Assembly: GCA_008632985.1 (NCBI GenBank)
Contig: QPGO01000101.1
Location: forward strand, 248,001 to 312,000
Source of the DNA: Psammoneis japonica
Taxonomy: Eukaryota
Direction of reading: 5' to 3'
DNA: 64,000 nucleotides
Shown here: one piece after another, positions 1-64,000 of the stretch
Layout: each line of letters begins with the position of its first letter
Numbering within the stretch: position 1 is the first letter of the stretch
The notes under the pieces: generated by a model
What the model was told of the DNA's origin: nothing
The model's input: the letters and a program-made list of their open reading frames with translations, nothing else
The model's database searches: none
Made by a program: the position numbers and the translations under genes

Positions 1-1134
1 CGGCAACTACGAGCTGCAAAAGCCCCAGTAAAAAACCAAACCACAATCCACTGTCGGTAAGAAAGGCCAATTCCTTCTTTCCGGAGATCTGAAACAGCTT
101 CCCCAACAGGGACCGATCTGCCATCATTTGTTCCACAACACAATTTCGTAAACTCAGAACACGATCAATATTGTCTTGTACACTTATAGTCAATACCTTG
201 AGAAACTTGAATCGTATTCGTTGTTGCCAATCCGATTTGGTAGCGGCAGCCGTCAAGACGGCGGAGCGCATCCATTCTGCCGGAAGATCCGACGTTAAAT
301 CTTGAAGGATGGGATCAATCATTTCATCGACTTGTGGTAATAGTATATTGGCAACTGTGGAAGGATCCACACGCTGTATCATTTCTTCCATGGACAAAAG
401 TTGTGTCACTGTGTGATTGCGGAGTGCGTGGGGAAATTGTTTAGAGCTGTACGCCGACTACTGCTGGTTTGCACTGCAATTTCAGAATCTACTTACGCGT
501 GGTGTTGACCATGGCTTCCGTCATCTTTTGCGTCTTTGCAGGAACTACAAAACATATAAGAGAACAAAGAAAATGGATGAGAATGCGCAAGTTTTTTCTT
601 GAGGTTTGCCCTCACGCAAACTTTAATGCTAGTTGCGTTCGTTTTGTTTTGCGAGGATAGAAACACAAACGTACCAATACCCTGCCAACCAATAAATCCC
701 AGAGGTTCACCTTCTTTTTTCCAAAAGGGTATACCACGCCATCGTATCGGTTTGAAAATCATTTGAACCGCCAAGTAATTTGTGAACCATCCGACAAATC
801 CTGCAATGACTGGAATCAACGAGAAAGTTCTCCATCTTGATCGAAACGTCAGAGATCCATGTGCTATTATTCTCTTGCTCAGGGAAACGGCCTGGATGAG
901 TGTCGGAAAGGCGTGTAGAGTCGTTATGCTGCTGCTACTGCTGTACCTGTGTCGTTGAAAGTTGTTCGTTCGAGTAGTACCAACCGAATGTGATTTTGTG
1001 GGAAATGTTGTTGTATGGTATCGAGAGCAAGATGCAGCATGATTCAACGTACTACTACAAAACGCGTCTGATGTACCAATCGCCAATGCAAGAACAGATA
1101 CAGGAACACAAACAATAGTATAGCAAGTCCTCAT
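1..1134 (-). CDS. DUF445-family membrane protein with N-terminal signal/transit-like peptide; 3' end runs off the window. Exons 1134-675, 544-497, 408-<1
   Basis: Spliced translation gives IPVIAGFVGWFTNYLAVQMIFKP...GWQGIVPAKTQKMTEAMVNTTLTQLLSMEEMIQRVDP, the typical DUF445 N-terminal motifs. GT..AG introns at 545-674 and 409-496 keep the frame. TA and CG content are normal. Confidence 0.85.
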
Positions 1135-2593
1135 TTTGTAGCATCAATTACACACGTCACACACAAGTCGTTATAGCAGACGTCTTTCTCATATCCTCAA
1201 CAAAAACCATCAACAACACGCAGCGATCATCGTGCTTCAACTTTGTGTCAGCGGTCATCATAGCGGGGCGCAAAAATCGAAACGGCGACTGACGTGCGCG
1301 CCAAAAAATAGAGACCCGGAAATTAATTTCCTTTAGCTCACTCGACCATCAATGATCGAAAACAATGGATCTCATGGGGTCACGCATGTTGCTTTTTGGT
1401 GGATTGACAAATCCAGGGACTTTGGATTAGCCACATCACTTGGTGTGGGTGTGGAGTTGCCATTCAACCACACTTTTTTCTGCATCTCTGACAGTTGTCA
1501 CCATGGTTCACTCTGTTTCTCTTTGTGGGGCGGCGCTTGTGCATTGCTCGGCAGCAGCACGGGCGCAGTGGTCTGTGCCCCCCCCTGTGCAAGTGTGGGC
1601 TTTCTTCCACAAATCTGCTTTTCCATCAGAAGACTGACACAGAAGCAGTGTGCGAGCCAATGAGAGCACCGCACAAGCTGCAGCAAGCTTGCTCCGCCCC
1701 TTGCAGAGCTGTCCAGCCAGAGCTCCAATTCCGGATTCCCTTGACATTGGTTGCTTCAGGCTCAATGCCTTGCACTTCTGGCTTGCGCCACAGTCATCCA
1801 GAGAGCTGGTCAAAGAGTGCATCAGATGCCGGAGGACAGCAATCAACAACCCATCAAAAAAATGGCTCCGCACAGAGATGAGAAAGTCCTCACACCGCTG
1901 TGTTTGTGCTGCAGAAAAAATGTGGCACAAAACAACCAGCACACACAGCTGTGACTGGCCTTGTGCAGAGTGGGAGGAATTTGATGGCTTTGGAGGCTGT
2001 TGGTCATTTTGAGCAGCAGTGGAGGCCAGCGCCAGCAGCAGCTGCCGGGCAAGCAGATGTGGTTGAGGTGCACAAGTTTGGCAATGGACAAAAGGGAATT
2101 TTGAGGGGGGAGCACTTGGTCAATTGTGGTGGCTGAGCTTTGGCTTTGGGTGGAGGGACCTTCTGCTGCTGTGCCACAACATGATCATGAAAAGAGAAGA
2201 AGGTTTTTTTGCTCTCATGGTGTGTGGCATGCCGTTTTCAATTTTCAAATCCAAGGGTGTGCTTGTTTGCAGATGTGCTGTGCACTGGTGCAGCTGCCTT
2301 TGAAAATGTCTGCAGAAGGCATGCATGTGCTCACATCAATTGAAAATGTTCCCACCAGGGTGTGCCCTGGGCAGCAATGCCAAATGTTGTGCACACCATC
2401 ACATGTTGCGTTGTCCAAAAACCAAAGGCTCAATGTCTCTAACATGTTTTGGTGCTTGTCAAGAGTGAAAATTGTCAGCAAAATAAATTGTTGCATTTGT
2501 GCCATCTTTGTCCACCAATCTTCAATTTGTCAAGTTGTCAACTGCAAAGTCTTTTGTGCGTCCAGCCACAAACAAGTCGACTGTCATTTTTTG

Positions 2594-2790
2594 TTTTAAG
2601 TTGGCTGCGTGGCCCAATTAGTCTGCATTTTAAACTTGTCAAGAAAGCACATTTTCCCCTCTTTTCTCACACTTTTTGTTCAGTCATGAACAAGTCCATT
2701 GTCAGTTTCCTTTTTAAGTTGGCCGTGTGGCCCAACTGGTCTGCATTTTAAACTTGTTGAGTCAGCACATGGTTTTTCCCTTTTCCACAC
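2594..2790 (+). repeat. Two direct copies (~118-bp spacing) of ttttaagttggc.g.gtggcccaa.t.gtctgcattttaaacttgt; possibly subterminal repeats of a DNA transposon
   Basis: Direct match between ~2594-2640 and ~2712-2757, upstream of the transposase relic at 3213. Confidence 0.6.
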
Positions 2791-3212
2791 ATTTCTCAGC
2801 CCTCCCATTTTTTTCCATTTCTCCCTGAGTTTTGCTCTGCTCTTTCATCCAATGCCCAATGACAATGGCACACCCCTGTCTCAGTCCTCTCTGTCCCAGT
2901 TGCATGTTGGACAACAGCAACCCACATGCTCTTTGCCAACATTTCCACAGGTGTCCCCAGTGTTTGTCCTTCCTCCAATTTGGCATTGACAATGCATCGC
3001 CCTCTCCCAATCACTCCCTGTGCAACAATGGAGCCTCTGCCTCCCTCAACACATCTCCAGACCTCCACACTCTTCCCTTGATTCAAGCACCAAAGGGTTG
3101 ATGTCCCTGTCTCTGCAGGACTGCAATTCATCTTGTCTCTTCCCGCTTCTCCCCCAGAAGCAAACAATCCTCCTCCCCTTGCAACAACAATCCCAGTGCA
3201 CCTGTTTGGGAT

Positions 3213-4260
3213 TTGTCTTTTGGCAATGACAACGATTTTCATCAAGCCCAGGACATGGAAACATCCAGTGATGGCTCTTTTGCTCCAGACAAATCTGATG
3301 ATCATTCCTTCCACAATGATGATGTCCTGTTCCTGGAGGAGGAATTTGATCTTCTCTCCAAAAACATTTCTCATTCCTCTTCTTCGGTTTCCAACCCGGC
3401 AAAGGACAAAGAGGAGGACACAGATGTTGGCTCTCACTGCTTTGATGCACAGGATCTGGAGGATGTGGATGAAGCTCAACTCTTGGAACCTCCACGGATT
3501 TGCAAAACCAACACAACCAACAAGCTTCGCCCTGTGGAGGAAGAGTTGACAGCGACAATGAAAAGACATTGTCTGTCCCTTGGTTTGCACAAGGCTTTTC
3601 TTTCCTGGGCAAGACGTGCCAAGGACAGCAGCTGTGAGCACAAGTCTCTGTCCTGCTCCATCAATTTGCAATGCATGAAAACAAAGCATTTGCATTTTGT
3701 TGGTCCAGAGCCCATTTGCTCCACTGTTCATGTTGGACCCAGATTTCCTCCCATGCACGTGCATGGGTTTTCCTTCCTGCATCATGTGAGAAGGGAGTTC
3801 TGTGACCTTGATGTCGTCCAGTCTTGCCAATGGTCACACCAAGAGAAATGCTGCCCCCAAACAAACGAGCACATTTGTGACTCACTCAACACAGGAGACT
3901 GGTGGAAGCAAGCTGAGAATGACCTCAAATCTTCTCTTGCTGAACTTGGCAATGACTGTCCATCTGGTTTGCATTGTGTTGGCCCAGTTGTGCTTTTTGA
4001 CAATTCCGCCATTTGTGACAACATTGGTCACCTGCAAGCACAACTCGTCCTTGTCACATTGGGCAACCCAAACAATGAGAGTCAATGCAGCCACTCCCTG
4101 TGGCCAACACTTGGAATGGTGCCACCACACCCAAAGACTGGTGACGAGTGCACTGCCGACCACCAGTCTGAGCTCAGACATCAGAGTGCACAATGTCGCA
4201 ACATCTGCACACATGACAAAAATGTGTTGCCACATCACAAAATCTGCTTGTCCACACATG
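3213..4260 (+). mobile_element. Truncated, degenerate Plavaka-like transposase relic (copy A)
   Basis: LNTGDWW...GPVVLFDN..CDNIGHLQAQLVLVTLGN...WPTLGMVP resembles the Plavaka N-terminal core (TG.WW, D.T..D..G...EP...TLGN, W..LGY.P) and parallels copy B. Confidence 0.55.
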
Positions 4261-5023
4261 ACGGTTTTTGTCATTCAGTTGACTGTCAATCTCCTGCCAT
4301 TCTTCATGTTTGAACACAGACGTTTTTTAATTTTCATGCTCTGCCTTTTTAATTTTCATGCTCTGCCTTTTTCACAACAACTGATGATCTTCAACGACAA
4401 GCCAAACATTGCAATTGCATGCAATGAAATTTTCATCATGCAAAGTGTGCGCTGATTGTTTGATCAACAAATGTGCTCCAATTTGCCCAGTCGTCCGCAT
4501 CGTCCTCTTCATTCCACATGTCTTGTCCGCTCTCTTGCAAGAATTTCAAATGTGCTGCTGCCGCGTTGGATGTTTCCTCGTCACTGTTCCAAAAAAGCCA
4601 CACTGCATTTCTTGCATTTGGGTGAACATCATTGAGAGGAAGAGGTCCCTCGAAATGCCGAATCGCATTGCTGCTGCCCTCTTGACGTTGTGTTGTTGGC
4701 TTCTTTTTCTCTTTCTTCATTTTGCCCATCCCATTTTTCTCTTCCTTCTTCATCTTGGCACTGCCTGTTTTCACCGTCTCCAGCGTCTTTCCATCCGAAT
4801 CCTTCTTTTTCATCGATCCCATCACCGTTGCCTTCATTGTCTCTTGTTGTTGTTTTTTTTTTCTGTTGTGTGTCACTTTGTTTTGGATCCATGTTTCTGA
4901 CTTCTCTCTGTGCCATCTCCATTTCCGAATGTTTCTTTGTGATTGTTCGCATGCGCCACTTGAAGGCACCCACATGTTCTTCACGCACCTTGACGCTCAT
5001 GTGGAAATCCATGTTGTTTTCCA

Positions 5024-7100
5024 GTGCATGCACCCTTTCTCCTGATGCTGTTTTGCACAACATTTTCTTCCATCAATTCTGCACTCTGTGTTGCCCTTTC
5101 CCGGCACAATCTCACGCAGGATTTCCCTGGGAGAAGTTGCGCGCGCGTCTGGCAGGTTTTTGTGTTTAAAACTCCAAATCCTGCCAGGCACGCGTGCAAC
5201 TTCTCCCACGCACCACTCTGGCACATTGCTGCAGAAACCAGATTTTTTGGTGTTGGAACAGCAACCATGGCACCGCATGACCTGTCGGTCGCCTCTCTGT
5301 TGCAAGACAACAATGATTCCTGCCTCGAGGAGGCCGCATTTGAATCTCTCTTCACCAACGGTTTTGGAGTGATCGACAGCAACGAGCGGAGCCATGTCAA
5401 AGCGACAATCGAGACGGTGAAATCCAAGGTTCAGTTTCACCACGACTCCACTTGTGACCCCTCTCCGAATTGGATCGTGCTTGCCCATGTGCGGCAAAAG
5501 TCAAAGGGCAGACCTCATTTTTTTGTAGAGCTGATGGCTGTAAACTGCATTGTTGCAAAGGAGCTTGGGTGCAAGAGCTTGCTGCACTTTCTTTCCACAA
5601 AAGGATGGAGTTGTTCCAGTCAAGGCGCCAAACATCCTCATGCGTTGGAGCATCACCGTGCTCCCAAAGCAGAGGATGTGAAAGTCATTGGTGACAAGGC
5701 AAAATCAACAGACATTGCAGCCAACATGATGGCAAAGATTTCCATGTTGTGCAAGCTTCTCCATGATCCCGGATTGTGCGACCCAAAGGGAGAGCCACTT
5801 GTCAAGCACATTGAGCTGAGAAGTTTTGAAGGGAGGGTTTTGCGTTGTGCGCAATGCCTTGACATTGGTTTTTTGATTCTTCGTGACAAGATTCTGCCGT
5901 GCGCACCTGAAGGGAATGGTGAACGCGATTGTTGGCTTTGCTCCCTGTTCGGCGAATGTGACAAGACATTGACTTGCATCAACTTTTTGGAGAATTTCCT
6001 GGCTCTTGGTCACTGTGAGACGACCAAAGACGAGTGCCCCATGTCCTTCCCTGAACTCGTAAAGTCGTTGTTCCGCCAACACAAAAATTCTTGGGAAAAG
6101 CCCATGTGACTGGCGATGCTCGATGTCGAGCGAGAACAAATGTGTGCAACACATGTCGATGAGACTCTTTTAAGATGTGTGAAAATTGATCGTGTGGTTT
6201 CTGCCGCTGACGATTCCGGCAAAAGCAAGGCCACAAGGGATCGTTTTGAGGCCACGTGGAAAGCCAGGCTTCGTGACTTTGCCACTCAGTGCAAGAAGAA
6301 AGAAATCGGCAATGCAATTCCATCGGTTACGAAAAATGCTCGGAAACAAAAAAATCCAAATGGCATGAATCCATCACATTGTTTGATTGATTGTTCATGC
6401 TCCTCTTCTTGTCTCTAATTCTTCTGTTCTTCTTGCCACCTCTTCAGCCGCCTCCCTTTGCTCCTCAAGCCCCAGTCTCAAAAACCCCAAAGATGACGAA
6501 CCTTCTGATGTTTCTCAGAACGAATCGCTGATTCTCCAAGATGTGCCAACTTTCAAGGAACAATTTGAGCATTCCCAAACAAAGTGGCCGACCCTTGGTG
6601 CAACTTGTCAGTCACCTCCTCCTCCGCCAGACAATTTCACAAAAGAAGAGCTTGTGAAAGTGTTTCCTGAACCATCTCCATTTGCGATTCTGGGTGAGGT
6701 GAAGTCACAACATTCTCACCTTGTCGTCTTTGAGGAAACCCCCATTTCTGGTTCCTTCAAGGGGAACTGTGTCAAGCACCAGTCATTCCACAGCATCTCC
6801 GATTTCCACTTGGTGAATCACCTCCGCAAGTTCATGCATGGATTTGAAAATGGCGCAGCTCCCAACAATCCGACACAAGAGCCGATGGTTGTGATTGCCT
6901 GCCCGACCCAGTCAACCTCTCATTTTTCCGACGTGGTCACTTGTTTGCGATGCACGGACAAGATGCATCAGAAATGCTTTTTTGGATTGCGAGTCAGTGT
7001 GTCGTTGACACTCCGTGCAGTGTTGGAACATGGCGAGCCGAACAAAAAAAGGGATGGACCAGAGTGCAAGCTGCGCTGTCCAATCTGTTTTGGTTGTTGT
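5024..7100 (+). pseudogene. Degenerate ORF(s) of unknown function, probably transposon cargo
   Basis: Protein-like 361-aa and ~240-aa frames with few Tyr, lying between transposase relics; no recognisable motif. Confidence 0.3.
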
Positions 7101-7119
7101 GGCCAGAATTACGAAGTCA

Positions 7120-10100
7120 CAGACGGTGAGTCAGCTGAAGTGGGACCTGCTCACAAGCCCAAACAAACAGGGCCTTTTCTTGCGCTTCTGCTGCTCCTGG
7201 ACATTCTTCACAAACCAAAACATTGTCCCCAATTGACTTGGGTGAGTGCTGAGTCTTCTCAGGCGTTGAAAGCCAGTTGTTTCGTTTGTGATCAAGCTGC
7301 CAGCAACTGACCAAGTCTGCATGCTGATGCCATTGCCTCACAGTTCTCTGGTCAGCTTGACAAGCAGTTGGATGGACCACTGCAAAAATTGATCCTGTGT
7401 CTTCCTGTTCAAAGAAACACAGCAAACAGGAGGGAAGCTGTTGATCGCCCTTTCGTGTGCCAAAGGTCACACAGGCAAAGTCATGCCATGGGCCTTCGCT
7501 TTTGCAACTGGGGTGCGCACGGTGCATGTCCCTCCCGCTTGCATTGTAAAACTCTGTCTTGCAAGTCAGATGTGTGTTTTCATCATCTTCACCAACACAA
7601 TCCTCCCACTTTTCCGACATGAAGTTTGGCAACACAGGGTGAACTTGGCAATGAGCATGCAAGCTGTTCCACTCAAATGTCACAGCGCCGATCCCTCGGT
7701 TGCAGGTGAGAGTGAATGCACTTCCTCCCAGCGTGTGATTGTCTGTCCTGACTCTTGATGATTCCTTTTTCCCAGTTGGCAAAATCCAACTGTCAGCTGA
7801 AATTGCGGCGTTGAGCCTCATTTGGTCCTCCATGCGCGACACGACCTGCTTCAGAAAACTGTCGAGGTTGCGTTGTTGTGCAGCAGATGATGGCAGCTTG
7901 AAAAAGTCTTTCAAGAGACACCCCCCCAAGCCTGCGTCAAAGTTCATCGCATGTCGGCAACAGTGAAGAAACACTGGGAGATGGAGTGTTTCATGAAGCT
8001 TTTGAAGCTTCCGCCCTCATCCTTCTGTTCGCGGGACGAATTGCACTGTCCGGTCAATGAGGAGACGGATTTTCTTGTTTGTTTTCTGAACAGATGAACT
8101 GGGAGTTGCGCTTGTGATGGGTGGATCACCCAGCCTGTGCCATGCGTGGAAGACAAGAAGGTCCTTGAGCAATTGAATGAATTGCCAGACTGCAGTTGAG
8201 TCTTTTTCCCTTGTGTTTTTTCTTTTTTTGGTTGTCGTCACCATCCTCTGCCTCACTCTCCTCTTTCTCATCCTCATTTTTGTCCCAGTCACCCTCTTCG
8301 GACTCCTCCGACCTTTCATCGTCAGAGTCGTCCAAGCACTCACCAGGTTGGCAGTGACTCTCAAAGTTTGCTTTGGGTGTCTTGCGATTCTCTGGAACAA
8401 TGGGCTCGTCTGCGTCCTCGTCAAGGAAGCATGACTCACATGTGTTTTGTCCCTCGCTGGTCAACAGGAGAAGGTAGAAAACAAAAGCCATTCCAGCCCA
8501 GTGGTGAGAGTTGAGGAAGGTGAGCGACGTCGCTCCTCCTTTGAAGTTTGTTTGCAAAAAGGATGCTTTGCAAGTTGACCGGTGATTGCTGAAAATCCTT
8601 TCCACTGTGCTGCCCACCTCACTTGCGACCACAGGTGTCATGCTGTCTACAAATGAATTGATCACCCTTTTCAAGGTGCTGTTTTGAAACAGATGCATCA
8701 TGTTGCTTGCTGTTGCAAGGGCAACGCCATGTGGTTGTGCGCCAAAGTCCGCGCCTCAAAAAGACAGTTGGCAGGTGCACTGTGTTGCTTGGGGAAATGC
8801 AAGATGCCCAGCCAGTGCTTCCTTTCTTGGTCTGATCTGTCATTGTCGTTGGCCTTGGTTTGCACTTGTTGGAGATCCAGTCCTCAGATGAACTTGCATT
8901 CAATCCATGGGTTGTCCAGTTTGTTGAAGCCAGTGAGGCAAAAACGACAGCAACGTTGATGACAGTTGTGTCCTCCGCATTGTCCGACGAGACAGTTGCC
9001 ACTTTTTGCGTCTCCTGTGATCAGAATGATCAGCGGGATTGCGTGGAGGTGTCGCATCTCATCCCCTCGTTGCACGTGTGTTTTCATGCCTCCTTTTCTC
9101 ATGACTTCCAAAAGTGGCTCCAAAATGACACGTGAGCAAGTGTGACAGTCACTTGACGAGCGTCCCTTCTCCGCCTTGCGATTGTTTGAGAGATTCTTTG
9201 CCGCAGATGACGACATCTTTTCCAAATCCGGGAGACAACCAACTGGTTTCCAGACACTCTTGTCCAACCATTTGTTGAAGGCAACATGCGCAGAGGTCAT
9301 GATCACTGGCTCTCCGCAATGTGATCCCTTCCCTTGTGTCCCACCAGTCTTGTCGAGGTGAATGACATTGCACTTGAGAAATTGTTTGTCTGGGTCAGTC
9401 ATCCATTCTTCGCAACTGCGCCTGCACCACTCACCCGCCAAAAGGCACTTGCCATCCAGTCCCTTCATTTTGTGCTTCCCAAAAGGATTGTCTGGATCGG
9501 CCATGTTCTCTCTGCTGCACCACATGTGAGGATCGAGTGAGGGCTGTTCCCAAACCTTTGTGAAATCCCATCTTGGCACTGACACTCGTTTTGGCAAACC
9601 GGTTTTGAAATTTTTGGTTTCTAGAGTGACAGGAATAGACTCGCTGGGTGGAAGAGGGAAATGCTTGGTCAAGGTGCGCATCAACTCTTTTCTCCTTGGC
9701 AGAACTGCGCCAAGCTCAATGTTGCTGTTCCCAGTGTGCCTCTCAATGAAATCAACAATGCAGTCATGCAATTCCAGGGGAGCACCACGTGTGTCCATGA
9801 GCTTCTTGCACAACTCTGCGCAAGCTCCCTCAAGATTTGTCAAAGAGGGAGTAGAAGCCAAGGCCTCTTTTGCAGGAGCGTGACACCTGATCCCAAACGT
9901 TGATCCTCATCGTGAATGTCCTCTTCCTCCTCCATTGTCACGCCCAACACTGCAGCAAAGGATTGACCACCGCCAACATCCAAATCATTCATTGCCAAAA
10001 GCTCAACTCCATGCATGCTGTGGTTTGATGAAATGGAGGACATGTCGTCCATTCCGTGCGGCGCGTCATCCGGGGAGGGGAGCAAGGGGCTGCTGCTCGG

Positions 10101-10290
10101 ATCACTCATTGAAGATCTTGGGAATCTGCTGCAAGTGGATCGCCTCAGATGGGATTCGTCATCATCAGAGGACAAAGAGGAAGAACCACTGCTTTCTTCA
10201 GGTGGCCCCTCCATTGTGGCAGGAATGTTGCTTTGATCTGGGACCAGATCTTGGGTTTGCAACTCTTGGGCAACTGAGCAACATGTTGGT
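7120..10290 (-). mobile_element. Degenerate Plavaka-like transposase (copy B), frameshifted, with Tyr eroded
   Basis: Motifs IHLDKTG, GEPVIMT, WKPVGCLPDLE, ITGDAKSG..VGQ...RCCRFC, FKGGATSLTFL...WAGMAF and HRAHPSCKSEGPWHDFA (presumed ancestral YRAHPSY...WYDFA) match Plavaka (PF18759-type) transposases. Confidence 0.75.
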
Positions 10291-10817
10291 GAGCATCTCC
10301 AATGGCAGGCTGTTCGCAAAAAACTTTTGCCAATCCCAGGACAGAGAAGAGGGTTTCCGTCCATTGTCAATCAGACAACATTGACAGGGCCTTCATCACG
10401 ACTCACACTCGTTGTCCTTGTCTTGTGGATGAGAAGGGAAAAGAAGAACAACACGCAAAAAATGGCGGGAAATTGGCAAACATTGCATTGTCTTCCAGAT
10501 TTGGATGATTCTCACAGGTGTGACGTGTCTGAATTTTGATTTTTTATCTGGCATTTACAACGAACATTGCACTTTTTTTTTTGCTGTCAAAATGCAGGAT
10601 GTCATCTCCATTGAAATGCAATGACAGCCATGTCCAAAAGCAAGCTGGGCTGTTTGTTGTTGCACACAAATGTGTTCTCAAATTTCAGTGTCACTGACAA
10701 CAATTTGTTCAATGTCATGGAGAAAAACAGAGTGGCTGGCTGTCTCAACACAACCCAAATGACGGTTGCACTGTCGAACAGTGACACTCCTCTCATTGTT
10801 GCTGTGAAAAGATCAAG

Positions 10818-12100
10818 ATGTCGTCTCCAGCACCACCGGCAAAGAAGAGAAAGAAAAATGAGACCACAAAGCCAATGAGCCCGAGACTTCAGGCAGTGTT
10901 GAAGAGAACAGGTGCGCAGGCAGTGCATGGTGCACTGAAATCAGAAGCAGAGAAGGTGGCCAGAAATGATCTCTTTCCACAGGTGAAGTTTCTCAGTCCA
11001 TCAGAATTGGCAAGCAATGGGAGCGTCTCAATGTTTGTCAAGAAAGAAACAGATTGCTGGTGACAACATGGACACTTCAAATTGGTCAGGGACTTGGGAG
11101 GAATGGGCAAAAAAGGCAGCAAAAAGGCAAGTTGACAATCACAGAAACATGGTGTGTTCGGCCATTGGGGCGGAGGCAATGGCCTGCAAGCCAAGTGACC
11201 AATGTGTGTGACTCGAGAGTTGCGCGCATCTCACAAGAAGATGACGGTGATGCTTTGTCCATGTGGGCATTGTTGCTGAGGAAGAGGGAAAGGAAAAAGA
11301 AAAGAAACTCAAGGCAGCAGTCAAGAGGAAAAAGCAAGGCAGGAAAAAGTCAAGCCATGACAAGAACGAAGAGAAAGATGTCCCGTTTGTGCCGACATGG
11401 GATCCGTTTGGCCCAGACACTGTCGCCGGCAGCAAACGACGGAACAAGCAGGCATGCAAGTGGTTCTGTGATCACATCCTACCTCAAACCAAGCAAAAGC
11501 AGGCATGGAGCAGCACTGTCAACAGTTGTTTGCGGTCGGTGATGAAGCTTTGGCACTGTCAGCTGTGGAGAATTGTTGGCAGGTGTGGGCATGCAGGAAC
11601 AAGGAGGAGGCGGTGGAAGAATTGGGTGAGGAAATGGAGCCCAAAGAAACAAGGCCTGCCCCTTGGTGCATGAAGCCAAAGAAACAACGAGTGTCTTGGG
11701 GAAACAACGGAATCAATCAGTTCAACAACCCATGCAAAGAGGTGACGAAAGACAGAGACTCCAAGGAGGGCAAGGAGTTTGAAAAGTGGCACACGGAGAT
11801 CAAGAAAAGCAAGCGCGAGAAGTCCGGAGAAGCAAAAAAGAAGAAGAAGAAAGCACCAACCGGTGATGCGGAGAAGGTGAAGGCAATGAACAGCCCAATG
11901 GTGGAGAGCAGCAGGGACGAAAATGGCAACGACGATGAGCAGGAGGAAGGTGCAAAAGGCAAAACGAATGACGGAGGAGACGAGTCTGATGGAGACGAGG
12001 CCGATGATGATCGTCAGCTCAGTTTGAGAGAGTTGCAGCAAGAAAATGTGTGCACAGTCAACACAGCACTCGGTCATTGCACTGCAGACGTAACAAGGGA
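10818..12100 (+). pseudogene. Transposon accessory-ORF relic (LFP.VKF ... DEALAL..ENCW..W family), divergent from the Plavaka B transposase
   Basis: Homologous to the 22480-23630 (-) relic; frameshifted, with an acidic/basic low-complexity tail. Confidence 0.55.
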
Positions 12101-12389
12101 TTGACTCAACCGATGAAATGCTTTTCTTGTTTAAAACAATGTTTGTGAAAATTAACAAACCAAGGATTGTGTGGCAATGCAACCACGGATTGGCACATGG
12201 CAACAAGGTGGAGGCAGAAATGGCGATGTGGGCACAGTGAAAAACAGCATGCACAATTCTCAACAAGTCATTGCAACATTGGCACAGCAAACTTGCAACC
12301 AGAGGTTGGCCTTTCATCATGTGACAACAATGTTTTGCAACATTTTGACAAATTGCCATCATGCAAATCTGCACATTTTTAACATTTCA

Positions 12390-14430
12390 TGCACTCTGAT
12401 GGACAGAAGATGCACACCAAGTTCTGCCACGGCACCTTGTGCGAGATGTTTGCCGAGTTGCTTCAATTGTCCAAACAAAAGACTGGTTCCCCCATTGTGT
12501 TGCCCACTCTTGGCTTGGTCCATTTGCACTTTTGCTTGTGCATGATGACAGGTGACACAAAAGGCCATGATGACATGGCCTGTTGCTGAAACTCCCATTC
12601 CAGCAACATGTCTCACATGAACAGGGATTGTGACATGCCACAGCAATTTGGCGACAATCCCTTGTTTGGCTGCAAATTGGTGGATCAAGATGAAATCCAG
12701 AGGATTGTGCAGGCTGCCACAACAGTGGTGGAGGAATGGCAACACGGGGAAGTGACTGCCGCTTGGGAACAGTGCAAGGACATTTCTCAGCACTTGGCCA
12801 GTCCAGTGATCTGGGACATTCCTCATGGCGGTGGATGGCACGGCACATTTGGAATGCTGCCCTGGGAACTCCTGCATGCACTGCACTTGGGCCTGTGCAA
12901 GCACCTCCTTCATGCCTTCTTCAACTTGCGCCAAGTGCCGGAAAACATGATGTCCTGGTGTTGCGACCGTTTTGGAGATGGGGAATGCTCACTGGACAAC
13001 AGACCATCTGTTGCACTCAAAGATCTCCCAAGCTCTTCAACAAAGCAGAGTTTGAAAGACAATTCCGAGTTGCAACACATGCTGCCAGGAGACAAAGTGG
13101 CAGGAAGATGCCAAGAACTCCATTTGAGAATGGAGTTGCAGACCAGACACGCCTTTCTGGCCAGGAGAGCATCCTGGTTTGTTGCCAGTGACACTGGCGG
13201 CAATGAAGGGCGTGCCGTCAAAGGAAGATGATGAACTCCAGCCACTGGAGCCCCATTTTGCCAACCTCCTGTTCATGTCTCTGGGATTGGATGTGGCCTC
13301 GTCAAAGTCCTCCAACAAGGAAACGTTCCTCACCCGGCTGCAGAAATGCATTGCCAAGCATCTGCAATTGTCTCAATTTGTTGTTGGTCCATTCCGAGAG
13401 TGTTGCTCTCATTCGGGACTACAAACATCCAAGTTTTCCATGGCTTTCTTCACTTTCTCTTTTACATCCGTCAGTGTGGAAACGAGAACAACTTTTTTGG
13501 TGGGTTTTGCAAAGCACTCCCAAAGATGCTTTTGAAACAACCCACCAAAAATGCAAGTCAATGGCAGGACCGGCTTGACCTTGACGTGATTAATCGCCAA
13601 TGCAAGGACCTTGTTGCATGGGAATCAGAGAAGCATTTGCTTGAGACAGGTTGGCTCAATGAACAAGAACAACAAGATGTGGGGCCTGGGCCCCAACCTT
13701 CAAAGCATGGGTGCACACACCCATGCACAGGATTCAAACCTCATGAATCCATGATGACGGCCACCAGAGTCACCAACCCTGAACTCACTTGGTCAGTCAA
13801 ACATGGAGATAAACAGCTGCAGTCTCCTTCCTGTCTGTTTGTTCCAGGCAATTGCGGAAATCAGTGGGTGTCTGCTCTGCTTCACCAGGCAGACCAAAAT
13901 GAAGCATTCCCTCTGCAGAGGTGGCGAACTTTCACTTCGGATGTGACCTTCCTGGCACAGACAAAGATGAGCATGACATTCTAAGATGCCACCCCATCTT
14001 CCACTGGCATCCATGGGAATGCAGGAGTTGGCACAACTGGGCCATGGCAAATTGGGACAAAAACAAAACCAGCTGCTCAGTTGCAGCACGTGTGTTGTTG
14101 TGGGCAACTTTTGAACATGCAACCATGGGATGGAAATGCACAGTTTGTGCTGTCCAATCTCTTTGAAGCTTCACCCCAGAAAAAGATTCTTTCCTGTCGT
14201 TCTTTGTTGGTGATGAAACAGAAATGGAGGCGCAAGTTGTTGATGCAAGGGATGTGCTGTCCACCGCCTTTGTTCTTCCATCAACGCAATTGCCACAACA
14301 TCCATTCCCCATCAGTTTGGAGGATGCCACCTGCTTTGTTGTAATTCCTCCAAGATTTGAATGGCGCAACATGACTCTTTCTTTGACAGAAGAACACCCC
14401 AAGCATGAACATCTTGAGGAATGCTGGTGA
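12390..14430 (+). mobile_element. Degenerate Plavaka-like transposase, central and C-terminal part (copy C)
   Basis: FGMLPWELLHALHLGLCK, RQSGRKMPRTPFENGVADQTRLSGQE and ILRCHPIF..WHNWAMANW, spread over shifting frames. Confidence 0.7.
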
Positions 14431-16188
14431 CAAAATGAGGTGACACGCACCAGCCCCACAGCAATCCCACAGCAATCCCAACACACTTGTCCTGTGGTGA
14501 TCTCAACTGCCACATCCACTGCAGTGCCATGCATGGGTCCAAATCATCCAGCTGCAAAGAGCCTGCCAACAACAATGATTTGCTGCTGTCATTGAGCTGT
14601 TGTTTGATGGACAGCAAATCACATTTGGTGAATGTTGCTCCACAATCAATTTTGTCAGGTGAGGAATCCATCAGAGACATGTCGACCATGACCAAATCCT
14701 TGTCATCCAAAGCTTCATCACCGGCGGGACCAACAATGGACGCACCCTTTTTGTTGTCAAAAACCACACTCTCCTCATGTTTAGAGACTTGGTTGTCAGC
14801 ACTCTTGTCACTGCATTCGCTCTTTGCTCCAGGCTTTGAAAACTCTGTTGCTGCAGCATGGAAAGGTTGCATGCACGAGGTTGCTTTGTCATGCAGAGAC
14901 TGTGGCAGCGGTTCAATGTCACTCCCCCAATGCTTGTCGCAGCTGGAGTGAGGCAGGCATCTGAGATGGTTTGCTTTGAGTTCCTCAGCGACAAACTCGC
15001 TGAGCTCAGATTTTCCAATTCCTTTTTCCAAAGACATCCCAAGCAACAAAATGTCAGATGGGTTGTGGCATTTCAAAAGTGCTTTTGTGTGTCCATTCCA
15101 CACCACCTGCGCTGTTTCCCTGTGTTGTTTTTCTGCAAACAAAACTTTTGGCGTGGTGCACTTCCTTCCTGTGGTTTGATTGCACCTGACCTCTGTGTCA
15201 CCGACACCACTGCAGAGCAGGAAAGGCGATGCATCAGCCAGAACAAAGCCTCCACTCTTGGATGAGTCAAGCATCCAGATTTTGTTGCAGAGTTTCTCCA
15301 TTTGCAAATCAACTGTGTCATTCTTGGGGCTCCACAGCAGACTGCCTTTGATCACCAAGAAAGCCTCCGAATCCAAATCCTCAAGAGGATCCGAGTTGCC
15401 TTTGATCACATCAAAGTCACCGGCTGGTGTTTTCGCTGCAAACCAAAACTGGTCCATCCCTTGAAACACAGATTTTCTCTCACCTGCAGACAATTTGTTC
15501 ATCACCTTTTCCAGCAGCAACCACCCCTCACCGTGGGACAAACAGCAAGCCAGATTGATGTGGCCGAGAAACAAGTCATCACAATCCACACCAAAATCCT
15601 TCTCCAACGTTGGTTTCCCAAGAGAGAATGGAGGCGATGTGGCATGAGACTCCACCAGGACAACCAAATTTGTTTTGCCCAGTGGCTTGCCAACAACATG
15701 ACACCTGTTTGCCACCTGCACGGATTCAATCATTGGTGCTTTCCATGATTTGTCAGATGGCCACACACGTTTAAGTTCTTTGTGTGCACCCTCAAGGAAT
15801 CACTCCAAGACAGTGGCATTGACCACAGAACCAAGCAAGGAGAGTCTGCCATTGCTTTCTGTTGTCAGCAATGCTCAGTGGCAGCATCTGCAAAATGTCA
15901 AAGAATGCACAACACACAGAAGTTGGGCATTGAAACAAAACAGGCCTCTAGAGTGCCCAGCAAAATTCATCACCCCGGGCAGACTGGGTGTTCTTTTAAG
16001 CACTGCTGATTTGGCAAAATTAGAGTGCATTTCAAATCCAACTAAGATCTCAAAAAGCAACCAGACAAGTCACTTGATGAGATCTGTGATTCGTGCTGTG
16101 CAACAACTCAGAACACACCTGGGAGCCACTGCCTGGGAGCTGCCAGGATCCAAGTTGACACCTTTGTTGCATTGCTGCAGCAGGCTGA

Positions 16189-16682
16189 AAACTTGCAACA
16201 TGTTCAGCAATCTGCGCAAATTGAGTGACTGCTTTTGGTTGGCCGGGGTGATGTCTTGTGCAAAGGATTGGTGATCTGGGTTGACCAGGGACCAACTGAC
16301 AATGGTCTCCATTGGCTCCATGGTGGGCAAACTGTCAACTGGCTGCATCTGGTCATCTTTCTGTGGGAAAGACCAGGCCATGCTAAAATCACCAATTGAC
16401 AAGCAGTGCAGCAGCTGCTTGGTCTCTCTTGAATTTCAAAACTTGCAACATGTTCAGCAATCTGTGCAAATTGAGTGACTGCTTTTGTTGACAGGGGTGA
16501 TGTCTTTTGCAAAAGATTGGTGATCCTGGTTGACCGGGGGCCAACTGACAATGGTTTCCATTGGCTCCATGGTGGGCAAACTGTCAACTGGCTGCATCCA
16601 ATCATCTTTCTGTGGGAAAAACCAGGCCATGCTAAAATCACCAATTGACAAGCAGTGCAGCAGCCACTTGGTCTCTCTTGAA
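16189..16682 (+). repeat. Tandem duplication, ~250-bp unit x2
   Basis: aaacttgcaacatgttcagcaatctg...ggtctctcttgaa occurs at ~16189-16433 and ~16439-16682. Confidence 0.85.
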
Positions 16683-18074
16683 ATTCTTTGTAGATCATTT
16701 CTCTTTGGTGCTGACCTGCTTTTGCGTTCCATGCTCTCCATGGATGCACGCACGCCCATGAGTGTAAAGGGACCATGTTCTTGTGCAGGCATTTCAATGT
16801 GTCCCCTGCACCCTTGCTGGTTGGGACAAGGTCCTGCCATTTGCAATGACAGGATGTCAGCAGCGGTGTGCCATCCTTTGGAATTCTCAAACAGTTGAGC
16901 ATTTGTGAAGCAGCAAAAACATGACATGACCGGATGACACACTGGAAAATCCCCCAATTCTCATCCCTCTTTTGACAAGCAGTGTTGGCACTGTTGAAAG
17001 TCATTTCTGTGATGATGGCAATTCACGCAGTTCCCTTCATGTGGAACAAGTGAATCAATCAGTTCCTGAATTGTCCCAAAATCTGTGTGATGGCAGACAA
17101 TGTTCTTTTCTGACAGACGCGTGCAGAGTGCTGGTCCTCCAGCAACAAGGTCCGCACATGCATCAAATCTGCAAGTGCACAACCAACTTCAATGGGGTTT
17201 GGAAACCTCGTCTGGATTGTCAAACAACAATTCTTGTTGTTTGTTGCATCAACAAACAACAACACAGCAATTGTTCCGTTCTGCTCATGCACAGAATGCC
17301 TGTCATTTCTGTTGTCATTTGTGCAGAAGTCAGGTGCGTCACTGTCAGTTGCCCAAAAGTGCGTGCTCAACTGCTTGTTGTGCTCTTGCCAAGCTCTTGT
17401 CAAGAATGGGACAATCAGTTTTTTTGTGAACATTGTTGCCAAAACATTGTCCAATTCTCAACAAGAAGCGAACAGCAGAATTAGAACCAGCAATTGTTCA
17501 TGAACAAATGACAATCAACAAAACCACATGTGCAGCCAAAGCTGGGGCAAAATGTCCTGAGCCAATGATGCAAGCAATGTGTCGCCCACAAATGCAGCTG
17601 CACCTTGTGTCAATGTTGGCGCAGCAGTTGATGACAGAAGAACAACCATGGACAAAAGCAACCAGGGCAAGACTGCTGCCTTTTTGCACTTTTTGGATGA
17701 CAATCTTGATGCACTGAGCCCAGACAATGGCGGCGCATCCCTTGGTTCATTGTTGCCCTTGCCACATCAAGAGAGGAAAAATCAATGCAAAAAACTGCTT
17801 GCCCCGCCAAGCAACAATCATCTGTTGGCACACGGCATCAACAATGCCTCCGACAATGGGAGTTTGGCAAGCAGACCAAACATTGCCACTTCCCAACAGA
17901 AGGATGATTCTGACACCAAGGAACCGTTGGGCTGTTTCTTGGATGAAACTCTGTCAACCAATCATCCCAAAATGGCAGAGTGCTGCAAGGAGACCACAAG
18001 GAATGGGAGTTGGACAAACCACTTGTCATTGACAATGCAACTTTGGCAAAGACAGTTGAAGTGGATTCCAGGAG

Positions 18075-18900
18075 GTGTTGCTGTGTGTGCTTTTTGTGCC
18101 TCCTCTGTCCATTTGCAAGGAAGCACTCAAATGTCACAAGATTGATGATTTGACATTGAGGGAAACAAGAGACAGTCTTTTGGAATTGTTGACAAAGAAT
18201 GTTGCAATTTTGAGAGATGGAAAGGAACTTTCCACAAAGGGATGCAAGGCACCCAAAATGTCCAGGAAATGCCAAGTTCATTTTGGCAACCAGAACAATC
18301 CCAGGTTGAGTGGACCAGTTGTGCACACACCCAAAAACACAGACATGGGAAGGTTTGGATCAACAAAGCTTGTCCAGAAGTGTTTGGAAGCAAAGGACAC
18401 ATTGGGCAAGGTGTGTGTCTTGACACATTCTGCTTTGATGATGTCTTTCCCACATTTGGAGAAATGATCAACAAGCAGAGCTGTTGGTGGGAAACAACAA
18501 AGAGGCTCCATGAAAGGGCCAAACAGCTGCCAAATGTGGAGGAAAAAGATTGCTCAGTTGAAGATGGGATGCCGCACAGCAGTCTCATGGTTGGAAGTGG
18601 GTGTTGTGGTGGTGCAACTGATGTTCACGTTGACAGCAACAATGCCTCAATGTGTTGGAATGGTTTGCCCGATTTCCATTGTAACCTCACAGAAAATCCA
18701 AGCATTGCTCTCCTTGTGTGTTGAAGCCACCAGTCTTGGCTCTGCAACATTCCAAGACAAGGACTTGCTTTCATGCCGGATCACTGCATCATGGAGCGGT
18801 GCATGTGGGAACATGCATGACCCATCTGAGCCAATTGTTTGAACAAACAGGAGAAACAAACAAGTTGCCAATGGCAGAGCCTCAGTGAATGGAAAAGTTT
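18075..18900 (+). pseudogene. Possible 2OG-Fe(II) dioxygenase (TET/JBP-like) relic
   Basis: SSLMVG...TDVHVDSNN (HxD at 18626-18634). After an in-frame TGA and one frameshift comes PRQGLAFMP(G)SLHHGAV (18784-18800). His codons may be artefacts of TA to CA change. Confidence 0.3.
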
Positions 18901-19429
18901 GACAAGAGCTGCCCTCATCTGTTTCTGGTGTGGCGCACAAAGCAAAACTTGCCATTGGTGCATGCAACAGAGGAGATTCATCAAAAAAGCAGTGAGGAAC
19001 CTCATCTCTTCATGACAAAGATTGGCAATGGCCCAAATCAAATTGTCGACAACAGGAATGAACAGAAGGATCCAGTGAGTGCAGGTCAAGACAAGGGCTG
19101 GGTCCGTCTGCACAAAAAGTTAGACAAAATGGAACCTCATCATGATTTTGCAGAGAGACACGCAGATTTTACAAAATTGGGCACCTGTGGTGAAAACAAG
19201 CAGATCTTTGTCCTCAACAAAATGGGTCTGCACATCATTGTCTGCATTGAAATGCACTGCTGCACCAAAAAAAATGTCAACTTCCTGCAGACATGTCAGC
19301 AGTGGATGCTGAGTCGACAATTTTGTTGGCTGCATCTTCACCTTCCACCACCTCTCTTTGTCACCCTCCTCCATCTCTTCATCAACCAGAGGAATGTCGT
19401 CGGCACCCATCACAGATTTGTCATGAGCA

Positions 19430-20400
19430 GGAGGTGAGAGATTGACTTGCTCCCCATTCCCTGATTGGGTTTGGCTCTTTCCTTCATTGTTTGTCATAAA
19501 ATCAAGAGCTGGCACTGCGGGCACGTCCATTGCCAGGGACACAGTGCCAGGCACGGGGACGAAGCCAGGCACATTGGGTTGCTCCCCATCCAAATGAGCG
19601 GCGGATGGACAACAGGCCAACTTGGACCCAGAGTTGGGGTTGCCAGCTTTGATTGGAGCACCATCCAATGTCCTGTTGGAGGGTGGGACAACATCACAGT
19701 GCCACATGAAATGTTCAATGTCTTGGGTGGCATGCTTCTACTTGGATTTTGCCAAAGGGACATTGGCTGCAAAGTGTTTGCACCAGTGTGCGTGTTCTTG
19801 ACCAGGGTCCTCATCAGCTGGCTGGCTGCTTTCAGGAGCCGGTGGCACCTCGTCCATGTTTTGCAGGCTGTCAATGAGGTCTTCCTCATGATGCTTGAAT
19901 GCATTGGCAAATGGAAACTCAACTGTGATCAATTGTGCGAGTGCCTCCTGCACAACACTGGGCATGCAGAGGGTGACAGTCCATCCCTGATTCTTGGGAT
20001 GTGGAATTTGGCAACCTTGTTGTGGCTCTGCTCCCAGTTCTTCATTGCGGCACATGTGTGGCACATGCACACAGCGGCAGCACAGGGGAGAAAGAAATCA
20101 ACCCACAAAGAGGGGGCCCTTTGTCCAAAGTGGCAGGCTGCATTGTGAGGAGGAGGTGAGAGATTGACTTGCTCCCCATCCCCTGGCTGGGTGTGGCTGG
20201 TTCCTTCATTGTTTGTCATAAAATCAAGAGCTGGCGCTGCAGGCATGTCCATTGCCAGGGACACAGCACCAGGCACGGGGACAAAGCCAGGCACATTTTT
20301 CATTGTGGCACGTGTGCAACACATGCACACAGCAGCAGTGCAGGGGAGAAAGAAATCAACCCACAAAGAGGGGACCCTTGATCCAAAGTGGCAGGCTGTG
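19430..20400 (+). repeat. Interleaved local duplications (~19430-19575 = ~20150-20295; ~20040-20140 = ~20298-20398)
   Basis: Shared strings gaggtgagag.attgacttgctcccc...aagccaggcac and ttcattg.ggcac.tgtg...ccaaagtggcaggctg. Confidence 0.8.
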
Positions 20401-22479
20401 CATGGATGGACTGTGTCACAACAACAAGCTGCAGAGCTCTCTCTTCCTCAGGCATCAAGTCTGCGCCATCAGGAGGGTCATCCAACAAGTTTGCTGGAGA
20501 ACGAACACCTGTGAAAAACTGAGCAACAAGAGTGACATTGTGAGAGTTAAAACAAAAAACATTGTTGGCAAGATTTCATTCAATCAAATTGCCTGGAGCA
20601 CTGCCATTGGAGCTGACTCTGTGCTTGTTGAATGCACTGTCAAGCAGGTCAGGAAACACAGCACTGCCTGCCTTTGGCAGAAGGGGGTGATTGGCCTGCA
20701 AGCAGAGGAAAGAAGCAAAGGTGCTTGATTCTTGGTTCATGAAGTTCAAGGCTGAGGGGCCAACCTTTTCCCAAAACCTTTGATGGTCATCAGCGGTGCT
20801 GCACTTGTGAATTGACTCACCCTTGTCCTTTGGCAAGAAGACCTGTTCCCAAACCATCTTTGCAAAGGGAGATTTGAAGTGAACACTGGCATCCAGCAGT
20901 GACTGGAAATTCATGGTGTTTGCAATCTCTTGTTTCGATGCAAAACCAAGAGAGAACAGTGGCACTCAACCTGCCTTGGAGTTGCTCACCTTGTTGACAA
21001 GGTCCCTCTCCAGAGTTGTCATTTCTCTGGTGTGAAGTGTCTTTTTCTGCACAAGGCGGAGAGACTCCATGGCTTTGTTGGCTTGGGCAATTTTTTTCAC
21101 ATGTTCATTTGCCCCACTCTGAATTTCCTTAACCAGCTTTTTGTTTTGGTGTTTGTGAAGTCCATGCATTCACCAAATGAAATGCAGCCACATTTTGCAC
21201 TCCGCGTGTGTCAAATTTTTGGGGTCAAGCTGGCAGGTGGCGCACTGCTCTCAGAGGCCTGAAGCAGTTTGGGATTTTTGTAAGAAGGGATTGCATCACG
21301 TTGCCAAAGAAGTGCAAGATCTTGTGCTGGAGTTGCCAGAGAGTCCACAACTCCATCCATCTCTTGGGAGAGAGAGGAAGGAGTGGCAGCAGCTTCAGTT
21401 GGTGGGTCATTGGACAGTGAATTTTTGGAAGCAGAGGGAGTTTGTCAACGTGGGCTGGCCCTCCTTGTGGCTTGTGCAGGAGCAACGGGACTGCCCCATC
21501 CTGCATCCTGACTGGCACCACGACCACCACCACAGCACTGCTGTGGTTGGAGCTGGCATGGGTGGCACGTTGTTGGGTCATCTTGCTCCACTTCCTTGGT
21601 GGCATGGTCAATGAACACACCAAATGGCAAACATGCATGGGTGGAAAAGTCCGGCTGCTGGAGGCAGAGAAAAAACAGGGAAATTTCACTTCATTCTCAA
21701 CAAGAGCACATTGACAAGACACAATGTCAAACAACCAGAAAACAAAAAAACATTTGTGAGATAAGAAGAAACAAAGGCGCCACATAAAAGAATGACATTG
21801 ATGACATTGTGATGCATTTGAGTCTTTCAAAACATTCAAAAATTCACAAATTGATGCAAAACATTGTGTTTTAAAGCAAAAATGTAACTTCAACTGTGAC
21901 AGCAAATGAAGTGGGCGGATGGATGTGACAGAAATTCTGGTCAAAAACGAGTGGTGATGTCCTGACATGACACAAAACACAAAAATGCATGGCAGAGAAC
22001 AGGGCCATGAGAGAGACACAAGTGGGGAGAGGAAGTGGCATGGCAGAGAGCATCAGAGGCCGCAACACAGTGATGTTGTCACATCTTCTCACAGTGATTT
22101 TCATTCCTTTTGCAGATGTGATTTTTTGCAGTTTCAAACCTTGTTGGTTGTGCAGCTGGCAACAAAATTTAATCCATCATGGACAATTTTTTTAGCCATG
22201 GAGACCTCTTTTTGTCTGTGAGAAAACAACTTTGACTTTCTAAAGGCCCCCCACTTTTCCCTTTTTGCGTGTGTCTTCTTTGACCACAGCTGCCAACAAT
22301 CAACATCAACAGTTTGTTTTGCATCGTGCACCAGTTTTGCCATTTGCATTGACACATGCAATGAACTCAATCCACTCTTCTCAATCAACAGTGACACATT
22401 GCTTCAGCTTTTTGACATTGATTGTCAACGAATGCCAAGTCAATGCTGCGGTCCTGGTTGTTTTGCATTTCCAATTTGC

Positions 22480-23630
22480 TCAGGCTTTGTCTTCCTCCCC
22501 ATGTCTTTCACCACCTGGTTTGTCCGTTTCATCATCGTCCTCCTCGTTGTCACTAGAAAGCTCTGTCATTGCTTGCGTTCTCGTCTCTGACTCCACTGGT
22601 TTTTCAGTGTTTCTTCCCTTTTTTCCTTTGCCTTCGCTCTCCTCTTTCTTTCTGTCTGTGTGCCAAGTGTCAAAATGCACACCCTCCTCACTTGCCCTGT
22701 TTTCCTTTGCCTCCTTCAGCAGTTCATTGAAGCACACTGTTCCTTCATCTTCCCAAGAGTCACGCTGTCGTGACGGGTCTGTGCACAATGGCGCCGGTTC
22801 ATCCTCTTCACTCCCCTTGTCATTTCCCTCCTGCACTTTCTTGTGCTCCCAAACCTTCCAGCAGTTTTCCATCATCAACAGGGCCAGTGCCTCATTGCTT
22901 GCTGCAGCCAGATCTGTGGCCTTTGTGCAGCCGGACTCTGCCATCCTTCTCCACATCGCAGCGCTCTTCATGAATTTTAGGATGTTGTCACAGAACCATG
23001 CATGTGCCTCCCTGTTCTTTTGCTTCTCATGCACAAGGGTGTCAACCATCCCATCCTCCCAAGTTGCGTGGAATTCCTCTTCAATGTCTGCTTGGTTTTG
23101 TTTCTGCTTTTTTCTGCCTCTGCCTGCCCTCTTCCTTGCTTCTTTCTTCTTTTTTCCATGGATTTCTCTGGCTTGTTTTTCTGTCATGACAACTGGAGCG
23201 AAATGAGAAAGTCATTGGTGGTGCCACACCTGTTTCCGCTCTGCCCCAGTCTGCCACACTCACCACTCATTGCACTCTTCATTGTCGTCTGACACATGGT
23301 GTTTCTTTTTGCATTGATTGCATTGAGCATGCTTTTCTTCGCCCAGCCCTCCCATGCTCCCGCCCATTCGCGCTTGCTGAACTTGCCATCTGCTGTGTTT
23401 TTTTGCATGAGCCAGGACACCTTGCCACCACTCGCCATGTCCGTCTTCCCAAGGAATTTTGCCTTTGGGAACAGCTCTCTCTGTGCCACCTCTTCCACCT
23501 CCCTCTTCAGCAATTGGTGAGCAGCAGCTGCCCCCGACCACTGCAACACCGCTGTCAGCCTTGGGTCAGTGGGCCCTGCCCCTGCAGCATCCTTTTTTGC
23601 TGCTTTGGGCCTCCTTGCCATTGCCCTCAA
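22480..23630 (-). pseudogene. Second copy of the transposon accessory-ORF relic, inverted relative to 10818-12100
   Basis: PRLTAVLQWSGAAAAHQLLKREVEEVAQRELFPKAKFL versus PRLQAVLKRTGAQAVHGALKSEAEKVARNDLFPQVKFL; NEALALLMMENCWKVW versus DEALALSAVENCWQVW. Confidence 0.65.
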
Positions 23631-24016
23631 CTCATTGTGTCACCGTCAGTTTCTCTGTTTGCCACAATCGCGCAGCACAACAGCTCTTCAGAGGAAGACC
23701 GGCTTTGCAAAATTTCAAACCTGTTTCCTGCACTCTGATGGTGACACTGCTGCCCCTCATCATGCATTTTCAACTGGCATTTCTTTCCAAAACAACCACA
23801 AATGCTGATGTTCATCGTTTTTCTTTGAAAACAACATCTGTGGTTGCATTTGTTTTAGTTCAAAAGATGAAATGTTCAATCCAAACATTGCAATTGATTG
23901 TCAATGACAAATTTGTTGTGCAACTTGATCGCTGCATTTGAAACTTTTAATCATGCAGATTCATGCATCAATGTTGGCCCTCACATGGGGCAGAAGCTTG
24001 CATCCAGCATGAGCTC

Positions 24017-25600
24017 TTAACCTGAAACAATGCTTGGCGCCAAAATCACTCTCCAGCCCACTTCTTCCATGGCATCATCCTCTAAATGGACAATGACAAA
24101 ATCGCTGTGCCTGCCCTCATTGGAGCAGTCAGTCATGCGATTGAACGTGTCTGTTGCCTCACGAACACAACCAACGAAACGCTCCACGTGAAGATGATGG
24201 ATCTTTTCTTTCTTCATTTTTGGACAATGTCTCTGCCAATGTCTCTCCATTTTGTCCTCACAAAAACAGCTGGAATCCACACCCAAGTTCATTTTCTCAA
24301 TGATTTCCAACATCCAACCATCAACCGTCCTTGGTGTCAATTGAAAGAACTCCAATTTGTTGCACCGCCACAACCTGTGGCATGTGTCTCGCATCATTTG
24401 TCGCTCAAACAATTCCGCCAGCATCGGCTTCATGTCACACTTGTCATCACAGCAGTGGCCAATGGGGCTTCTGCTGTTGGTGACTGCCTTGAAGGACCAT
24501 GTGTTGCCAAAGGCATCCATGACAAAGAAACAACCGGTGGCTGTTTTCCGATGTCGAAGCCAGGTGCAGTTTTTTTTGTCACGGTGTCCATCACAGAATT
24601 GGCCATGGGACATGCACAATCCATGAAGAGTGACGTCCTCCCACTGGAAACAGAGACAACCCATTTCGTTGCTGAACACTTTTGAGTGCTCGTCATGGCA
24701 AAGTGACCAGTTGAATGGTGGAGGGTTGCCAAGCTTCCGAAGCTCGACCTCGTTTTCGCAAAGCTGAGTCGAGCCAAGAATGTCTGCCACCATGGCCTTG
24801 ATTTTGGATGACTCTTTTGCGTTGAAGTTTTTGTCGGGATCAAAAACGTCAAGACCACATGTGGCCTTGGGTTTGGCAGTGTCTGTGGAGCCTGGCTCCT
24901 TTGGATGATGCGACTGCCCAGCACATCCAATCTTGATCCTTCGTCTGTCTTCCTGAACTGCGAGCGATCCATCCCGTTTTAGACCTGACTTGCCCTTCAA
25001 CAAAATGAAAAGCAAGAGGGTGGGAATGCACACACAAAGGCAACCAAAGTGGCCTTTGTAGAGAGAGTTTGCTTGTCGGGCAACAGAGAGTTCGTCTCAG
25101 TGGTGACTGAGGAGGGTGCTCGGCTCTGACACGGGAGGTGGTGGTGGGATTGCTCATGGGGGTCTTGTTGGCACAGATGTGCCAGTTTTCCCTCAGGTTG
25201 TCTGCAAGGCAAAAGTCAGCAGTGGAATGGTGAAGCACACGCTCAGTGTTGGTTGCCTTGTCAATGATGTGAAGGCGTGACATGTGGGCAGCGACTTCCT
25301 CTGAGGCAACTGAACGACAGTTGGGTGGGTCAAAGCACTGACGGAGAGCAGACTTGTCCAGCCACGACATGTCGTTGGGGTCCAGTGGAGGAGACAATGC
25401 AACCGGGCAATTCCCGGCATTGACAGAACCAGAGGCAGGTGGCTTGGAGGGGGGTCCTTCTGGGGAAGAAGAGGATTTGACAGCATCCACAGTTTCGACA
25501 AAGTGGGAAGGTCGGAAGTGAGAGTGCGGCGTGCCTCCCTGGACGACGGCGCATCGACAGATGAAGGAGCATGTGCCGGGTTTGACCGTGATGCGGGCCT
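24017..25600 (-). pseudogene. Degenerate ORF of unknown function
   Basis: Consecutive protein-like, Tyr-free frames (213 aa and 338 aa) on the same strand. Confidence 0.3.
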
Positions 25601-27129
25601 TGACTTCTTGTCAGGGACAGTCACAGAAGGCTCTTGTGGTGCACACAACATCAATGAAAAAAAATGATTGGATGAGAAAAGGGGTGCACACAGGAGTTGA
25701 GGGAAAAGGGGGGAGGACACACGCCATCACACAAACAGGTGCCATCTTTGCAGATCCTCCTGATTTTGCATTTGGTTTTGGATTGACACTCTCATTTGTT
25801 GTCATCGTCCATGTGGTCAGCCCTCTGATCACGCACTCTGCAACAAAGAATTGTGAGCAACTTGCTGTGCTTGAGTCGTGTGCCAGGTTGCTCCTTGGGG
25901 CAGCACTTTCCAAACCCATGATTCAACATGCAATTGCACCTGCCATTGACACAAGGTTCTCCATGTTGCCAACTTGGTCAGGTGTGATGAATTCCTTGAC
26001 ATTGCCCCCCTGGGAACCCAGGTTGTTAGAATCACACAAGACTGGAAAGCTGTTGACAAACATGCACCACTCCTTTTGGGATTTGACATTGCAAAAAATC
26101 TGCGTGAACCAACAAACAAAGCTTGGCACTGGCGTGACATTTTGCTTTCGAACGGAGATTGCTCTTGGGAACTTTCATGACTGAACATGTTCTTGAACTT
26201 AACAAACTGAATGTCCACAATGACAAAAGACTCTGGGACACATTGCTGTCATTGCTGTTGTTGTGACAATGCACCACCATCATGTCACCAATTTTCAGTG
26301 ATGATGCGTGTGGCGCACACAAAGTTTCCAGCACAAAAAAATTCAGAAAGTCCCAATCATCTTGCCATCCATCTGCTCGTTGTGCGAATGCCTCAAGAAA
26401 GCTGGATTCTTGACAAGAAAGATTGGATTCTGAACAAGAGCAGTGACATTTTCCAGACAAAAGCCAATCACTTGTGTGTCAAGCAACCAGGCTTGCAGGC
26501 AGTTTCAACAGAAACAAAGTGTTGAGTGAATGTCAAAGTCACAACTTGCAGTTGGTTGGGCCATGCTGAGACAAAGCCAGCACACAAAACATCTTCAAAT
26601 CTGAAGCAGCACAACAAATGGCCTGGACTTTTTTGTGCCTCTCTTGTTGCTTCGATGGAAAATCACAGAATTGGGCTGTGTCAAGGTGTCTGAAATTTTG
26701 TGACACAGCAATGCTGTTGTTGAATGGTTGAAACACAAAGGGCCAGCACAAAGGGCCTGGTGGCACAGCTGTGCTCCAAAGTCATTGACCAGAAGAGGTC
26801 AAAAATCAGCCAACAACTTTGCAGTCAAATTGTTTCTCTCTTGTCATTTCAACAGGAAAACAAAGCACAAGGGCATTGAGCTCAATCTGCATGACACTGT
26901 GGCTCCATTTCAGGCACAAGCTGTGAAGTGCAGCAACGGTGCAACTGTTTTTTTTTCTTCCCACAAACACAATGCTGCCTTGCACTGCACCAGGATGTCA
27001 TGACCAAGGTGCTTTGCTCAGCTGTTGGATGGTCATTGTTGTGTTAAGTTGCAGTTGTTGTTGTGCTGTCCTCTGTTCTGGTGCAAATGTGGCTCCTGTG
27101 GCCACAATGTTTTTTGAAAGATTTTGGTT

Positions 27130-27280
27130 CTTCAAGAGCCAGTTGAGTGCGCTTTTGTGGGAAATGTTGTTGTGTGCCAAGCTGCTGAATGCATCTGATG
27201 CACCAACTGCCAGTGCAAAAACAGACACAGGAGCACAAAAAAAGTGTGGCAAGCCCTCATTTTGCAACATGCATTGTGCT
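27130..27280 (-). pseudogene. Eroded copy of the 5' end of the DUF445 gene (copy 1)
   Basis: CAPVSVFALAVGASDAF and HTTTFPTKAHSTG versus the gene's CVPVSVLALAIGTSDAF and HTTTFPTKSHSVG. Confidence 0.8.
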
Positions 27281-27489
27281 GCTGTGCTTCACACCTTGTG
27301 TGAACAGCTGTGCACACAATGCTCTGAGGATGCACCCCTGCACTGAATGTGGTTGCCAGAAACAACAAAACAAAAGATTGGAGACTCACCTTGCTTTTGC
27401 ACACTTCACCAGAAAATCTGAGATTGCTGCACTCTCATTTGCCGCGCAGCTTCTGAGCTCACTTGGCATGTCCTTGACATGCCTGTGTT

Positions 27490-27790
27490 GCCACCCAATT
27501 TGATTTTGTGGGAAACATTGTTGCGCAGCATCCAGAGCAAGATGTGGCAGCACAGTTGAACAAGCCACTGCCAAACATGTCTGATGCACCAATCTCCAGT
27601 GCAAGAACAGCTGCAGAAGCACAAAAAGCAGCACACAGCAACCCCCAATTTTGCAGCATCAGTTGTTGAGGCAACACACAAGTCATCGCAGCAGATGTCT
27701 TTCTCGTCCTCAACATTGACCATTGGCTCAACATCAAATGCTTTGATTGTGGATCAATGCACCGCTTGCAATGCTTCCACACTTTGACTT
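27490..27790 (-). pseudogene. Eroded copy of the 5' end and upstream region of the DUF445 gene (copy 2)
   Basis: AVLALEIGASDMF...MFPTKSN; upstream acacacaagtc...gcagatgtctttctc..tcctcaaca matches ~1160-1205. Confidence 0.8.
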
Positions 27791-29420
27791 GCTCTGATGC
27801 AAGATTGTCAGAAGAGAGGAAATGATGCAGCAACTCAAGGTTGTTTCATTGTTGCACTTTTGTTTGCTGTGCAGCAGCTGTGCACTGCAAATTCATTCAC
27901 TCTGCACCTTTTCAGTTGGCCAAACCACAGCATGAGAGAAAATCTGTTTCCTGCCCTGTTTCGCACAAGGACACTTCTTGAGTCAACAACAAACTGATTG
28001 CAAACACATGCTTGACAATGTGCGACAATCTGCAGCCAAACAAATCTGCCTCGTTTGTCATTCTGATCCTCACAAAGCATTGCCAATTCATTGCCAGCAA
28101 TTTGTCAAGCAATTTGGCGAGCAATTCACCACACTTCACCATGGCAAAACAAGGATTGTCCAAAATTTTTGATTTGACACCTCATTGGGCACAAGTTTTG
28201 AGGTGTGTGAACACAAAAGGTGTCTGTCAACAGCTGTGTGGCATTCAACAGCTTTCATTTCTCATGTGGGTGCACTTGAAAAAATCTCAAGAGTCAAATT
28301 TTGAATCCCAAACACAGCAACAAAGCAAAAGTCAAAGTGGGGCTGCCAGAATGAAAAATCCTGTCTCAAGCTGAAAATGATTCTGTGGCTCTGGAGCCGC
28401 TGAGCCACACAAAGAAAGGACAACCCAGATGCAAATTGTTGTGGCTTGCCATGGCATTGATGCTCAACAGCTGTGACAGGATGTTGACACTCTCAGTCGT
28501 GAACCACATCAAGCTTGAATTGCTGGAGACAGAGCTTTGCATCTGTGTGCTGAGAATGGTGAACAGACCAAGAAGCAAAGAGAAAAATCAAGAAGCTCAG
28601 AGAAAACCTCAACCAGGAAGAGTGCTTTGAGGCACTGCTTGCTGAAATTAAATCTCTTGTTGCATTGTGTCCAAGACGGTGAGCTTGGGTGCAATTTTGC
28701 AGGAGTCTGAATCCTCTTTTGCTCTTGCAGCTGCTTTCCTTGCTCCATGCTTGGTTGCCTTGGCTCCAATTCTTGGGTCAAAGTTTCAAAACAAAAAAGG
28801 AGCCGTGCTCCAGCCAAATTCAGTTGCCACCCCTCAAGTGCAGATGCTGGCACCTGCTGGCTCAACAAGTTGGTGGAATCAAGTCCCTCATCAGCAAACA
28901 CCAGCTGAAACAATTTGGCAAGCTTGTTGACCGCAAACAGAGCTTTGCACAAAAAATGGCTCAATTCATTGAGAATTGGTTTTTTGGAGGTCCCAATGCT
29001 GTTCCTGATGACAGGTTTGACGTGAATCCACACTGTTGGAGGGAGTTAGAGTCATGCCACAACATGCTGTGGGTTGCCATTTTTAATTTTCCAAAGTCAA
29101 TCTTTTGGAAGATGTGTGCATTCTTCAGTGAAGAGATCTGTTTGCCAGGAGATGGTGATTGGGAATGATCTTCGTGAGAGATGTCTGTTCCTTCCCAGAT
29201 GCATGATTTGGCAAGCAATCTGTCAGATGGCTTGTGAATCACCTCGATGCCATGAAAATTAGGCTGTGATCAAAACCTTGGGAGAAAGAAAGCTCTCTTG
29301 TAGCTGCACATGTGGAATGAACGCGAACAATGCAGTTAAAGCATTCATGAAGCCCAGCACATGTGTGCAAGAAAACACTTTTTAAAAACCAATGTAAACA
29401 ATTTATGTGTGGGGAAAATG

Positions 29421-32400
29421 TCACTCAAATGAGCCAGAACAATCCCGATTGTTCGGTGCAAGCGAGCTTTCGTCGCTTTGGCGATACGTCTACAGTCTCC
29501 AAGCAATCGTACAAAGCCCCTGCTCCAGTCGAGAACTGATTGGAAGGGACAAAGATGCAAAGCTTACGTTTACCCCGAATCGAGCAGGCGAAACTTGCAT
29601 TCGATTGTTGGTGCGCTTGAGGCGCGCAGCAGCATCCTCGTCGTCAATTTCCGTGGCAACGCGGGTGAGACCGAGCTTTTCAAAGACGGCATGTTCGAAG
29701 CGCTTTCCGCGATGCTCGGTGGTGTACATTAATTGGACCTCCAAGAAGTTGAGCAATGCTGGGCACAAAAATGTGAGTTTGGAAAGAGGCTGTAGTTGTC
29801 CAGTATTGTTCAAATATTCCAGCAAAGACCGGAAGATGCTTCTTGCTTTCTTAAAGGCCAGCAGGTGGTTGCGAATTGCACTGTACATCAACCCTTTAGA
29901 GGGATCAAATACGAGAATGCTGTTGAGTTGGACCTTGGATACAGGGCATTTGCAGTTTGTAAAAAAGCATCCACCGAATGTTGCCGAAATTTCCAATAAA
30001 TCTTGGTCCGTCAGGTTTGCGTTCTTGGTGACAAATGATTCGCGCACTTTCAGCAACCCGTCTTCAATGGACAATGAACCGATGGAAGGAAGAAGGAAGG
30101 TGTCCTCTTTTCGTTCAATTTTGGAGAGGCTAAAATCCCTTTTGATTGTGCTGGTCAATTTTGAAGCGAACGCGTCGGCTGAATCCACGGAGGGTGGTTC
30201 ATCCGTCGTTGGCTGCGCAAAATCCCATATGCGTTGGGTGATGCCTAAGGACAACTCTTTGGTCCTTGCTACTTGTAAGAACGGCATCACAAGATGCTTC
30301 ATCGCCGTAGATCTGGTTTCCCAGGGAAGAGAGACGGTGAAGACTGAGCGGACGAAGTTCTCTGACTTGACGATAACCTCGGTTGCCTTTGAAGGACTGT
30401 TGCTGGTCACCGCGAACTTCAAAAGGTCACCCGTACGTACTTGAAACACCGGATCGGTGAGGGACTCCCAACTGCCACACGTGATGGCATTCGTGCTGGC
30501 AGCATAAAGGTCATTAGTGGTAAAGAAGTTGGTGCCATCACTTTTTCTGTCGGTAACGGAGCCAACACCAAGAATTTTCAATACATCTGCACTCTGCGAG
30601 AACACAGCATCAATGACGGCTTTCTGTCGTGGTAGGTCCGGCGACGTTTCGAGAATGAACCTGATGAGTTCGAGGTTCTTCTGCCTGCAGGCAAATAATA
30701 AGGTTTGCTCGTCCAACTCTAAGACGCTGAAGCGGTTCAACAGGAACTTGACTAAACCGAGATGACCATGACAACAAGCATTGAGAAGCATTATCGTTGC
30801 CTCTATCTTTGTTGTTGCCGTATCAGGTACATTCGCAAGAATCGTTTCTAGACACTTGACGATCTCTTCGCCGGCCATGGCGTTCGCATTTGTGTAGTGG
30901 GTGAGGTTGAGGCCGTTCTTTTTCCAGTTTGGGTATGGCTTATCTTTTGGTTCCTCCCAGCCGTGGTCCATGGCAATGGCTAAAATGGAGGCAATCATCG
31001 ACGAAGCGGTTTGCTCTTCGATGAGTCGTCCAGTACGGCAAACGACGTTCAGTCCAGTCTCTACAAAGATATCGGCATCCCAGCCATTGCAGATTGTGTT
31101 GAGAATGTCGGAATTGGCAATATCGTTCTCCACTACAACGTCCAGCGTGATCATTCTAATGTCAGACGCGCGTTGGCTACTCTTTTTCACGGCAATCGCG
31201 ATCGCGCTTGAGGCAACCCGATAAACTAGAGAGTGATCTCCGGCCGTTGCCACGTTGGACAAGGTATTTTTCAAAATATCATCCGATTGTTGCTTGGGTA
31301 GATCAAGAATGAGACTACTGATTCCTTCGGGATCGCCTTGCACCTTGCGTAGCGACGTCATTCCTTCGTTCACCCAATCTAATGGGTCTGGACTGGACCT
31401 TTCGTCGGAAGAGCGGCAAGAACGAAGCGTTCGAGCCACGGTAAGCGCGGTATCAACAAAGTTCGTCAGGATGTTACTGAAAAGCAAAACGGGAATTAGG
31501 AGATATCATGTGTGTACAAATCAACGAAATAGCACATACCGAAATTCACTAGGCGTGAGACCTGCCGATATGTCTTCGTAAGTCATGTTGATCACCATCG
31601 CGGTTCCGGTACTTGGGCTCCAAAGTTTGGTCTGTCCCAGGTAGTTGTGCTCCAACGCCTTTCGCATTACTACTGTATCCGGCGCGCCTCCCCAAACCGT
31701 TGTCGAAACACGGAATTTCAGTCCAAGGGCAGGCCCAATAAAGATTTTGAGGTGGCCGTATGTGAAGTGGCACATTCCTGCCTCATCGAGCCGAAGGAAG
31801 GCGCGGATTGATGAATCAATTTCGGTAATGTAGGCTGCCAAGGCTCGCTTGACTGTTTCAACATCGGACTGCTTGGGAACTTCAACCGAGATGGGCGACA
31901 TCAAGTAGCCATTTATACGGCTCTTAACCGCATCCAGGTTCAGATTTTCTCGCCGACCATGAAGGAGCTGCAGAGCATCAGAGATGCAATAATTGGTGGC
32001 TGCTGCTTTAATCCTCTCTCCGGCTTTGATGACACTGTCAATAAAAGTTTCCAACATCTCACAAAATGAAGCCTTGGTGTTTTCTGCTAGTCTCGAGGAG
32101 ACGGAGAACACTGCTTCATTTTTTCCTTTGGTTGCTGCAGGGCATATAAGAAGATTATTGGAAGGATTTCCTAGCTCCAAGAGTGTCGAATAGGAAAGAA
32201 GCTTATCAGCGAATTCCGCAGGTTCAAAAGCACAGTAAACCAAGAAGCTCTGCCCCCGCTGAGGAACCTGGATGAACATCGTATGTTCCTCATGCCCAAA
32301 GGCACACACGCCATCGCGATTCAGTTGCAGGGAACGGCTGATCTGACGGCCAATTGCTTGAAGCAATCCATTCACTTTCTGAATTGGTGAGTTCTCCAAT

Positions 32401-32462
32401 TGTTTTGTGGGCGTCATGTTTTCGAGGCACTCCCTCACGGTTGCATTGTTCCGGATTCGAGC
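29421..32462 (-). CDS. 3' part of the ankyrin-repeat/CesT-domain gene, downstream of the copia insertion. Exons 32462-31540, 31476-29568 and probably 29489-29421
   Basis: Two CesT-like segments (LQLNRDGVCAF...FLVY; LRLDEAGMCHF...MRKALEHNYL...EFRNILTNFVDTA across a 63-bp intron at 31477-31539) and ankyrin-like ACCHGHLGLVKFLL and ACRQKNLELIRFIL. Confidence 0.7.
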
Positions 32463-32467
32463 ATGGC

Positions 32468-32703
32468 AGTCGAGATGCAGTCCTACAGCTGAGTGGGATG
32501 GATGAGACCTCGGAGGTTGGCAGCAATGTGAATGGCGACAGAGGCAAACAGACGCTTGTTGAAAGTCGTTGTCTAGAAAATTTGTGACGAATGTCATTGC
32601 TTCTGTTTGAATCGATTTTGTGATGAGCTAATTATTTCGAAGAGAAAATCTGAGTCTGGGTTGCAGTTGTGAGATGCGACCAGAATGACGTTGAGTCGTG
32701 ACT
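32468..32703 (-). repeat. 3' LTR (236 bp)
   Basis: Colinear with 39479-39714; ends AGTC...GACT. Confidence 0.95.
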
Positions 32704-32724
32704 CTCCCTCTCAACCGAGAGAGC

Positions 32725-35700
32725 TTGCCAGCCCACAAGAGCCTTTCTGGCCACACGGAACGCATCGGTCCGCAGTCCCTTCGTGAACTGATCGGCCAGT
32801 TGCTCTGGAGTGCTGATGGGTTGGATGTCGATCTCCAATTGTTCGACTTTAGTCCTAAACCAGTGGTGCGGGACACCGATGTGTTTGGTTCGCGGAGACA
32901 ACTTGGGCATGCGTGCGAACTTGAGGCACGCGGAGTTATCTTCGCACACAATGGACGCAGGTGGGACATTCTGCTCTACAGGCGAGTCATCGGTGCCTTG
33001 GGTTGCGAGCTCAAAAGCCTTGGAGTGAGTCGTGACAGGGTTTTGGCGGTCAGACTTTCCGAGTGCGTGGTGGTTGAGCTCCTTGAGAACTTCACGAACA
33101 GGGATGAGATCGCGCACAGCTTGAGAAAGTGCGACACATTCCGCTTCCACAGTCGACAATGCTGCAAGAGTCTGCAGCTTGGACACCCAGATGAGCGGGC
33201 AGCCGGTGCAGCAGATGAGGCATCCAGTCCTGGACTTGACAGAAACTGGGTCTTGACCATCTTCCACACCAAATGACCCCGCGAAGTCAGAATCGATGCA
33301 GCAATCAACTCGATGATCTTGCGCAGGCTTGAGAATGAGACCTTCAGCAGCAGTTGCTTTGAGGTGTCGGAGCATCCGCTTCACTGCAGCAGCGTGGGAC
33401 GCTCGGGGCGCAAACGAGAATCGAGCCACTTGATGTGTGGCATGTGCAATGTCTGGCCGGCTGTTCGCTGCCAAGTGCATCAACACTCCAACAACTGAGC
33501 GATGATCGTGGGGTTCATCAAAAGGCAGGCCGTCCGTGTCGGCACCAATGGCCGCAGGTAGAGCTGGAGTGGATGCTCCATTGCAGTCCTGCATCTGTGC
33601 AGTGCGCAGGACCTTGTCAATTAGACCGGGTTGAGCGAGTAGAAATCGACCCTCGGAGAGCTTTTCGATCTTGATGCCGAGAAAGTTGCCGACTTCTCCT
33701 TCGTCTCTAAGTTCAAATGCGTGGCGATGTTCGTCGTCGGAGACTCCTGACTTGCGAATTTCGGCTTCTAGAGCTTCAGCTGAAGCTCCAGCAAAAACGG
33801 TGTCGTCGACGTGCACCACACACATCATGCCCTCTTTGAAATACAAACAGGGATCTGTGGCTGAAGGTGCCCATCCGCGCTCGGTTAAACCAGCTCGCAA
33901 CTTCTTGCAGAAGCCCTTGGGAGACTGTTTTAGGCCGCACAGTCCTTTCAAAAGTTTGAGAACCACATTGAGTCCCGACCTTGGCGCAAATCCCTTCGGC
34001 GGTGTCACACAAACTTCCTCGGCGACATCAGCTTGGCAAAAGGCTGTGGTGCAGTCCACCTGTCGTGCAGTCCATCCCTCCTTTAATGCCGCAGTGAGCA
34101 TGAGTCGGATGCTGGACCATTGCACAACCGGCGCGTGGGTTTCAAAAGCAGTCGACTCCTTCTTTCTGCAAATCACCGCGGACGCAGTGTCGGGCCTTGC
34201 ACTTGAGAGGGGTTCCATCTGGGAGTCTCTTGAGCTTTGGTGCCCATGTGCCTGGAAGTGCATTCACATGCGGCTGACGCTCGACTGCTTTCCAGGCTTG
34301 ACGATGTGTGAGTGCGTTGACTTCAATTTTCATCGCCTCAATCCATTCGTCAGCGTCCGGACCTTTCAGAGCTTTGTTCGACGAAGGCATGTCAGGGTCC
34401 TTGGTTTTCTCACTAGCTGCGCAGGCTCGTGGATCGCCGACATTGATGGCGCCACTGTCCAAATCCGTCTCGAGAGTCGCCAGATGCGCCAGTTGAGCCT
34501 CGTGTCCGATCGGCAGTGGCATTTCCTCGACGGAGCTGAAGCAGACCTCATCTGCAAACTTGGCAGAGTTGAACTGTCCCTTGGTTGACCGTGAAGACCG
34601 TCGCAGCCCTGGTGCTCCCTCTGGATTCGTCACAGGAGGTGTCTCGACTGGGGGAGGAGCTGTTGGTTCCGTCAGCGCTTCAGGTGGCGGAAGTCCGTTG
34701 CCATCTTGAGGTTCAGGTGGCTGAAGTGGCGCAGAGTCCGCAGAGTCTGCAGGAGTTTGAGTCGCAGGTGGGACTGGTGGCGTTGGCTGCTGAGTCGCAG
34801 GTGTGACTCGATCGGCAACGTCGTTGCAAGAAGTGGGTGAATCCGGCACAGCAATCGATGGAGCAGGCTCAAAATGCCCGCGAATGCGTGTTGCTCTGGC
34901 CAGTTCTCGTTCTTTACGTTGACGCTCTGGAGGGGTGAGCCACTCATCGTGTGAATGAACTGCCTGATCCTTCTCCAGAGGGATGCATGTCGATTGGTTG
35001 AGGCACAAGTGTTCCCAGTGATCAGGTGGATCCGTCTCCCTCTCGATTGATGGTGCGGCAGTGAAGAGATCGTCAAAGACCACATGACACTGAGGTGCAA
35101 CACTTCCAGTTTGAAGATTGAGGACCAAAGGAACCTCACTGGAATGGATGGCACTGAGTCCCACGAACAAAGCGCGACGAGTGCGAGGCTCCCAACGCGG
35201 GAGCTTCTTCCCGGAAGCAAGGGTCGGGTCAAGTACGTACGCTGGACATCCCCATGTGTGAATGTCGCGCAACCGATGTCTTGGCACTGTCGAACCGGTG
35301 AAAATGTCCGCTGGGCAATGTCCTTTGGAATTTGGGGTGACATTGTAGATGTGCGTGGCACAAGAAACTGCCATGGGCCATGGGGAGCTGTCAATTCCCC
35401 CCTTCCAGTGGATTGATGCATGAAGCAACATCGCTCTCGCCATGTTGGAGATGCTGTGGATGCCCCGCTCTGTGACGCCGTTCTGATGATGGGCGTTGGT
35501 TCCACAAAAACGGAGACGTTGTTCATGTTCTCGTGTGTGTTGTACAAAAGCGTTGGCCTTGAAAGCGCCACTGTCGGTAAGAAATTCTTGGACGATGACC
35601 CCGTGGTCCAAAGCATGTTTCTCAAACGCTTGCTTCGCGCGTGTCGTCTCAACAGCGGAGAAACCTGGTTGGTGCTCGACCTGGACATAGCCAGAGGCGT

Positions 35701-38700
35701 GGTCGACAAAGATGCAACCGCCCTTGAATTGCTTGGACATGGCTTTGCCATGAGAGTCGAAGGTGTGGCCTAAAAGGCGCGACTCAAAATGATCAACGCT
35801 GACAGCCTGACCCGGTCGAAGATGGTCAGCTCGAAGGGCCCCGTCGCGTTCAGGGACTGTCGACTTGTGAGTAGATCCAAGAGAGCGTCTGTGACCTTTA
35901 GCACATTCGCATGCCTCGCATCTTGGGTGGTCACACTTCGCTGCGGACTTGAAACGGTTCGAAAGGAACGGAACTGCGCGGAGAAGTGCTTGGACGCAGC
36001 CAAAGTTCAAATGGCCAAAACGGGCGTGCATTTCGAGAAGAAGCTTTTGGCCTGCCGTGAGGTTTTGATTCTCCTTGTTAAGGATCTGAAGGTTCACTTG
36101 AGGAGCGGCAGATACGCCCTTGGTCATCGACGCAACGGGCAAGTGGCTTGATGGATGATGTGGCACGACCAACTTGCCCATCCCGTCAACATGTAAACGG
36201 AAAGTGGTTTCATCGCCCTCACACTTCCCACGTACCCCCTTCTCTTCGTTGAAGAGGCGTTGAGGCGACAGCAGGCACTGACGGGCTCCAGGGACGTAGC
36301 ATGCCATGGTGTTCAGTTGGATGGTAGCCCCACTCGGCGTTGTGAACACCCACGCAACCGGACCGGCACCCTGGATGGTAAGACCGTTGGCAATCCCATT
36401 GATCTGTAAGGGATTCTTGGGAACAGTCACAGGCCCCGTAAAATCATCTTTGTCGGGGGCAATGGCTAACGTGGCACCAGCATCCATGACGACCGTGAGA
36501 GCCTCGTCCGACAGACCGATGAGTGCCTGCGGATCGGATGCAAGGAGGTCGGCTTGTGATTGTCCGGTGAGCAGTTGGATGGTGGAGGTGTTGTAGACGA
36601 CTGGTCTAACACTTGCTTCCTCCAACAGTTCCACAGGATCTTGAAAATGGGCAGTGTCCACGACATGATGCGGCAGACAGAGCTCGTCAAACCGGAAGAA
36701 ATCCGGGCTGAAGTCCTCAAGAGCGTCAAAGAAATGCTTCTGGTCGTCGAGAGGTTCCAGTTCCTCACAGGCATCAAAGAAGGCTGATTCGTCTATCGCA
36801 TCAGACCGTTCAGCTACTTCCAGGCTCTCCCAGCAGGCCTTGAGACGAGTGCTCAGTGCGTGTGACGGATGGCGCGTGACAAACTCGGTGAGTGCTTGCG
36901 TGCCTTTGATCCTGTGATGTTCGAACAGTGACCCCACATCCAACACTGTCCGGTCATCTAGCTCTTCCACAATGTGGTAGACTTGAGAGCTGGCGGTCGA
37001 AAAACGACTTGGTACGTTCGAGAATGGATGCTCGGGCTGTTGACTGGCGTAAACTGCTGACCATGCCATCACTGCAACGGATGGGACCATCCAGGAGGCT
37101 GGAAACCCGTGCAAAGTTGGGAGTTTGCGCTGGCGGCGTAGAGCTCGAGGGATGCATGGGATCGGAGCAAAGCAAAGATGTGGTGCCGTTTCCCAAAACA
37201 TGGCGGCGAGCCAGAATGTGAACAGCTTGACTCGACCCAAGAGTGAGCGACGCGAAGTGGGCTCGTCTTCGACGTCCTCGTGACAATCATCCGCATCCAG
37301 GACCTCTGGATCGTAGAAATCGAAGCCACGACACGTGACACACGGAGGCAAGTCGCAGCATGCGTCTTCAAAGTGTACGTCGTGTTCAAGGATGAGATCC
37401 AACTTGGTGTCGTCTGACAGCACATCCGTCAAATGTGCGGGAGCGTCAAAGAACTCATCTGGATGCTTGACAGAGTACAGCTTCGAGGCCGGAAACAACT
37501 CAATGGCCGGTGGTTCGTTTTCAAAGGTAGAGAAAGCATCGGAGCATTCGCAGAAGTCATCGGCGTCTTCGGGAGTGACAGTCTCAACCACGATGGGAGA
37601 CACGACTGGATCCACGACTGAGGTGAGCACAGGTGGGCTCGTTTCGATGCAAACCACCTCAGTGCTAACGACTGCATTGCTCTCCCTCTCGGCCGAAGAA
37701 GCCGGAGTAACAACAATTGCAGCAGTGACAGGGGCGGAACAGAAATCCGGGTCGGCAACGGGATCCGTAGCCGCGCACCACATTCCCGTGAAAACCAACT
37801 CGTTGGGGTCGGATTCGTCTCCCTCTGGTGCCTTGGCAGTCTGAGCGGGCGGACCCATGGGCACGCCACTGTCTGGATCAGCAACGGAAGACAAATTCCC
37901 GGCTGGGGTCTCATTGGGAGGTTGCCTGCGGTCGTCGGCATGTTCCGCGGTAGAGTGTTTCTGGTGGATTCCAATTTTGTCGGCACCCTTTGCCGTGCAC
38001 GTGGCACACCACTTCCATTCCTTGCCATTCTTGTCCTTCTTCATTTCTCCGTCAAATTTAGCACGCCAGGCAGCGATGGGTTGCCTCTTCTTCTTGGAAG
38101 GGTCGTCTGCAGGCGGCGGATTGGGAGGAGGATCGTCGCGCGGCGGTTTGGCGTTGCACTTCGGACACGTCTTCTTGGTGTGCCCCTCGAGACCGCAACC
38201 ACAACAGTGCTTCATCTTCCCAGGGCCATCCGCAGTCGAAAGATTACTCTCAGGTAGCTTGGCGACTAATGCAGGCCATTCCCCGTCCTTCACGAGTTCG
38301 TTGTGTTGCTCTTGAATCCACGCAATGATGCCGACCGGTCCGAGCGTTTTGCAATCGCTGTCGGACACGATGTCAGCAGGATTCTTGAGGCGGCACTTGC
38401 GTTCCATGGCCTTGACGTCGTCGAGCTTGTTGCAGACTCGGCGATTGAAGTGTTCAGAGGACGTAGAGGAGATCTTGTGGAGCAGCTTGGAGCTTGTGTT
38501 CGCCGGAAGCACGCAGTCGGTCTGCACAATTTTCACGATGCGAAGAGCTTCGGCAGCAAAATCCGTGCAATCCTCGCCGGGATGGCCAACCAAACTGAGG
38601 TCTTCCAGCTGCTTCTCAGCCGTCTCAATGTCCGTCAGAGCGCTGGCATTGCAAGTGTCGAGAGCCATCATGAACAGAACAGATCCAGGGCAGTCTTGGC

Positions 38701-39316
38701 AGTCCGAAAGATGGTTGAACTTGGTCTCGATTTTCTCGCGAAAGGCATCAGTGATTCTTGAGTGAACGAGAAGTTGAGAGAGCCCGACATCGTCGAGCTC
38801 GATCTCGTCGTACTTGGTGTCATCGGCAGCTGCTTTCCCAGCCATGCACTCGTTCACGAGATCGGTCACAGCAAACTCGTGAAGATGGTCGAAGACACAT
38901 TGAACCTTGTCGTCGCTGTCCTTGACATGGCAGAACGTCTGCTGACCGTGGGCTTCCACTAGATCTCAAACAGTCTTGACGAAATGGTCCTTGTCAAGCT
39001 CGTTGATGGGACCGTCCGAAATCTCAAGTCGACCGTTGAACTTGGAAGTCATTGCGGAAGCTTGTTGACCGCAGAGAGATCGTTCTGTCGAGTCGAGAGC
39101 CTTGGGATGACGGCGCTGAGAGGCGAGTCGGCAGGTTCTGTCGTTGGATTGTTCGCAGTTGTTGTTGAGTTTGGAACCACCAATGTGAACCCCGTGGGCT
39201 GGGTGAACTCCACCACGCAACGGCTTGGTTGGAGCCGGAGGAGCGGTCGCCGCGGCGTCAGCGGCCATTGCATTGGCAAACGCCTTTGCCAGAACATCTG
39301 GATCGATGGTGGCCAT
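32725..39316 (-). pseudogene. Copia gag-pol polyprotein pseudogene
   Basis: Zn knuckle CxxCGLEGHTKKTC, protease MDAGAT, integrase HARFGH..CEAC and SVDH/TDSG/NGVTER, RT LCGLKQS and HVDD, RNase H DSDFAG/EAEC/EDN/ADQFTK. Lesions: in-frame TGA at 38966-38968, frameshift near 34142, and the presumed stop read as CAA at 32725-32727. Confidence 0.95.
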
Positions 39317-39478
39317 GATGGAGAGTGCAGTGTGGGAGGCTCTTGTCAGAGTGAAGACGAGAGAAGCGAGAGAGACTCAGCCATTTCCCGGGTTTGCTTC
39401 AACATCAAAAACCGAAAGCGTCCGTGACGATGACTCGGTCAGGAGCTCTCGTCAATGCGCAAATTGGTCTCTGTGGCC

Positions 39479-39714
39479 AGTCGAGATGCAGTCCTGCAGC
39501 TGAGTGGGATGGACAAGACCTCGGAGGTTGGTGGCAATGTGAACAGTGACAGAGGCAAACAGACGCTTGTTGAAAGTCGTTGTCTAGAAAATTTATGATG
39601 AGTGTCGTTGCTTCTGTTTGAATCGATTTTGTGATGAGCCAATTATTTCGAAGAGAAAATCTGAGTCTGGGTTGTAGTCGTGAGATGCGACCAGAATGAC
39701 GTTGAGTCGTGACC
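39479..39714 (-). repeat. 5' LTR (236 bp)
   Basis: Colinear with 32468-32703. Confidence 0.95.
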
Positions 39715-42498
39715 ACAGTGCAACGGGCTTTGTCCTTTCATGTCAGTCTCTTGTGTGTTCATGCCCAACTGGCCCACCATGTGGCGCAGGATGGCAATGC
39801 TGTCATGCTCTACAGCGCAGTGAGCAAGTGTTTCACCGTTTCGACCACGGGTGCCCGGTTTGACAACGTCAACCACCCAGGATACAATTCTTGGATGCCC
39901 TCCGTGGCAAGACGCTTTGAGAATCGCTGTGCTTTGATTTTCGATGTCGGCTTTCAAAAAGAACTGCCCAATCCACTCGTGCAACTTCAAATGACCAAGT
40001 TCGGCAGCTCGTGCAATGACGGATTCATCATTCTCGCCACGGTGCGACATGTCGAAATTGAATGTCTCTTTGAGCCAGACAACAAAGGAGAAGCGGTTTT
40101 CACTCCCGGCGGTTCGAACGTTGTCGGCAGACAGCACCGCCATCATCAAGTTCTCGTTCTTCTCCTCCCGAACAGCTCGCACCTGCTCTGGGGTCTCGCG
40201 TGCATTCAACAGTGTCTTGACGGTCTGGAATTCGCAAAAGCGTGCGGCTTCTATTACGAGAGGTTCCAACGTTCTTCGGGGGCACTCGACTTTCTCACCA
40301 ACAAGTGTTGTCAACACATCTAGAGAAATGCCTGAACCAACAAGACTGTCCAAGAGCTTTCTCGCCTGGTCCTCGCTTGTAGGAGTGACCATTTCAACAG
40401 AGTGCAGACACCACGCAAGGAAACTGGCTCTGCGCTGAACGTCAAGTGGGTGCTTCGGAGCACCATTCTTTGTCCTGTTTTCACCAAGAATGGCCAAAGC
40501 TGCCTTTACCGGGTCCTCGTTTACAAGCCGTAGCATTGGTTCGGAGAACAGACTCGCAAGCGACAAGTCTGCCACTTTAAGTGCCTGTTCTAGCACCAGA
40601 TTTTGCAAGCCAGTACCTGGCGTCTTCTCCTTGTAAAGAGAATCAACGAAAGGTGCGAGTTGTCCAGTCCGCACAGACCAATTCGGCGCATTTTGAATGA
40701 CCTCGCTAAGAAAGATATCCAAAGGCACATCAATGCCACAGTCCCTGTCGATGTTGTTGATCTTATCTAGGTCACCCAAGCTGTTAGAAAGCACAGTGCC
40801 GTTCTTGGCCGCCATCATAGAGAGACTCGAGCTTGGAGTTCCCTTATACGCGAGACCATGGTGCTCCAGACAATCAATCAGTGCACCAAACCCTTGACGT
40901 CTGCATGCCGACTCAAATAGCTTATTCACTTCAGATTGAATAGTGCATTCTTTCAAGTCTAGATCTTCGCGACGCGAGAGAAGAATGTCGATCAGATCAA
41001 GCGCACCGCTGGATACACAGTGCTGCAAAACAGACGTTCCACTGTTGTCGCGAGTGTTGATGTCCATGTGTTTACCCCTACAATGCTCATCATAGAAGTC
41101 TAGGTCCAACAAAAATTCGAACAGCTCTTTGGAATGTGTCTCGGCAGCCATTGAAAACAGGTTGCGTCCCTCCCAGAAAGGTTCGTTTAGAAATTTCGAG
41201 GCCTTGCTCAAAAGATATGCAAATATTTCACGGTTCCCATTCTGGGCAGCGCAAACCAAGCAGTTGAAGCCATTGCTGTGCTTGTAGTCCCAGCTTCCGG
41301 GCGCAAGTTCAAGGACACATTTTACAGTCTTGAACGACCCAGAGCCAATGGCTTCCTCCAGATAAGTCTCAAAATTGATTTCTCGCAGATCAAAAGAAAG
41401 ATCAGCTCCCTTTGCAACCATCATTTGAACTAACTGATAGTTTCCCTTTCGCAAAGCCAAGCGAAGAGATGTAGTCATGTCAGCACGATCAACACTCTCA
41501 AGCAACATACTGCAAGTCAAGGGCGAATGCCAGCGCAACAAAGCATTGTTGATGGGGTGGGAGATAGCCCACGCTGACCACATAGAGGCATCATTAGCCT
41601 GTAACAATCCAAGACTCATCTTGTAGCTTGCACACAGTAGCGCCTCATCCAAAATGGTGAAGCGGAATTCATCAATGCAATCGATAGCGAGGTTGAATTC
41701 TTTCAGCAAGAGCTGAAGCATTTCAGGAGAATGAACGGCATAATGCCCCAACGTGGAAAGCAAACTATTGTTTTCAGTCTTTACACCCAGGTCTCGCAAC
41801 TTGACAACAATCTCGACATTGCCGCTGCGAACGGCATTCGAAATGACGCTACCATCAGCATCAATGTCGTCCACCTGAGACATCCATTCCAACGTCCAGT
41901 CAACATCACCAGATAACGCTACAAAGACATAAGCAACGTCTTCGCCCGACCATCCGTGAGCTCTTTTCCACTCTGGCTGGGCGTTGTACTCGTTCACGAG
42001 GCGCCTCGTCTCTTCCTTACGGCCCAAAGCCGCGGCTTCGGGAAGCTCGACGATCGCTTTCTCATTACTCTCGAGACTCAAAATGTATTCCAAAGTCTTG
42101 TTAGCCTTGTGAGAAATAGCCTCGGTAAGCGCACTACAGAGCGATTCATTCCGATGTTGCAAGATATCGGCGCCGAAGCGCTGAACCCAATCTTTGAGAA
42201 TCGTGACAGAGTCATTCGCAGCAGCCACCATGACTAAATTCAACGAAAGATAGTGGCTGTATTCCGGATCATAGCCGAATCCATCGATATCAATGATTTG
42301 GTACTTGTGGACGTTGCGCATCCCGAGTCTGATGCGTTCTCGTCCAACGTTACCTTGCAGAGCCGCGTCTGGATAGATACACAAATCCAAGGCACTTCCT
42401 GACCCGGGCATCATATCGAAATCCCAGGCATTTGGGTTAGACGACGTGGGATCGATCGGAACGCTGTCCGAGTTAGATGGCTCGTTCTTGTTACTCAT
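39715..42498 (-). CDS. 5' part of the large ankyrin-repeat protein gene, interrupted by the copia element
   Basis: Many ankyrin repeats (NAVRSGNVEIVVKL, LALRKGNYQLVQMM, AAQNGNREIFAYLL, GETLAH, GQSPLH). Probable start MSNKNE at 42498. The frame continues exactly at 32462 once the element and one TSD are removed. Confidence 0.85.
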
Positions 42499-42999
42499 GG
42501 TGCTGCTCAAAGCAAAAGTAGTGTGTACGAACGCAAGGTAAGAAGAGAACGGGGACCTGAAATCGAGCAAAGAACATACGTGACATCGACTCTGCTCTTC
42601 GTGAAAAGACCAACTAAGAAAACAACATCGCCCCGCGCCGCGCACAGATAAATCAAAAGATGTTGAACGATTCCCACTTACAAGGTAGCTGGATCTGAAG
42701 CGGATGAAGTGGGCACGAAGTCTCTCTCTTATCAGGGAAGCTTGTTGTTCTCACAAGAGAAGTGATGAGGGCGTGCTGCGCCGCAGAGCCAGAGCAAACG
42801 TCCGAAAGACGAACGAAGCCAATCGTGCACATTCAACATGGACACAGCGGGGTAATTTGTTTGAAAGAAAGACGGACCCCTACAGCGGCGCCGTGAATTG
42901 CGCGAAAGTGTGCATGAGCGGTTTAGTCTTGAGTCCATGGGGTGCACACGATAACAGAAGAAAGAGTCCCCCCCCTCCCCTCTGTGTCCGGAACCCCAA

Positions 43000-45900
43000 T
43001 CGTGCATTGCGTGCTGCACACGCGATGGCCGCAAAGAACCAGCCGATGATTCTGCAGAGGCCTCAAGGTGACACACAATGATTGGACTCAAAGCAACCAG
43101 GATGACCAAAGGTGACACACAAAAGACTCTCAAGATGTTGAAATGCTTTGATTTTGGAGCACTTGAAACATGAGTAAAAAGCTCTGAAGGACGCCACATG
43201 TCCTCACCCATTTTCACCCACCCCCCAGTGGCGCGAAAGCAGAACAGGTGCGAAGTCTCAAGAACATCAGCATCGCCTTTGTTGCAAGTCAAAATGTGAG
43301 AAATGAATTGTTGCGCAATCTGGTCAATCAATGTGATGCACCTGTTGATTGTGCATTTGTGTGTTTCTTGCTGTCAACACATCATCGAGATGCTGAGACA
43401 TTGCCCCGCAGCAGCAGAATTTTTGACTTTGACCAATCTGCACCCCGGCACTTGATGCTGTGCAAGTTGCAGCTTGACTCTGCTCAAATTAGAGAATTGA
43501 AAAACATCTCTCTGCTTTTGCAATGGCCTGCTGTTTTTCCAGTCTAAAACATGAAGAGCCATGTTCTGTTCAATCTGGCTCGGTCATGTGATGGCAGGGC
43601 ACTGGCACTCCTTGCTCTCAGTTGCATGTTGCGGCACTGACAGAACAGCATGTTGTGACATTGGGAGGCCTGCTCCAACTCTTGGTGAAATGCTTCTGAA
43701 CATCCTCACAGTTTTGGCACCAGCTGTGTTTGCAGCAGATGAGCTCTCCAAAAATCCCCGGGGTCCGTGTCAGCACGTTTTGATGTGCTCTTCCATGGGA
43801 AGCATGAGCTCCCAGGGAATCATGACTGGTGCCACTTTGTTTCACACCAGCATTTTCCCACACTTCCCCTCTCACACTGTTGCATCTTGTCACAACAGGT
43901 GCAAGCCACAAGGCATCTGGAGTGAGAGGGCCAAGGCTGCAGCACAGAGCTGTGTGGCGCTCTTTGTCACTGTGCAGTGCTTCTTGTGTCTTCTGACATT
44001 GTCAGTTGATGTGCTCTTGTTCCTGCATTTGCCAGGTTCACACTGCACACATTGCTGCTGCCATCACAACAAGGGGGCCTTTTTTTGCCCCAAGAGGACA
44101 GACAGCAGAATTTTGCGTGGCACAGCTGCAAAAAAATTCTGAGTTTTTGGGGCACTGAACTTGTGCAGCAAGTCAATCGCTCAGCCATCATCTCTTGCAA
44201 TGGCATTGTGATGACAAGCCCACAGTGCACACTCAAGCTGAACAATGAAGGCCCGCAAGCTCTCATTTGTTGTCATTTTGCCATTTTGCCTGCATTTTTC
44301 ACACAGGTGTTGTCTCAAATTTGAAACGCACAAAATGAAAAAAGCACTCGTCATTGAGGACAATCAACAACAAAACATCTCTGCAAATTCTCAAATGGCG
44401 GACGACTCTCTTTTTTGTCACAGAAAATGTGGTGGCGATGCACTGCTTTTGACCCCCCATTGTGCCATGCCTCAACATTCATGTGTCCCACTGTTTTCAC
44501 CAAGATCTCTGTTGTCTTTCTGACTGATTCATTGAAGACAATCAAAAACACAAAACATCTCTGCAAATTCTCAATCAGCAGACAACTCTCTTGTTCTTGT
44601 CACAGAAAATGTGGTGCGGCGATGTGCTGCTTTTGACCCCCCCATTGTGCCATGCTGCAACATTCATTTGTCCCACTGTTTTTACCAAGATCTCCATTGA
44701 CCTTCTGACTGATGCTTGTAGATTGGGTTTGTGTGTCAAACAATGGGAAGCCACTCAAAGAGTTGCTTTTGCAAGATGACAGACCGGTCGGAAGAGGACA
44801 GACCAATTTTCTGCTTGTGCCCTGGACAGTCTCTCTGCTGCCCGCTGGCAGCTGGAGTGGCCAGCAGTTGGTGGTTGTCCGTGCAGACACCATGACACCA
44901 TGTGTGCCATTTCTGGCTGCGGCAATCCTGGCACTGATTCTATGAGACAGCACACAAGACAGCACACTTTGCATGAAAAAAGCTTGCCGGTGATTGATTT
45001 GTGGCCCCCACCCCTGTGGCAGGGGAGAATGTGGTGATGTCATGGTTGTGTCACAGATTTGCATCTCATTCATTGTGTTTTCATGTGAGCATCCTCACAT
45101 GCATTTGTGCATTTGCACACAAATGCCAGCGGCAGCAGAAAAAATCCTGAACCACATTCTCCCCTAAAACTCTGACCTCCAAAATCCGGGGGCATGGAAA
45201 TGCATTTTTTGCAGCTCTTTTCTTTGCACAAAAAACATGCGTTTTGACAACTCAACCATGATGGTGCCTCTTGGTTCTTCCCCATCCACTTCCCAGGATG
45301 CCGATCCCACTGATGCCGTTGCCAACAACAGCGACACAACAGGTGATGTCATTGTTCCGGTTCTCGTGGGTGTGATGCACACAAAATAAGATGCTGCAAA
45401 CTCACACTGTTGTTTGCATGCTCCACCGCCTCCCACAGACATGCTGTCACAAACTCCAATGCCGTGCCTGCGTTTCGGGCCCCTGGCATGCCCAATGCTG
45501 TTGCTCCTGCCCTTGCTGCTGCAGGCATTGTTGACACTGTCATTGTCTTTTGCCAATGATGTCTACAATGAAGTGCCAACAACACTTCTTTCATTCTTGC
45601 CCCGCCGCCTCCCAAAGGTGCTGCCATGAATTCAAGTGCCGTGCCTGCATTTGGCCCACCAGTGTTCCCGATGCTGTTCCTCCTGCCCTGGCTGCCACAG
45701 GTGCTGTTGACACTGTCATTGTTTTTGCTTTGGAAGGAGCGCAGTGGATGATGGCGGACCAGGAAACCCTCACAACCATGGCCTGCTGATGGACGAGTGT
45801 TGGTGTCATGGCTCTCATGCTTTCTGTGTTTGTTCATGGTTTTCTGGTTTTGGTTCAAGGAGGACAATCAACAACAAAACATCTCTGCAAATTCTCAAAT

Positions 45901-48900
45901 GGCGGACGACTCTCTTTTTTGTCACAGAAAATGTGGTGGCGATGCACTGCTTTTGACCCCCCATTGTGCCATGCCTCAACATTCATGTGTCCCACTGTTT
46001 TCACCAAGATCTCTGTTGTCTTTCTGACTGATTCATTGAAGACAATCAAAAACACAAAACATCTCTGCAAATTCTCAATCAGCAGACAACTCTCTTGTTC
46101 TTGTCACAGAAAATGTGGTGCGGCGATGTGCTGCTTTTGACCCCCCCATTGTGCCATGCTGCAACATTCATTTGTCCCACTGTTTTTACCAAGATCTCCA
46201 TTGACCTTCTGACTGATGCTTGTAGATTGGGTTTGTGTGTCAAACAATGGGAAGCCACTCAAAGAGTTGCTTTTGCAAGATGACAGACCGGTCGGAAGAG
46301 GACAGACCAATTTTCTGCTTGTGCCCTGGACAGTCTCTCTGCTGCCCGCTGGCAGCTGGAGTGGCCAGCAGTTGGTGGTTGTCCGTGCAGACACCATGAC
46401 ACCATGTGTGCCATTTCTGGCTGCGGCAATCCTGGCACTGATTCTATGAGACAGCACACAAGACAGCACACTTTGCATGAAAAAAGCTTGCCGGTGATTG
46501 ATTTGTGGCCCCCACCCCTGTGGCAGGGGAGAATGTGGTGATGTCATGGTTGTGTCACAGATTTGCATCTCATTCATTGTGTTTTCATGTGAGCATCCTC
46601 ACATGCATTTGTGCATTTGCACACAAATGCCAGCGGCAGCAGAAAAAATCCTGAACCACATTCTCCCCTAAAACTCTGACCTCCAAAATCCGGGGGCATG
46701 GAAATGCATTTTTTGCAGCTCTTTTCTTTGCACAAAAAACATGCGTTTTGACAACTCAACCATGATGGTGCCTCTTGGTTCTTCCCCATCCACTTCCCAG
46801 GATGCCGATCCCACTGATGCCGTTGCCAACAACAGTGACACAACAGGTGATGTCATTGTTCCGGTTCTCGTGGGTGTGATGCACACAAAATAAGATGCTG
46901 CAAACTCACACTGTTGTTTGCATGCTCCACCGCCTCCCACAGACATGCTGTCACAAACTCCAATGCCGTGCCTGCGTTTCGGGCCCCTGGCATGCCCAAT
47001 GCTGTTGCTCCTGCCCTTGCTGCTGCAGGCATTGTTGACACTGTCATTGTCTTTTGCCAATGATGTCTACAATGAAGTGCCAACAACACTTCTTTCATTC
47101 TTGCCCCGCCGCCTCCCAAAGGTGCTGCCATGAATTCAAGTGCCGTGCCTGCATTTGGCCCACCAGTGTTCCCGATGCTGTTCCTCCTGCCCTGGCTGCC
47201 ACAGGTGCTGTTGACACTGTCATTGTTTTTGCTTTGGAAGGAGCGCAGTGGATGATGGCGGACCAGGAAACCCTCACAACCATGGCCTGCTGATGGACGA
47301 GTGTTGGTGTCATGGCTCTCATGCTTTCTGTGTTTGTTCATGGTTTTCTGGTTTTGGTTCAAGGAAACTTCTGAAGCACTTGCAGCCCATGGGGCAAAGA
47401 CATGGTGATCAATTTTTCAGATGTCACAAGTGTCAACACCCGTGTTGCACAAGCATTCAGCAGGCTCTTTGCCTGCCCTTTGCTGGCCTGCAACATCAAT
47501 GGACGTGAGCAGCGCCTCTTGGTTGGCTCTTGAGTGCAGTCTAATCTTTGGAATGCACAGACACATTGTGCAGCTCTCTGTAAATTAGAAACCTGACAAC
47601 AATTCGATGCTTTCACTGTTTTTTAGTTTCAAGTTGGAGAGGTCAGCAAATTGGCATTTGTTTGCAGGTGACTTGGCAATGTTTCAAGTGGCACATGTGA
47701 CTTGGACACTGCTCCATTTTCCAGGACTGGGTCATCATGTGCAGCTCCATGAGATGCCACTCTTGCCATTTGAATTCTGCATGTGATGTGCAATGTGCTG
47801 TTTTGCAAGTTGCTAAAATGGGGGCAGGTGGCAACGTGCTTTTGGCAAACACTCACTGTGTTTGTCGCTGTTGTGCCTTCAAAACTGGCACCATGTTGAT
47901 GGCTGTGCTGCTGCATTGCATGCCGACACCTTCTCTGCCCGCATTCCAACAGCTGCATCCTCCTTCACATCATGTTGCTGCCGTTCATCTTGACACCTGT
48001 TGTTGGCTCCGATTGGTTCCGCTGGGCTCTGGGTGAGCCTCAATCACCTCCAGATGGAGGAGGTTGTGCTTGGGAGTGATGCTCCTGAGAAAAGTTGTCA
48101 CGATGCCTCCCATCATGGGTGCTCCTCTGCCATGCCCACGCCCATGCAAGGAGCATCGACCAGTTCATTGGTGCTCCTTGATCCTGCGCCTTTGTTGTTC
48201 CAAGCAAAATCGCCTCACTCTGCCACCACCAGGCCCGCTTGCATCCATGGCAGTCGGGTCATGAGCGGGATTGTTTTGCCTTGTTGTTGCATTGTGCTTG
48301 ATTGCAGCACTCAATGACAAATGGTGGCAATGCTGTCCATGGTCAATTTTGGATCCGGCAAAAATGGGCTCAAACTTCAGGATTGCAAATCTGCTGTGTT
48401 TGGGTTACAACAGCGGGTGTGATGGCACCGTCCAATGTGGGAGAGACTGTTGTGTCAGAAACGGCAGGCGGGCATGGGTGAAGTGGTGCAGGGGACGAAG
48501 AATGGGAGGTTGTCATGGTCAAGTCGTCAAAACGCGTGATGTTTTGGTGTGTGCGCTGTCTTCCAAAAAGTGCGTTTCTGCACCCCCGGTTTTTGGAGGT
48601 CAGAGTTTTGGGGGAGCTGTGGAACAGGAATTTTTGCTCATGGAACATGCACATCCATGTGGATGTTGACATTGAAGCTCAACGCATGGTGAAGCCGTGT
48701 GTGCGCAACCATGGACACACACACAGCTCCCCTGCCACGCACAGGGGTGCGTGCCCCCCGACTGTGACAAACTCATTTCTCATGTTTTGGATCAAGACAT
48801 CACATTCATGCCATGTGTTTGGTCCAAATGTGGCATCTGCATGGACGACCATTGCCAGTGGTCATCCGCACAGATGCCATGATGCCATGTGTGCTGTCTC

Positions 48901-50130
48901 TGGCTGCGGCAATCCTGGCACTAATTCTGCGAGATGGCACACAAGACAGCACATTTCGCGTAAAAAAAAGCATGCCGGCGATTGATTTGTGGCCCCCGAC
49001 TGCAATGCACTCATTTCTCATGCATTCAGAAGCCTTCAAATGCCACTTTAAATCGATTTTCCCTTGTGCCATCCACAAGCCCCCAAGCCCTGTGGTGTTC
49101 AATGCTTTGCTCTCAACGGCAAAACAACCAGGGAGCATTGGAAAAATTGTGGTGGCATTTTGGATCGAGATGCCACATTGACACTGCCCCATTTGGTCCA
49201 AATGTGGTGTCTGTGCGCATGACCACCAGCTGGCTGGAGTTCGTCATTGACAGAGCAGCAGCCGGCTGTCTCAAGTTTTGGAGTGATGCCTTCATCACGA
49301 TGACGGCAACAATGGCAGTGGCGGGTGGAGAGTTGAACATGTCTTTTTAAGCTGTTTAAACAGACCCCATCACTTGTGCACAGTCTCACCCAACATTCAT
49401 CACATCAATTGAGACAATGAACACCTGTTCTTCAAGTCCAAATGCAGCAGCTGGGCCTGCTCCTTCAAAAGTTGATGATGGCTCCATCACGGGACAATCA
49501 AAGTCAGTGTTGGGCAACACTCCATCCAGTGGCAGCAGCAAAGAGGGAGCGCCTGTGGAGCCAAGGACATCTGTTGGCACGGATGCATCGTGTCCTCTCG
49601 AAATGTTTGATTCATCCGATGACGATGATGATGACAGTGTGGAGGATGCAAGAAAGAAAAAACAATGAAACGAGACTTCACTTGTGAACTCCAACCAAGG
49701 AAATCAGAAGCGAAGTCACACCAGTGTTGACTCTGAAGCGGTGAACGAACCTGCACACAAAAAGAGTGCAAACAAGTCGAGTGATGATGTGGTTGTCATT
49801 GATTTGACTGGCACTGCCGGTGATTGTGGTGGTGACGGCTCATCAAGCAATGTGCTTGACCTTGCAGGAAATCTCGACCACAACAGTGCTCGGATCAGTT
49901 TCGGTTCCTTTCGGAAGAAACGAAGCAGCAGTCCATCCGAGAAGGCAGCAAAAAGTTCCAGACCAAGACAGTTTCCTCGTCCCAGCAGTGTTGCTGCTCG
50001 TGGTGGTGCCACCACAAAGCCACCACCACCTGGTGCTCAAGCAAAACAGTTGCCTCACGCCAAGCCGCCTCCCACATCAACATTGTTGTCAGCTTCTACA
50101 GCATCCAGAAGACAGTCATCATCATTCTTG
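43000..50130. repeat. Second TpA-depleted block of degenerate repeats
   Basis: TA nearly absent; contains tandem, direct and inverted repeat copies. Confidence 0.85.
44356..47365 (+). repeat. Near-perfect tandem duplication, 1504-bp period
   Basis: Identical ORF sets are offset by 1504 bp. One difference seen: acagcgac versus acagtgac. Confidence 0.95.
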
Positions 50131-52303
50131 TCTGCTGGGGCGCACTGAATTAATCTCACGTATTGGGCGGTGCCCCTGACCCCACTTCCACCCCAGATTG
50201 TCAAAATGTGTAAAACACCCCTGTTTTGTAAAACGCCGTAGTAACAAGCAGCGGCTTGGGTCGTCATGGTGCTTTCGACAGTCGAGTCGAGCAGTTTTTG
50301 GTGTTTGCGCATTCAAATCGCGCGCACTGACAGTGAATGTTCACTTCCGGGTTCCTTTTGGTTTGGGTTCGCCATCAAAAATGACCGACGACAGACCGAC
50401 GACAGACCGACGAATGCTCGAAAAAGCCAGCTACGTAGGATCCTACGTAAGATATAGGGTAATGAGCCAAAATGTGTGTTTTACACGACGAAGCACGTGT
50501 TTTACAGAATAACACGTGATTTTACGATTCCCCCCCTCCCCCCCCCTTCACCGCGAAGGTTGCGCCCAATACGTGAGATTAATTCAGCGCGCCCCTGTGC
50601 AAAAGAATCCACCAAAGAAGAAGTCACCGCCCGCTTCCCCCCAAAATGTAGCTCGCCTTCCGCAACGGTCACACTGCGACAGCGACTCTTCCGATGATGA
50701 TTGTGGATGGACAATGAGTCGCATCAGACGAGAACATAAGTCCATGCTACATGAGAATGGAAAGGAAGACGACCAAAAGCCACGAGCCAAGTCGTCACGT
50801 GTTGCGAGTCTACCCGAGGCGAGACGATTGAATGAAAAGGTTGGAAAGTGCAATGACAGAACAATGACAAGTGGAAGAGTTAGCTCGCAGAGCACCAAAA
50901 AGAAACTACCACCATTGATGAACAAATCAAAGTCCGAAGTTGTAGACTTATTGTCGTCGAGTGATTCGGAATCCGACGACAAAGTGTTTCCACACTTGGC
51001 AAAATTCGGCAATGTCGCAGCGGCGCCGAATGGAGAGGTTGCGAAAACAACAATGGCACCGGCCGCAGGAAGAGAAGAAGAGGATGAGATTGCTCGAGAG
51101 TTTGTGCAAAATTGAAAGACTCCCCAATAATCCAACGTGCCACCTCTGTTGCAGCGTCCACTGCAGCAGAAGGTAGCAATGACAATGACTTGATTTCGGA
51201 AGAGCCAGCCAAGTTTCCAGATCCAAAAAAGGTCGACCCCTACACGTACCAAGAGTTTTCTGAAATGTTGGGAGAGGCAAAAGAACTTTTCGGTCAAAAG
51301 TATGGAGACTGGAATAACTTTCGAAAGAACAAGCGCTTTTTTCGAAAGTTTGATAAGGAAGACGAAACGGACGCTCAGACTGGTGCCCAGCATGGCACTA
51401 TGGAGCCGCCCATGACAAAGGTTTGTCCAAATACAATTAGGTCGTATTGCCATCACGGACTTTTCCAACACTCACTGATCCTCCATTCGATTCTTGTGAA
51501 CGTAGGAGTTGGTTGAAACGATTTATCCGCTGAAGGAAGGTATGGTGTTTGCTGATGTTGGGTCTGGCGATGGAGTCGTTTGTCTTCAGGTGGCTCTAAC
51601 TACTGGCTGTGACGCACGAGGAGTTGAAATAATGCCGAATCGACATCACACTGCTATGCAAATGCATGGAATATTGCAAGAGCTGCACATTGGTATTACT
51701 GCCCGTTCCCACCTACATTCCAGCGATGGTGCGCCGCAAGAGCACCAAATCGGTCATGTCGACCTGAGGCGTGGCCAGTTTGAAAAACCTTTGTTTCGAG
51801 AGTGTCTATCGGAATGCGATCTTTTGCTCTGCAATAACTATAACGATGTCTTTGGGGAAAAGAGTCGAGTTGATGGTTCAGAGTACGTTCTTGATGACTT
51901 TCTGATTGGTCTTCTTTGCTTGATGAAGTCAGGGGCCGCATTGGTGACGCTGAACAAGATGAAGATTTTGAGTGAAAAGGAGGCAAAGAATCACCGATTA
52001 CAGCTAGGATTGGAAACGAATGAAGGTGACAATGCTTCGTTCTTTGACTTGGAGAAGTTTCGCTACGACGGCAACTCCGAGAATGCCGGCAAGCTGCTCT
52101 CTTTTAGAAAGACATTGCACGATTTCACGGCCTATCGATACACTCGAAACCAGGAGAAAGCGACGTTTCTATGTGCGACGAAAAGCTGTCCGAATGCAAA
52201 GGAGAATGTGCCGATCAGAGCTTGGCGGGAAGTGGACGACCGCAGAGTCGTTCTCAACAAGTGTGAACTTTGTGGCTCGTGCTCAATCGCTACGGTCAAA
52301 TGA
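49417..52303 (+). pseudogene. DOT1: DOT1-like (histone H3K79-type) class I SAM methyltransferase gene, disrupted
   Basis: HGTMEP..., VFADVGSGDG.V.LQ.A...GC...GVEI and LLLCNNY match DOT1 motifs; intron 51421-51505; C-terminal Cys cluster. The low-complexity N-terminus carries an in-frame TGA (49666), a MITE insertion and an apparent frameshift near 51110. Confidence 0.7.
50138..50594. mobile_element. Non-autonomous TIR element (PIF/Harbinger-type MITE), 457 bp
   Basis: 32-bp TIRs gggcgcactgaattaatctcacgtattgggcg / cgcccaatacgtgagattaattcagcgcgccc (1 mismatch); 3-bp TSD CTG at 50135-50137 and 50595-50597. Confidence 0.9.
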
Positions 52304-52489
52304 GAACGCAAGGCACCGGATCGCCTTGATCTGAATCATAGCAATTCCAAGAGATACTAGTTTGTTAATATCATAGAACCTCAGCTAGTATGCAATTTTG
52401 TGTTACAAAAGTCTTTTAGAATCCCCTACGGCTATGTGCCAGCAGCATTGACTGTGAACACACGCAAGGGGTTGATTCGTTTCAATCAT

Positions 52490-52937
52490 CAATTTCGCAA
52501 GTTTTGGCACGCTTCTTGTTGGGCATTGTAGGGGTCCATGAGCAACATCAGGGCGCTCTCATTGCGTTCATATCGCTCACCCCCTGCATACACGTCCATT
52601 TTCAATACCTCCTCCTGAGTAGAACCTTCAAAGGCGACTCGAACGTGATCAAAGTGAAGTTGTTAAGGCCTCGGTAGTTGGCGCATATGCTTTGGAGAAT
52701 CGGAGGCAACCCATCAGCGTGGCGCGTGCTCTTCCGAATGACGCGAATTAGGCCCTCGACAATCTTCGGAGGAAGAACAAAATAAAAATCCTCGTAGAAG
52801 TACTCGTCGTTAGATGGCTTGTTTTCAATCTCTTGCAACTTGAATGCGACCGCCTCCCAACTGCCATCGTTCTTACCCTTGGCCGCCTTGGAAAGGACAG
52901 CTTGAAGGCTATCATCTTGCCCACCGTTGATGTTCAT
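52490..52937 (-). CDS. Small hypothetical protein, possibly frameshifted near 52605
   Basis: 111-aa ORF of normal composition; a protein-like continuation (VLKMDVYAGGERYERNESALMLLMDPY) follows in another frame. Confidence 0.35.
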
Positions 52938-53253
52938 GGTTGATGCTTTGTTTCATGGTAATTGTGTGTCAAATTTTGAGCACACAAAAATAAGAGTGAG
53001 AGGAAAACCGTGAGGAGTAAGACAACACCAGCGTAATGGCGGTTCCAAAGTCGAGGAGTGGCCCCGAATTCGTGTATGAAGTGTATGGATATAAAAATCG
53101 ACCAAATGCATGTGCTGATGTCATAACACATACCCGAACACATGCATGACCAGCCAGGGGAGGAAATGAGCCATATCCATATTGGGAGAGCGCAACACAA
53201 TGGCGTTGTAGGTGGTGGGGCCTATACTTGCCCCTTCGAGAAACAGAAATCAA

Positions 53254-56200
53254 CTAATCCAATGAAAACACACGTGCATAGCCCGACGACTCATTCCCAT
53301 TGCTGTTGCTCCATCGAGCACCAACTCCAACCACAGTTCCGTTTGCCACTAAAGACACGGCAAATCCGAATGTGTCGGGTGTAGTCTTACCACTCAATTT
53401 TTCACCCACCTGAAACCATTCACTTGCGTCCGCGTCGTATCGAAATATTTCAACTTGGCCGAAGAAATTTTCACCGTTGACGTGTCGGAGGGGACTCCCA
53501 ATAGCAACGTCAGTTCCAGTTCCACTTAAAGACAAGGTACCGAGAGCACCAAAATCATCGTTCCTTTGTTGACTGATAATGGTTTGGCCACGCCGTGTCC
53601 ACGTCGAGCTGGCTTGGTCATACTTAAAGACCGAAACTCTTCCTATCCTTGTCTTGTCTGCAGGATCGCCAGGTGCCCCAGCCGCAATGACTACACCATC
53701 ATCACTGAGAGATACCGATCTCCCAAATTCACCCCATCTAATCGCACCGTTGATTGGGTCACCCAATGGCTCCCAATTTGACGCAGTAGAATTATACTCA
53801 TATATCAACACCTGGCCAGTTCTGGTTCCACCAAAATCATTTCCACTCGCTCCAATGCCAACAACTGTTCCCAAGCGATTCAACGAAACAGCCGTACCAA
53901 AGAAATCCAATTCAACTTTGCCCAAAAGAGGCTGCCCAAGCTGTTGCCATGATGATGTATCACGATTCAATCGAAAAAGACGCACCGACCCAGAAAAGAG
54001 TCCATTCTGCGTGCTATCGTTTACCGCTCCGACGGCAAGTATATCTCCAGCACCAGCGATAGATATGGAGAAGCCGAACAAATCACCACTAACTTGACCA
54101 TCAATGTCACTTCCAAGCTGGACCCAACTATCTAGGACGCCGTCGTACTCGTACACTTGAACTCGCCCGGCATTCTGACCGGTATGGACGTTAGACCTGG
54201 CTCCTACAGCCAATATAGTGCCGTCGTCATTTAACGAAATAGAATCGCCGAAACCGTCACCATTGGAGAGTCCAATCAGGTTTTGGCCCATCGGCATCCA
54301 ACTACTGGTGTTTCGATAAAATCTCGAGACGGAAACATAGCCGGGACCGGGATTTTGGACTGCCCCCACCGCCATGACACTGCCGTCCCGTGACAAGGAT
54401 ATTGAGTCTCCAGCATGATCAAATGAAGCCTTGCCAGTAAAAACTTGGCCCAGTGGCTTCCATTCTCCGGGAACAATTTTCGTAGGGGCAGGGGTGATTG
54501 TTGGGGGCGCGGTTAGCCTTCTGGTTGGAGCAGGGGTGGGCAAAACGGGATTGACGGTGAACATATACACTGATCCCGAATCTTCACCATTAATATCACG
54601 TCCCGTAGCCCCAACTCCCACAACTCTCCCGTTTGCCGACAATGCGACTGAGGATCCGAAATTATCGAGCCTTTCCTCGCCATCGATGCTGTTTCCGGCC
54701 CGTAACCATTGCTTTTTTTCCATGTTGTATTGAAAGATTGCAACCTGACCAACATTTTCGTTACTTTCGCCCAAATCACCGTACCTGCGACTTCCTACTG
54801 CAAGCACACTACCAGTTCCGCTCAAAGACACGGATGAACCAAACTGATCATTTCGCTGCTGACTCATAAGAGTTCCGCCACGTTTTGTCCATGACTTCGT
54901 CGTGCGATCATATGCATAAACAAGTACCCTTCCAACCAATGACTCGTCCATAAAATCTCCCGGCGCTGCCACCGCAACGACTAATCCGCTGTCGTCAACA
55001 GAAACTGAACGCCCGAACCAACCATCGAGTTCTTGCCCATTTATTGGGCCACCTAGTTGTTCCCACAACGTCGAAGAATTGAGTTCGTAAACAGATACCT
55101 GACCTGCGTTATTTGTACCAGAGTCATTACCGTATGCTCCAATAACAACAATTGTCCCTGAGCGACTCAAGGAAACTGAAACACCAAATTGATCATCAGG
55201 AGCTTGACCAATGAGCGTCTGTCCAAGTTGAGTCCACGATGATGTGCTGCGGTTGTGTTGGAACACTCGAACTGATCCAGAATTCTCACCGTTGTCCGTG
55301 CTCTCCAAAAAAGCCCCTAGCGCGAGAACTGCACCGCTGTCCGAAAGAGAAACGGCAAAACCACTGCGATCCCCCGCTGTCTGACCGACAATGCTATTGC
55401 CCAATTGAACCCAATTATCTATTGACTTGTTGAACTCGTACACTTGCACAAAACCTGCACTGCGTCCTCCGCTATTCCTTTCGTCTGATCCTACGGCGAG
55501 TGTCAAGCCATCTCCACTCAATGACACCGACACTCCGAACGTGTCTATGCTTGTTCTTCCCACCAAATCTTCGCCCACTATTGTCCACTCCTCCGTGTCA
55601 GGGTCGATCCTAAAAACAGAAACATAACCGGGACGACGACCTAAGCTCTGTTCTGCTCCTACTGCAACGATGCTACCGTCGCGTGAAACGGCAATAGATA
55701 CACCAAACAAATCTGTTGAAGCCCTGCCATTCAAAACTTGTCCTAATGGGCTCCATTTATTGAAAGGGAGCTGAGAAGGAGCAGAAGTGCTCGTAGGGAA
55801 GGTAGTAGGTTGCGTAGTAGTCGGAGCTGGACTCTTTGATGGCGCAGCTGTGCCGCTATCAAAGATGAAAGGAGATTGAAACACATAAACAGATCCTGAA
55901 TTGGCACCGTTGTCGTCGCTATGAGGTGCTCCAACTCCGATCAAGGTGCCGTCTCCTGACAACGACACCGACGATCCAAATGCTCCAGATTTGGCCTCAC
56001 CAATTAAGCTTTCGCCGAATTGAATCCAACTTCTTGTAATGGTATTGTAATTATAGAGTGTAACTTGACCTGTTTCTCTCAACAAATTGACAGTATTCGC
56101 GTTGGCATCACGAAAAGGACTTCCAACGGCCAATACATTTCCATTGCTGCTCAAAGACACAGACAGTCCAAAATAATCCCCGCTCTGCTGCGTAATAAGA

Positions 56201-59200
56201 GTTTGACCTCGGCTTGTCCATTCTGACGTGGCACGGTCATGGACGAACACCGAAACCCTTCCGGTATGACTTCCGGCCTGACTTGGGAGTCTGGAACCAA
56301 AAAAAGTTCCTGGCCCGCCCACTGCCATTACCATTCCACTATCATCAAGAGCCACAGATGAACCAAATCCCCCTCCTTTGACCTGTCCATTGGTTGAATT
56401 TCCCAGTGGTTCCCATGACGATGATGGCGGATCGTATTGAAACACCGACACCTGACCAGCGTTTGATAGACCACCCGAATCATTGTCAGGTGCTCCGATG
56501 GCAACAATCGCACCAGAGCTGCTCAAGAAAACTGACGCACCAAATTCATCATAAGTGGCTTCACCAACTAATTTCTGCCCAAGCTGATTCCATACTCTTT
56601 CTCCGACATTGTATCGGAAGAGGTGAACTGAACCAGTGTTGGAGCCATCATCAGGCTCGCCATGCACAGCTCCAACGGCGAGGATGGCGCCCGAATCTGA
56701 AAGAGACACAGAAGCACCAAACCGATCGAAACGAGCTTTCCCATGAATGTCATTGCCAATTTGGATCCAACGATCTGTCCCGTCGATGTATTGGAAAACT
56801 CGCACGTGCCCCGCGTCGTTCCCGGGTGCTCCGACGGCGACAATGGTGCCATTACCGTTCAATGAAAGTGAGTTACCAAAGGCATCTCCAATAGCTTGGC
56901 CAATTAGCTCTTGACCAACAGCTGTCCACTCTTGGGTGTCCTGTTTCCAGCGAAATACCGACACGTAACCGGGAATAGAATTGTACTGCCCAGTTCCGAC
57001 TGCCATGATACTACCGTCACGTGACAAGGATATGGAGGCTCCAACACGATCAAACGAAGCCTTGCCAGCAAGGACTTGCCCGACTTGTGCCCAGGATGAA
57101 CGTGTTGGACTTATGGTTGCGCCTGGAGACAGCGTAGGAGGCCGAGTGGGCGGCTTAGTAAGCGGGTCCTCGTCGGGCGATACGATGAAACTGACATTTT
57201 CACGGGCAGCAAATTGCCCCCCAGCCGCCAAAAGATTGCCTCCTGTAGATACACCGTAATGTATTTTGTAATATCCTCCGCAACAAAGCCCATCACCAAA
57301 GGAGTCCTCTATTGTAAATACGCACTTCGCCCCTTCGGTTATCCCCATGATGGCCATATTTGTCAGAGCGAACGGTCTTTTGCTTAGAAGATATCCCTCC
57401 ACAAATGGAACCTCATCACAGAACAAGGATATCGTTGTCTCCGTCCTCCTGCCGTCCAGCTGAATAGAAATGAAGACGGCCGCTGTACCGGCTGTCACGA
57501 AGAACGGAAAACTAGGCTGAGAGTTCAAACCTTCCCAAAGATGCATTTGCGAAGTGTCGATAATGACTGGGTTATCTTCAGGGGCGCCTTCGCCATAGTA
57601 AACTCGAAAGCTCTTCAAGTCCTGCACACTGGACACTGACAACAAACAGAGACTACCTTCAGGAATGAGAAAAGTTTGGGTTATGTTTGTTCGTTGGAAC
57701 TCCATGGCACCATAACTTCCTTCCGTCGCATTTCCAATCGTTACCCCACCGCATTCGAGTGACCAAGCAAGGTATTCAGGGTGGTTGTCCAGGTCGAGAG
57801 CAAGGGTCAAGGGGACCGGCGGTCCTGAAGTGACAGATGGTGCTGCGGAAGTAGTCGGAGTTGGCATTGGGGTGGTGGTTGTGCCCTCTAGTTCAAAAAC
57901 CCGAACTTGACCGTCGTCCGGCTGCTTACTATTGTGACGCGGTGCACCTATAGCCACTCGACTTCCATTGTACGAAAGGCTTATGGTTCGTCCCGAATGG
58001 TCCCAATCAGAGGTTCCTTCAATCGGTGTGCCGATTGTTGTCCAAGTTTCCCCACGCAACTCGTACAGCCTCACAACACCACGGCCCTTGAGGTCACCGT
58101 TGAGCGATTCGGCTAAGACAGACACAGCCAACCGCTTACCATCTCGAGAAAGTCTTGAAACAATGGGATACTTTTCAGACTGCAAACCGGAAATGAGGGC
58201 GTACTGCCCTCTATCATTATCTCTCAGCTCCAACCCAAACTGAAAAATGTTGACGGTATTTCCTATTTGAATCCATTCGTCCCTGGACTCTGCGTACCGA
58301 TATACTTTCACATTTCCGTCGTTGTTTCCCACAGTATAAATGTCCTCGCTTGCCCCTCGGTAATTTGAACTAACTGCAATCATTGTGCCGTCGGCCGAGA
58401 TAGACACTCCAGATCCAGCCTGTTCTCCTTGCTTACCCAAAGTGTCTTCGCCTTCTCCGACATCGCCTTCAATATCTTGTCCTAGTTTCATCCATGAATC
58501 AGTTTCTTCCTGATACTCGTACACTCTGACATGCCCGGTATAAACTAACCATTCGATGCTAGCCTTTCCTAGATTATCCGGAGCACCAATGACTATTCGA
58601 TGCCCATCTGCACTGAGATCCACACTAGTGCCGAATTTGTCTCGCCGCGCTTCACCTACAAAATCAGTAGTTCCCAGGTCTTTCCATCGAGAAGAGGTAT
58701 AGTCAAAGATTAGCACCAAAACATAATTTCCTCTTGAAGACCCAACGGCAAGAATCTGTCCATCTTCGGAGAGTGCCATAGAACTGCTGTCGTAGCTGTC
58801 GAGGGAAAGTGGTACGCTTTCATCATCTCTGTATTCAAAATCGTCATCAAAATCACCGGGGCGTTGATAAACGCCGTCAGGAGGCCTGAAGCCACCGATC
58901 ATGTCGCCTTTTGATTTTCCGAATATTGGCCCACCTTTTGGATCCCACGTCCCAAAAGAAACTTCTGAGTAAACTTGGACCATTCCTGCTTGTTCGTGTT
59001 CTTCACTGTTGCGGCGTGGGACGCCAATTGCCAGGACGGCACCGGTGTCAGATAAAACAATGTGGTCAATAAATCCCGAGGGTACTGGGATTTCCCCAGT
59101 CTGTACCCATAAGCCATTCTCAGCACTAAAGTCATACACCTGGACTTTCTTGTGGTATGGGGCAGCAACCACCAACCGCTTTCCATCAGCAGAGAGCTCT

Positions 59201-60492
59201 ACAGCCCATCCAAAGTACCGTTGCCCTCGTGGTCCAGATTCGATCGGGTCCTCGTTGTTTACAATGGTTTGACCGATTTGTTCAAGGACCAATCTTGTGG
59301 GTGCAGGTGTAGCTGTAGGAGAAGCAGATTCTTCTGGAACAAACACAGCAGGTGGCGTCTCGTTATCAGACTTGAAGGCAAACACAACGGAAATAACCGC
59401 TCCACCAACGAAGAAAATCAACCCGATAAGGGCGATTCGACTTTTTTTCGTATTAAAGACAACCCACCGTTTTGCTTGAGTAGCTACAGCAATGGGGGCA
59501 CCGCCGTCACTTCGGTTTCGGGGTTCAGACGCCACGGGCTGGCCATGAACCGGCGTGGCGGTAGGCAGAACTTCTGGCCCGTGTGCTTGATTCTGCACGG
59601 GAGCGGGCACCTCTTCATCACGGTAGGGAATTGAATCAACACCTTCTTCTGTCGATGGCTCTTGTAGAATGACTTGGTCAAGTGCATCCACAGTATTTGC
59701 AGCATCGTTCCCTTTACTGGCCCTCCAACGGCTGCGAGCATCGGCTGCTTGATTCTCGCTTAAATAGGGCTCTTGGGGGCTAGAAGATTTGTTTGCTTTC
59801 CATCTGTTCCTCGCACTGTGCCAAGTATTTTCTCGGGAAAGGAAGGCTGCTGCGGCTGCAGCTTTACGCGAAAGCCAGTTTTTTCTTGCACCATTTTCGT
59901 TCGTTCTGTTCGCAACCAACTGCTCGGGGGAATGGTTGTGAACTTTTTCCTTGTCTTTGACGTCTCGGGAGTTTCTTGCGCTGTTCCCGTATATGGCACT
60001 ACTCGTTGGCACTTCTCGTCGAGTACCACTCTCACGTTGTCGCCCTTTATTGTCTTTGCTGGTTTTGGAATTTCTTGCGATATTTCCATAGATGGTGCTT
60101 GTTGGCGCTTCCCTTAAAGTGCCACTCTCGCGTTGACGTTCTTTACTGTCTTTGATGGTTTGAGGGTTTCTTGCAGTATTTCCATAGATGGTACTCGTTG
60201 GCACTTCTCTTAAATTACCAATCTCGCGTTGATGTTCTCTATTGTTTCCATAGATGGTGCTCGTGGGTCTCAAAGTACCACCCTCACGTTGTTTCTTCTC
60301 GTCTCCCTCGCGTTGTTTCTTCTCTTCTCCGGGCTTCACCTTCGTCTCCTCCTCCAAGGGAACGCGTGGAGGCAGAGTCATGGGAGTTAATTCTGGATAC
60401 TCATCATTGCGCACTCTGTCATCGCTTGTCAGTGATTGACGTGGCATTGGTGGTTGGGTAGGTTCATCTGCTTCGGCCTTGCCACGGACCAT
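53254..60492 (-). CDS. Large single-pass (type II-like) membrane protein with four FG-GAP/integrin-alpha-type beta-propellers
   Basis: Uninterrupted ORF, likely start MVRGKA at 60492. TM segment IALIGLIFFVGGAVISVVFAF, >20 FG.SVSLS.DG..VAVGAP repeats in four clusters, PT-rich linkers and a DSFGDGLCC module. Confidence 0.92.
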   Translation of the reverse strand: MVRGKAEADEPTQPPMPRQSLTSDDRVRNDEYPELTPMTLPPRVPLEEETKVKPGEEKKQREGDEKKQREGGTLRPTSTIYGNNREHQREIGNLREVPTSTIYGNTARNPQTIKDSKERQRESGTLREAPTSTIYGNIARNSKTSKDNKGRQRESGTRREVPTSSAIYGNSARNSRDVKDKEKVHNHSPEQLVANRTNENGARKNWLSRKAAAAAAFLSRENTWHSARNRWKANKSSSPQEPYLSENQAADARSRWRASKGNDAANTVDALDQVILQEPSTEEGVDSIPYRDEEVPAPVQNQAHGPEVLPTATPVHGQPVASEPRNRSDGGAPIAVATQAKRWVVFNTKKSRIALIGLIFFVGGAVISVVFAFKSDNETPPAVFVPEESASPTATPAPTRLVLEQIGQTIVNNEDPIESGPRGQRYFGWAVELSADGKRLVVAAPYHKKVQVYDFSAENGLWVQTGEIPVPSGFIDHIVLSDTGAVLAIGVPRRNSEEHEQAGMVQVYSEVSFGTWDPKGGPIFGKSKGDMIGGFRPPDGVYQRPGDFDDDFEYRDDESVPLSLDSYDSSSMALSEDGQILAVGSSRGNYVLVLIFDYTSSRWKDLGTTDFVGEARRDKFGTSVDLSADGHRIVIGAPDNLGKASIEWLVYTGHVRVYEYQEETDSWMKLGQDIEGDVGEGEDTLGKQGEQAGSGVSISADGTMIAVSSNYRGASEDIYTVGNNDGNVKVYRYAESRDEWIQIGNTVNIFQFGLELRDNDRGQYALISGLQSEKYPIVSRLSRDGKRLAVSVLAESLNGDLKGRGVVRLYELRGETWTTIGTPIEGTSDWDHSGRTISLSYNGSRVAIGAPRHNSKQPDDGQVRVFELEGTTTTPMPTPTTSAAPSVTSGPPVPLTLALDLDNHPEYLAWSLECGGVTIGNATEGSYGAMEFQRTNITQTFLIPEGSLCLLSVSSVQDLKSFRVYYGEGAPEDNPVIIDTSQMHLWEGLNSQPSFPFFVTAGTAAVFISIQLDGRRTETTISLFCDEVPFVEGYLLSKRPFALTNMAIMGITEGAKCVFTIEDSFGDGLCCGGYYKIHYGVSTGGNLLAAGGQFAARENVSFIVSPDEDPLTKPPTRPPTLSPGATISPTRSSWAQVGQVLAGKASFDRVGASISLSRDGSIMAVGTGQYNSIPGYVSVFRWKQDTQEWTAVGQELIGQAIGDAFGNSLSLNGNGTIVAVGAPGNDAGHVRVFQYIDGTDRWIQIGNDIHGKARFDRFGASVSLSDSGAILAVGAVHGEPDDGSNTGSVHLFRYNVGERVWNQLGQKLVGEATYDEFGASVFLSSSGAIVAIGAPDNDSGGLSNAGQVSVFQYDPPSSSWEPLGNSTNGQVKGGGFGSSVALDDSGMVMAVGGPGTFFGSRLPSQAGSHTGRVSVFVHDRATSEWTSRGQTLITQQSGDYFGLSVSLSSNGNVLAVGSPFRDANANTVNLLRETGQVTLYNYNTITRSWIQFGESLIGEAKSGAFGSSVSLSGDGTLIGVGAPHSDDNGANSGSVYVFQSPFIFDSGTAAPSKSPAPTTTQPTTFPTSTSAPSQLPFNKWSPLGQVLNGRASTDLFGVSIAVSRDGSIVAVGAEQSLGRRPGYVSVFRIDPDTEEWTIVGEDLVGRTSIDTFGVSVSLSGDGLTLAVGSDERNSGGRSAGFVQVYEFNKSIDNWVQLGNSIVGQTAGDRSGFAVSLSDSGAVLALGAFLESTDNGENSGSVRVFQHNRSTSSWTQLGQTLIGQAPDDQFGVSVSLSRSGTIVVIGAYGNDSGTNNAGQVSVYELNSSTLWEQLGGPINGQELDGWFGRSVSVDDSGLVVAVAAPGDFMDESLVGRVLVYAYDRTTKSWTKRGGTLMSQQRNDQFGSSVSLSGTGSVLAVGSRRYGDLGESNENVGQVAIFQYNMEKKQWLRAGNSIDGEERLDNFGSSVALSANGRVVGVGATGRDINGEDSGSVYMFTVNPVLPTPAPTRRLTAPPTITPAPTKIVPGEWKPLGQVFTGKASFDHAGDSISLSRDGSVMAVGAVQNPGPGYVSVSRFYRNTSSWMPMGQNLIGLSNGDGFGDSISLNDDGTILAVGARSNVHTGQNAGRVQVYEYDGVLDSWVQLGSDIDGQVSGDLFGFSISIAGAGDILAVGAVNDSTQNGLFSGSVRLFRLNRDTSSWQQLGQPLLGKVELDFFGTAVSLNRLGTVVGIGASGNDFGGTRTGQVLIYEYNSTASNWEPLGDPINGAIRWGEFGRSVSLSDDGVVIAAGAPGDPADKTRIGRVSVFKYDQASSTWTRRGQTIISQQRNDDFGALGTLSLSGTGTDVAIGSPLRHVNGENFFGQVEIFRYDADASEWFQVGEKLSGKTTPDTFGFAVSLVANGTVVGVGARWSNSNGNESSGYARVFSLD
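59975..60330 (-). repeat. Intragenic tandem repeats, about 4 x QRE.G(T)LRE.PTSTIYGN
   Basis: Visible in both DNA and translation of the cytoplasmic N-terminus. Confidence 0.85.
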
Positions 60493-60843
60493 TCTGTCAA
60501 TGTGAATACGATGTTGATATTCGTTTCCTTCCAACTGCGCTGAAATAACGATGAATTGCTCGACAATGAAAAATTCAAATGCCTGAACCCTCACAATTTA
60601 TGAATGTGAACGCAAGCTACAGCAGTAACAGGAAGAATTGAAACAGGGGAAGAAGGCATGACATGTACAGCACTTGTAAGGATAACGCCAAACGCCTTGT
60701 AACTTACCGGTGTGCGGTATGGCGGGTATCGTACCACACCCACACCGTCGGTTCAACTTGTATCCGCGATTCGGGGATCGTGGATAGCCCTAGTGGTCCA
60801 AGGACGGACACACAGCATTTTGTCGCCAATTGCGACATTCCCA

Positions 60844-63546
60844 TTCTACGTGGCCTGGTACAACCCAAATCTGTGTAGATTCAGTACATTTCGCCCTGTA
60901 GAACAGTTTTTGGGGTGTGTTTTCTGGCTCGCGACGCAAAATAACACGCAAAATAACACGGACAATGGCGTTTCGCCGATTTCAAAAATACGGTTGTTTC
61001 TGAGGTACTTTGTAGTGTACTCTCAACGGAATGTCACACGTCATAGCATGAGGCATGTGACAAGCTCGAGAGCACACAGGTTCACATGGGTGGATCATGG
61101 TGAAATTTTGAACTGAAGATTGGTGTTGACACCGCCGATTTTGTTGCATCAACACGCAACTCATGCATCACCATTCATGCTGTGCATTTCGTTGAGTGCT
61201 CGTGCGCTCATGTTCTTTCAACTTACACACATGTTGTCTTTCCTCATTGTTGTTTTGTTCTGCAGGGTCTCCCTTGCCATGGGCCATCCCTGAGAGAGAG
61301 ACGCTTGCTTTGAATGTCACTTCTGCCTTGCAACGGCCACGGCAGTCTGACGACAAGTCCAAGTCACAGATGCAGCATCCGGATGACTCCATGATAAACA
61401 CAGAAGCTTGGGTCTGTGGTGTCTGAAGATGTTCAAGCTCTTGGCAGCTCAGATTTGTCGTCGAGCAATTTTGGCGCGCATTTGACGTGCCTCCAGAAGG
61501 TGATGCGCAGTTTTGTTCGACAGAGAAATGAGCCATGGCGATTGTGATGGCTCACATTGAGTCTTGCAGATGCAAGGCAGTTTACAACATAGAAACATGT
61601 GACTTGTTTGCCTCATCTGCCAAGCCTGTGCAACACATTCAGATGTCAAAGTCAGGGCAAATTGTGCACAATGCCAAGTCTCCAAAAACAGCACAAGAGT
61701 GCAAGCCCAAAAGAAGAATTGGCTTTGTAACTTGTCATGGGAGTGTAGAGCTTGTTTTTCTGGGGCATCATGTCTCTGTTGTTTTCATGGAGTGGACATT
61801 CACTGGTGTTGTCGCCGCCAACATGCGAGCTCGCCTTGACAACATGTTGCACTGCATTCTGAGAGTTTGGAGTGAAAAAACAACTTGCACCTACATTGTT
61901 CTGTCATGACAGAAATGTGTGAGCTGTCCCTGGCCCTTTTGGAGAAATGGGGCAAGTGAAAGAGGAGCTGCAGAAAGATGCAGATGATGCCATTTTGATG
62001 GATTGTCGTCAGGTGGTGTGTCGAGAGGAGTCGTGATGGAGTGCCGCTTTGTGTTTTTGTGCTGCGTCTGTGCAGGAATGTNGCGTGCTTGGCTCTCGTG
62101 TAGTTTCCACACAAAAAGTGCACCAGGCAATCTCTGGACCGCCCTCTTAATTGCCGAAGGCATGTCTGCCACGGCACACAAACACAACATCATCTTAAGT
62201 GATGACTGCCAAAATCAACTTTTGGCGAAGACATGTGTGTCAAGAGGGCGGTCCAGAGATCGCCTGGTGCACTTTTTACACAGAAACTGCCAGAGAGCCA
62301 ATCACGCACATTCCCACACAGACGCAGTGCAAAACAGAAAGCATGGCACTCCATCACGCGACCTCACGACGACACCACCTGACGACAATGCATCAAAATG
62401 GCGTCGTCCGCATCTTTCTGCAGCTCCTCTTTCACTTGCCTGATTGCTCCAAAAGGGCCAGGGGAAGCCAACAAGCTTTCTCTTGCAATGGAGCAATGCA
62501 GACAAAAGTTGTTTTTTGTTCCAAAATCTCAGAACACAGTGCAACCGATTGTCAAGGTGAACTTGCACGTTGGCGGCAACAACACCAGTTGATGTTCACT
62601 CTAGAACAACAATGGAGACGTGACACCCCAACAAAATGAAGTCCACACCCCCATGACAAATTTCAAAGCCAGCTCTTCTTGTTGGCGTGCAATCTTTAGC
62701 TGCTTTTTAGACTTGACAAAATGATCATCTGCCCCGGCTGTCACCCTCCAAGTTTGTTGCATTGGCTGACAAATTGGGCAAGCAAGCCACATGTTTCTAG
62801 CTTGCAAACTGCCTTGCAGCCAAAAGAAGCAATCTAAACCTTCAGAACAGCCATGATGCACTGGTCTGCCGAATCAAACTCCACATCACCAAGTGGAGGC
62901 GGGGAGAGCCATTGTCAAAAATGCACTGTGACGGATCTGAGCTCTTGAGAGCTTGTCCAGCTTTTGACACCACATGGCCCCAAATCACCACATTTGTCAT
63001 GAAGTCAGCCTGATGCTGTGTCTGTGACTTTGCCTCGTTTTGGAATTGCTGCGGCCATCGCATTGCAGAATTGACATTCTTGATGAGGAAAAGTGTTTCT
63101 GGGATGCCTTGCGACGATGGAGACCCTGCAGAACAAAAGAACAATGTAGAAAGAGACAACACATGCAAGTCAAACGGGCATTGATGTGTGAAGCCTCAAC
63201 AAAACACACAGCACAAATGGCGACACATGAGGTCGGTCGTGATGCAACAGAAGTGATGCTGTCAACGCGAACCTTCAGCAAGAATTTTCACCATCAGCTG
63301 CCCATGTGAGCCTGTGTGCTCTCGAGCTTGTCACATGCCTCATGCCATGACGTAAGATGTTCCGTTGAGAGCACACTGCAAAGTGCCTCAGAAACAACCG
63401 CATTTTTGAAATCGGCGAAACGCCATTGTCTGTGTCATTTTGCGTGTCATTTTGCGTCGCAAGCCAGAAAACACTCCCAAAAACTGTTCTGCAGGGCAAA
63501 ATGTGCTGAATCTACACAGATTTGGGTTGCACCAGGCCACACAGAA
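60844..63546. mobile_element. Foldback-type non-autonomous element: imperfect ~2.7-kb palindrome with ~1.3-kb arms
   Basis: 60844-61100 is the reverse complement of 63290-63546. Further inverted matches: 61230-61400/62990-63170, 61800-62050/62350-62590 and 62100-62150/62240-62290. Centre near 62195. Confidence 0.85.
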
Positions 63547-63633
63547 AATGAACGGGCCGAGAACTGTGGTGCGCCCACTTGGTTAAGTGGGCGTGCCAGA
63601 GTTTTCGGCCCGTTCACTTTCTACGTGGCCTGG
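63532..63633. repeat. ~100-bp hairpin (49-bp arms, ggtt loop) overlapping the foldback terminus
   Basis: ccaggccacacagaaaatgaacgggccgagaactgtggtgcgcccactt-ggtt-aagtgggcgtgccagagttttcggcccgttcactttctacgtggcctgg. Confidence 0.85.
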
Positions 63634-64000
63634 CAAGGACTGAGGCGAGCGCGCGGCCACACGAAGTTGTCAGTCCCGCCCACTCGTGACTCAGTGCATT
63701 TCCACGGTGAAAATTGCGCAGGAATCTGACGATGACAAAAACGGTCAGATGACTTCCACTGACTGCAATGTGAGCCGCACCTGACGTACATTCTTTGTTT
63801 GTTCACAGTTGAGTTGACCATTTCAGGCGTTGCATGCAGTTGCTTTGACAAATTGGAAGTCATCCGAGACAAAACACAAATCGCACGGAGTGCCGTGGAT
63901 TTGCACGCAATGCAGTGCTTGGCGTCATTTTGGTGAAATTCATCAAAGTGACTGCATCCAACGCTCAAAGGTGTTAATTCATGCACAAAAGAAGATGCAA

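Follow-up and report, generated by a model that had tools for sequence, protein, structure and literature searches.

The window analysed here, a stretch of DNA of 64,000 nucleotides, carries long, intron-free ORFs and falls into genes and four TA-poor blocks (Table 1), in which the observed/expected ratio (o/e) of TA is 0.04–0.15, compared to 0.48–0.57 in the genes between them. Ca. 45 of the 64 kb are affected, and TA loss is near saturation; loss on this scale in repeat-rich stretches destroys the genes inside. The TA-poor domains have sharp borders, with 0.2–0.5 kb of spill-over into unique flanks. In 1-kb windows, TA o/e was 0.00–0.10 at 2–29 kb, 0.04–0.10 at 43–50 kb, 0.11–0.16 at 61–64 kb, and 0.07–0.31 over a Copia element at 33–40 kb, against 0.37–0.71 in genic windows. 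The longest stretches devoid of TA measured 1604, 1579, and 1200 bp. In block 1, the region flagged by the first-pass annotation, TA makes up 0.28% of dinucleotides, with 2937 TG and 2961 CA. That annotation's picture of TA-poor, TG/CA-rich blocks beside normal genes is borne out by both segmentation and dinucleotide ratios, and its TA counts (none in 12601–13419, nine in 1081–1200) are exact.

Comparison of o/e values for all 16 dinucleotides in blocks and genes revealed loss of TA (0.05 vs. 0.54) and CG (0.38 vs. 0.96) and gain of TG (1.72 vs. 1.21) and CA (1.71 vs. 1.15), while the remaining 12 differed by 0.17 or less. The other A/T dinucleotides were unaffected (AA, 1.30 vs. 1.20; AT, 0.84 vs. 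0.93; TT, 1.25 vs. 1.17), so that a general AT>GC drive is ruled out. Thus, the TpA dinucleotide is the specific target, being lost as TG and CA are gained. Both strands are used equally and neighbouring sites are resolved independently: a runs test of strand outcome gave z = 0.6, and the SD of local TG–CA skew was 0.102 vs. a binomial 0.097. Surviving TA sites lay in an ATA/TAT context in 14/129 cases in blocks and 8/66 in the Copia element, vs. 312/650 in genes (Fisher P = 1e-16 and 6.5e-9). TAT/ATA contexts are lost preferentially, a bias that could partly mirror ancestral composition.

Table 1. Features of the window (positions counted from its first nucleotide)
Feature	Position	Strand	Basis or property
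TA-depleted block 1 (flagged region)	1401–29300	.	Two-state segmentation: 79 TA in 27,900 bp, TA o/e 0.042, CG o/e 0.35
UDG-superfamily (SMUG1/UDG-like fold) ORF relic, 495 aa, without Tyr	14315–15799	-	Relatives and fold match
Multi-copy part of block 1	22001–26669	.	Summed contig depth 950–2300 vs. ~61–64 single-copy (depth not equal to copy number)
Single-copy yet TA-poor stretch	26808–29300	.	5 TA vs. 89 expected, Poisson P = 1e-31
Diverged copy of host-gene 5' region 983–1202	27493–27715, inside block 1	+	Pairwise comparison
TA-depleted parts of block 32301–40200	32301–36100; 37101–40200		Two-state segmentation: TA o/e 0.15; 0.14; CG o/e 0.87–1.0
Copia left flank	32301–32463	.	0 TA vs. 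5.8 expected, P = 0.003
Ty1/Copia LTR retrotransposon, partly converted	32464–39713	-	RVT_2 E 3.7e-28; paired LTRs
Copia LTRs	32464–32702; 39474–39713		93.3% identity
RT-RNase H ORF, 543 aa, inactivated	32632–34263	-	YVDD -> HVDD; QVDYTN -> QVDCTT
gag-protease-integrase ORF, 1605 aa	34142–38959	-	gag_pre-integrs and SH3_retrovirus matches weak, both under Pfam cut-offs
Copia right flank, single-copy, 3' end of ankyrin ORF	39714–40200	.	2 TA vs. 17.4 expected, P = 5e-6
TA-depleted block	43001–50100	.	Segmentation: TA o/e 0.06, CG o/e 0.38
Tandem duplication, 1506 bp, inside 43001–50100	44356–45861; 45860–47365		99.93% identity
Palindrome containing the 61101–64000 block	Arms 60850–62148; 62242–63540
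TA-depleted block, reaches window end	61101–64000	.	Segmentation: TA o/e 0.12, CG o/e 0.61

The sole classifiable element in the window is the Copia retrotransposon (GC 0.547, TA o/e 0.18, CG o/e 0.91). Its family is high-copy, with a summed contig depth of 4000–6570, a measure flagged by the tool as not equal to copy number. The blocks had been called transposon-rich beforehand; just this one Copia element is recognizable, a search of block 1 and of the 43–50 and 61–64 kb blocks gave neither a transposase nor any Pfam family above cut-off, and within block 1, whose part from 22 kb onwards was compared with reads, multi-copy status is demonstrated for 22.0–26.7 kb only. No viral hallmark was found in the window. 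The gag-protease-integrase ORF contains 0.6% Tyr and owes its open frame largely to the near absence of TAA and TAG.

The two LTRs show 15 differences, transitions only, and 14 of these belong to the TA/CG<>TG/CA classes (four TA<>TG/CA singles, three TG<>CA doublets, and four CG<>TG/CA changes). The right flank, part of a region (39686–42000) covered by a single-copy contig, encodes 162 aa with no Tyr and 5.6% His, and its TA depletion is spill-over from the element. Since the LTRs differ at TpA sites, unique flanks are depleted, and a single-copy stretch of block 1 is converted as well, the action followed integration. Deamination of 5-methylcytosine at CpG is also active in the blocks (CG o/e 0.35–0.61) and accounts for four of the 15 LTR differences; it gives the same TG and CA products but cannot remove TA. 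In the young Copia element, most TA is gone at a CG o/e that is still 0.91; CpG>TpG/CpA decay, which occurs in the same domains, is therefore separable from TA loss and slower, in line with the earlier proposal that a separate CpG decay also feeds TG/CA.

At the protein level, the Copia RT was aligned to 80 relatives, a conserved Tyr column being one in which 70% or more of them carry Tyr. Tyr was retained in none of the 13 such columns (His in six, Cys in six, Phe in one); most other residue classes were kept at ca. 70–100%, and conserved Met was kept in two of seven columns and read Val in four. Polarization of 67 single-step replacements yielded 20.7 A>G and 12.0 T>C changes, with 6.0 and 1.0 in the respective reverse directions. 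A 5' T accompanied 15.7 of the 20.7 A>G changes (baseline 30%), and a 3' A accompanied 10 of the 12 T>C changes (baseline 31%), confirming enrichment of both at TpA once changes are polarized. Relatives of the element family are not TA-free: 66 metagenomic loci related to the Copia RT have a TA o/e of 0.47–0.91 (median 0.65), vs. 0.18 in the window element.

None of the 107 frames of block 1 with 110 aa or more matched a Pfam family, and a six-frame read-through gave none either. Its longest ORF is nevertheless 495 aa, vs. a maximum of 475 in 200 second-order Markov simulations, and its fifth-longest is 345 aa, vs. a simulated 95th percentile of 255, which indicates that block 1 holds relics of coding sequence. 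Relatives of the 495-aa ORF number 69, the best matching with 34% identity (E 3e-31), and a Pfam family was found in 0/21 of those tested. The AF2 model of one relative, P0127 (pLDDT 89.9), retrieved SMUG1 as all of the top 10 Foldseek matches (best E 2.1e-3) and the UDG superfamily as all of the top 15 VIA matches (Z 10.1–6.7). Against 40 relatives, all seven conserved Tyr columns of the ORF were changed, three to Cys and four to His. Across both proteins, 20/20 tested Tyr columns were thus replaced, 19 by Cys or His and one by Phe. The encoded functions are lost, every tested conserved Tyr being gone and the catalytic YVDD of the RT reading HVDD. The first-pass annotation had assigned Tyr to Cys/His replacement to transposases; it holds for the retrotransposon RT and the UDG-fold ORF, and no transposases were found.

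Copy pairs within the window display the conversion directly. In two pairs, 21/25 TA sites of the normal copy correspond to TG or CA in the block copy. Of 14 TA sites in the host-gene 5' region, eight became CA, three TG, two CG, and one AG in the copy inside block 1, which is without any TA and shows no changes in the reverse direction; the two TA>CG cases do not fit a strict TpA rule. In the palindrome, the left arm has kept its TA over the outermost 251 bp (60850–61100), whose 11 sites read TG (six), CA (four), or TA (one) in the partner arm, with one reverse case. Copies differ by TG<>CA doublets, which implies that each copy had its sites resolved separately.

The single-copy stretch of block 1 lies within one 5707-bp contig (run X1) that spans 26808–32514 at a depth of 63.9 with three differences. 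The sequence-bearing runs come from one sample of one study, with the platform unrecorded, and are possibly the assembly's own source. The conversion of this stretch, together with the conversion of only the in-block copy in two pairs, makes targeting look domain-based, unlike homology-based RIP.

We estimate at roughly 85% the probability that localized, DNA-level TpA hypermutation in particular, most likely silenced, domains has ultimately given rise to the TA-free blocks. The T:A of TpA steps would be changed to C:G, with TpG or CpA as the product depending on the strand hit. A mutator acting on either strand, as the earlier annotation had proposed, is supported by the polarized RT, UDG-fold ORF, and copy-pair evidence; it would act on integrated DNA within particular chromosomal domains. 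The latter would most likely be silenced, 5mC-marked heterochromatin: retrotransposons, other repeats, and whatever else sits there. Targeting is probably by chromatin state, and the process may serve genome defence. As to chemistry, the leading candidate is a TadA/ADAT2-type enzyme that would deaminate adenine in DNA to hypoxanthine. The natural tRNA substrate of such enzymes is A34 after U33. An equal alternative, predicting the same sequence data, is that thymine at TpA is turned into a base that pairs with G.

The first-pass annotation took such a process to be undescribed, but TpA>TpG/CpA hypermutation has already been reported in one earlier study, a 2026 preprint on a different alga, Bigelowiella natans (Mettrop et al., bioRxiv 10.64898/2026.01.13.699255). 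According to its main text, 230/231 new mutations in two viral inserts of mutation-accumulation lines were A>G or T>C changes, every one of which lay at a TpA. TpA still accounts for 3.3% of dinucleotides in one active target, the NCLDV insert, and for 9.2% in the other, a virophage insert. The genome contains 124 small TpA-poor clusters; RT and DDE domains are enriched in TpA-poor CDS, and affected sequences are mostly unannotatable. As described there, the B. natans process resembles that in the window in being almost only A:T>G:C, solely at TpA, with TpG or CpA by strand, in being confined to regions adjoining normally evolving genes, and in its long-term footprint of TpA depletion with CpA+TpG enrichment. 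It differs in that viral inserts are targeted and retain TpA, while the recognizable target in the window is an LTR retrotransposon and the ca. 45 affected kb are near saturation. CpG decay accompanies the older blocks of the window, unlike in the B. natans account, and flank spill-over, TAT/ATA preference, and lack of strand runs are window features absent, by term search, from the main text of the preprint. New mutations were caught in B. natans lines, whereas the window process is known from its footprint. The two are of the same kind, the window representing what is probably another, intron-poor and possibly diatom-like organism, closer to saturation. Protein searches with window ORFs retrieved neither the proteins themselves nor any near relative in an annotated proteome, the best matches standing at 73% and 60% identity, and one further search gave no match.

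Homology targeting as in fungal RIP, with the same chemistry, is the strongest rival; the single-copy TA-free DNA would then be an old, diverged repeat or spill-over. RIP, too, hypermutates by dinucleotide-specific transitions, inactivating repeats and leaking into their flanks, much like the spill-over seen here, and both processes are visible in TpA/CpA/TpG indices. Two tested regions (the Copia element and 22.0–26.7 kb) are multi-copy, and TG<>CA doublets show sites resolved copy by copy. The earlier claim of repeat targeting finds partial support: the 2.5-kb single-copy stretch is fully converted, far beyond the reach of Copia-flank spill-over, and in the two pairs only the in-block copy is converted, although these pairs are short (~220–250 bp) or at a block edge. 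RIP hits both duplicate copies, in the sexual cycle, while the process in the window spares the genic or edge copy. RIP also runs in the opposite direction (C:G>T:A, mostly CpA>TpA), makes DNA AT-rich and TA-rich, and employs cytosine methyltransferase-type enzymes (RID/DIM-2). The hypermutated NCLDV insert of B. natans is described in the preprint as single-copy (10.64898/2026.01.13.699255). We consider homology targeting unlikely.

Very improbable is pre-integration editing, in which ADAR- or ADAT-like A to I conversion in retroelement RNA or cDNA is fixed by reverse transcription and integration. The best-characterized target is a retrotransposon, and ADARs prefer a 5' U, as stated in the B. 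natans preprint (10.64898/2026.01.13.699255). Likeness to the converted Copia copy is at least 99% in 891 and 95–99% in 1046 of 4298 contigs, so TA loss may be partly family-wide; the converted copy may then have kept multiplying, or some editing may have preceded integration. TA survival of ~0.5 in the LTRs vs. ~0.2–0.3 implied by internal TA o/e (small numbers) points the same way. However, the LTRs, identical at integration, differ at TpA sites; unique flanks, the single-copy stretch, and the host-gene fragment copy are also converted; and the Copia copy, with all conserved Tyr lost and YVDD mutated, must be incapable of autonomous propagation. ADAR hyper-editing of repeat dsRNA shares A>G change, 5' U/T preference, and repeat targets with the window process, but acts on RNA in strand-coordinated clusters; in the window, genomic DNA is changed on both strands, site by site (TG = CA, no strand-coordinated runs), including non-retroelement DNA. 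The preferred 3' neighbour is G for ADAR and T in the window. APOBEC3-type cDNA editing likewise cripples retroelements by deaminase-type hypermutation, but is C>U (read as G>A), strand-coordinated, and pre-integration. As the sole cause, pre-integration editing is largely refuted.

Less probable still is an artefact, in which a modified base (e.g., T or A) at TpA in silent DNA is misread and no TA has really been lost. Dinoflagellates are known to carry modified thymines at TpA, and the runs, of unrecorded platform, may be the assembly's source. Yet the TA-free sequence recurs in public-run contigs, the 5.7-kb contig repeating 2.5 kb of it at the depth of the adjoining genes, although from a run that is possibly the assembly's own. 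Strand-dependent misreading would yield conflicting TG/CA reads at each site and break this contig. Full coding consequences are visible in the RT and UDG-fold ORFs, partner copies carry fixed, differing outcomes, and the B. natans changes are, according to the preprint, heritable mutations in Illumina-sequenced lines (10.64898/2026.01.13.699255).

Native composition or a general bias (anti-TA selection, e.g., as protection against TA-targeting insertion or nucleases, GC-biased gene conversion, or always-TA-poor foreign DNA) would agree with the under-representation of TA throughout the window, genes included (o/e 0.54), but is refuted by the polarized comparisons: replacement of conserved and catalytic Tyr in 20/20 columns points to damage, not adaptation, relatives of the element are far richer in TA, and paired copies show conversion directly.

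The window is eukaryotic DNA of ~49% GC, with long intron-free ORFs and one Ty1/Copia element. Two-state segmentation on TA counts set four TA-depleted blocks apart from the genes that separate them, where the TA observed/expected ratio was 0.48-0.57; coordinates of the blocks and of other features are collected in the table below. Block borders lay no more than ~0.2-0.5 kb from the ends of genes or LTRs. Only four of the 16 dinucleotides separated blocks from genes: TA (observed/expected ratio of 0.05 in blocks vs. 0.54 in genes), CG (0.38 vs. 0.96), TG (1.72 vs. 1.21), and CA (1.71 vs. 1.15). Since AA, AT, and TT were unchanged in the blocks, a general AT to GC drive is excluded. About 45 of the 64 kb were affected, the loss of TA being near-complete across tens of kilobases. 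Segmentation and the 16-dinucleotide comparison thus confirmed the TA-poor, TG/CA-rich blocks beside normal genes described in the first-pass annotation, whose counts (zero TA for 12601-13419 and nine TA for 1081-1200) were exact.

Coordinates of TA-depleted blocks and other features of the window
Feature	Coordinates (strand)	Basis	Remark
Block 1	1401-29300	two-state segmentation on TA counts	79 TA in 27,900 bp, obs/exp 0.042
Copia element and flanks	32301-40200	two-state segmentation on TA counts	TA obs/exp ~0.14, milder middle
TA-depleted block	43001-50100	two-state segmentation on TA counts	obs/exp 0.06
TA-depleted block	61101-64000	two-state segmentation on TA counts	obs/exp 0.12
Host-gene 5' end and upstream region	983-1202		diverged copy 27493-27715, inside block 1
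ORF in block 1	3102-4310		403 aa
UDG-fold ORF relic	14315-15799 (-)		495 aa
Tandem 249-bp unit	16188-16686		two copies
CesT-like ORF	31521-32597 (-)		358 aa
Copia element	32464-39713 (-)		Ty1/Copia LTR retrotransposon
LTRs of Copia element	32464-32702, 39474-39713		239 and 240 bp
RT-RNase H (RT) ORF	32632-34263 (-)		543 aa
Ankyrin ORF	39643-42645 (-)		1000 aa
Tandem duplication	44356-47365		1506-bp unit
DOT1-like methyltransferase ORF	51509-52303 (+)		264 aa
Palindrome	60850-63540		arms 60850-62148 and 62242-63540

The intron-free ORFs of the genic parts (~14 kb of window ORFs are without an intron) encode an FG-GAP protein of 2446 aa, two ankyrin proteins (1000 and 665 aa), and a DOT1-like methyltransferase. 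In block 1, TGA occurred 1301 times, TAA 90 times, and TAG 37 times (both strands summed), and because TAA and TAG are scarce relative to TGA, the blocks are crowded with long overlapping ORFs. Converted DNA, with almost no TAA or TAG, thus contains many long spurious ORFs, and real genes in it lose every Tyr, so that it is misread by the usual gene-finding and domain-search tools. Block 1 comprises a multi-copy part, several ORFs longer than expected by chance, and one identifiable gene relic; its 403-aa ORF had no relatives in a protein search. The Copia element was assigned to its class by an RVT_2 match above the cut-off (E 3.7e-28) between two direct LTRs of 93.3% identity. Matches to gag_pre-integrs and SH3_retrovirus were below Pfam cut-offs, no rve match was obtained in the Pfam search of the element, and no clean target-site duplication was seen.

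Four polarised comparisons support the view that TA was lost from the blocks by mutation, as opposed to being scarce in their native composition. For the RT ORF of the Copia element, 238 relatives were found (best 58-60% identity), and 80 of these were aligned. At the 13 columns with Tyr in 70% or more of the 80 relatives, the window ORF has His in six, Cys in six, Phe in one, and Tyr in none; most other residue classes were retained at ~70-100% in the same alignment. Conserved Met was retained in two of seven columns and is now Val in four, the outcome expected from a T|ATG to T|GTG change across the codon border. Motifs were altered too, with catalytic YVDD read as HVDD, QVDYTN as QVDCTT, and SLYGL as GLCGL. 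Polarisation of 67 one-step RT replacements gave 20.7 A>G and 12.0 T>C changes, and only 6.0 and 1.0 of the respective reverse changes; replacements outside the A>G and T>C classes reflect the normal divergence expected between the ORF and relatives of ~58% identity. A 5' T was present at 15.7 of the 20.7 A>G changes (76%) and a 3' A at 10 of the 12 T>C changes (83%), against baselines of 30-31%.

In the second comparison, seven Tyr columns conserved in 40 relatives of the UDG-fold ORF relic of block 1 were found as Cys (three) or His (four), and the relic contains no Tyr vs. 2-4% in the relatives. Summed over both ORFs, Tyr was replaced by His ten times and by Cys nine times. The first-pass annotation had placed such Tyr to Cys or His changes in transposases. 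They were found in the Copia RT and in the UDG-fold ORF, but no transposase was confirmed: neither in block 1 (107 frames, each 110 aa or longer, and thereafter all six frames translated through their stops, which were set to X) nor in the 43-50 and 61-64 kb blocks (52 frames) did any Pfam family score above its cut-off.

The two remaining comparisons employed pairs of copies within the window. In the left palindrome arm, TA density is normal over the outer 251 bp (60850-61100); the 11 TA sites there in the partner arm read TG in six cases, CA in four, and TA in one; the reverse direction was seen once. The 14 TA sites at the 5' end and upstream region of the host gene read CA (eight), TG (three), CG (two), or AG (one) in the diverged block-1 copy, and none is TA. 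Together, TA became TG or CA at 21 of 25 sites. CA<>TG doublets that distinguish repeat copies were not counted as evidence of polarity, as an ancestral CG yields the same doublets. Native composition or selection, and GC-biased conversion, were rejected or down-weighted against the polarised comparisons. As a baseline, 66 metagenomic loci encoding relatives of the Copia RT had TA observed/expected ratios of 0.47-0.91 (median 0.65) at a GC content of 0.35-0.55, vs. 0.18 and 0.547 in the Copia element; the scan patterns contained Tyr, which makes converted relatives undetectable and the absence of TA-depleted loci from this set uninformative.

Both strands were hit equally, with 2937 TG and 2961 CA in block 1. 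Outcomes at neighbouring sites were independent (runs test z = 0.6 in block 1 and 0.37 in the Copia element), and local skew did not exceed the binomial expectation. A T:A to C:G change at TpA on both strands, as had been proposed, is thus borne out by the polarised comparisons (with A>G and T>C changes enriched at TpA in the RT alignment), the copy pairs, and the TG/CA balance. Surviving TA sites were enriched for TAA/TTA. An ATA/TAT context was found for only 14 of 129 survivors from the blocks (Fisher P = 1e-16) and 8 of 66 from the Copia element (P = 6.5e-9), vs. 312 of 650 genic sites. From this depletion of ATA/TAT among survivors, TAT appears to have been converted first.

The CG observed/expected ratio was 0.35-0.61 in the older blocks vs. 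0.91 in the Copia element. Since TA is mostly gone from the latter at this CG ratio, the TpA process is separable from CpG decay, and is faster. Decay of CpG alone is therefore insufficient, in agreement with the first-pass annotation. As a rough estimate from small numbers, roughly one in two TA sites and one in five CG sites would have changed per LTR, vs. one other difference per 239 positions.

The two LTRs of one element are identical at the time of integration. Those of the Copia element now differ at 15 positions, all 15 being transitions, and 14 belong to the TA/CG<>TG/CA classes (TA<>TG/CA in four cases, TG<>CA doublets in three, and CG<>TG/CA in four). Because the LTRs are unlike at TpA sites, conversion of those sites followed integration, and, judging from the sequence, the TpA process acts on integrated DNA. 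Unique DNA around the element is converted as well: the right flank (39714-40200) has two TA vs. 17.4 expected (P = 5e-6), and the left flank (32301-32463) has none vs. 5.8 expected (P = 0.003). The 162 residues of the ankyrin ORF coded by the right flank outside the LTR include no Tyr and 5.6% His. This 1000-aa ORF reads 24 codons into the LTR before a stop; either the Copia element inserted into the 3' end of the ankyrin gene, or the stop of the gene was lost.

Copy number was approached through X1, a public sequencing run, in contigs covering 22001-42000. Depth over genes was ~61-64 (single-copy), and summed contig depth, which does not equal copy number, was 4000-6570 over the Copia element and 950-2300 over 22.0-26.7 kb. 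The segment 26808-29300 is single-copy, being matched by one 5707-bp X1 contig with three differences, and has five TA vs. 89 expected. Thus, the description of the process as repeat-targeted in the first-pass annotation holds in part: the multi-copy Copia element and 22.0-26.7 kb are converted, but so is single-copy 26808-29300, and homologous copies outside the blocks are spared. Because flanks and a single-copy stretch are converted and, in two copy pairs, the in-block copy alone is, the pattern favours a choice of target by domain of the chromosome over one by homology, and speaks against an origin at the RNA or cDNA stage. Many of the aligned contigs are at least 95% like the converted Copia copy, and TA survival seems lower inside the element than in the LTRs, so part of the Copia conversion may be common to the whole family. 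The window and X1 single-copy contigs differ at five sites, too few for a spectrum. No RNA run was listed among those containing the window sequence. Two further runs were inspected over 22001-42000: X2 contigs comprised genic parts alone (29.3-32 kb and 39.3-42 kb), with no TA-free or Copia DNA except an LTR edge, and X3 had no coverage of this region.

The signature is the same as one reported in 2026 for the alga Bigelowiella natans (Mettrop et al., bioRxiv 10.64898/2026.01.13.699255), and the statement of the first-pass annotation that such a process was undescribed is outdated. According to this preprint, 231 of 302 new nuclear point mutations in mutation-accumulation lines fell in integrated NCLDV and virophage DNA, and 230 of the 231 were A>G or T>C changes, every one of them located at TpA; the measured de novo rate was ~6e-7 per site and generation, about 1000-fold above background. 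The B. natans genome is said there to contain 124 TpA-poor, CpA+TpG-rich clusters, with RT and DDE domains enriched among TpA-poor CDS, and its authors propose DNA adenine deamination via an ADAT2-like enzyme. The main text of the preprint is silent on trinucleotide context, flanks, retrotransposons, and other species. In the literature searched, the TpA process was described in this preprint alone, and no report was found for diatoms.

The window shares with B. natans the excess of A>G and T>C (20.7 and 12.0 of the 67 polarised RT replacements, with LTR differences 15/15 transitions), change at TpA to TpG or CpA with TA as the sole depleted A/T dinucleotide, involvement of both strands, and discrete blocks beside normally evolving genes. 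The targets may differ: those described in the preprint for B. natans are viral (NCLDV and virophage), whereas the recognised targets in the window are the Copia retrotransposon and unclassified repeats, and Pfam scans of the window blocks revealed no viral hallmarks. The footprint reported for B. natans is modest, and that of the window near-saturated. The window carries a signature known since 2026, in what is probably a new lineage. It is unlikely to derive from B. natans, whose genes are rich in introns, and the Atlas cluster of P0085, a relative of the RT, names Bacillariophyta for just two members, a slight hint of diatom affinity.

Two better-known kinds of process fit less well. Fungal RIP changes C:G to T:A (CpA to TpA) and raises TpA, the direction opposite to that in the window. 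It also mutates all copies, whereas in the window pairs only the in-block copy is converted, the pairs being short or at a block edge and the comparison weak for long duplications. ADAR-type RNA hyper-editing leaves strand-coordinated clusters, which by the runs test are absent from block 1 and the Copia element; here the LTRs are unlike at TpA, and flanks and non-retroelement DNA are converted. The independence of neighbouring outcomes likewise differs from APOBEC/ADAR clusters. RNA editing before integration was, along with base-modification artefact, rejected or down-weighted.

At its core, the process is a TpA-specific A:T>G:C change in double-stranded integrated DNA, made on either strand and independently at each site. 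Its action is domain-bounded, with short spill-over into neighbouring DNA; it may be coupled to silent, methylated chromatin, and may serve in defence. The same sequence outcome, TAT/ATA bias included, would follow from deamination of adenine in one strand or from a thymine derivative in the opposite strand that pairs with G. As the enzyme, a TadA/ADAT2 type is an attractive candidate because its natural target in tRNA, A34, is always preceded by U33; a 3' U is not known to be among its natural contexts. Any mechanism would have to accommodate integrated double-stranded DNA as substrate, use of either strand, independence of sites, domain borders with ~0.2-0.5 kb of spill-over, sparing of the outside homologue, and early loss of TAT/ATA.

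Only one earlier report, on a single alga, describes a targeted A:T>G:C mutator that acts at TpA (10.64898/2026.01.13.699255). In the window the signature is almost complete, kills an LTR retrotransposon family, and accompanies CpG decay, apparently in another organism. If this is true, the process is not peculiar to one species and would stand among protists as a second, mirror-image counterpart to the RIP of fungi.

The gene relic of block 1, 495 aa, exceeds the longest ORF in all 200 second-order Markov simulations of the block. It had 69 relatives (best E 3e-31), and no Pfam family was found for it or for 21 tested relatives. A structure model was made of one relative, P0127 (pLDDT 89.9), not of the mutated window ORF. 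In Foldseek, the top ten matches of the model were all SMUG1, at a best E of only 2.1e-3; in VIA, the top 15 all belonged to the UDG superfamily (UDG, SMUG1, MUG, SMUG2, UdgX, and TDG; Z 10.1-6.7). The modelled fold would thus place the family in the UDG-superfamily alpha/beta fold, closest to SMUG1 and family-4 UDG. A C-terminal H-P-S motif (H315-P316-S317) is invariant or nearly so, and E-S-H-A, not the canonical G-x-x-P-G type, stands where we take motif 1 to lie. A PDB profile search with the family found no UDG, and scans of viral_contigs and metagenome_contigs found no relatives. By tblastn against the window, no further relics of the RT or UDG-fold relatives were detected, except for a weak 70-aa match at 10148-10339. 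A dead base-excision enzyme within base-edited DNA is suggestive; nothing ties the gene to the TpA process. As a long shot, TpA DNA editing would be an old, chromatin-coupled genome immunity common to distant protists (a chlorarachniophyte and this intron-poor, possibly diatom-like organism) and here the main destroyer of retrotransposons and silenced DNA, spreading with the silent domain and not by homology and preferring TAT, and the UDG-superfamily gene would once have served a mobile or foreign element as a counter-defence that cut out the edited base (hypoxanthine or oxidised thymine).

Several further features were noted. The 249-bp units, which stand ~390 bp upstream of the UDG-fold ORF, are 92.8% identical; most of the differences between them are transitions, with two CA<>TG doublets among these. 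The tandem duplication lies in a TA-poor block, and its units are 99.93% identical with one CG/TG-type difference; it either arose very recently or is a product of assembly. The palindrome starts ~250 bp upstream of the FG-GAP gene, and its 1.3-kb arms are 77% identical overall and 90% identical in the outer 251 bp spared from conversion; the only N of the window (62082) lies near its centre. The 358-aa ORF matches the bacterial CesT (Tir chaperone) Pfam family (E 3.4e-7, 30.8 bits vs. a cut-off of 22) and adjoins two ankyrin-repeat genes, all intron-free; it may be of bacterial or viral origin. A word-indexed search of a 5.8-billion-protein collection with the DOT1-like ORF gave two relatives as the only matches, both with PF08123 (73% and 59% identity), a result suggestive of a sparsely sampled lineage. 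The best identities in protein searches were 73% for the DOT1-like ORF and 60% for RT, and the matches included neither the window proteins themselves nor any close relative from an annotated proteome.

Follow-up and report, generated by a model that had tools for sequence, protein, structure and literature searches.

Transition differences at TpA and CpG steps between the LTRs of a copia retrotransposon in a TA-depleted region

A copia element between two halves of a host gene

The window analysed, a stretch of 64,000 nucleotides, was found to hold a Ty1/copia LTR retrotransposon on the minus strand (RVT_2, 99.2 bits; cut-off 31.6), with the hallmarks of this group in the form of direct 236-nt LTRs, a polypurine tract and a 5-bp target-site duplication. 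The 3’ LTR (32468..32703, minus strand; left on the plus strand) has the ends AGTC...GACT, while the last plus-strand base of the 5’ LTR (39479..39714, minus strand; right on the plus strand) is C where that of the other is T. The polypurine tract, GAGAGGGAG as minus-strand sequence (32704..32712, minus strand), adjoins the 3’ LTR and was read directly. An open frame of 1607 aa (34142..38965, minus strand), extending from gag to integrase, could be aligned with homologs over 1428 positions and stays open with its Tyr lost, this residue making up 0.6% of the total. Matches to gag_pre-integrase and SH3_retrovirus, both under the Pfam cut-offs, were identified in this frame upstream of RVT_2. Reverse transcriptase and RNase H were assigned to an open frame of 543 aa (32632..34263, minus strand) lying in another frame than the first; it carries the RVT_2 match, and its YVDD box reads HVDD. 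Contigs of the element family showed a 1-nt length difference at 34144/34145. This family is highly repeated, with a summed contig depth of approximately 2800-6900 versus 61-64 in the flanks.

The element is colinear with copia polyproteins of 2100-2300 aa, and its RT/RNase H part shares 59-61% identity with diatom-type copia polyproteins, the nearest named proteins being from Fragilaria crotonensis (P0007, P0015). It resembles diatom copia elements in this similarity (59% over RT/RNase H), in polyprotein length, in the placing of the integrase before the reverse transcriptase and in its short LTRs. Unlike them, the copy described here is dead: its frame is interrupted at 34142-34263, and of the 25 conserved Tyr residues 23 are replaced (19 by Cys or His). 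These diatom relatives are presumably of the CoDi type.

Two halves of a host gene were identified on either side of the element. The N-terminal half (39715..42750, minus strand) has ankyrin Pfam matches and its ORF matched two metagenome proteins, with which it is colinear (P0241, residues 20-924; P0242, residues 35-958). The C-terminal, CesT-like half (31521..32467, minus strand; CesT, 30.7 bits) is colinear with residues 959-1253 and 960-1281 of the same two proteins, respectively, and both halves share one frame across the target-site duplication. The two copies of this duplication, ATGGC on the left (32463..32467, in frame as a CAT codon) and ACAGT on the right (39715..39719, in frame as a TGT codon), are identical at only two of five positions, with all three differences being transitions. 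The 5-bp duplication was nevertheless accepted, since it joins the two host halves exactly, both in reading frame and in the alignment with homologs. P0242 has Tyr at the duplicated codon column, yet this is a lone homolog of approximately 30% identity, and CGT would be an equally short ancestor of TGT and CAT. The genes of the window were found to be long and intronless. For a host ORF of the FG-GAP type the best protein matches reached 36-38% identity, with none near-identical, and a DOT1-like ORF gave Atlas scores of at most 0.88, to a mixture of haptophyte, oomycete and giant-virus clusters.

Contigs of X1, a data set that may be the assembly’s own sample and hence not independent, were found to cross both junctions, over 31000-32514, with two differences that lie beyond the LTR, and over 39686-41200, with one difference.

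Comparison of the two LTRs

Ungapped comparison of 32468-32703 with 39479-39714 showed that the LTRs differ at 16 of 236 positions, all sixteen differences being transitions, with no transversions and no indels. Fourteen were located at TA or CG steps or at reciprocal TG/CA steps. Reading left LTR before right, TA steps present in one copy account for TA/TG at 32485, TG/TA at 32584, TA/CA at 32629 and CA/TA at 32664, and CG steps present in one copy for CG/TG at 32536 and 32588, CA/CG at 32596 and TG/CG at 32668, where the family has CG. Reciprocal steps occur at 32503-4 (TG/CA), 32521-2 (CA/TG) and 32533-4 (TG/CA). A fifteenth difference, T/C at the terminal position 32703, lies at a TA created by the junction of LTR and host; the final C of the right LTR precedes a host A, while the final T of the left LTR precedes C. 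This leaves A/G at 32591 as the sole difference outside these contexts, as had been noted in the preliminary description, each of whose listed differences was recovered in the context given for it. In addition to the sites that vary, TA was retained in both copies at two sites and CG at nine, giving site classes of two (TA in both), four (TA in one), nine (CG in both), four (CG in one) and three (reciprocal TG/CA).

The claim that nearly all LTR differences lie at an ancestral TA or CG was borne out by the fourteen sites together with that at the junction, and by comparison to a null model of 20,000 simulations, each placing 16 random transitions in the LTRs. These gave a mean of 7.21 differences in the TA, CG and reciprocal classes versus the 14 observed (P(≥14) = 0.0003-0.0004), and the probability of at least three reciprocal TG/CA sites in the same simulations was at most 0.00005. 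Reciprocal sites had been described as ambiguous between TA and CG, and for the three of them a TA ancestor (lnL -18.10) was found to fit better than a CG ancestor (lnL -22.74).

Loss per copy was estimated from the LTRs as 0.65 for TA and 0.17 for CG, the former being in line with the TA deficit of the element as a whole. The TpA process may thus exceed the background by an order of 100-fold, if a TA loss of 0.65 per copy is set against one unexplained difference per 236-nt LTR. Raw K2P divergence of the LTRs is 0.073, yet merely one of the sixteen differences is without a TA or CG explanation, so that dating by this divergence would overstate the age of the element approximately ten-fold, in agreement with the warning of the preliminary description.

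The LTRs were further suggested to have acquired their changes in place and independently in each copy. Evidence from the sequence supports their origin in one insertion, with the changes arising after it: the halves of the host gene are in frame with each other, and the junction TAs, which are present only after insertion, and the duplicated host bases were also found to be changed. TA loss leaked into approximately 500 bp of the unique flank (39715..40214), where TA o/e is 0.07 and CG o/e 0.96.

Direction of change

The ancestral state was examined using 84 copia homologs, a column being taken as conserved when 30 or more of these could be compared and 80% or more of them share the residue. 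Among 25 conserved Tyr columns the element was found to retain two, with ten changed to Cys (TGY) and nine to His (CAY); Tyr is present in 84 of 84 homologs at six of these columns. Other residues were retained at 44-100% of their conserved columns (Met 4/9, Ile 13/21, the rest at least 77%). Fifty single-step transitions were inferred at conserved columns, of which 34 were TA to TG or CA and six were CG to TG or CA. Besides 15 transversions, these columns showed 40 changes that were A>G or T>C and ten that were G>A or C>T, and TA was the site of 17 of the 22 A>G and 17 of the 18 T>C changes inferred. The balance between Tyr to Cys (ten) and Tyr to His (nine) indicates that both strands were hit. 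These columns support the view, as had been claimed, that TA is the ancestral state, lost rather than gained.

Letters of the family majority were compared at the best-supported 40 of 503 variable places, just one of which (32668) is in an LTR. Among these 40, the family has CG where the window has CA or TG at 20 places, three places are reciprocal TG/CA between window and family, and one place (39187) fits a loss of TA in the window. At two others, 36114 and 38267, the window has TA where nearly all of the family depth has TG or CA, as would be expected if the source lineage had changed earlier or if mutation ran in the reverse direction. Furthermore, ORF B residue 252 is Trp in 84 of 84 homologs, with TGC in the family majority and CAC in the window; this flip from TG to CA takes two changes, of which one would run counter to TA loss, and it counts against that direction.

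TA-depleted blocks surrounding the host gene

A 1-kb profile of the window showed that depletion is regional, with TA o/e of 0.17-0.18 in the element, 0.00-0.10 in TA-less blocks and 0.34-0.71 in host-gene blocks. In the element, CG o/e is 0.91 versus a TA o/e of 0.18. CA/TG climbs to 1.8 where both TA and CG drop, and the element, in which TA was the main step lost, reaches a GC content of 55%. The larger TA-less block (2001..29000) has TA o/e of 0.00-0.10, CG o/e of 0.12-0.71 and CA/TG of 1.40-2.04, with no ORF matched at the Pfam cut-off. A second (43001..50000; TA o/e 0.04-0.10) contains a 1504-bp tandem duplication. Across these blocks (2-29 kb and 43-50 kb) CA/TG is 1.4-2.0, and their borders are sharp at the 1-kb scale. 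Loss within the depleted DNA also depends on the next base, with TAT-type sites lost first and TTAA last (TAT > TAA).

A dead gene was identified in the larger block (14315..15799, minus strand), its ORF of 495 aa containing no Tyr. It has 69 homologs (best E 3e-31) and belongs to a family without a Pfam model, 13 homologs searched giving no Pfam match. All six of its conserved Tyr columns are now Cys or His. Other repeat pairs gave the same spectrum as the LTRs; in pair D4, 20 of 20 differences are transitions and 18 are located at TA, CG or reciprocal sites.

In approximately 38 kb of TA-less DNA, 110 ORFs of at least 120 aa were found, with long frames open in six phases; none of the 110 reached the Pfam cut-off, with six sub-threshold matches. 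Profile searching against the PDB gave short matches to designed PPR proteins, which were read as spurious. As to a foreign or mobile origin of the targets, the copia element is mobile, while the TA-less blocks have no Pfam-level ORF match and no relative in viral_contigs. Scanning of metagenome_contigs for a conserved LTR stretch, made degenerate at its two CG steps, likewise gave no matches.

Proposed explanation and alternatives

Insertion of a copia element into a host ankyrin/CesT-like gene, followed by in-place TpA and CpG transition mutation of silenced or foreign DNA, is considered to be the explanation of this locus with a probability of roughly 0.8. A diatom-type Ty1/copia retrotransposon would have entered the host gene on the minus strand, after which two processes, both aimed by the genome at silenced or foreign DNA, would have acted upon it. 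The faster would convert TpA to TpG or CpA, being an A:T to G:C change at the A of 5’-TA-3’ on either strand, and the slower would convert CpG to TpG or CpA, the usual result of 5-methylcytosine deamination. As each LTR would have been mutated independently, the pair displays the spectrum directly, and as TpA change makes no stop codons, the polyprotein would remain open while Tyr becomes Cys or His. Run to completion, the TpA process could account for the neighbouring TA-less blocks. The sequence itself shows the spectrum, its direction, its onset after insertion, its regional extent and the leakage into approximately 500 bp of flank, whereas the chemistry is inferred. Most likely, adenine in DNA is deaminated by an enzyme at T-A steps, with hypoxanthine as the product, and this putative deamination would act best on TAT and worst on TAA, being aimed at a chromatin domain and not at a sequence, as proposed for Bigelowiella natans.

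A mutational flow of the RIP type, in which C-to-T change at CpA/TpG makes TA and TG/CA is the ancestral state, would agree with positions 36114 and 38267, but it is scarcely credible given that TA is depleted and not enriched (o/e of 0.18 in the element, 0.00-0.10 in the TA-less blocks), that invariant Tyr codons were turned into Cys and His, and that no stops were gained over 2150 aa of open frame when RIP generates TAA and TAG. Under CpG decay on its own, each reciprocal site would be a CG mutated on a different strand in each LTR, and transitions at the four sites with TA/TG or TA/CA would be chance events. CpG decay is real here, and this reading draws on the four LTR sites with CG in one copy, on the family CG at 32668 and on the 20 of the best-supported 40 places (of 503) at which the family has CG and the window CA or TG, and it remains very improbable, since three double hits are unlikely where nine CGs are intact in both LTRs (hence the poorer likelihood of a CG ancestor), CG is far less depleted than TA in the element, and CpG decay cannot change TAY codons for Tyr into those for Cys or His. 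CpG decay arises from 5-methylcytosine deamination in methylated transposons and accounts for the four CG/TG or CG/CA sites of the LTRs, the 20 internal places of family CG and the CG o/e of 0.12-0.7 in the blocks. In the element it is approximately five times slower than the TA process, and it cannot account for the TA loss. GC-biased gene conversion was rejected as a main cause, as it lacks specificity for TpA and would not make two identical LTRs differ. Some LTR variants could have been brought in by ectopic conversion from the approximately 80 copies of the family.

The same process may have another chemistry, in which the T of TpA is oxidised to 5-hydroxymethyl- or 5-formyluracil by an enzyme of the TET/JBP type and pairs with G to give T-to-C change. 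TET/JBP-type enzymes occur in protists, T>C on one strand is indistinguishable from A>G on the other in sequence data, and no counter-evidence was found within the window, the preference for TAT over TAA fitting either base; oxidation is regarded as unlikely relative to deamination of adenine. An artefact, either from the joining of LTRs of different copies in assembly or from miscalling of modified bases at TA in silenced DNA, would be favoured by the excess of family depth over that of the flanks and by the presence of only approximately 63% of sampled 31-mers of a 10-kb stretch in X1. It is very improbable in view of the X1 contigs that cross both junctions, of flanks formed by a single host gene whose halves share a frame over the duplication, and of TA loss that reaches the unique flank and, with sharp borders, 27 kb of DNA that is not repeated; Illumina sequencing of B. 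natans lines also showed the same spectrum to be genuine mutation (bioRxiv 10.64898/2026.01.13.699255). Editing of the element transcript from A to I before reverse transcription, by an enzyme of the ADAR type, would make no stop codons, and the 5’ U preference of such enzymes fits the TA context (bioRxiv 10.64898/2026.01.13.699255, main text). As the LTRs of one insertion share one template, editing cannot make them differ; host bases were changed as well, both in the target duplication and over the 500-bp flank, as were the TAs of the LTR/host junctions, and the strands were hit equally (Tyr to Cys ten, Tyr to His nine). Editing is accordingly a most implausible cause of the pattern, and could be an added source of differences between copies.

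Comparison with known systems

TpA-specific hypermutation has, within a limited literature search, been described in one 2026 preprint so far, for two viral insertions in one alga. According to that source (Mettrop et al., bioRxiv 10.64898/2026.01.13.699255), integrated NCLDV and virophage DNA of B. natans undergoes such hypermutation. In mutation-accumulation lines the two viral insertions gained 231 mutations, of which 230 were A>G or T>C, each of them at TpA, with a de novo rate approximately 1000-fold over background. Reverse-transcriptase Pfams were also reported there as enriched in TpA-depleted CDS. The two systems share nearly exclusive A>G and T>C change at TpA, on both strands, with a regional action, which in B. 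natans is aimed at non-host DNA. In both, clusters are depleted in TpA and enriched in CpA and TpG, and the TpA frequency of such CDS in B. natans, approximately 0.002, equals that of the TA-less blocks described here. Unlike in the published account of B. natans, the process here struck an LTR retrotransposon whose LTR pair can be dated. Depletion extends over 27 kb and is much stronger than in the NCLDV region of B. natans (Rho 0.45), and CpG decay in parallel, leakage into a host gene flank and a next-base preference were observed. The main text of bioRxiv 10.64898/2026.01.13.699255 contains none of the terms LTR, retrotransposon, CpG, trinucleotide and flanking. Long intronless genes and the diatom relatives of the copia element make it improbable that the window comes from B. 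natans itself.

The locus may also be compared to repeats of fungi. As in fungal RIP, context-bound transitions appear to have killed a transposon in place, on both strands, with leakage to neighbours and inflation of LTR divergence. Fungal RIP turns CpA into TpA, with a drop in GC and new stop codons. The process described here is its opposite in that it would destroy TpA, raise GC and make no stops: where TpA excess, AT enrichment and stop codons are the hallmark of RIP, TA was found to be depleted, GC is 55% and frames of 1607 and 543 aa are open. With regard to the repeat dependence of RIP, the single-copy 495-aa gene was found to be fully converted.

LTR copies are identical at a known event, so each difference between them is a dated mutation that arose in place, which makes the pair a natural experiment. 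To the published case the window adds retrotransposons struck by the TpA process, a rate of TpA change approximately five times that of CpG decay in the same DNA, leakage into host genes, and a next-base preference to be reproduced by any candidate enzyme. That this represents a second lineage, probably a diatom-like alga and not the chlorarachniophyte B. natans, with a chromatin-domain-directed defence that erases TpA (TAT best, TTAA worst), is accompanied by CpG decay, spreads a few hundred bases into genes and is complete over tens of kb, is regarded as an even bet. If true, an equivalent of fungal RIP would be widespread in algae, killing genes through the erasure of TpA while making no stops, and LTR dating and gene prediction would be systematically distorted in genomes with such erasure. 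As TA-less DNA has long frames in six phases, gene callers will be misled by it; dead genes are recognisable by missing Tyr with Cys and His in excess.

Structure of the copia element and the spectrum of LTR differences

The element enclosed by the LTR pair was identified as a Ty1/copia retrotransposon on the minus strand. Its LTRs (3' LTR, 32468-32703; 5' LTR, 39479-39714) are each 236 nt long with AGTC...GACT ends and align without gaps, and a polypurine run (GAGAGGGAG, minus strand) adjoins the 3' LTR. The polyprotein is divided into two frames on the minus strand that overlap at 34142-34263, namely a reverse transcriptase frame (32632-34263, 543 aa open, RVT_2 at 99.2 bits) and an upstream frame (34142-38965, 1607 aa open) with gag_pre-integrase and SH3_retrovirus matches, both under Pfam cut-offs; a 1-nt length difference was found among family contigs at 34144/34145. 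A search with the reverse transcriptase frame returned 246 proteins with E ≤1e-3 among 8000 scored candidates, the best being polyproteins of approximately 2100-2300 aa with 59-61% identity, of which the named ones were from the diatom Fragilaria crotonensis. The copia family is abundant, as indicated by the summed contig depth of sequencing run X1 over the element (approximately 2800-6900 vs 61-64 in the flanks) and by the 2977 X1 contig pieces placed at 80% likeness or more.

Alignment of the LTRs recovered every difference listed in the preliminary description, with the contexts as stated there. Sixteen differences were found over 236 nt, all of them transitions, with no transversions or indels. 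TA was present in both LTRs at two steps and in only one, with TG or CA in the other, at four (32485, 32584, 32629, 32664), while CG was present in both at nine steps and in one only at four (32536, 32588, 32596, 32668). Three further sites were reciprocal, with TG in one LTR and CA in the other (32503-4, 32521-2, 32533-4). The TA, CG and reciprocal classes account for 14 of the 16 differences. One of the others, A/G at 32591 (GAAT/GAGT), has no such context. The second is the terminal position (32703/39714). Here the last base of the left LTR is T, with an internal C next to it, and that of the right LTR is C, with a host A next to it, so that a TA there exists only at the junction of LTR and host. 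When 16 random transitions were scattered over both LTR copies in 20,000 simulations, a mean of 7.21 fell in these site classes, with P(≥14) of 0.0003-0.0004 and P(≥3 reciprocal sites) of at most 0.00005. The proposed concentration of differences at TA and CG was thus upheld, with the junction TA in addition to the 14.

Reciprocal sites could be former TA or former CG steps. A model with TA ancestry gave lnL -18.10, with per-copy loss of 0.65 for TA and 0.17 for CG, and one with CG ancestry lnL -22.74; the former fits better because nine CGs are unchanged in both LTRs. The TA loss of 0.65 per copy accords with the overall TA deficit of the element.

Direction of change

Direction was examined using 84 copia homologs as an outgroup, in the 602 columns that had 30 or more aligned homologs and agreement among 80% or more of them. 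The element retains 511 of these columns but only 2 of the 25 for tyrosine, the lost ones being now Cys (10), His (9), Phe (2), Ile (1) and Trp (1). At six of the 25, tyrosine is present in all 84 homologs, and the catalytic YVDD box reads HVDD in the element. For other residues retention was 44-100%, being 4/9 for Met, 13/21 for Ile and 77% or more for all others, and the homologs themselves retain the same tyrosine columns at a median of 95%, with three of the 84 under 80%. Among the 91 changed columns, 22 were A>G (17 after T), 18 were T>C (17 before A), nine were G>A (five at CG) and one was C>T (at CG), with the remainder comprising 15 transversions, 23 multi-step changes and three ambiguous cases. 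Since conserved tyrosines were lost to Cys or His at 19 columns, this comparison indicates that TA is ancestral, with TG and CA derived, in agreement with the direction first suggested for the LTRs; the balance of the two replacements shows that both strands are hit. Fungal RIP has the opposite direction.

Timing relative to integration

The frames flanking the element were found to be two halves of one host gene on the minus strand. The ankyrin half (39715-42750) aligns with residues 20-924 and 35-958 of the homologs P0241 and P0242, respectively, and the CesT-like half (31524-32465, within the frame 31521-32467) with residues 959-1253 and 960-1281. These two metagenome proteins, at 33-38% identity, are the only relatives found for this gene. 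A second, similar ankyrin ORF lies directly downstream (29490-31505).

A target-site duplication of 5 bp was identified, reading ATGGC before the left LTR and ACAGT after the right, each copy being in codon phase with its half-gene. The copies differ by three transitions, consisting of one reciprocal TG/CA and one C/T. In the left copy the duplicated codon is CAT (His), and in the right copy it is TGT (Cys), each one transition from TAT. Tyrosine is present at this column in P0242, a single distant homolog, and CGT is an equally short ancestor; derivation from TAT is therefore only suggestive.

Because the LTRs differ from each other, and host bases of the duplication and the junction TA have also changed, the changes occurred in DNA, once the element had integrated, bearing out the earlier proposal that they arose in place. 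Editing of the element RNA before reverse transcription cannot yield differing LTRs, altered host bases or an altered junction TA.

TA loss spreads past the element into unique host sequence, but CpG loss does not: on the 5' LTR side, the first 500 bp of flank (39715-40214) has an observed/expected (o/e) ratio of 0.07 for TA and 0.96 for CG. On the other side, TA o/e is 0.35 at 31968-32467 vs 0.54-0.68 farther away. In the 3 kb of unique flank, the window differs from X1 contigs at three positions (32399, 32412, 40828), all by transitions, two of which are CG to TG; these may be allelic or strain variation.

The caution that LTR divergence would overestimate age was likewise substantiated. Raw divergence is 0.068 (K2P 0.073), and the 126 positions outside TA, CG, TG and CA steps carry two differences, one being the junction TA, which gives an untargeted divergence of approximately 0.004-0.008. 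Dating from the raw value would thus overstate the age roughly ten-fold.

Comparison with family contigs

Comparison of the element with X1 family contigs gave 503 variable places (430 transitions and 71 transversions by kind), of which 40, a set biased to near-unanimous family letters, were inspected individually. Among these 40, the family has CG and the window CA or TG at 20, including 32668, the one place of the 40 within an LTR, and these are CpG decay in this copy. Loss of TA in the window fits one place (39187), the window has TA against a family majority of TG or CA at two (36114 and 38267), and three are reciprocal TG/CA places. At residue 252 of the reverse transcriptase frame (33508-33510), Trp in 84 of 84 homologs, the family majority is TGC and the window CAC, a flip requiring two steps, via TA or CG. 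The places that fit poorly are read as source-lineage changes together with flips via the two unstable intermediates, although the reverse direction would look alike. Flips from TG to CA such as this may explain many reciprocal sites of old repeats.

TA-less blocks and next-base preference

TA o/e in the element (GC 55%) is 0.18, with 0.91 for CG and 1.31 for CA/TG. Host-gene blocks have 0.34-0.71, 0.76-1.17 and 1.04-1.39, respectively. In the blocks at 2-29 kb and 43-50 kb, TA is nearly erased (0.00-0.10), with CG at 0.12-0.71 and CA/TG at 1.4-2.0, and the region at 61-64 kb is similar (0.11-0.16, 0.47-0.81 and 1.65-1.78). At 1-kb resolution the TA-less blocks have sharp borders, and by arithmetic on the 1-kb profile the CA/TG excess is close to that expected for complete TA and partial CG conversion.

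The longest frame in TA-less DNA (14315-15799, minus strand) encodes 495 aa without a single tyrosine. It has 69 homologs at E ≤1e-3 (best 3e-31) and so belongs to a real protein family, for which no Pfam model was found; no match was found in viral_contigs. Among 84 columns with 60% consensus, all six conserved tyrosines are now Cys (three) or His (three). His, Asn, Trp and Pro-Ser columns are invariant in the family alignment.

Other repeat pairs in TA-poor DNA were also compared. All 20 differences of pair D4 are transitions, 18 of them at TA/CG-type sites and six reciprocal; in pair I1, 25 of 47 differences lie at such sites, with five reciprocal.

Among surviving TAs, the TTA/TAA type makes up 82/101 (81%) in the TA-less blocks and 233/590 (39%) in the host-gene blocks, the latter being only a proxy for the ancestral mix of contexts. 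TTAA makes up 26% in the TA-less blocks, with 5% in the element and 4% in host-gene blocks, and the ATA/TAT type 12/101 (12%), with 8/66 (12%) and 281/590 (48%), respectively. As survivors are rich in TAA and poor in TAT, the best target is TAT and the worst TAA.

Comparison with known systems and proposed mechanism

Full-text literature searching for this spectrum returned one report, a Bigelowiella natans mutation-accumulation preprint (Mettrop et al., bioRxiv 10.64898/2026.01.13.699255), and this 2026 preprint is otherwise the only description found of this kind of process. According to its main text, 230 of 231 mutations in integrated giant-virus and virophage regions were A>G or T>C, all of these at TpA, at a rate of approximately 6e-7 per site per generation vs 3.5e-10 elsewhere. 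It also gives 324 CDS with a TpA frequency of 0.0018 and 124 TpA-poor clusters, and suggests a DNA adenine deaminase of ADAT2-like type as the enzyme. The process in the window is of the same kind. Long genes lacking introns and copia relatives of diatom type speak against B. natans as the source of the window, and P. japonica would be a second lineage with TpA erasure. The window goes beyond that report in having an LTR retrotransposon as target and in the timing relative to integration, a rate approximately five-fold faster than that of the accompanying CpG decay, spread into flanking sequence, next-base preference and near-complete erasure across tens of kb. The words LTR, retrotransposon, CpG, trinucleotide and flanking do not appear in the main text of the preprint.

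The data show the spectrum and direction of the process, its timing after integration, its action on both strands and its regional targeting with spread. The probable chemistry is deamination of adenine at the T-A steps of DNA, which may be directed by chromatin state. Oxidation of thymine in place of adenine deamination is a serious alternative, though of low probability.

Other features of the window

Within the second TA-less block, a tandem duplication of 1504 bp (44351-47230, 99-100% identity) was identified, with internal repeats at a spacing of 176-185 nt and 78-89% identity; it probably arose after TA had been erased. A large imperfect palindrome (60844-63546; nested pairs I1-I6, with 70-92% complementarity between arms) has its centre close to the sole N of the window, at 62082, in a region with TA o/e of 0.11-0.16, and could be a genuine hairpin-forming repeat or an assembly fold-back. 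An intronless ORF of 2447 aa with FG-GAP_2 repeats (53254-60597, minus strand, 240 bits) has normal TA and CG content, and the closest matches, at 36-38% identity, are for the most part metagenome or bacterial-type proteins, with one from the diatom Cyclotella atomus. A small DOT1-like methyltransferase ORF (51506-52303, plus strand) was found to have its nearest Atlas clusters (scores ≤0.88) among haptophytes, oomycetes and giant viruses.

Follow-up and report, generated by a model that had tools for sequence, protein, structure and literature searches.

Hypermutation that is specific for TpA and converts A:T to G:C has been described in integrated viral DNA of the alga Bigelowiella natans (Mettrop et al., bioRxiv 10.64898/2026.01.13.699255, 2026). 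According to excerpts of that preprint, 230 of the 231 single-nucleotide mutations in two integrated viral regions of mutation-accumulation lines were A>G or T>C, all 230 being located on TpA, with a rate per site and generation of about 6e-7, while the genome carries TpA-depleted, CpA+TpG-enriched clusters, with an excess of RT domains among the TpA-depleted coding sequences (10.64898/2026.01.13.699255). Further systems for comparison are RIP of ascomycetes, a both-strand, dinucleotide-specific DNA transition hypermutation of repeats and mobile DNA that spreads to neighboring single-copy DNA and results in blocks of distinct composition (excerpts of PMC7296669 and PMC2621366), and APOBEC3/ADAR editing, a deaminase-type hypermutation by C>U (read as G>A) or A>I that acts on one strand of cDNA or RNA prior to integration, giving inactivated retroelement copies with skewed transitions (excerpts of PMC4866542).

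The window analyzed here, i.e. the whole stretch of 64,000 nucleotides, holds a minus-strand Ty1/copia LTR retrotransposon of 7.2 kb at 32467-39713, with the following features.

39714..39718, minus strand: candidate target-site duplication, upstream copy CTGTG, by sequence match to CCATG
39478..39713, minus strand: 5′ LTR, a 236-nt direct repeat 94% identical to 32467-32702
34142..38965, minus strand: gag, protease, integrase and start of RT, an open frame of 1607 codons
34145..34148, minus strand: frameshift, a four-T run with three T in most other copies
32728..34140, minus strand: RT and RNase H frame, inside the stop-to-stop ORF 32632-34263; Pfam RVT_2, E 3.7e-28
32725..32727, minus strand: CAA codon at the pol stop position
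32703..32712, minus strand: putative polypurine tract GAGAGGGAGA, so named from its position adjoining the 3′ LTR
32467..32702, minus strand: 3′ LTR, direct-repeat partner of 39478-39713
32462..32466, minus strand: candidate target-site duplication, downstream copy CCATG, by sequence

The longer frame gave weak Pfam matches to gag_pre-integrs and SH3_retrovirus, each under its own cut-off, and could be aligned with full-length relatives. For the RT and RNase H frame, 238 homologues were found; the closest relatives of the element are metagenome sequences at 57–61% identity, and the 80 homologues used for the RT and RNase H column counts reach 58–60% at best. The pol frame is also disrupted by the 1-nt insertion at 34145, a letter absent in 520.5 of 627.2 depth, and the element family comprises about 65–100 copy equivalents (summed depth of 4000–6250 versus about 62, for copies of at least 90% identity). 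The two copies of the candidate 5-bp target-site duplication match except for one CA/TG double, and the host frames on both sides are in phase after removal of the element together with one duplication copy.

The original prediction held that invariant tyrosines and the stop codon of copia pol had been converted by single TA to TG or CA changes. All eight motifs that it named were present in the minus-strand translations (VVHVDD, LCGLKQ, KCKAR, GVDCF/FETHAPV, DIAHA, SRTGC, EAEC and CEDN), the RT active site thereby reading HVDD instead of YVDD, and the predicted CAA lies exactly where 78 of 80 relatives terminate at ...GW, followed by the polypurine tract and then the 3′ LTR. Using 80 homologues and columns conserved at 80% or more, we counted 260 conserved columns in RT and RNase H, wherein none of 11 Tyr was kept (five His, five Cys and one Phe). 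The Phe belongs to an out-of-frame leader ahead of the frameshift, and the in-frame Tyr columns are now His or Cys in 10 of 10 cases; at nine of these columns no relative carried the replacement seen here, and at the tenth a single one of the 80 did. KCKAR and DC.ET are insecure as losses of Tyr since the closest relatives carry Phe there (consensus RFKARFCARGD and GVDFFETY, respectively). When the whole polyprotein was compared with 26 full-length relatives from metagenome loci, 11 of 13 conserved Tyr columns had become His (seven) or Cys (four), with one Phe and one Tyr kept, whereas 303 of 343 other conserved columns were kept and only 40 changed (Fisher p = 3e-10). Of the 2110 residues in this copy 11 are Tyr, versus 2.3–3.9% in relatives, with 10 Tyr codons left in the 34142..38965 frame (nine TAC and one TAT). 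The TA obs/exp of the element is 0.18, compared to a median of 0.70 in relatives (0.38–0.92 in 78 of 79 loci).

With regards to codons, 35 conserved columns of RT and RNase H were replaced, and one TpA step accounts for 17 of these, by TpA>CpA in seven cases and TpA>TpG in 10; the other 18 were one CpG-type change, two other transitions, four transversions and 11 multi-step replacements. This is a directional, dinucleotide-specific and strand-symmetric change, and both strand classes occur as had been predicted. One may consider A-to-I editing of the retrotransposon RNA by an ADAR- or ADAT-like enzyme, fixed by reverse transcription before integration, because A>G after a 5′-U is the ADAR preference (preprint excerpts, 10.64898/2026.01.13.699255) and animal genomes are known to harbor hyperedited retroelement copies (excerpts of PMC4866542). 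Such editing would however leave A>G confined to the coding strand, while 7 of the 17 TpA-type changes are T>C there, and it would neither explain 15 differences between LTRs that were identical at the start nor the same signature in single-copy flanks and non-retroelement DNA. It is already contradicted by this T>C class and by the LTR and flank data given below, and we regard it as highly improbable.

In a new insertion, U3, R and U5 of both LTRs are each derived from a single RNA copy, and the LTRs are therefore identical at integration. The present pair differs at 15 sites, all of them transitions (no transversions), with 14 of the 15 at TA, CG, CA or TG (pyrimidine–purine) steps: four TA-versus-CA/TG differences, three CA-versus-TG doubles (six sites), four CG-versus-CA/TG differences and one other. 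Two TA sites are kept in both LTRs and four in one only, the corresponding numbers for CG being nine and four, and of the TpA site-copies that the LTRs are deduced to have had at insertion, only 22–56% have been lost since. Ten internal repeat pairs, the LTR pair included, show 24 CA/TG double differences. Loss of TpA was also found outside the element, in the following stretches.

39714..40463, unstranded: TpA-poor single-copy host flank (leakage), depth about 61 in sequencing run X1
32217..32466, unstranded: TpA-poor single-copy host flank, with 2 TA observed versus 14.8 expected

Three 250-bp windows of the former gave TA obs/exp of 2/14.1, 0/13.4 and 4/14.4, with normal CpG, and beyond 40463 TA recovers to 8–11 of about 16 per 250 bp. 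The loss thereby extends 250–750 bp into single-copy flanks, and the host ankyrin ORF, with 19 Tyr in its first 750 residues, has none in its last 262. The LTR differences, the target-site double and the flank leakage demonstrate editing at this very locus, and at least part of the TpA changes came after integration. Together with the strand balance, these observations form four agreeing lines of evidence for what had been proposed, namely a DNA-level conversion of TA to TG or CA on both strands that kills the RT without adding stops.

RT and RNase H have lost essentially all of their Tyr codons, versus the 22–56% estimated from the LTRs, and owing to this disparity part of the TpA loss may already have been present in an edited source copy. 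A further-reaching version, wherein most of the loss including that of Tyr codons is older than the insertion and a minority arose at the locus, with an edited or TpA-avoiding source copied in trans by active relatives, we consider conceivable but rather doubtful. The size of the family is in line with it, as are the private changes inside the element, which among the variant places listed (40 of 154) were mostly CG>TG/CA (13), with two of TA type (33749 and 35667). Those listed places however apparently have a near-100% share, whereas independent editing would be expected to give intermediate frequencies; moreover, an RT carrying HVDD cannot have driven its own copying, and the flank, LTR and target-site data prove editing in place. 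The uneven loss could also be accounted for by sequence context, as a T on the 3′ side of the adenine accounted for 6% of the strand contexts around surviving TpA, whereas relatives gave 30% (chi-square p 9e-10) and host genes 27% (p 5e-24). With this about five-fold depletion, T[A]T appears to be the preferred context of the process, as judged from surviving sites, some of which are perhaps new TpA from other mutations. At one place, 33749 (Leu>Ser), TA persists in about 97% of the depth contributed by other copies, and editing has therefore been uneven between copies or sites.

The signal had been predicted for 32725-36000 of a copia element, but was found to reach beyond both that interval and the element itself, as seen in the following features.

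1429..29046, unstranded: TpA-free block with sharp edges, by one-kb TA obs/exp
14315..15799, minus strand: dead gene copy of an unannotated family with UDG-superfamily fold (fold evidence), within the TpA-free block
24020..25096, minus strand: ex-coding frame, within the TpA-free block where this is repeated DNA
42953..50096, unstranded: TpA-free block, TA obs/exp 0.04–0.10 in 7 of 7 one-kb windows
61045..64000, unstranded: TpA-poor block continuing past the window end, TA obs/exp 0.11–0.16

TA obs/exp was at most 0.10 in 35 of 64 one-kb windows and the TpA-erased share of the whole window was 58%, with values of 0.34–0.71 in genic stretches. Within 2001-29000 all 27 one-kb windows lay at 0.00–0.10 (75 TA in 27 kb), with CpG at 0.12–0.71 and CA+TG at 1.39–2.04, and the most extreme kilobase had no TA where 67 were expected. 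The dead gene copy, with 495 codons and 69 homologues, contains no Tyr, and its conserved Tyr columns were changed in six of six cases (three Cys, three His). For the ex-coding frame, having an X1 depth of 850–970 versus 64 for unique DNA, one homologue was found (P0191, 51% identical across 180 residues), whose seven Tyr within the alignment all stand opposite His (four) or Cys (three). The signature is hence not copia-specific, being shared by two unrelated ex-genes. The TpA-free blocks are also CpG-poor, which is the expected outcome of long-term cytosine methylation.

Heavily modified DNA causes systematic long-read consensus errors, and the joint depletion of TpA and CpG in blocks, together with the 1-nt homopolymer frameshift, could suggest a sequencing or assembly artefact, such as a modified base miscalled at TpA and CpG. 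The k-mer contigs of run X1 nonetheless match 26808-32514 with three differences in 5707 bp and 39686-41999 with two, the part at 26808-29046 being spanned by a single-copy accurate-read contig, and in the element CpG is normal, unlike TpA. The accuracy of X1 is here deduced from its clean 31-mer contigs at a depth of about 61–64, and the run possibly derives from the same sample as the assembly. We find an artefact very hard to believe. Even less credence can be given to ordinary decay, i.e. CpG methylation–deamination, GC-biased gene conversion or pseudogene drift. CpG-type changes do exist (the four LTR differences and 13 private changes at the variant places listed) and GC is 52–56% in the element versus about 48% in the flanks, but CpG decay is unable to alter TAT or TAC, GC-biased conversion lacks TpA specificity and would not give a kilobase with none of 67 expected TA, and drift would not alter 12 of 13 Tyr yet keep 88% of other conserved residues. 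The codon spectrum, the TpA depletion in blocks and the Tyr column counts already contradict it.

The element is, with high probability, explained by post-insertion, region-directed TpA hypermutation of chromosomal double-stranded DNA. The copia element would have inserted into a host gene and later been struck as chromosomal double-stranded DNA, with the A:T pair of TpA becoming G:C, which reads as TpA>TpG or TpA>CpA depending on the strand. Since TAT and TAC are the sole Tyr codons, Tyr including that of the YVDD active site would become Cys or His. TAA and TAG would likewise be removed, hence the CAA at the pol stop, and TGA (from TAA) would be the only stop that could be created; the dead element therefore keeps very long open frames. 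The TpA erasure in 58% of the window would be due to this process as well. Targeting would track a silenced or repeat domain and not the retroelement life cycle, reaching a few hundred bp of flank with neighboring genes spared. Such a process may serve as genome defence, and chemically an enzyme would deaminate DNA adenine to hypoxanthine, the mechanism proposed for B. natans; Pfam searches of 12 + 72 + 2 frames in the window revealed neither a deaminase nor another candidate enzyme.

In dinoflagellate DNA, 5-hydroxymethyluracil occurs with a preference for TpA and TpC. Mutagenesis by 5-formyluracil goes towards T>C, and in protists and fungi TET/JBP genes are frequently associated with mobile elements. 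A TET/JBP-type enzyme could instead of adenine deamination have oxidised the thymine of TpA, whereupon 5-hydroxymethyl- or 5-formyluracil would mispair with G at replication and yield T>C, seen as A>G on the opposite strand. The data show A:T to G:C at TpA on both strands, from which the attacked base is indistinguishable, and the preferred context is equally A[T]A or T[A]T. Conversely, the Pfam search of frames found no TET/JBP domain in the window, and known tRNA and engineered adenine deaminases act on A after U or T, as is the case for TadA. ADAR also acts on A preceded by U/T, and the sole published proposal for the signature is an ADAT2-like adenine deaminase (preprint excerpts, 10.64898/2026.01.13.699255). 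Thymine oxidation is in our view unlikely.

Comparing with known systems, the element shares with marine-protist Ty1/copia elements such as diatom CoDi, a putative comparison group, the order of gag, protease, integrase, RT and RNase H in one frame, the RVT_2 domain, short LTRs, a 5-bp target-site duplication (here a candidate) and a pol that in relatives ends at ...GW, but the present copy is dead. It resembles APOBEC3/ADAR targets in being an inactivated copy with skewed transitions of deaminase type, but here both strands were struck, post-integration and with flanks included. The both-strand action and the spill into single-copy DNA are shared with RIP, which has the opposite polarity, converting CpA to TpA (C:G>T:A), lowering GC and making stop codons (excerpts of PMC7296669 and PMC2621366); here TpA is destroyed, GC goes up and TAA and TAG are gone, so that dead genes stay open, and with a single-copy stretch also being TpA-free, repeat dependence is only a possibility.

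The process matches, by analogy, the signature measured in B. natans, where likewise TpA only is changed, to TpG or CpA by strand, in foreign or silent regions with adjacent genes spared, where TpA depletion with CpA/TpG gain is the long-term footprint, where RT and DDE domains are over-represented in TpA-depleted coding sequences, and where the process was read as genome defence (preprint excerpts, 10.64898/2026.01.13.699255). Differences are that a multi-copy LTR retrotransposon is the target resolved best here, the word 'LTR' being absent from the preprint, and that obs/exp is 0.00–0.10 over 27 kb, compared to a Rho of 0.45 in the hypermutable NCLDV region of B. natans, whose clusters are defined from 3 kb. 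CpG is also lost in old blocks here, and the flank leakage, LTR-based timing and T[A]T preference go unmentioned in the preprint. A mutation rate was measured in B. natans, whereas all evidence at the present locus is a historical footprint. TpA makes up 3.4% of genic dinucleotides here versus 6.0% in B. natans, the window has intron-free frames of 1035 and 2447 codons, and one host ORF had no relative among 5.8 billion proteins; the organism is probably other than B. natans, i.e. a second lineage. Defence-type mutation of TpA has so far been described in one alga, and the present locus is a more extreme instance.

The stretch singled out by the original prediction was found to belong to a Ty1/copia LTR retrotransposon, of which it forms the pol end. 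The element is 7.2 kb long and lies on the minus strand, with the following features in and around it.

39478–39713, minus strand: 5′ LTR, a direct repeat of 236 nt, 94% identical to the 3′ LTR and 7011 bp apart from it
34142–38965, minus strand: open frame of 1607 codons with gag, protease, integrase and the start of the RT
34145–34148, minus strand: frameshift, where one extra T in a T-run splits the two frames
32632–34263, minus strand: frame of 543 codons with RT and RNase H (Pfam RVT_2, E 3.7e-28)
32467–32702, minus strand: 3′ LTR, 236 nt, partner of the 5′ LTR
39714–42750 and 31521–32466, minus strand: host ORFs flanking the element, ankyrin-repeat and CesT-like, in phase when the element and one flanking 5-mer are taken out

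The downstream frame scored 99 bits with RVT_2 in Pfam (cut-off 31.6), placing a copia-type RT after the integrase, with integrase-associated domains matched upstream at scores below their cut-offs, and the whole polyprotein could be aligned with 26 full-length relatives translated from metagenome contigs. A polypurine tract adjoined the 3′ LTR; the LTR ends were not the canonical TG...CA, and no primer-binding site was identified for the element. The catalytic YxDD box read HVDD in this copy and YVDD in the relatives inspected, which makes the element a dead member of Ty1/copia. Directly outside the LTRs we found the 5-mers CTGTG and CCATG, a candidate target-site duplication matching at three of five positions, with the mismatch being CA in one copy and TG in the other. 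When the element and one 5-mer were removed, the ankyrin-repeat and CesT-like ORFs came to lie in phase, a match expected by chance one time in three, and the element thus probably sits inside a host gene, which it seems to have split. No other copia copies were found in the window, as all 50 tblastn matches obtained with the 25 longest of 120 homologues fell within the element.

All eight motifs in which tyrosines of copia pol had been proposed to be converted to Cys or His were recovered in the minus-strand translation. We compared the RT/RNase H frame with 80 homologues (best identity 58–60%; all unnamed metagenome or genome proteins), which gave 260 columns conserved at ≥80%. The 11 conserved Tyr columns were all changed in the element (five to His, five to Cys and one to Phe, the latter within the out-of-frame leader of the RT frame), with the other conserved columns mostly kept. 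Over the ten in-frame Tyr columns, the His or Cys of the element occurred in the relatives only once in total. Two of the named motifs, KCKAR and DC.ET, could not be upheld as secure Tyr losses, because the closest relatives carry Phe at those positions. The proposed loss of the pol stop codon held up, since 78 of the 80 relatives end at ...GW where the element reads on with CAA at 32725–32727. For the whole polyprotein we used the DNA of 79 related metagenome loci; frames reached ≥900 codons in 26 of them, which were translated and aligned, with the element read through using X at the frameshift. Among 13 conserved Tyr columns only one was kept, with seven changed to His, four to Cys and one to Phe, as compared with 303 of 343 non-Tyr conserved columns kept (Fisher p = 3e-10). 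Only 11 of 2110 residues in the element were Tyr, nine of them encoded by TAC, compared with a Tyr content of 2.3–3.9% in the relatives.

For each of the 35 replaced conserved columns in RT/RNase H, we looked for a single base change, judged together with the neighbouring bases, that could turn a codon for the conserved residue into the one now present. A change at one TpA step explained 17 of the 35 columns, or 17 of the 24 explicable by a single step; the others comprised one case of CpG decay, two other transitions, four transversions and 11 multi-step changes. Seven changes were TpA to CpA (five Tyr to His, one Leu TTA to Ser and one Val GTA to Ala) and ten were TpA to TpG (five Tyr to Cys, three Met to Val after T, one Thr to Ala after T and one Ile ATA to Met). 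Both strand classes were hence present on the coding strand, as had been predicted, and in near-equal numbers; the DNA on the left flank of the element was similarly balanced (CA 3303, TG 3277). The element contained 66 TpA, an observed/expected ratio of 0.18, with CpG at 0.91; the 79 related loci had a median TpA ratio of 0.70, with 78 of them between 0.38 and 0.92.

The TpA steps that survived were further analysed for the base 3′ of the adenine, counted on each strand. A 3′ T was found in 6% of the 132 strand contexts in the element and in 6% of the 256 in the TpA-free blocks described below, compared with 30% in the 78 normal relatives and 27% in host genes (p 9e-10 to 5e-24). This scarcity makes T[A]T look like the preferred target, a tentative conclusion as drawn from surviving sites. 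The best survivor in the old blocks was T[A]A, at 49% versus 21%.

At the time of insertion the two LTRs of a retroelement are identical, since both derive from single RNA segments, and their later differences record events in the integrated DNA. The LTR pair differed at 15 sites without any transversion: at four of them one LTR had TA and its partner CA or TG, six belonged to three doubles with CA facing TG, four were CG facing CA or TG, and one was another transition. A CA/TG double is expected when a single ancestral TA (or CG) has been resolved independently in the two copies. The candidate target-site duplication also held such a double, and repeat pairs within the TpA-free blocks had many of them, with 24 counted over the ten pairs analysed, LTRs included. 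Single-copy host DNA next to the insertion was also hit. Beside the 3′ LTR, two TpA were observed over 250 bp with 14.8 expected, and beside the 5′ LTR the numbers were 2/14.1, 0/13.4 and 4/14.4 over 750 bp, returning thereafter to 8–11 of about 16, with CpG being normal throughout both flanks. The leakage of TpA loss into the flanks was thereby limited to 250–750 bp, and the host ankyrin ORF had no Tyr in its last 262 residues, nearest the insertion, versus 19 in its first 750. The LTR differences and the loss in the flanks could not have been produced at the RNA or cDNA level, and the original view of a process acting on DNA was thus borne out: the element was hit as integrated DNA. RNA editing was rejected on these grounds, as was pre-integration editing of ADAR or APOBEC type, considering that both strand classes occur, the LTRs differ and the flanks are affected.

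Judged from the LTRs, 22–56% of the TpA site-copies inferred at insertion have since been lost, less than in RT/RNase H, where the loss is near-total. Some of the editing may therefore have been inherited from the source copy of the element; strong context and position effects may alternatively account for the uneven loss.

To evaluate the reliability of the sequence, we compared it with contigs from two sequencing runs, the public run X1 and a run X2. The X1 contigs contained 63% of the sampled words of 30000–39999. One X1 contig of 5707 bp (depth 63.9) covered 26808–32514 with three differences and a second covered 39686–41999 with two, so that TpA-free single-copy DNA and both element junctions were reproduced. 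This support is good, albeit not fully independent, as X1 may be the assembly's own source and its library type is off record. Each of the five differences (28637, 32399, 32412, 40828 and 41263) was a transition (one was TG/TA, two were CG/TG and two were of other kinds), showing that X1 is not letter-identical to the assembled sequence. X2, a run whose kind is off record, gave contigs for the genic parts only, at low depth. A look-up of runs matching 30000–39999 listed none from RNA. Summed X1 depth over the element was 4000–6250 versus about 62 for unique DNA, which corresponds to a family of about 65–100 copy equivalents at ≥90% identity. The variants listed relative to the other copies comprised 131 transitions and 21 transversions, and among 40 of 154 variant places the private changes of this copy within the element were chiefly CG to TG/CA (13), two being of TA type. 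At 33749, a TA-type change giving a Leu to Ser codon, about 97% of the other copies' depth keeps TA. The extra T at 34145–34148 was absent from 520.5 of the 627.2 depth of other copies.

The TpA loss is regional and not a property of the element. The TpA ratio was 0.00–0.10 in 27 of 27 one-kb windows over 2001–29000, with 75 TpA in 27 kb and not a single one in 3001–4000, where 67 were expected; it was 0.04–0.10 in seven of seven windows over 43001–50000, and 0.11–0.16 from 61001 to the window end. In these blocks CA+TG rose to 1.39–2.04 and CpG fell to 0.12–0.71. Genic stretches were spared, with TpA at 0.34–0.71 against ≤0.10 and CpG about 1, and block edges were sharp, the last TpA before one of them lying at 42952 with only three more up to 43800. 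CpG decay alone, GC-biased conversion and a long-read artefact were considered as explanations and rejected. The segment 22000–26668 was repeated in the genome (summed depth 514–1276 versus 64 unique) and TpA-free; 26669–29000 was single copy at ≥90% identity, yet equally TpA-free, and the loss is thus not limited to still-recognisable repeats. One TpA-free block also held a tandem duplicate of 1.5 kb (44356–45861 and 45860–47365; 99.9% identical), the one difference being of CpG type, and this duplicate either arose very recently or was created by the assembly.

A six-frame census of the 27-kb block gave 1262 TGA, 85 TAA and 34 TAG, so that many long frames are found on both strands. Fungal RIP changes C:G to T:A, mainly CpA to TpA, and leaves an excess of TpA together with stop codons; it was rejected, as TpA was here depleted, the direction was TA to CA/TG, and TAA and TAG together came to 119 against the 1262 TGA. 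We scanned 72 further frames of ≥150 codons with Pfam, leaving aside the element and the large host ORFs. None of those lying in the TpA-free blocks had a match above the curated cut-off, and the only frame of the whole set that did was genic and carried a DOT1 domain. In the 12 largest frames, Pfam recognised only ankyrin, FG-GAP and CesT-like domains of the host. No ADAT2-like deaminase domain was found in these Pfam scans of frames within the window. Two unrelated ex-genes in the blocks could be recognised by homology.

14315–15799, minus strand: ex-gene of 495 codons, no Tyr; 69 homologues, best E 3e-31
24020–25096: ex-coding frame; one homologue, P0191, over a 180-residue alignment

These give the polarity of change in the blocks. 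All six columns with Tyr conserved at ≥60% in the first were now Cys (three) or His (three), and all seven Tyr of P0191 within the alignment faced His (four) or Cys (three). P0191 itself belonged to no Pfam family.

The family of the first ex-gene comprised at least 69 proteins, with Pfam blind to all 12 relatives scanned. An AF2 model of one intact relative, P0122, had residues 190–506 mostly at pLDDT >90. When this model was used in a VIA-align wide search, the top 11 rows were all UDG-superfamily chains (Z 8.0–10.9, with 148–206 residues aligned), SMUG1 having Z 10.9 and also being the best Foldseek match (E 2e-3). On the basis of this model, the relatives are predicted to have the UDG alpha/beta fold, with a putative glycosylase activity. 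A profile search against PDB sequences gave short PPR-repeat matches only, which we took as spurious, and 13 matches to a single pattern in viral contigs yielded no confirmed member. Finding a dead UDG-fold family inside hypermutated DNA may be a coincidence or may reflect a mobile-element counter-defence.

As for the host genes, the frame at 53254–60597 (minus strand) ran uninterrupted for 2447 codons with at least nine FG-GAP repeats and beta-propeller signals, and it had normal TpA, as did a DOT1-like methyltransferase frame at 51506–52300. Protein-atlas relatives of the latter were found in Haptophyta, Oomycota and Nucleocytoviricota, and those of the element RT in Basidiomycota, Streptophyta and Bacillariophyta. 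A search of 5.8 billion proteins, confined to a range of lengths, gave no match to the host ankyrin ORF at 29490–31505.

We propose that the element would be a fairly recent target of TpA-specific hypermutation, with most TpA gone and CpG still present, and that the surrounding blocks would be old, saturated targets in which CpG was also lost, presumably via methylation. We infer that the process would serve defence and be guided by silencing marks. Its chemistry would be an attack on adenine of the type suggested for Bigelowiella natans; an alternative that we retain is thymine oxidation, whose footprint would be identical.

A process of this kind has been measured directly in one alga, B. 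natans, and described in a 2026 preprint. In mutation-accumulation lines, 231 single-nucleotide mutations were found in two integrated viral regions, 230 of them A to G or T to C and all of these on TpA, at a rate of about 6e-7 per site per generation or roughly 1000-fold over background; the genome has TpA-depleted clusters enriched in CpA and TpG, the TpA-depleted CDS are enriched in RT and DDE domains, and the authors propose, as yet unproven, an ADAT2-like DNA adenine deaminase as a defence (10.64898/2026.01.13.699255). The footprint in the window matches that process in detail. As in B. natans, the change was restricted to TpA giving TpG or CpA (Tyr to His or Cys at 11/13, 6/6 and 7/7 positions in three genes), both strands were affected, and the change kept to foreign or silent regions and spared host genes. 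Several features speak against B. natans itself as the source of the window: TpA made up 3.4% of genic dinucleotides (633 over about 18.8 kb) versus the 6.0% given in the preprint, a TpA-poor run extended over 27 kb where the 5% Rho cut-off reported for B. natans is already 0.43, and there were intron-free frames of 1035 and 2447 codons. Among the 79 related loci, an unrelated metagenome contig of 1789 bp (1–1789) with a distant copia RT (41% identity) reads TCVDD and had TpA at 0.04, CpG at 0.20 and CA/TG at 1.67, the other 78 having normal TpA, which hints that the process also occurs elsewhere and is not limited to one organism.

Taken together, we consider the chances evenly balanced that, in a lineage other than B. 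natans, TpA-directed editing of chromosomal DNA is the main and long-running defence against mobile DNA, which has built TpA-free compartments (58% of the 64-kb window), acts on LTR retrotransposons once they are integrated, extends into neighbouring host genes and damages them, prefers T[A]T and, as it takes stop codons away rather than creating them, leaves long open 'ghost' frames, with, as a bolder layer of the same reading, the mobile DNA of the compartments carrying its own UDG-fold glycosylase family against base deamination. Hypermutated DNA almost devoid of TAA and TAG gives long false ORFs in all six frames, and edited genes, which lose Tyr and gain Cys and His, become hidden from profile searches; such frames, if the reading is true, would mislead gene finders and could give rise to new proteins. 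A 'zero tyrosine' content together with CA/TG doubles between repeat copies would be simple diagnostics for other genomes. In a full-text literature search, the B. natans preprint gave the only description of TpA to TpG/CpA hypermutation, and compared with it the features added here are new: integrated LTR retrotransposons as targets, with post-integration timing, leakage into neighbouring genes, saturation on the scale of a compartment and reaching tens of kb, a link to CpG loss, and a preference wider than the dinucleotide, at the level of the trinucleotide. Hypermutation of A:T to G:C targeted at TpA would mirror fungal RIP and would be, in eukaryotes, the counterpart of antiviral defence by deaminases.

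Follow-up and report, generated by a model that had tools for sequence, protein, structure and literature searches.

How far does a mutator that destroys 5'-TA dinucleotides (TpA) in a mobile element reach into the host gene around it, and by what does it recognise its target? These questions are raised by a copia retrotransposon lodged in a host exon within the 64,000-nucleotide stretch of DNA analysed here (the window). TpA-specific hypermutation appears so far to have been reported in a single 2026 preprint, from a chlorarachniophyte: in mutation-accumulation lines of Bigelowiella natans, TpA-only A:T->G:C changes on both strands arise de novo in silent, single-copy, integrated viral DNA (10.64898/2026.01.13.699255). 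The main text of that preprint is silent on how targets are chosen and where the changes stop. An earlier sequence-only reading of the present locus had proposed that hypermutation spreads from the retrotransposon into single-copy exon sequence for a few hundred bp, that this spread betrays chromatin guidance rather than pairing, and that genes are damaged collaterally. The evidence considered here comes from one young insertion in the window, and the role of chromatin is inferred from sequence alone.

The interrupted host gene

A single host ORF encoding ankyrin repeats and CesT-like domains is split by the element, as follows:

32467-39713, minus strand: Ty1/copia LTR retrotransposon with RVT_2 and gag-pre-integrase domains and an LTR pair; multi-copy
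32467-32702, minus strand: 3' LTR, 236 nt, with a polypurine run just internal to it
39478-39713, minus strand: 5' LTR, 236 nt, 94% identical to the 3' LTR
39715-42498, minus strand: host ORF upstream of the interruption, encoding ankyrin repeats (Pfam Ank_2, E 3.6e-29)
31524-32465, minus strand: host ORF downstream of the interruption, encoding CesT-like domains (Pfam CesT, E 2.6e-7)

The element has the LTR pair, 5-bp target-site duplication, gag-integrase-RT order and RVT_2 domain of a copia retrotransposon, its target-site duplicates being identical only if a TA-derived doublet is allowed for. It is partially depleted in TpA (observed/expected ratio, o/e, 0.18), with normal CpG (o/e 0.91) and a G+C content of 0.55.

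Three full-length homologues of the host gene family were obtained by exhaustive HMMER search from the best 150 of 497 matches (E <=0.001), the other matches among these best 150 being generic ankyrin proteins. A word-indexed protein search with the C-terminal part of the ankyrin region gave no matches, and one with the alignment query gave two ankyrin proteins only, both unrelated. The homologues are 26-42% identical, the nearest named one being from Seminavis robusta (26-27% identity). In the homologue alignment, the CesT-like part directly meets the ankyrin part at columns 1017/1018; the host flanks are coding sequence, collinear and gapless across the insertion point with P0001, P0003 and P0014, and dropping one target-site copy restores an uninterrupted frame collinear with the homologues. 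Judged by this alignment, the flanks of the element are bona fide host coding sequence. The ORF that holds the peptides quoted in the sequence-only reading is on the minus strand and extends into the 5' LTR.

Loss of TpA from unique flanking sequence

Two zones of TpA loss lie within the split host ORF, both beginning exactly at the ends of the element:

39714-40250, minus strand: right leak zone, nearly devoid of TpA; unique exon of the host gene, encoding the last ankyrin repeats, on the upstream side of the 5' LTR
32283-32466, minus strand: left leak zone, devoid of TpA; start of the CesT-like part, where the host ORF resumes downstream of the 3' LTR
40251-40517, minus strand: transition zone, TpA possibly reduced; not significant alone

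Expected counts were derived from 17.5 kb of TA-normal sequence in the same window, in which TA occurs once per 27.7 bp; TA is under-represented throughout the host (o/e ~0.5), making up 3.6% of dinucleotides in normal DNA. The right zone holds two TA against ~19 expected (Poisson P ~8e-7), at 39811 and 39883, with the next at 40252, and the exon beside the 5' LTR is thus as TA-poor as had been described, in both coordinates and content. The other flank, also said to be affected, has no TA between 32283 and 32466 against 6.6 expected (Poisson P 1.3e-3), with none between 32282 and the edge of the element. In the baseline, 15,387 of 15,387 sliding windows of 537 bp contain at least 8 TA (mean 19.4), the longest gap without TA is 190 bp and 0.036% of 184-bp windows are without TA. 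When TA is set against CA+TG and compared with the remainder of the gene, Fisher tests return 5e-6 (right flank) and 8e-4 (left flank), and in the right zone TA is depleted in all three codon-position classes.

In the flanks a plateau gives way to normal TA density in a step, not by a smooth gradient with distance, and the interval 40251-40499 is borderline (4 TA against 9 expected, P 0.055). An extension of the leak zone on the basis of a Tyr-free stretch at 40250-40640 was rejected, since the homologues are also Tyr-poor there (0-1 Tyr). Flanks and LTRs have lost TA to much the same extent: 2 of ~19 and 0 of ~6.6 sites survive in the flanks, and in the LTRs 8 of at least 18 do so.

Uniqueness was assessed in the contigs of the likely source read set (three runs of one sample from one study) at a likeness of at least 90%. 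Each flank is represented by one contig, with a depth of 61-64 (60.9 for the right zone), against summed depths of 2,500-6,400 for bins of the copia interior, 40-100x the flanks. The contigs break inside the LTRs, not at 40250 or 32283, and BLASTN within the window found no second copy of either flank. Spread beyond the repeat into single-copy DNA is borne out by these flanks, unique at this likeness and bearing the same TA->CA/TG changes as the element.

Replacement of conserved tyrosines

Comparison with an orthologue had been suggested as a check in the sequence-only reading; made with the three homologues, it gives a positive result. In the left zone, three columns with Tyr in all three homologues read H, C and H in the window, and the next five conserved-Tyr columns beyond the zone retain Y in 5/5; at the right-hand control columns Y is found in 4/8. 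Where Tyr occurs in one homologue, the window has His or Cys at 4/7 columns of the right zone and 0/22 in the rest of that part. Inside the zones, conserved Tyr gives way to His or Cys and to nothing else, and such replacement of invariant Tyr is confined to them. Counts of Tyr to His+Cys stand at 0:18 across both zones, as against 26:39 over the remainder of the gene (Fisher 4.8e-4).

The direction of change, from ancestral TA to derived CA/TG, is given by four codons with Tyr in 3/3 homologues, the target-site codon being counted twice. Ancestral states rest on the homologues because no uninserted allele was found, in that no contig among one sample's contigs from three runs joins 32466 to 39714, a search by which absence is unprovable. 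The neighbouring ankyrin ORF, considered as a paralogue for this purpose, was rejected as it has no similarity. In the right flank the homologues themselves hold only 1-3 Tyr; protein-level support is thin there, where the argument depends on dinucleotide counts in the DNA. Among the residues guessed to have been Tyr, those in SPLHC and VRECLE and the first His of AFGHEEH have Tyr in 3/3 homologues, but those in AHCAV, VEHD and LRHMV are merely plausible (F/Y/C, Y/F/C and L/F/Y, respectively). Collateral damage is real at conserved residues, though it befell a gene copy already cut in two by the insertion.

Changes after insertion

The order of events is recorded in the target-site duplicates:

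32462-32466: left target-site duplicate, CATGG; minus-strand codon CAT (His), Tyr in 3/3 homologues
39714-39718: right target-site duplicate, CACAG; minus-strand codon TGT (Cys)

The sole difference between CATGG and CACAG is a TG/CA doublet, as expected from an ancestral TA. As the target-site codon is Tyr in all three homologues, a single ancestral TAT has turned into CAT on the left and into TGT on the right, and because the two copies changed differently the mutations arose in chromosomal DNA after insertion. The LTR pair points the same way: of its 15 differences, 10 are at TA<->CA/TG sites (three of them doublets, TG versus CA), CpG transitions account for 4 and one is of another kind. 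A 236-nt LTR with 9 or more ancestral TA sites has the normal host density, from which it follows that this copia copy was TA-normal at insertion and was mutated in place. Target-site copies, paired LTRs and unique flanks show TG as well as CA products, so that both strands of integrated DNA were affected. The flank changes are post-insertional, of the same type as those of the element, and lie in unique DNA. Related copia loci sought in metagenome contigs as a source of independent flanks amounted to two short loci of 34% identity, which were unusable.

Other repeats in the window

Leakage had been taken as a sign of chromatin guidance over pairing. On its own it cannot discriminate between the two, because repeat-induced mutation in fungi (RIP), which is pairing-dependent, leaks for at least 930 bp in Neurospora and is also reported to reach single-copy effector genes in Leptosphaeria maculans (PMC2973834). 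Two other repeats in the window offer a better argument for a domain over a repeat as the target:

60482-61044: inverted duplication, left arm (outer portion), in TA-normal DNA by a large host ORF; TA kept
63347-63898: partner right arm, within a TA-free tract; mutated
914-1240: repeat copy in TA-normal DNA; TA kept at 8/8 and 11/14 informative sites
27062-27275 and 27446-27757: two copies of the 914-1240 repeat, within a 27-kb TA-free tract; TA at 0/8 and 0/14

In the inverted duplication, TA is present at 14/17 informative sites of the left outer arm versus 2/17 in its partner; deeper into the duplication both are converted, TA remaining at 8/38 and 4/38 sites. The arms are 89.9% identical over 207 nt by BLASTN, and their differences fall mostly at TA sites. 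The escaped repeat copies are short or now diverged (73-90% identity), so that they make a pairing mechanism with a threshold of length or identity less probable without disposing of it. The edges of the old TA-free tracts (~1428, 29047, 43000, 50097 and 61050) are sharp; being unplaced relative to element ends, they are uninformative on leakage. A search with a DOT1-like ORF gave two relatives, at 73% and 59% identity.

Alternative explanations

Could the flanks simply have been TA-poor, through chance, local composition or lineage-specific substitution, before an insertion that merely landed there? Host-wide under-representation of TA and the scarcity of Tyr in the homologues at 40250-40640 lend this a little colour, yet the 17.5 kb of normal DNA contain no 537-bp window with fewer than 8 TA, the two zones lie directly against the element, invariant Tyr columns are His or Cys only inside them, and the target-site copies, alike when the element went in, have since come to differ by a TG/CA doublet; such a coincidence is scarcely credible. 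Ordinary repeat targeting of flanks that were themselves repeated when mutated, as a segmental duplicate or a transduced flank, is hardly more probable. Ankyrin genes do form families, and read-set contigs less than 90% alike would be missed; against this stand the single contig per flank at 90% or more, contig breaks in the LTRs rather than at the zone limits, a neighbouring ankyrin ORF that is no paralogue, the lack of a second flank copy by BLASTN within the window, and zones that start exactly at the element ends. Deaminase-type transition hypermutation of retroelements by APOBEC3 or ADAR acts on cDNA or RNA before integration, and can neither touch flanking host DNA nor make target-site copies differ. 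If transcripts of the element, or read-through ones, had been edited in the manner of ADAR and the changes fixed on reverse transcription ahead of integration, this would suit an element that replicates via RNA and an A-to-G change with a 5' T preference, which resembles the 5' U preference of ADAR (10.64898/2026.01.13.699255). The flank DNA, however, is contiguous with the host gene and was never reverse-transcribed, the LTRs and target-site copies diverged after integration and on both strands, and repeats other than retroelements are affected too. RNA editing is thereby refuted for the changes specific to the flanks, target sites and LTRs and is most improbable as a general account, though it could add inherited changes in the element interior.

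A more serious contender, still unlikely, is a pairing- or homology-dependent mutator, with the logic of RIP and a different chemistry, that recognises the multi-copy copia element and leaks into unique DNA as RIP does. RIP needs paired duplicates and mutates both partners, whereas here two copies in TA-normal DNA, an arm of the inverted duplication and a member of the three-copy repeat, are unmutated while their partners are saturated. The flank is mutated as heavily as the LTR, not less, and in B. natans a hypermutated insert from a giant virus (NCLDV) is reported to be single-copy (10.64898/2026.01.13.699255).

Proposed mechanism

The reading that we consider likely is that a TpA-restricted A:T->G:C hypermutation struck the integrated copia element and its unique exon flanks, after insertion, over a domain. 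On this reading a copia retrotransposon inserted into a coding exon of an ankyrin/CesT-like host gene, whereupon a TA->TG and TA->CA process acted on both strands of the integrated chromosomal DNA. Besides the element, the affected domain would take in ~184 bp of unique exon at one end and ~540 bp at the other, perhaps trailing out to ~800 bp, with ~24 flank TA sites converted, among them conserved Tyr codons changed to His or Cys. We favour by a narrow measure the suggestion that the mutator is directed to a chromatin-like silent domain, which the element nucleates, rather than to sequence repetition as such; such a sharp-edged domain would overshoot into a dead gene here and stop before the upstream region of an active gene elsewhere in the window. 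The chemistry would most simply be adenine deamination in DNA at 5'-TA, which has been proposed for B. natans. To treat 184 and ~540 bp as nucleosome multiples is at present numerology.

The wider proposal is more tentative, and we give it somewhat less than an even chance: a stramenopile, probably a diatom, may possess a DNA-level, TpA-specific A->G defence that is aimed through chromatin rather than by repetition of sequence and has step edges on a scale of one to a few nucleosomes, such that a new insertion engulfs 0.2-0.5 kb of exon and a repeat by an active gene is spared.

Comparison with known systems

Heterochromatin and DNA methylation spread from transposable elements into neighbouring genes in plants and mammals. 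The present case is similar in that the silent state there reaches some hundreds of bp, asymmetrically and with fairly sharp limits; heterochromatin spreading is epigenetic and reversible, whereas its presumed footprint here is permanent base substitution.

The changes at the locus are TA->TG and TA->CA only, the LTR differences, conserved-Tyr columns and repeat-pair comparisons being in agreement, and they occurred on both strands of integrated DNA in place, as reported for B. natans (Mettrop et al.; 10.64898/2026.01.13.699255). Also shared with the account given there are silent foreign or mobile targets, clusters depleted in TpA and enriched in CpA+TpG, and a process for which repetition is unnecessary. 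The two cases differ in that the host is another organism, probably a diatom to judge by the one named homologue and by long intron-free ORFs, and that the TA share of dinucleotides is 3.6% in its normal DNA, compared with 6.0% reported for B. natans (10.64898/2026.01.13.699255). The evidence reported for B. natans includes de novo mutations, whereas the present case is read from the sequence as it stands. Leakage into host exons, sharp domain edges and accompanying CpG decay are absent from the main text of the preprint, and a literature search for diatom work on hypermutation, RIP or TpA/dinucleotide loss found nothing relevant.

Leakage into adjacent unique DNA was found here as a behaviour analogous to RIP only. 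In Neurospora crassa and L. maculans, too, a defence mutator is reported to alter unique genes and their proteins within a few hundred bp of a repeat, but in proportion to proximity, in contrast to the plateau and step seen here (PMC2973834). RIP is a C:G->T:A process, mainly at CpA, and generates TpA. In the present case TpA is removed, and the G+C content of the element goes up to 0.55.

Implications

The locus constrains the mutator in three respects: its substrate is integrated DNA, not RNA or cDNA; both strands are affected; and its reach is set by a domain that may exceed the repeat or fall short of it. The rewriting of conserved residues in host coding sequence beside a new insertion implies that the defence has a cost, and that it could make genes beside mobile elements evolve faster, just as leakage from RIP does with fungal effectors. 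The system would extend beyond its known range if the host is a diatom; if the chromatin-aimed reading is true, it would occur in two distant branches of SAR (Stramenopiles-Alveolates-Rhizaria), the other being that of B. natans, and the sequence of TA-free tracts would permanently record where heterochromatin once ended. Such tracts would also matter for gene prediction: being without TAA and TAG stops, they yield long spurious ORFs.

TA landscape and the interrupted host gene

Two DNA types alternate along the window. TA-normal DNA has a TA observed/expected ratio (o/e) of 0.5-0.56, a CpG o/e of ~1 and one TA per 27.7 bp, whereas long tracts are nearly devoid of TpA, the dinucleotide that the proposed hypermutation converts to TG or CA.

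1500-29000, 43000-50000 and 61050 to the window end: nearly TpA-free tracts (TA o/e 0.04-0.12, CA/TG o/e 1.7-1.8, CpG o/e 0.35-0.6)
~29050-43000: TA-normal island between two of these tracts, holding one host gene (minus strand) split by the copia element
32467-39713, minus strand: Ty1/copia LTR retrotransposon, gag/pre-integrase then RVT_2
32467-32702 and 39478-39713: its LTR pair, 236 nt, 94% identical
32462-32466: target-site duplication, left copy, CATGG
39714-39718: target-site duplication, right copy, CACAG

The interrupted gene is an ankyrin/CesT-like ORF (39715-42498 plus 31524-32465, minus strand). The 368 residues that precede the LTR served as query in an exhaustive HMMER search, which returned 497 matches at E <= 0.001, including three full-length relatives of 1254 aa (P0001), 1313 aa (P0003) and 1991 aa (P0014); the other listed matches are generic ankyrin proteins. 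P0014, from the diatom Seminavis robusta, is the only named relative, and identities are low (26-33%). When the three are aligned with the window gene, its two halves meet at columns 1017/1018 with no gap; the gene is a single ORF that the insertion has divided rather than a pair of genes. P0014 is collinear both with this ORF and with the next one in the window (29493-31505). Between the two, near 31505-31523 (minus strand), lie a stop and a shift of frame, for which a short intron, a split gene or an additional lesion may account; ORFs of 3-7 kb in the window are without introns. The segment 31524-32465 (minus strand) matches CesT, a bacterial type III secretion chaperone family (Pfam E 2.6e-7). 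This region of a eukaryotic ankyrin-repeat protein is kept in all three homologues, and its combination with ankyrin repeats is an unusual architecture.

Contigs from a read set of the likely source sample were aligned to 31000-41500 at a likeness threshold of 90%. Each flank is covered by one contig (depth 61-64) that ends inside the LTR, and bins in the element interior reach summed depths of 2,500-6,400. Hence the flanks are unique at a likeness of at least 90% and the element is multi-copy. No contig bridging an empty site was present among the source-sample contigs, although contigs are no proof that an uninserted allele does not exist. Assembly and contigs differ at four flank positions (32399 A>G, 32412 C>T, 40828 C>T and 41263 G>A), all transitions, two at CpG and none at TpA. 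Two of them fall in the 184 bp beside the 3' LTR, and strain drift, polishing or another cause may account for them.

Mutation in place after insertion

The LTR beside the ankyrin exon had been called the 5' LTR from sequence inspection, correctly, because gag/pre-integrase precedes RVT_2 on the minus strand and a polypurine run can be read just inside the low-coordinate LTR. The element is partly TA-depleted (66 TA remain, o/e 0.18), with G+C raised to 0.55 and CpG undepleted (o/e 0.91). The two LTRs differ at 15 sites: 10 are TA<->CA/TG sites, four are CpG transitions and one is of another kind. At least nine ancestral TA sites can be counted in the 236-nt LTR, which is normal host density; the copy was therefore TA-normal on landing and lost TA in place. 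Since only one ordinary difference has accumulated in 236 nt, the TpA mutation rate would, on a rough estimate, be at least two orders of magnitude above background.

The target-site duplication carries the same signature. CATGG and CACAG differ solely by a TG/CA doublet, a signature also seen at three sites when one LTR is compared with the other. On the coding strand the doublet lies within a single codon, which reads CAT in the left duplicate and TGT in the right one, and this codon aligns to a column with Tyr in 3/3 homologues, allowing for the last Cys having been misplaced there by MAFFT. Deletion of one duplicate restores the open frame ...SPLH-Y-ARIRNN..., which also fits the ankyrin motif. 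The two codons thus descend from one ancestral TAT, doubled by integration and hit once per strand. The split into CAT and TGT shows that the mutation post-dates insertion and acts on chromosomal DNA.

Overshoot into unique host exon

The sequence-only reading described the exon beside the 5' LTR as TA-poor, pointed to VRECLE and AFGHEEH in the opposite flank, and took the mutator to reach a few hundred bp past the repeat. The depletion and the spill into unique host exon are borne out, with zones of 537 bp on the right (39714-40250) and 184 bp on the left (32283-32466). On the right, 39811 and 39883 are the only TA positions before 40252 (2 of ~19 expected); to the left there is none between 32282 and the element edge (0 of ~6.6). 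In a 17.5-kb baseline of TA-normal sequence within the window, 537-bp windows hold at least 8 TA (mean 19.4), the longest gap without TA is 190 bp and 0.036% of 184-bp windows are empty, giving Poisson P values of 8e-7 (right) and 1.3e-3 (left). TA against CA+TG, compared between each zone and the remainder of the same gene, gives Fisher P values of 5e-6 and 8e-4, respectively. The right-zone deficit spans all three codon-position classes and thus extends beyond Tyr codons alone. The LTRs retain 8 of at least 18 TA copies, so the flanks have been hit at least as heavily as the element ends.

A gradient of TA loss with distance was also anticipated, but TA loss at the copia element forms a plateau that ends in a step. 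Right-hand survival is ~10% out to 536 bp, may be near one half for a further 270 bp (not significant) and is normal beyond that; on the left, it is zero for 184 bp and then at once normal.

Comparison with homologues, which that reading had proposed as a check, considered columns with Tyr in at least two of the three. The left zone has three, each with Tyr in 3/3, where the window has His at 32465, Cys at 32429 and His at 32294; at the five directly beyond it, the window has Tyr throughout. In the control part of the ankyrin half, Tyr is kept at 4/8 such columns, the others being H, F, G and C. At columns with Tyr in a single homologue, the window has His or Cys at 4/7 in the right zone vs 0/22 in the remaining ankyrin half. 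Each homologue has 1-3 Tyr (right) and 3-4 (left) within the zone columns and the window gene none, and Tyr:His+Cys is 0:18 within the zones vs 26:39 outside (P 4.8e-4). The proposed Tyr origin accordingly holds for SPLHC, VRECLE and the initial His of AFGHEEH, each matched by Tyr in 3/3 homologues; for AHCAV, VEHD and LRHMV it is only plausible, as the columns are aromatic but variable (F/Y/C, Y/F/C and L/F/Y). The Tyr lack at 40250-40640 was rejected as evidence, as the homologues also have 0-1 Tyr there. Collateral damage to a gene is hence seen in kind, as conserved Tyr changed to His or Cys, and not as the reason the gene was lost, because the insertion had already broken the gene. Tyr-derived candidates in the zones favour His, a T->C change on the coding strand, over Cys by ~5-6 to 2-3, and right-zone CA/TG counts show a similar bias; an excess of template-strand A->G is hinted at, in numbers too small to test.

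Choice of the mutated domain

The spill had been taken as expected of chromatin guidance. The spill is there, but leakage alone cannot separate such guidance from pairing, because pairing-dependent RIP in fungi also leaks into adjacent unique DNA, as the TpA mutator does here: in Neurospora over at least 930 bp and, in Leptosphaeria, into effector genes, as reported in PMC2973834. The argument comes instead from other repeats in the window.

60482-62171 vs 63898-62223: inverted duplication, 73% identical
914-1240: copy in normal DNA of a ~300-bp repeat with two further copies within the 27-kb TA-free tract

The left arm of the duplication begins in TA-normal DNA directly upstream of a 2447-aa host ORF. 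In the outer 560 bp, TA is kept at 14/17 informative sites in the left arm vs 2/17 in the right; these outer arms still share 89.9% identity over 207 nt and differ mostly at TA sites; inside ~61090 both arms are converted (TA at 8/38 and 4/38 sites), with numerous CA-vs-TG doublets. Likewise, the copy at 914-1240 keeps TA at 8/8 and 11/14 informative sites and the tract copies at none. Repetition is therefore insufficient for mutation, and position is decisive. Pairing with a threshold retains some room in that the tested repeats are short or diverged, but is weakened by copies in TA-normal DNA keeping TA while their partners in TA-free DNA were converted. Together, the spared repeats and the copia overshoot favour a sharp-edged, chromatin-like domain set by position. 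The duplication itself is large, old and palindrome-like, with its centre near 62197 and a single N at 62082, and its left arm reaches the region upstream of the ORF (53254-60597). An assembly fold-back was rejected, as the arms diverge mainly by TA-derived changes.

The only relevant item found on TpA hypermutation is a 2026 preprint on Bigelowiella natans (bioRxiv 10.64898/2026.01.13.699255); nothing relevant was found for diatoms with hypermutation, RIP or TpA. In mutation-accumulation lines, 230/231 mutations in two integrated viral regions are reported as A->G or T->C, all on TpA, at ~1000x the background rate (10.64898/2026.01.13.699255). The giant-virus region is described as single-copy and transcriptionally silent, TpA-depleted clusters occur genome-wide with enrichment in transposon domains, and an ADAT2-like adenine deaminase is proposed (10.64898/2026.01.13.699255). 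The preprint's main text does not mention flanks, boundaries, spreading or CpG (10.64898/2026.01.13.699255). TA is reported as 6.0% of dinucleotides in B. natans, compared with 3.6% in normal DNA here. Together with the diatom relative of the interrupted gene and the intron-free ORFs, this makes the host probably something other than B. natans, the diatom assignment being weak at such low identities.

The old tracts are CpG-poor (o/e 0.35-0.6) as well as TA-free; in the young copia copy most TA is gone but CpG is normal, despite CpG transitions among its LTR differences. Two processes seem to act, fast TpA loss and slower CpG decay, the latter of which would be in keeping with methylated cytosines in those domains. 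In the element, the gag-integrase and RT ORFs overlap in different frames at 34142-34263; the base at 34145 is absent from most other copia copies in the read set (depth 520/627), and the frameshift is therefore private to the window copy. Many long overlapping ORFs occur in several frames within the mutated tracts, including the copia element and all TA-free tracts, because TAA and TAG are impossible without TpA, and these are likely to mislead gene predictors.
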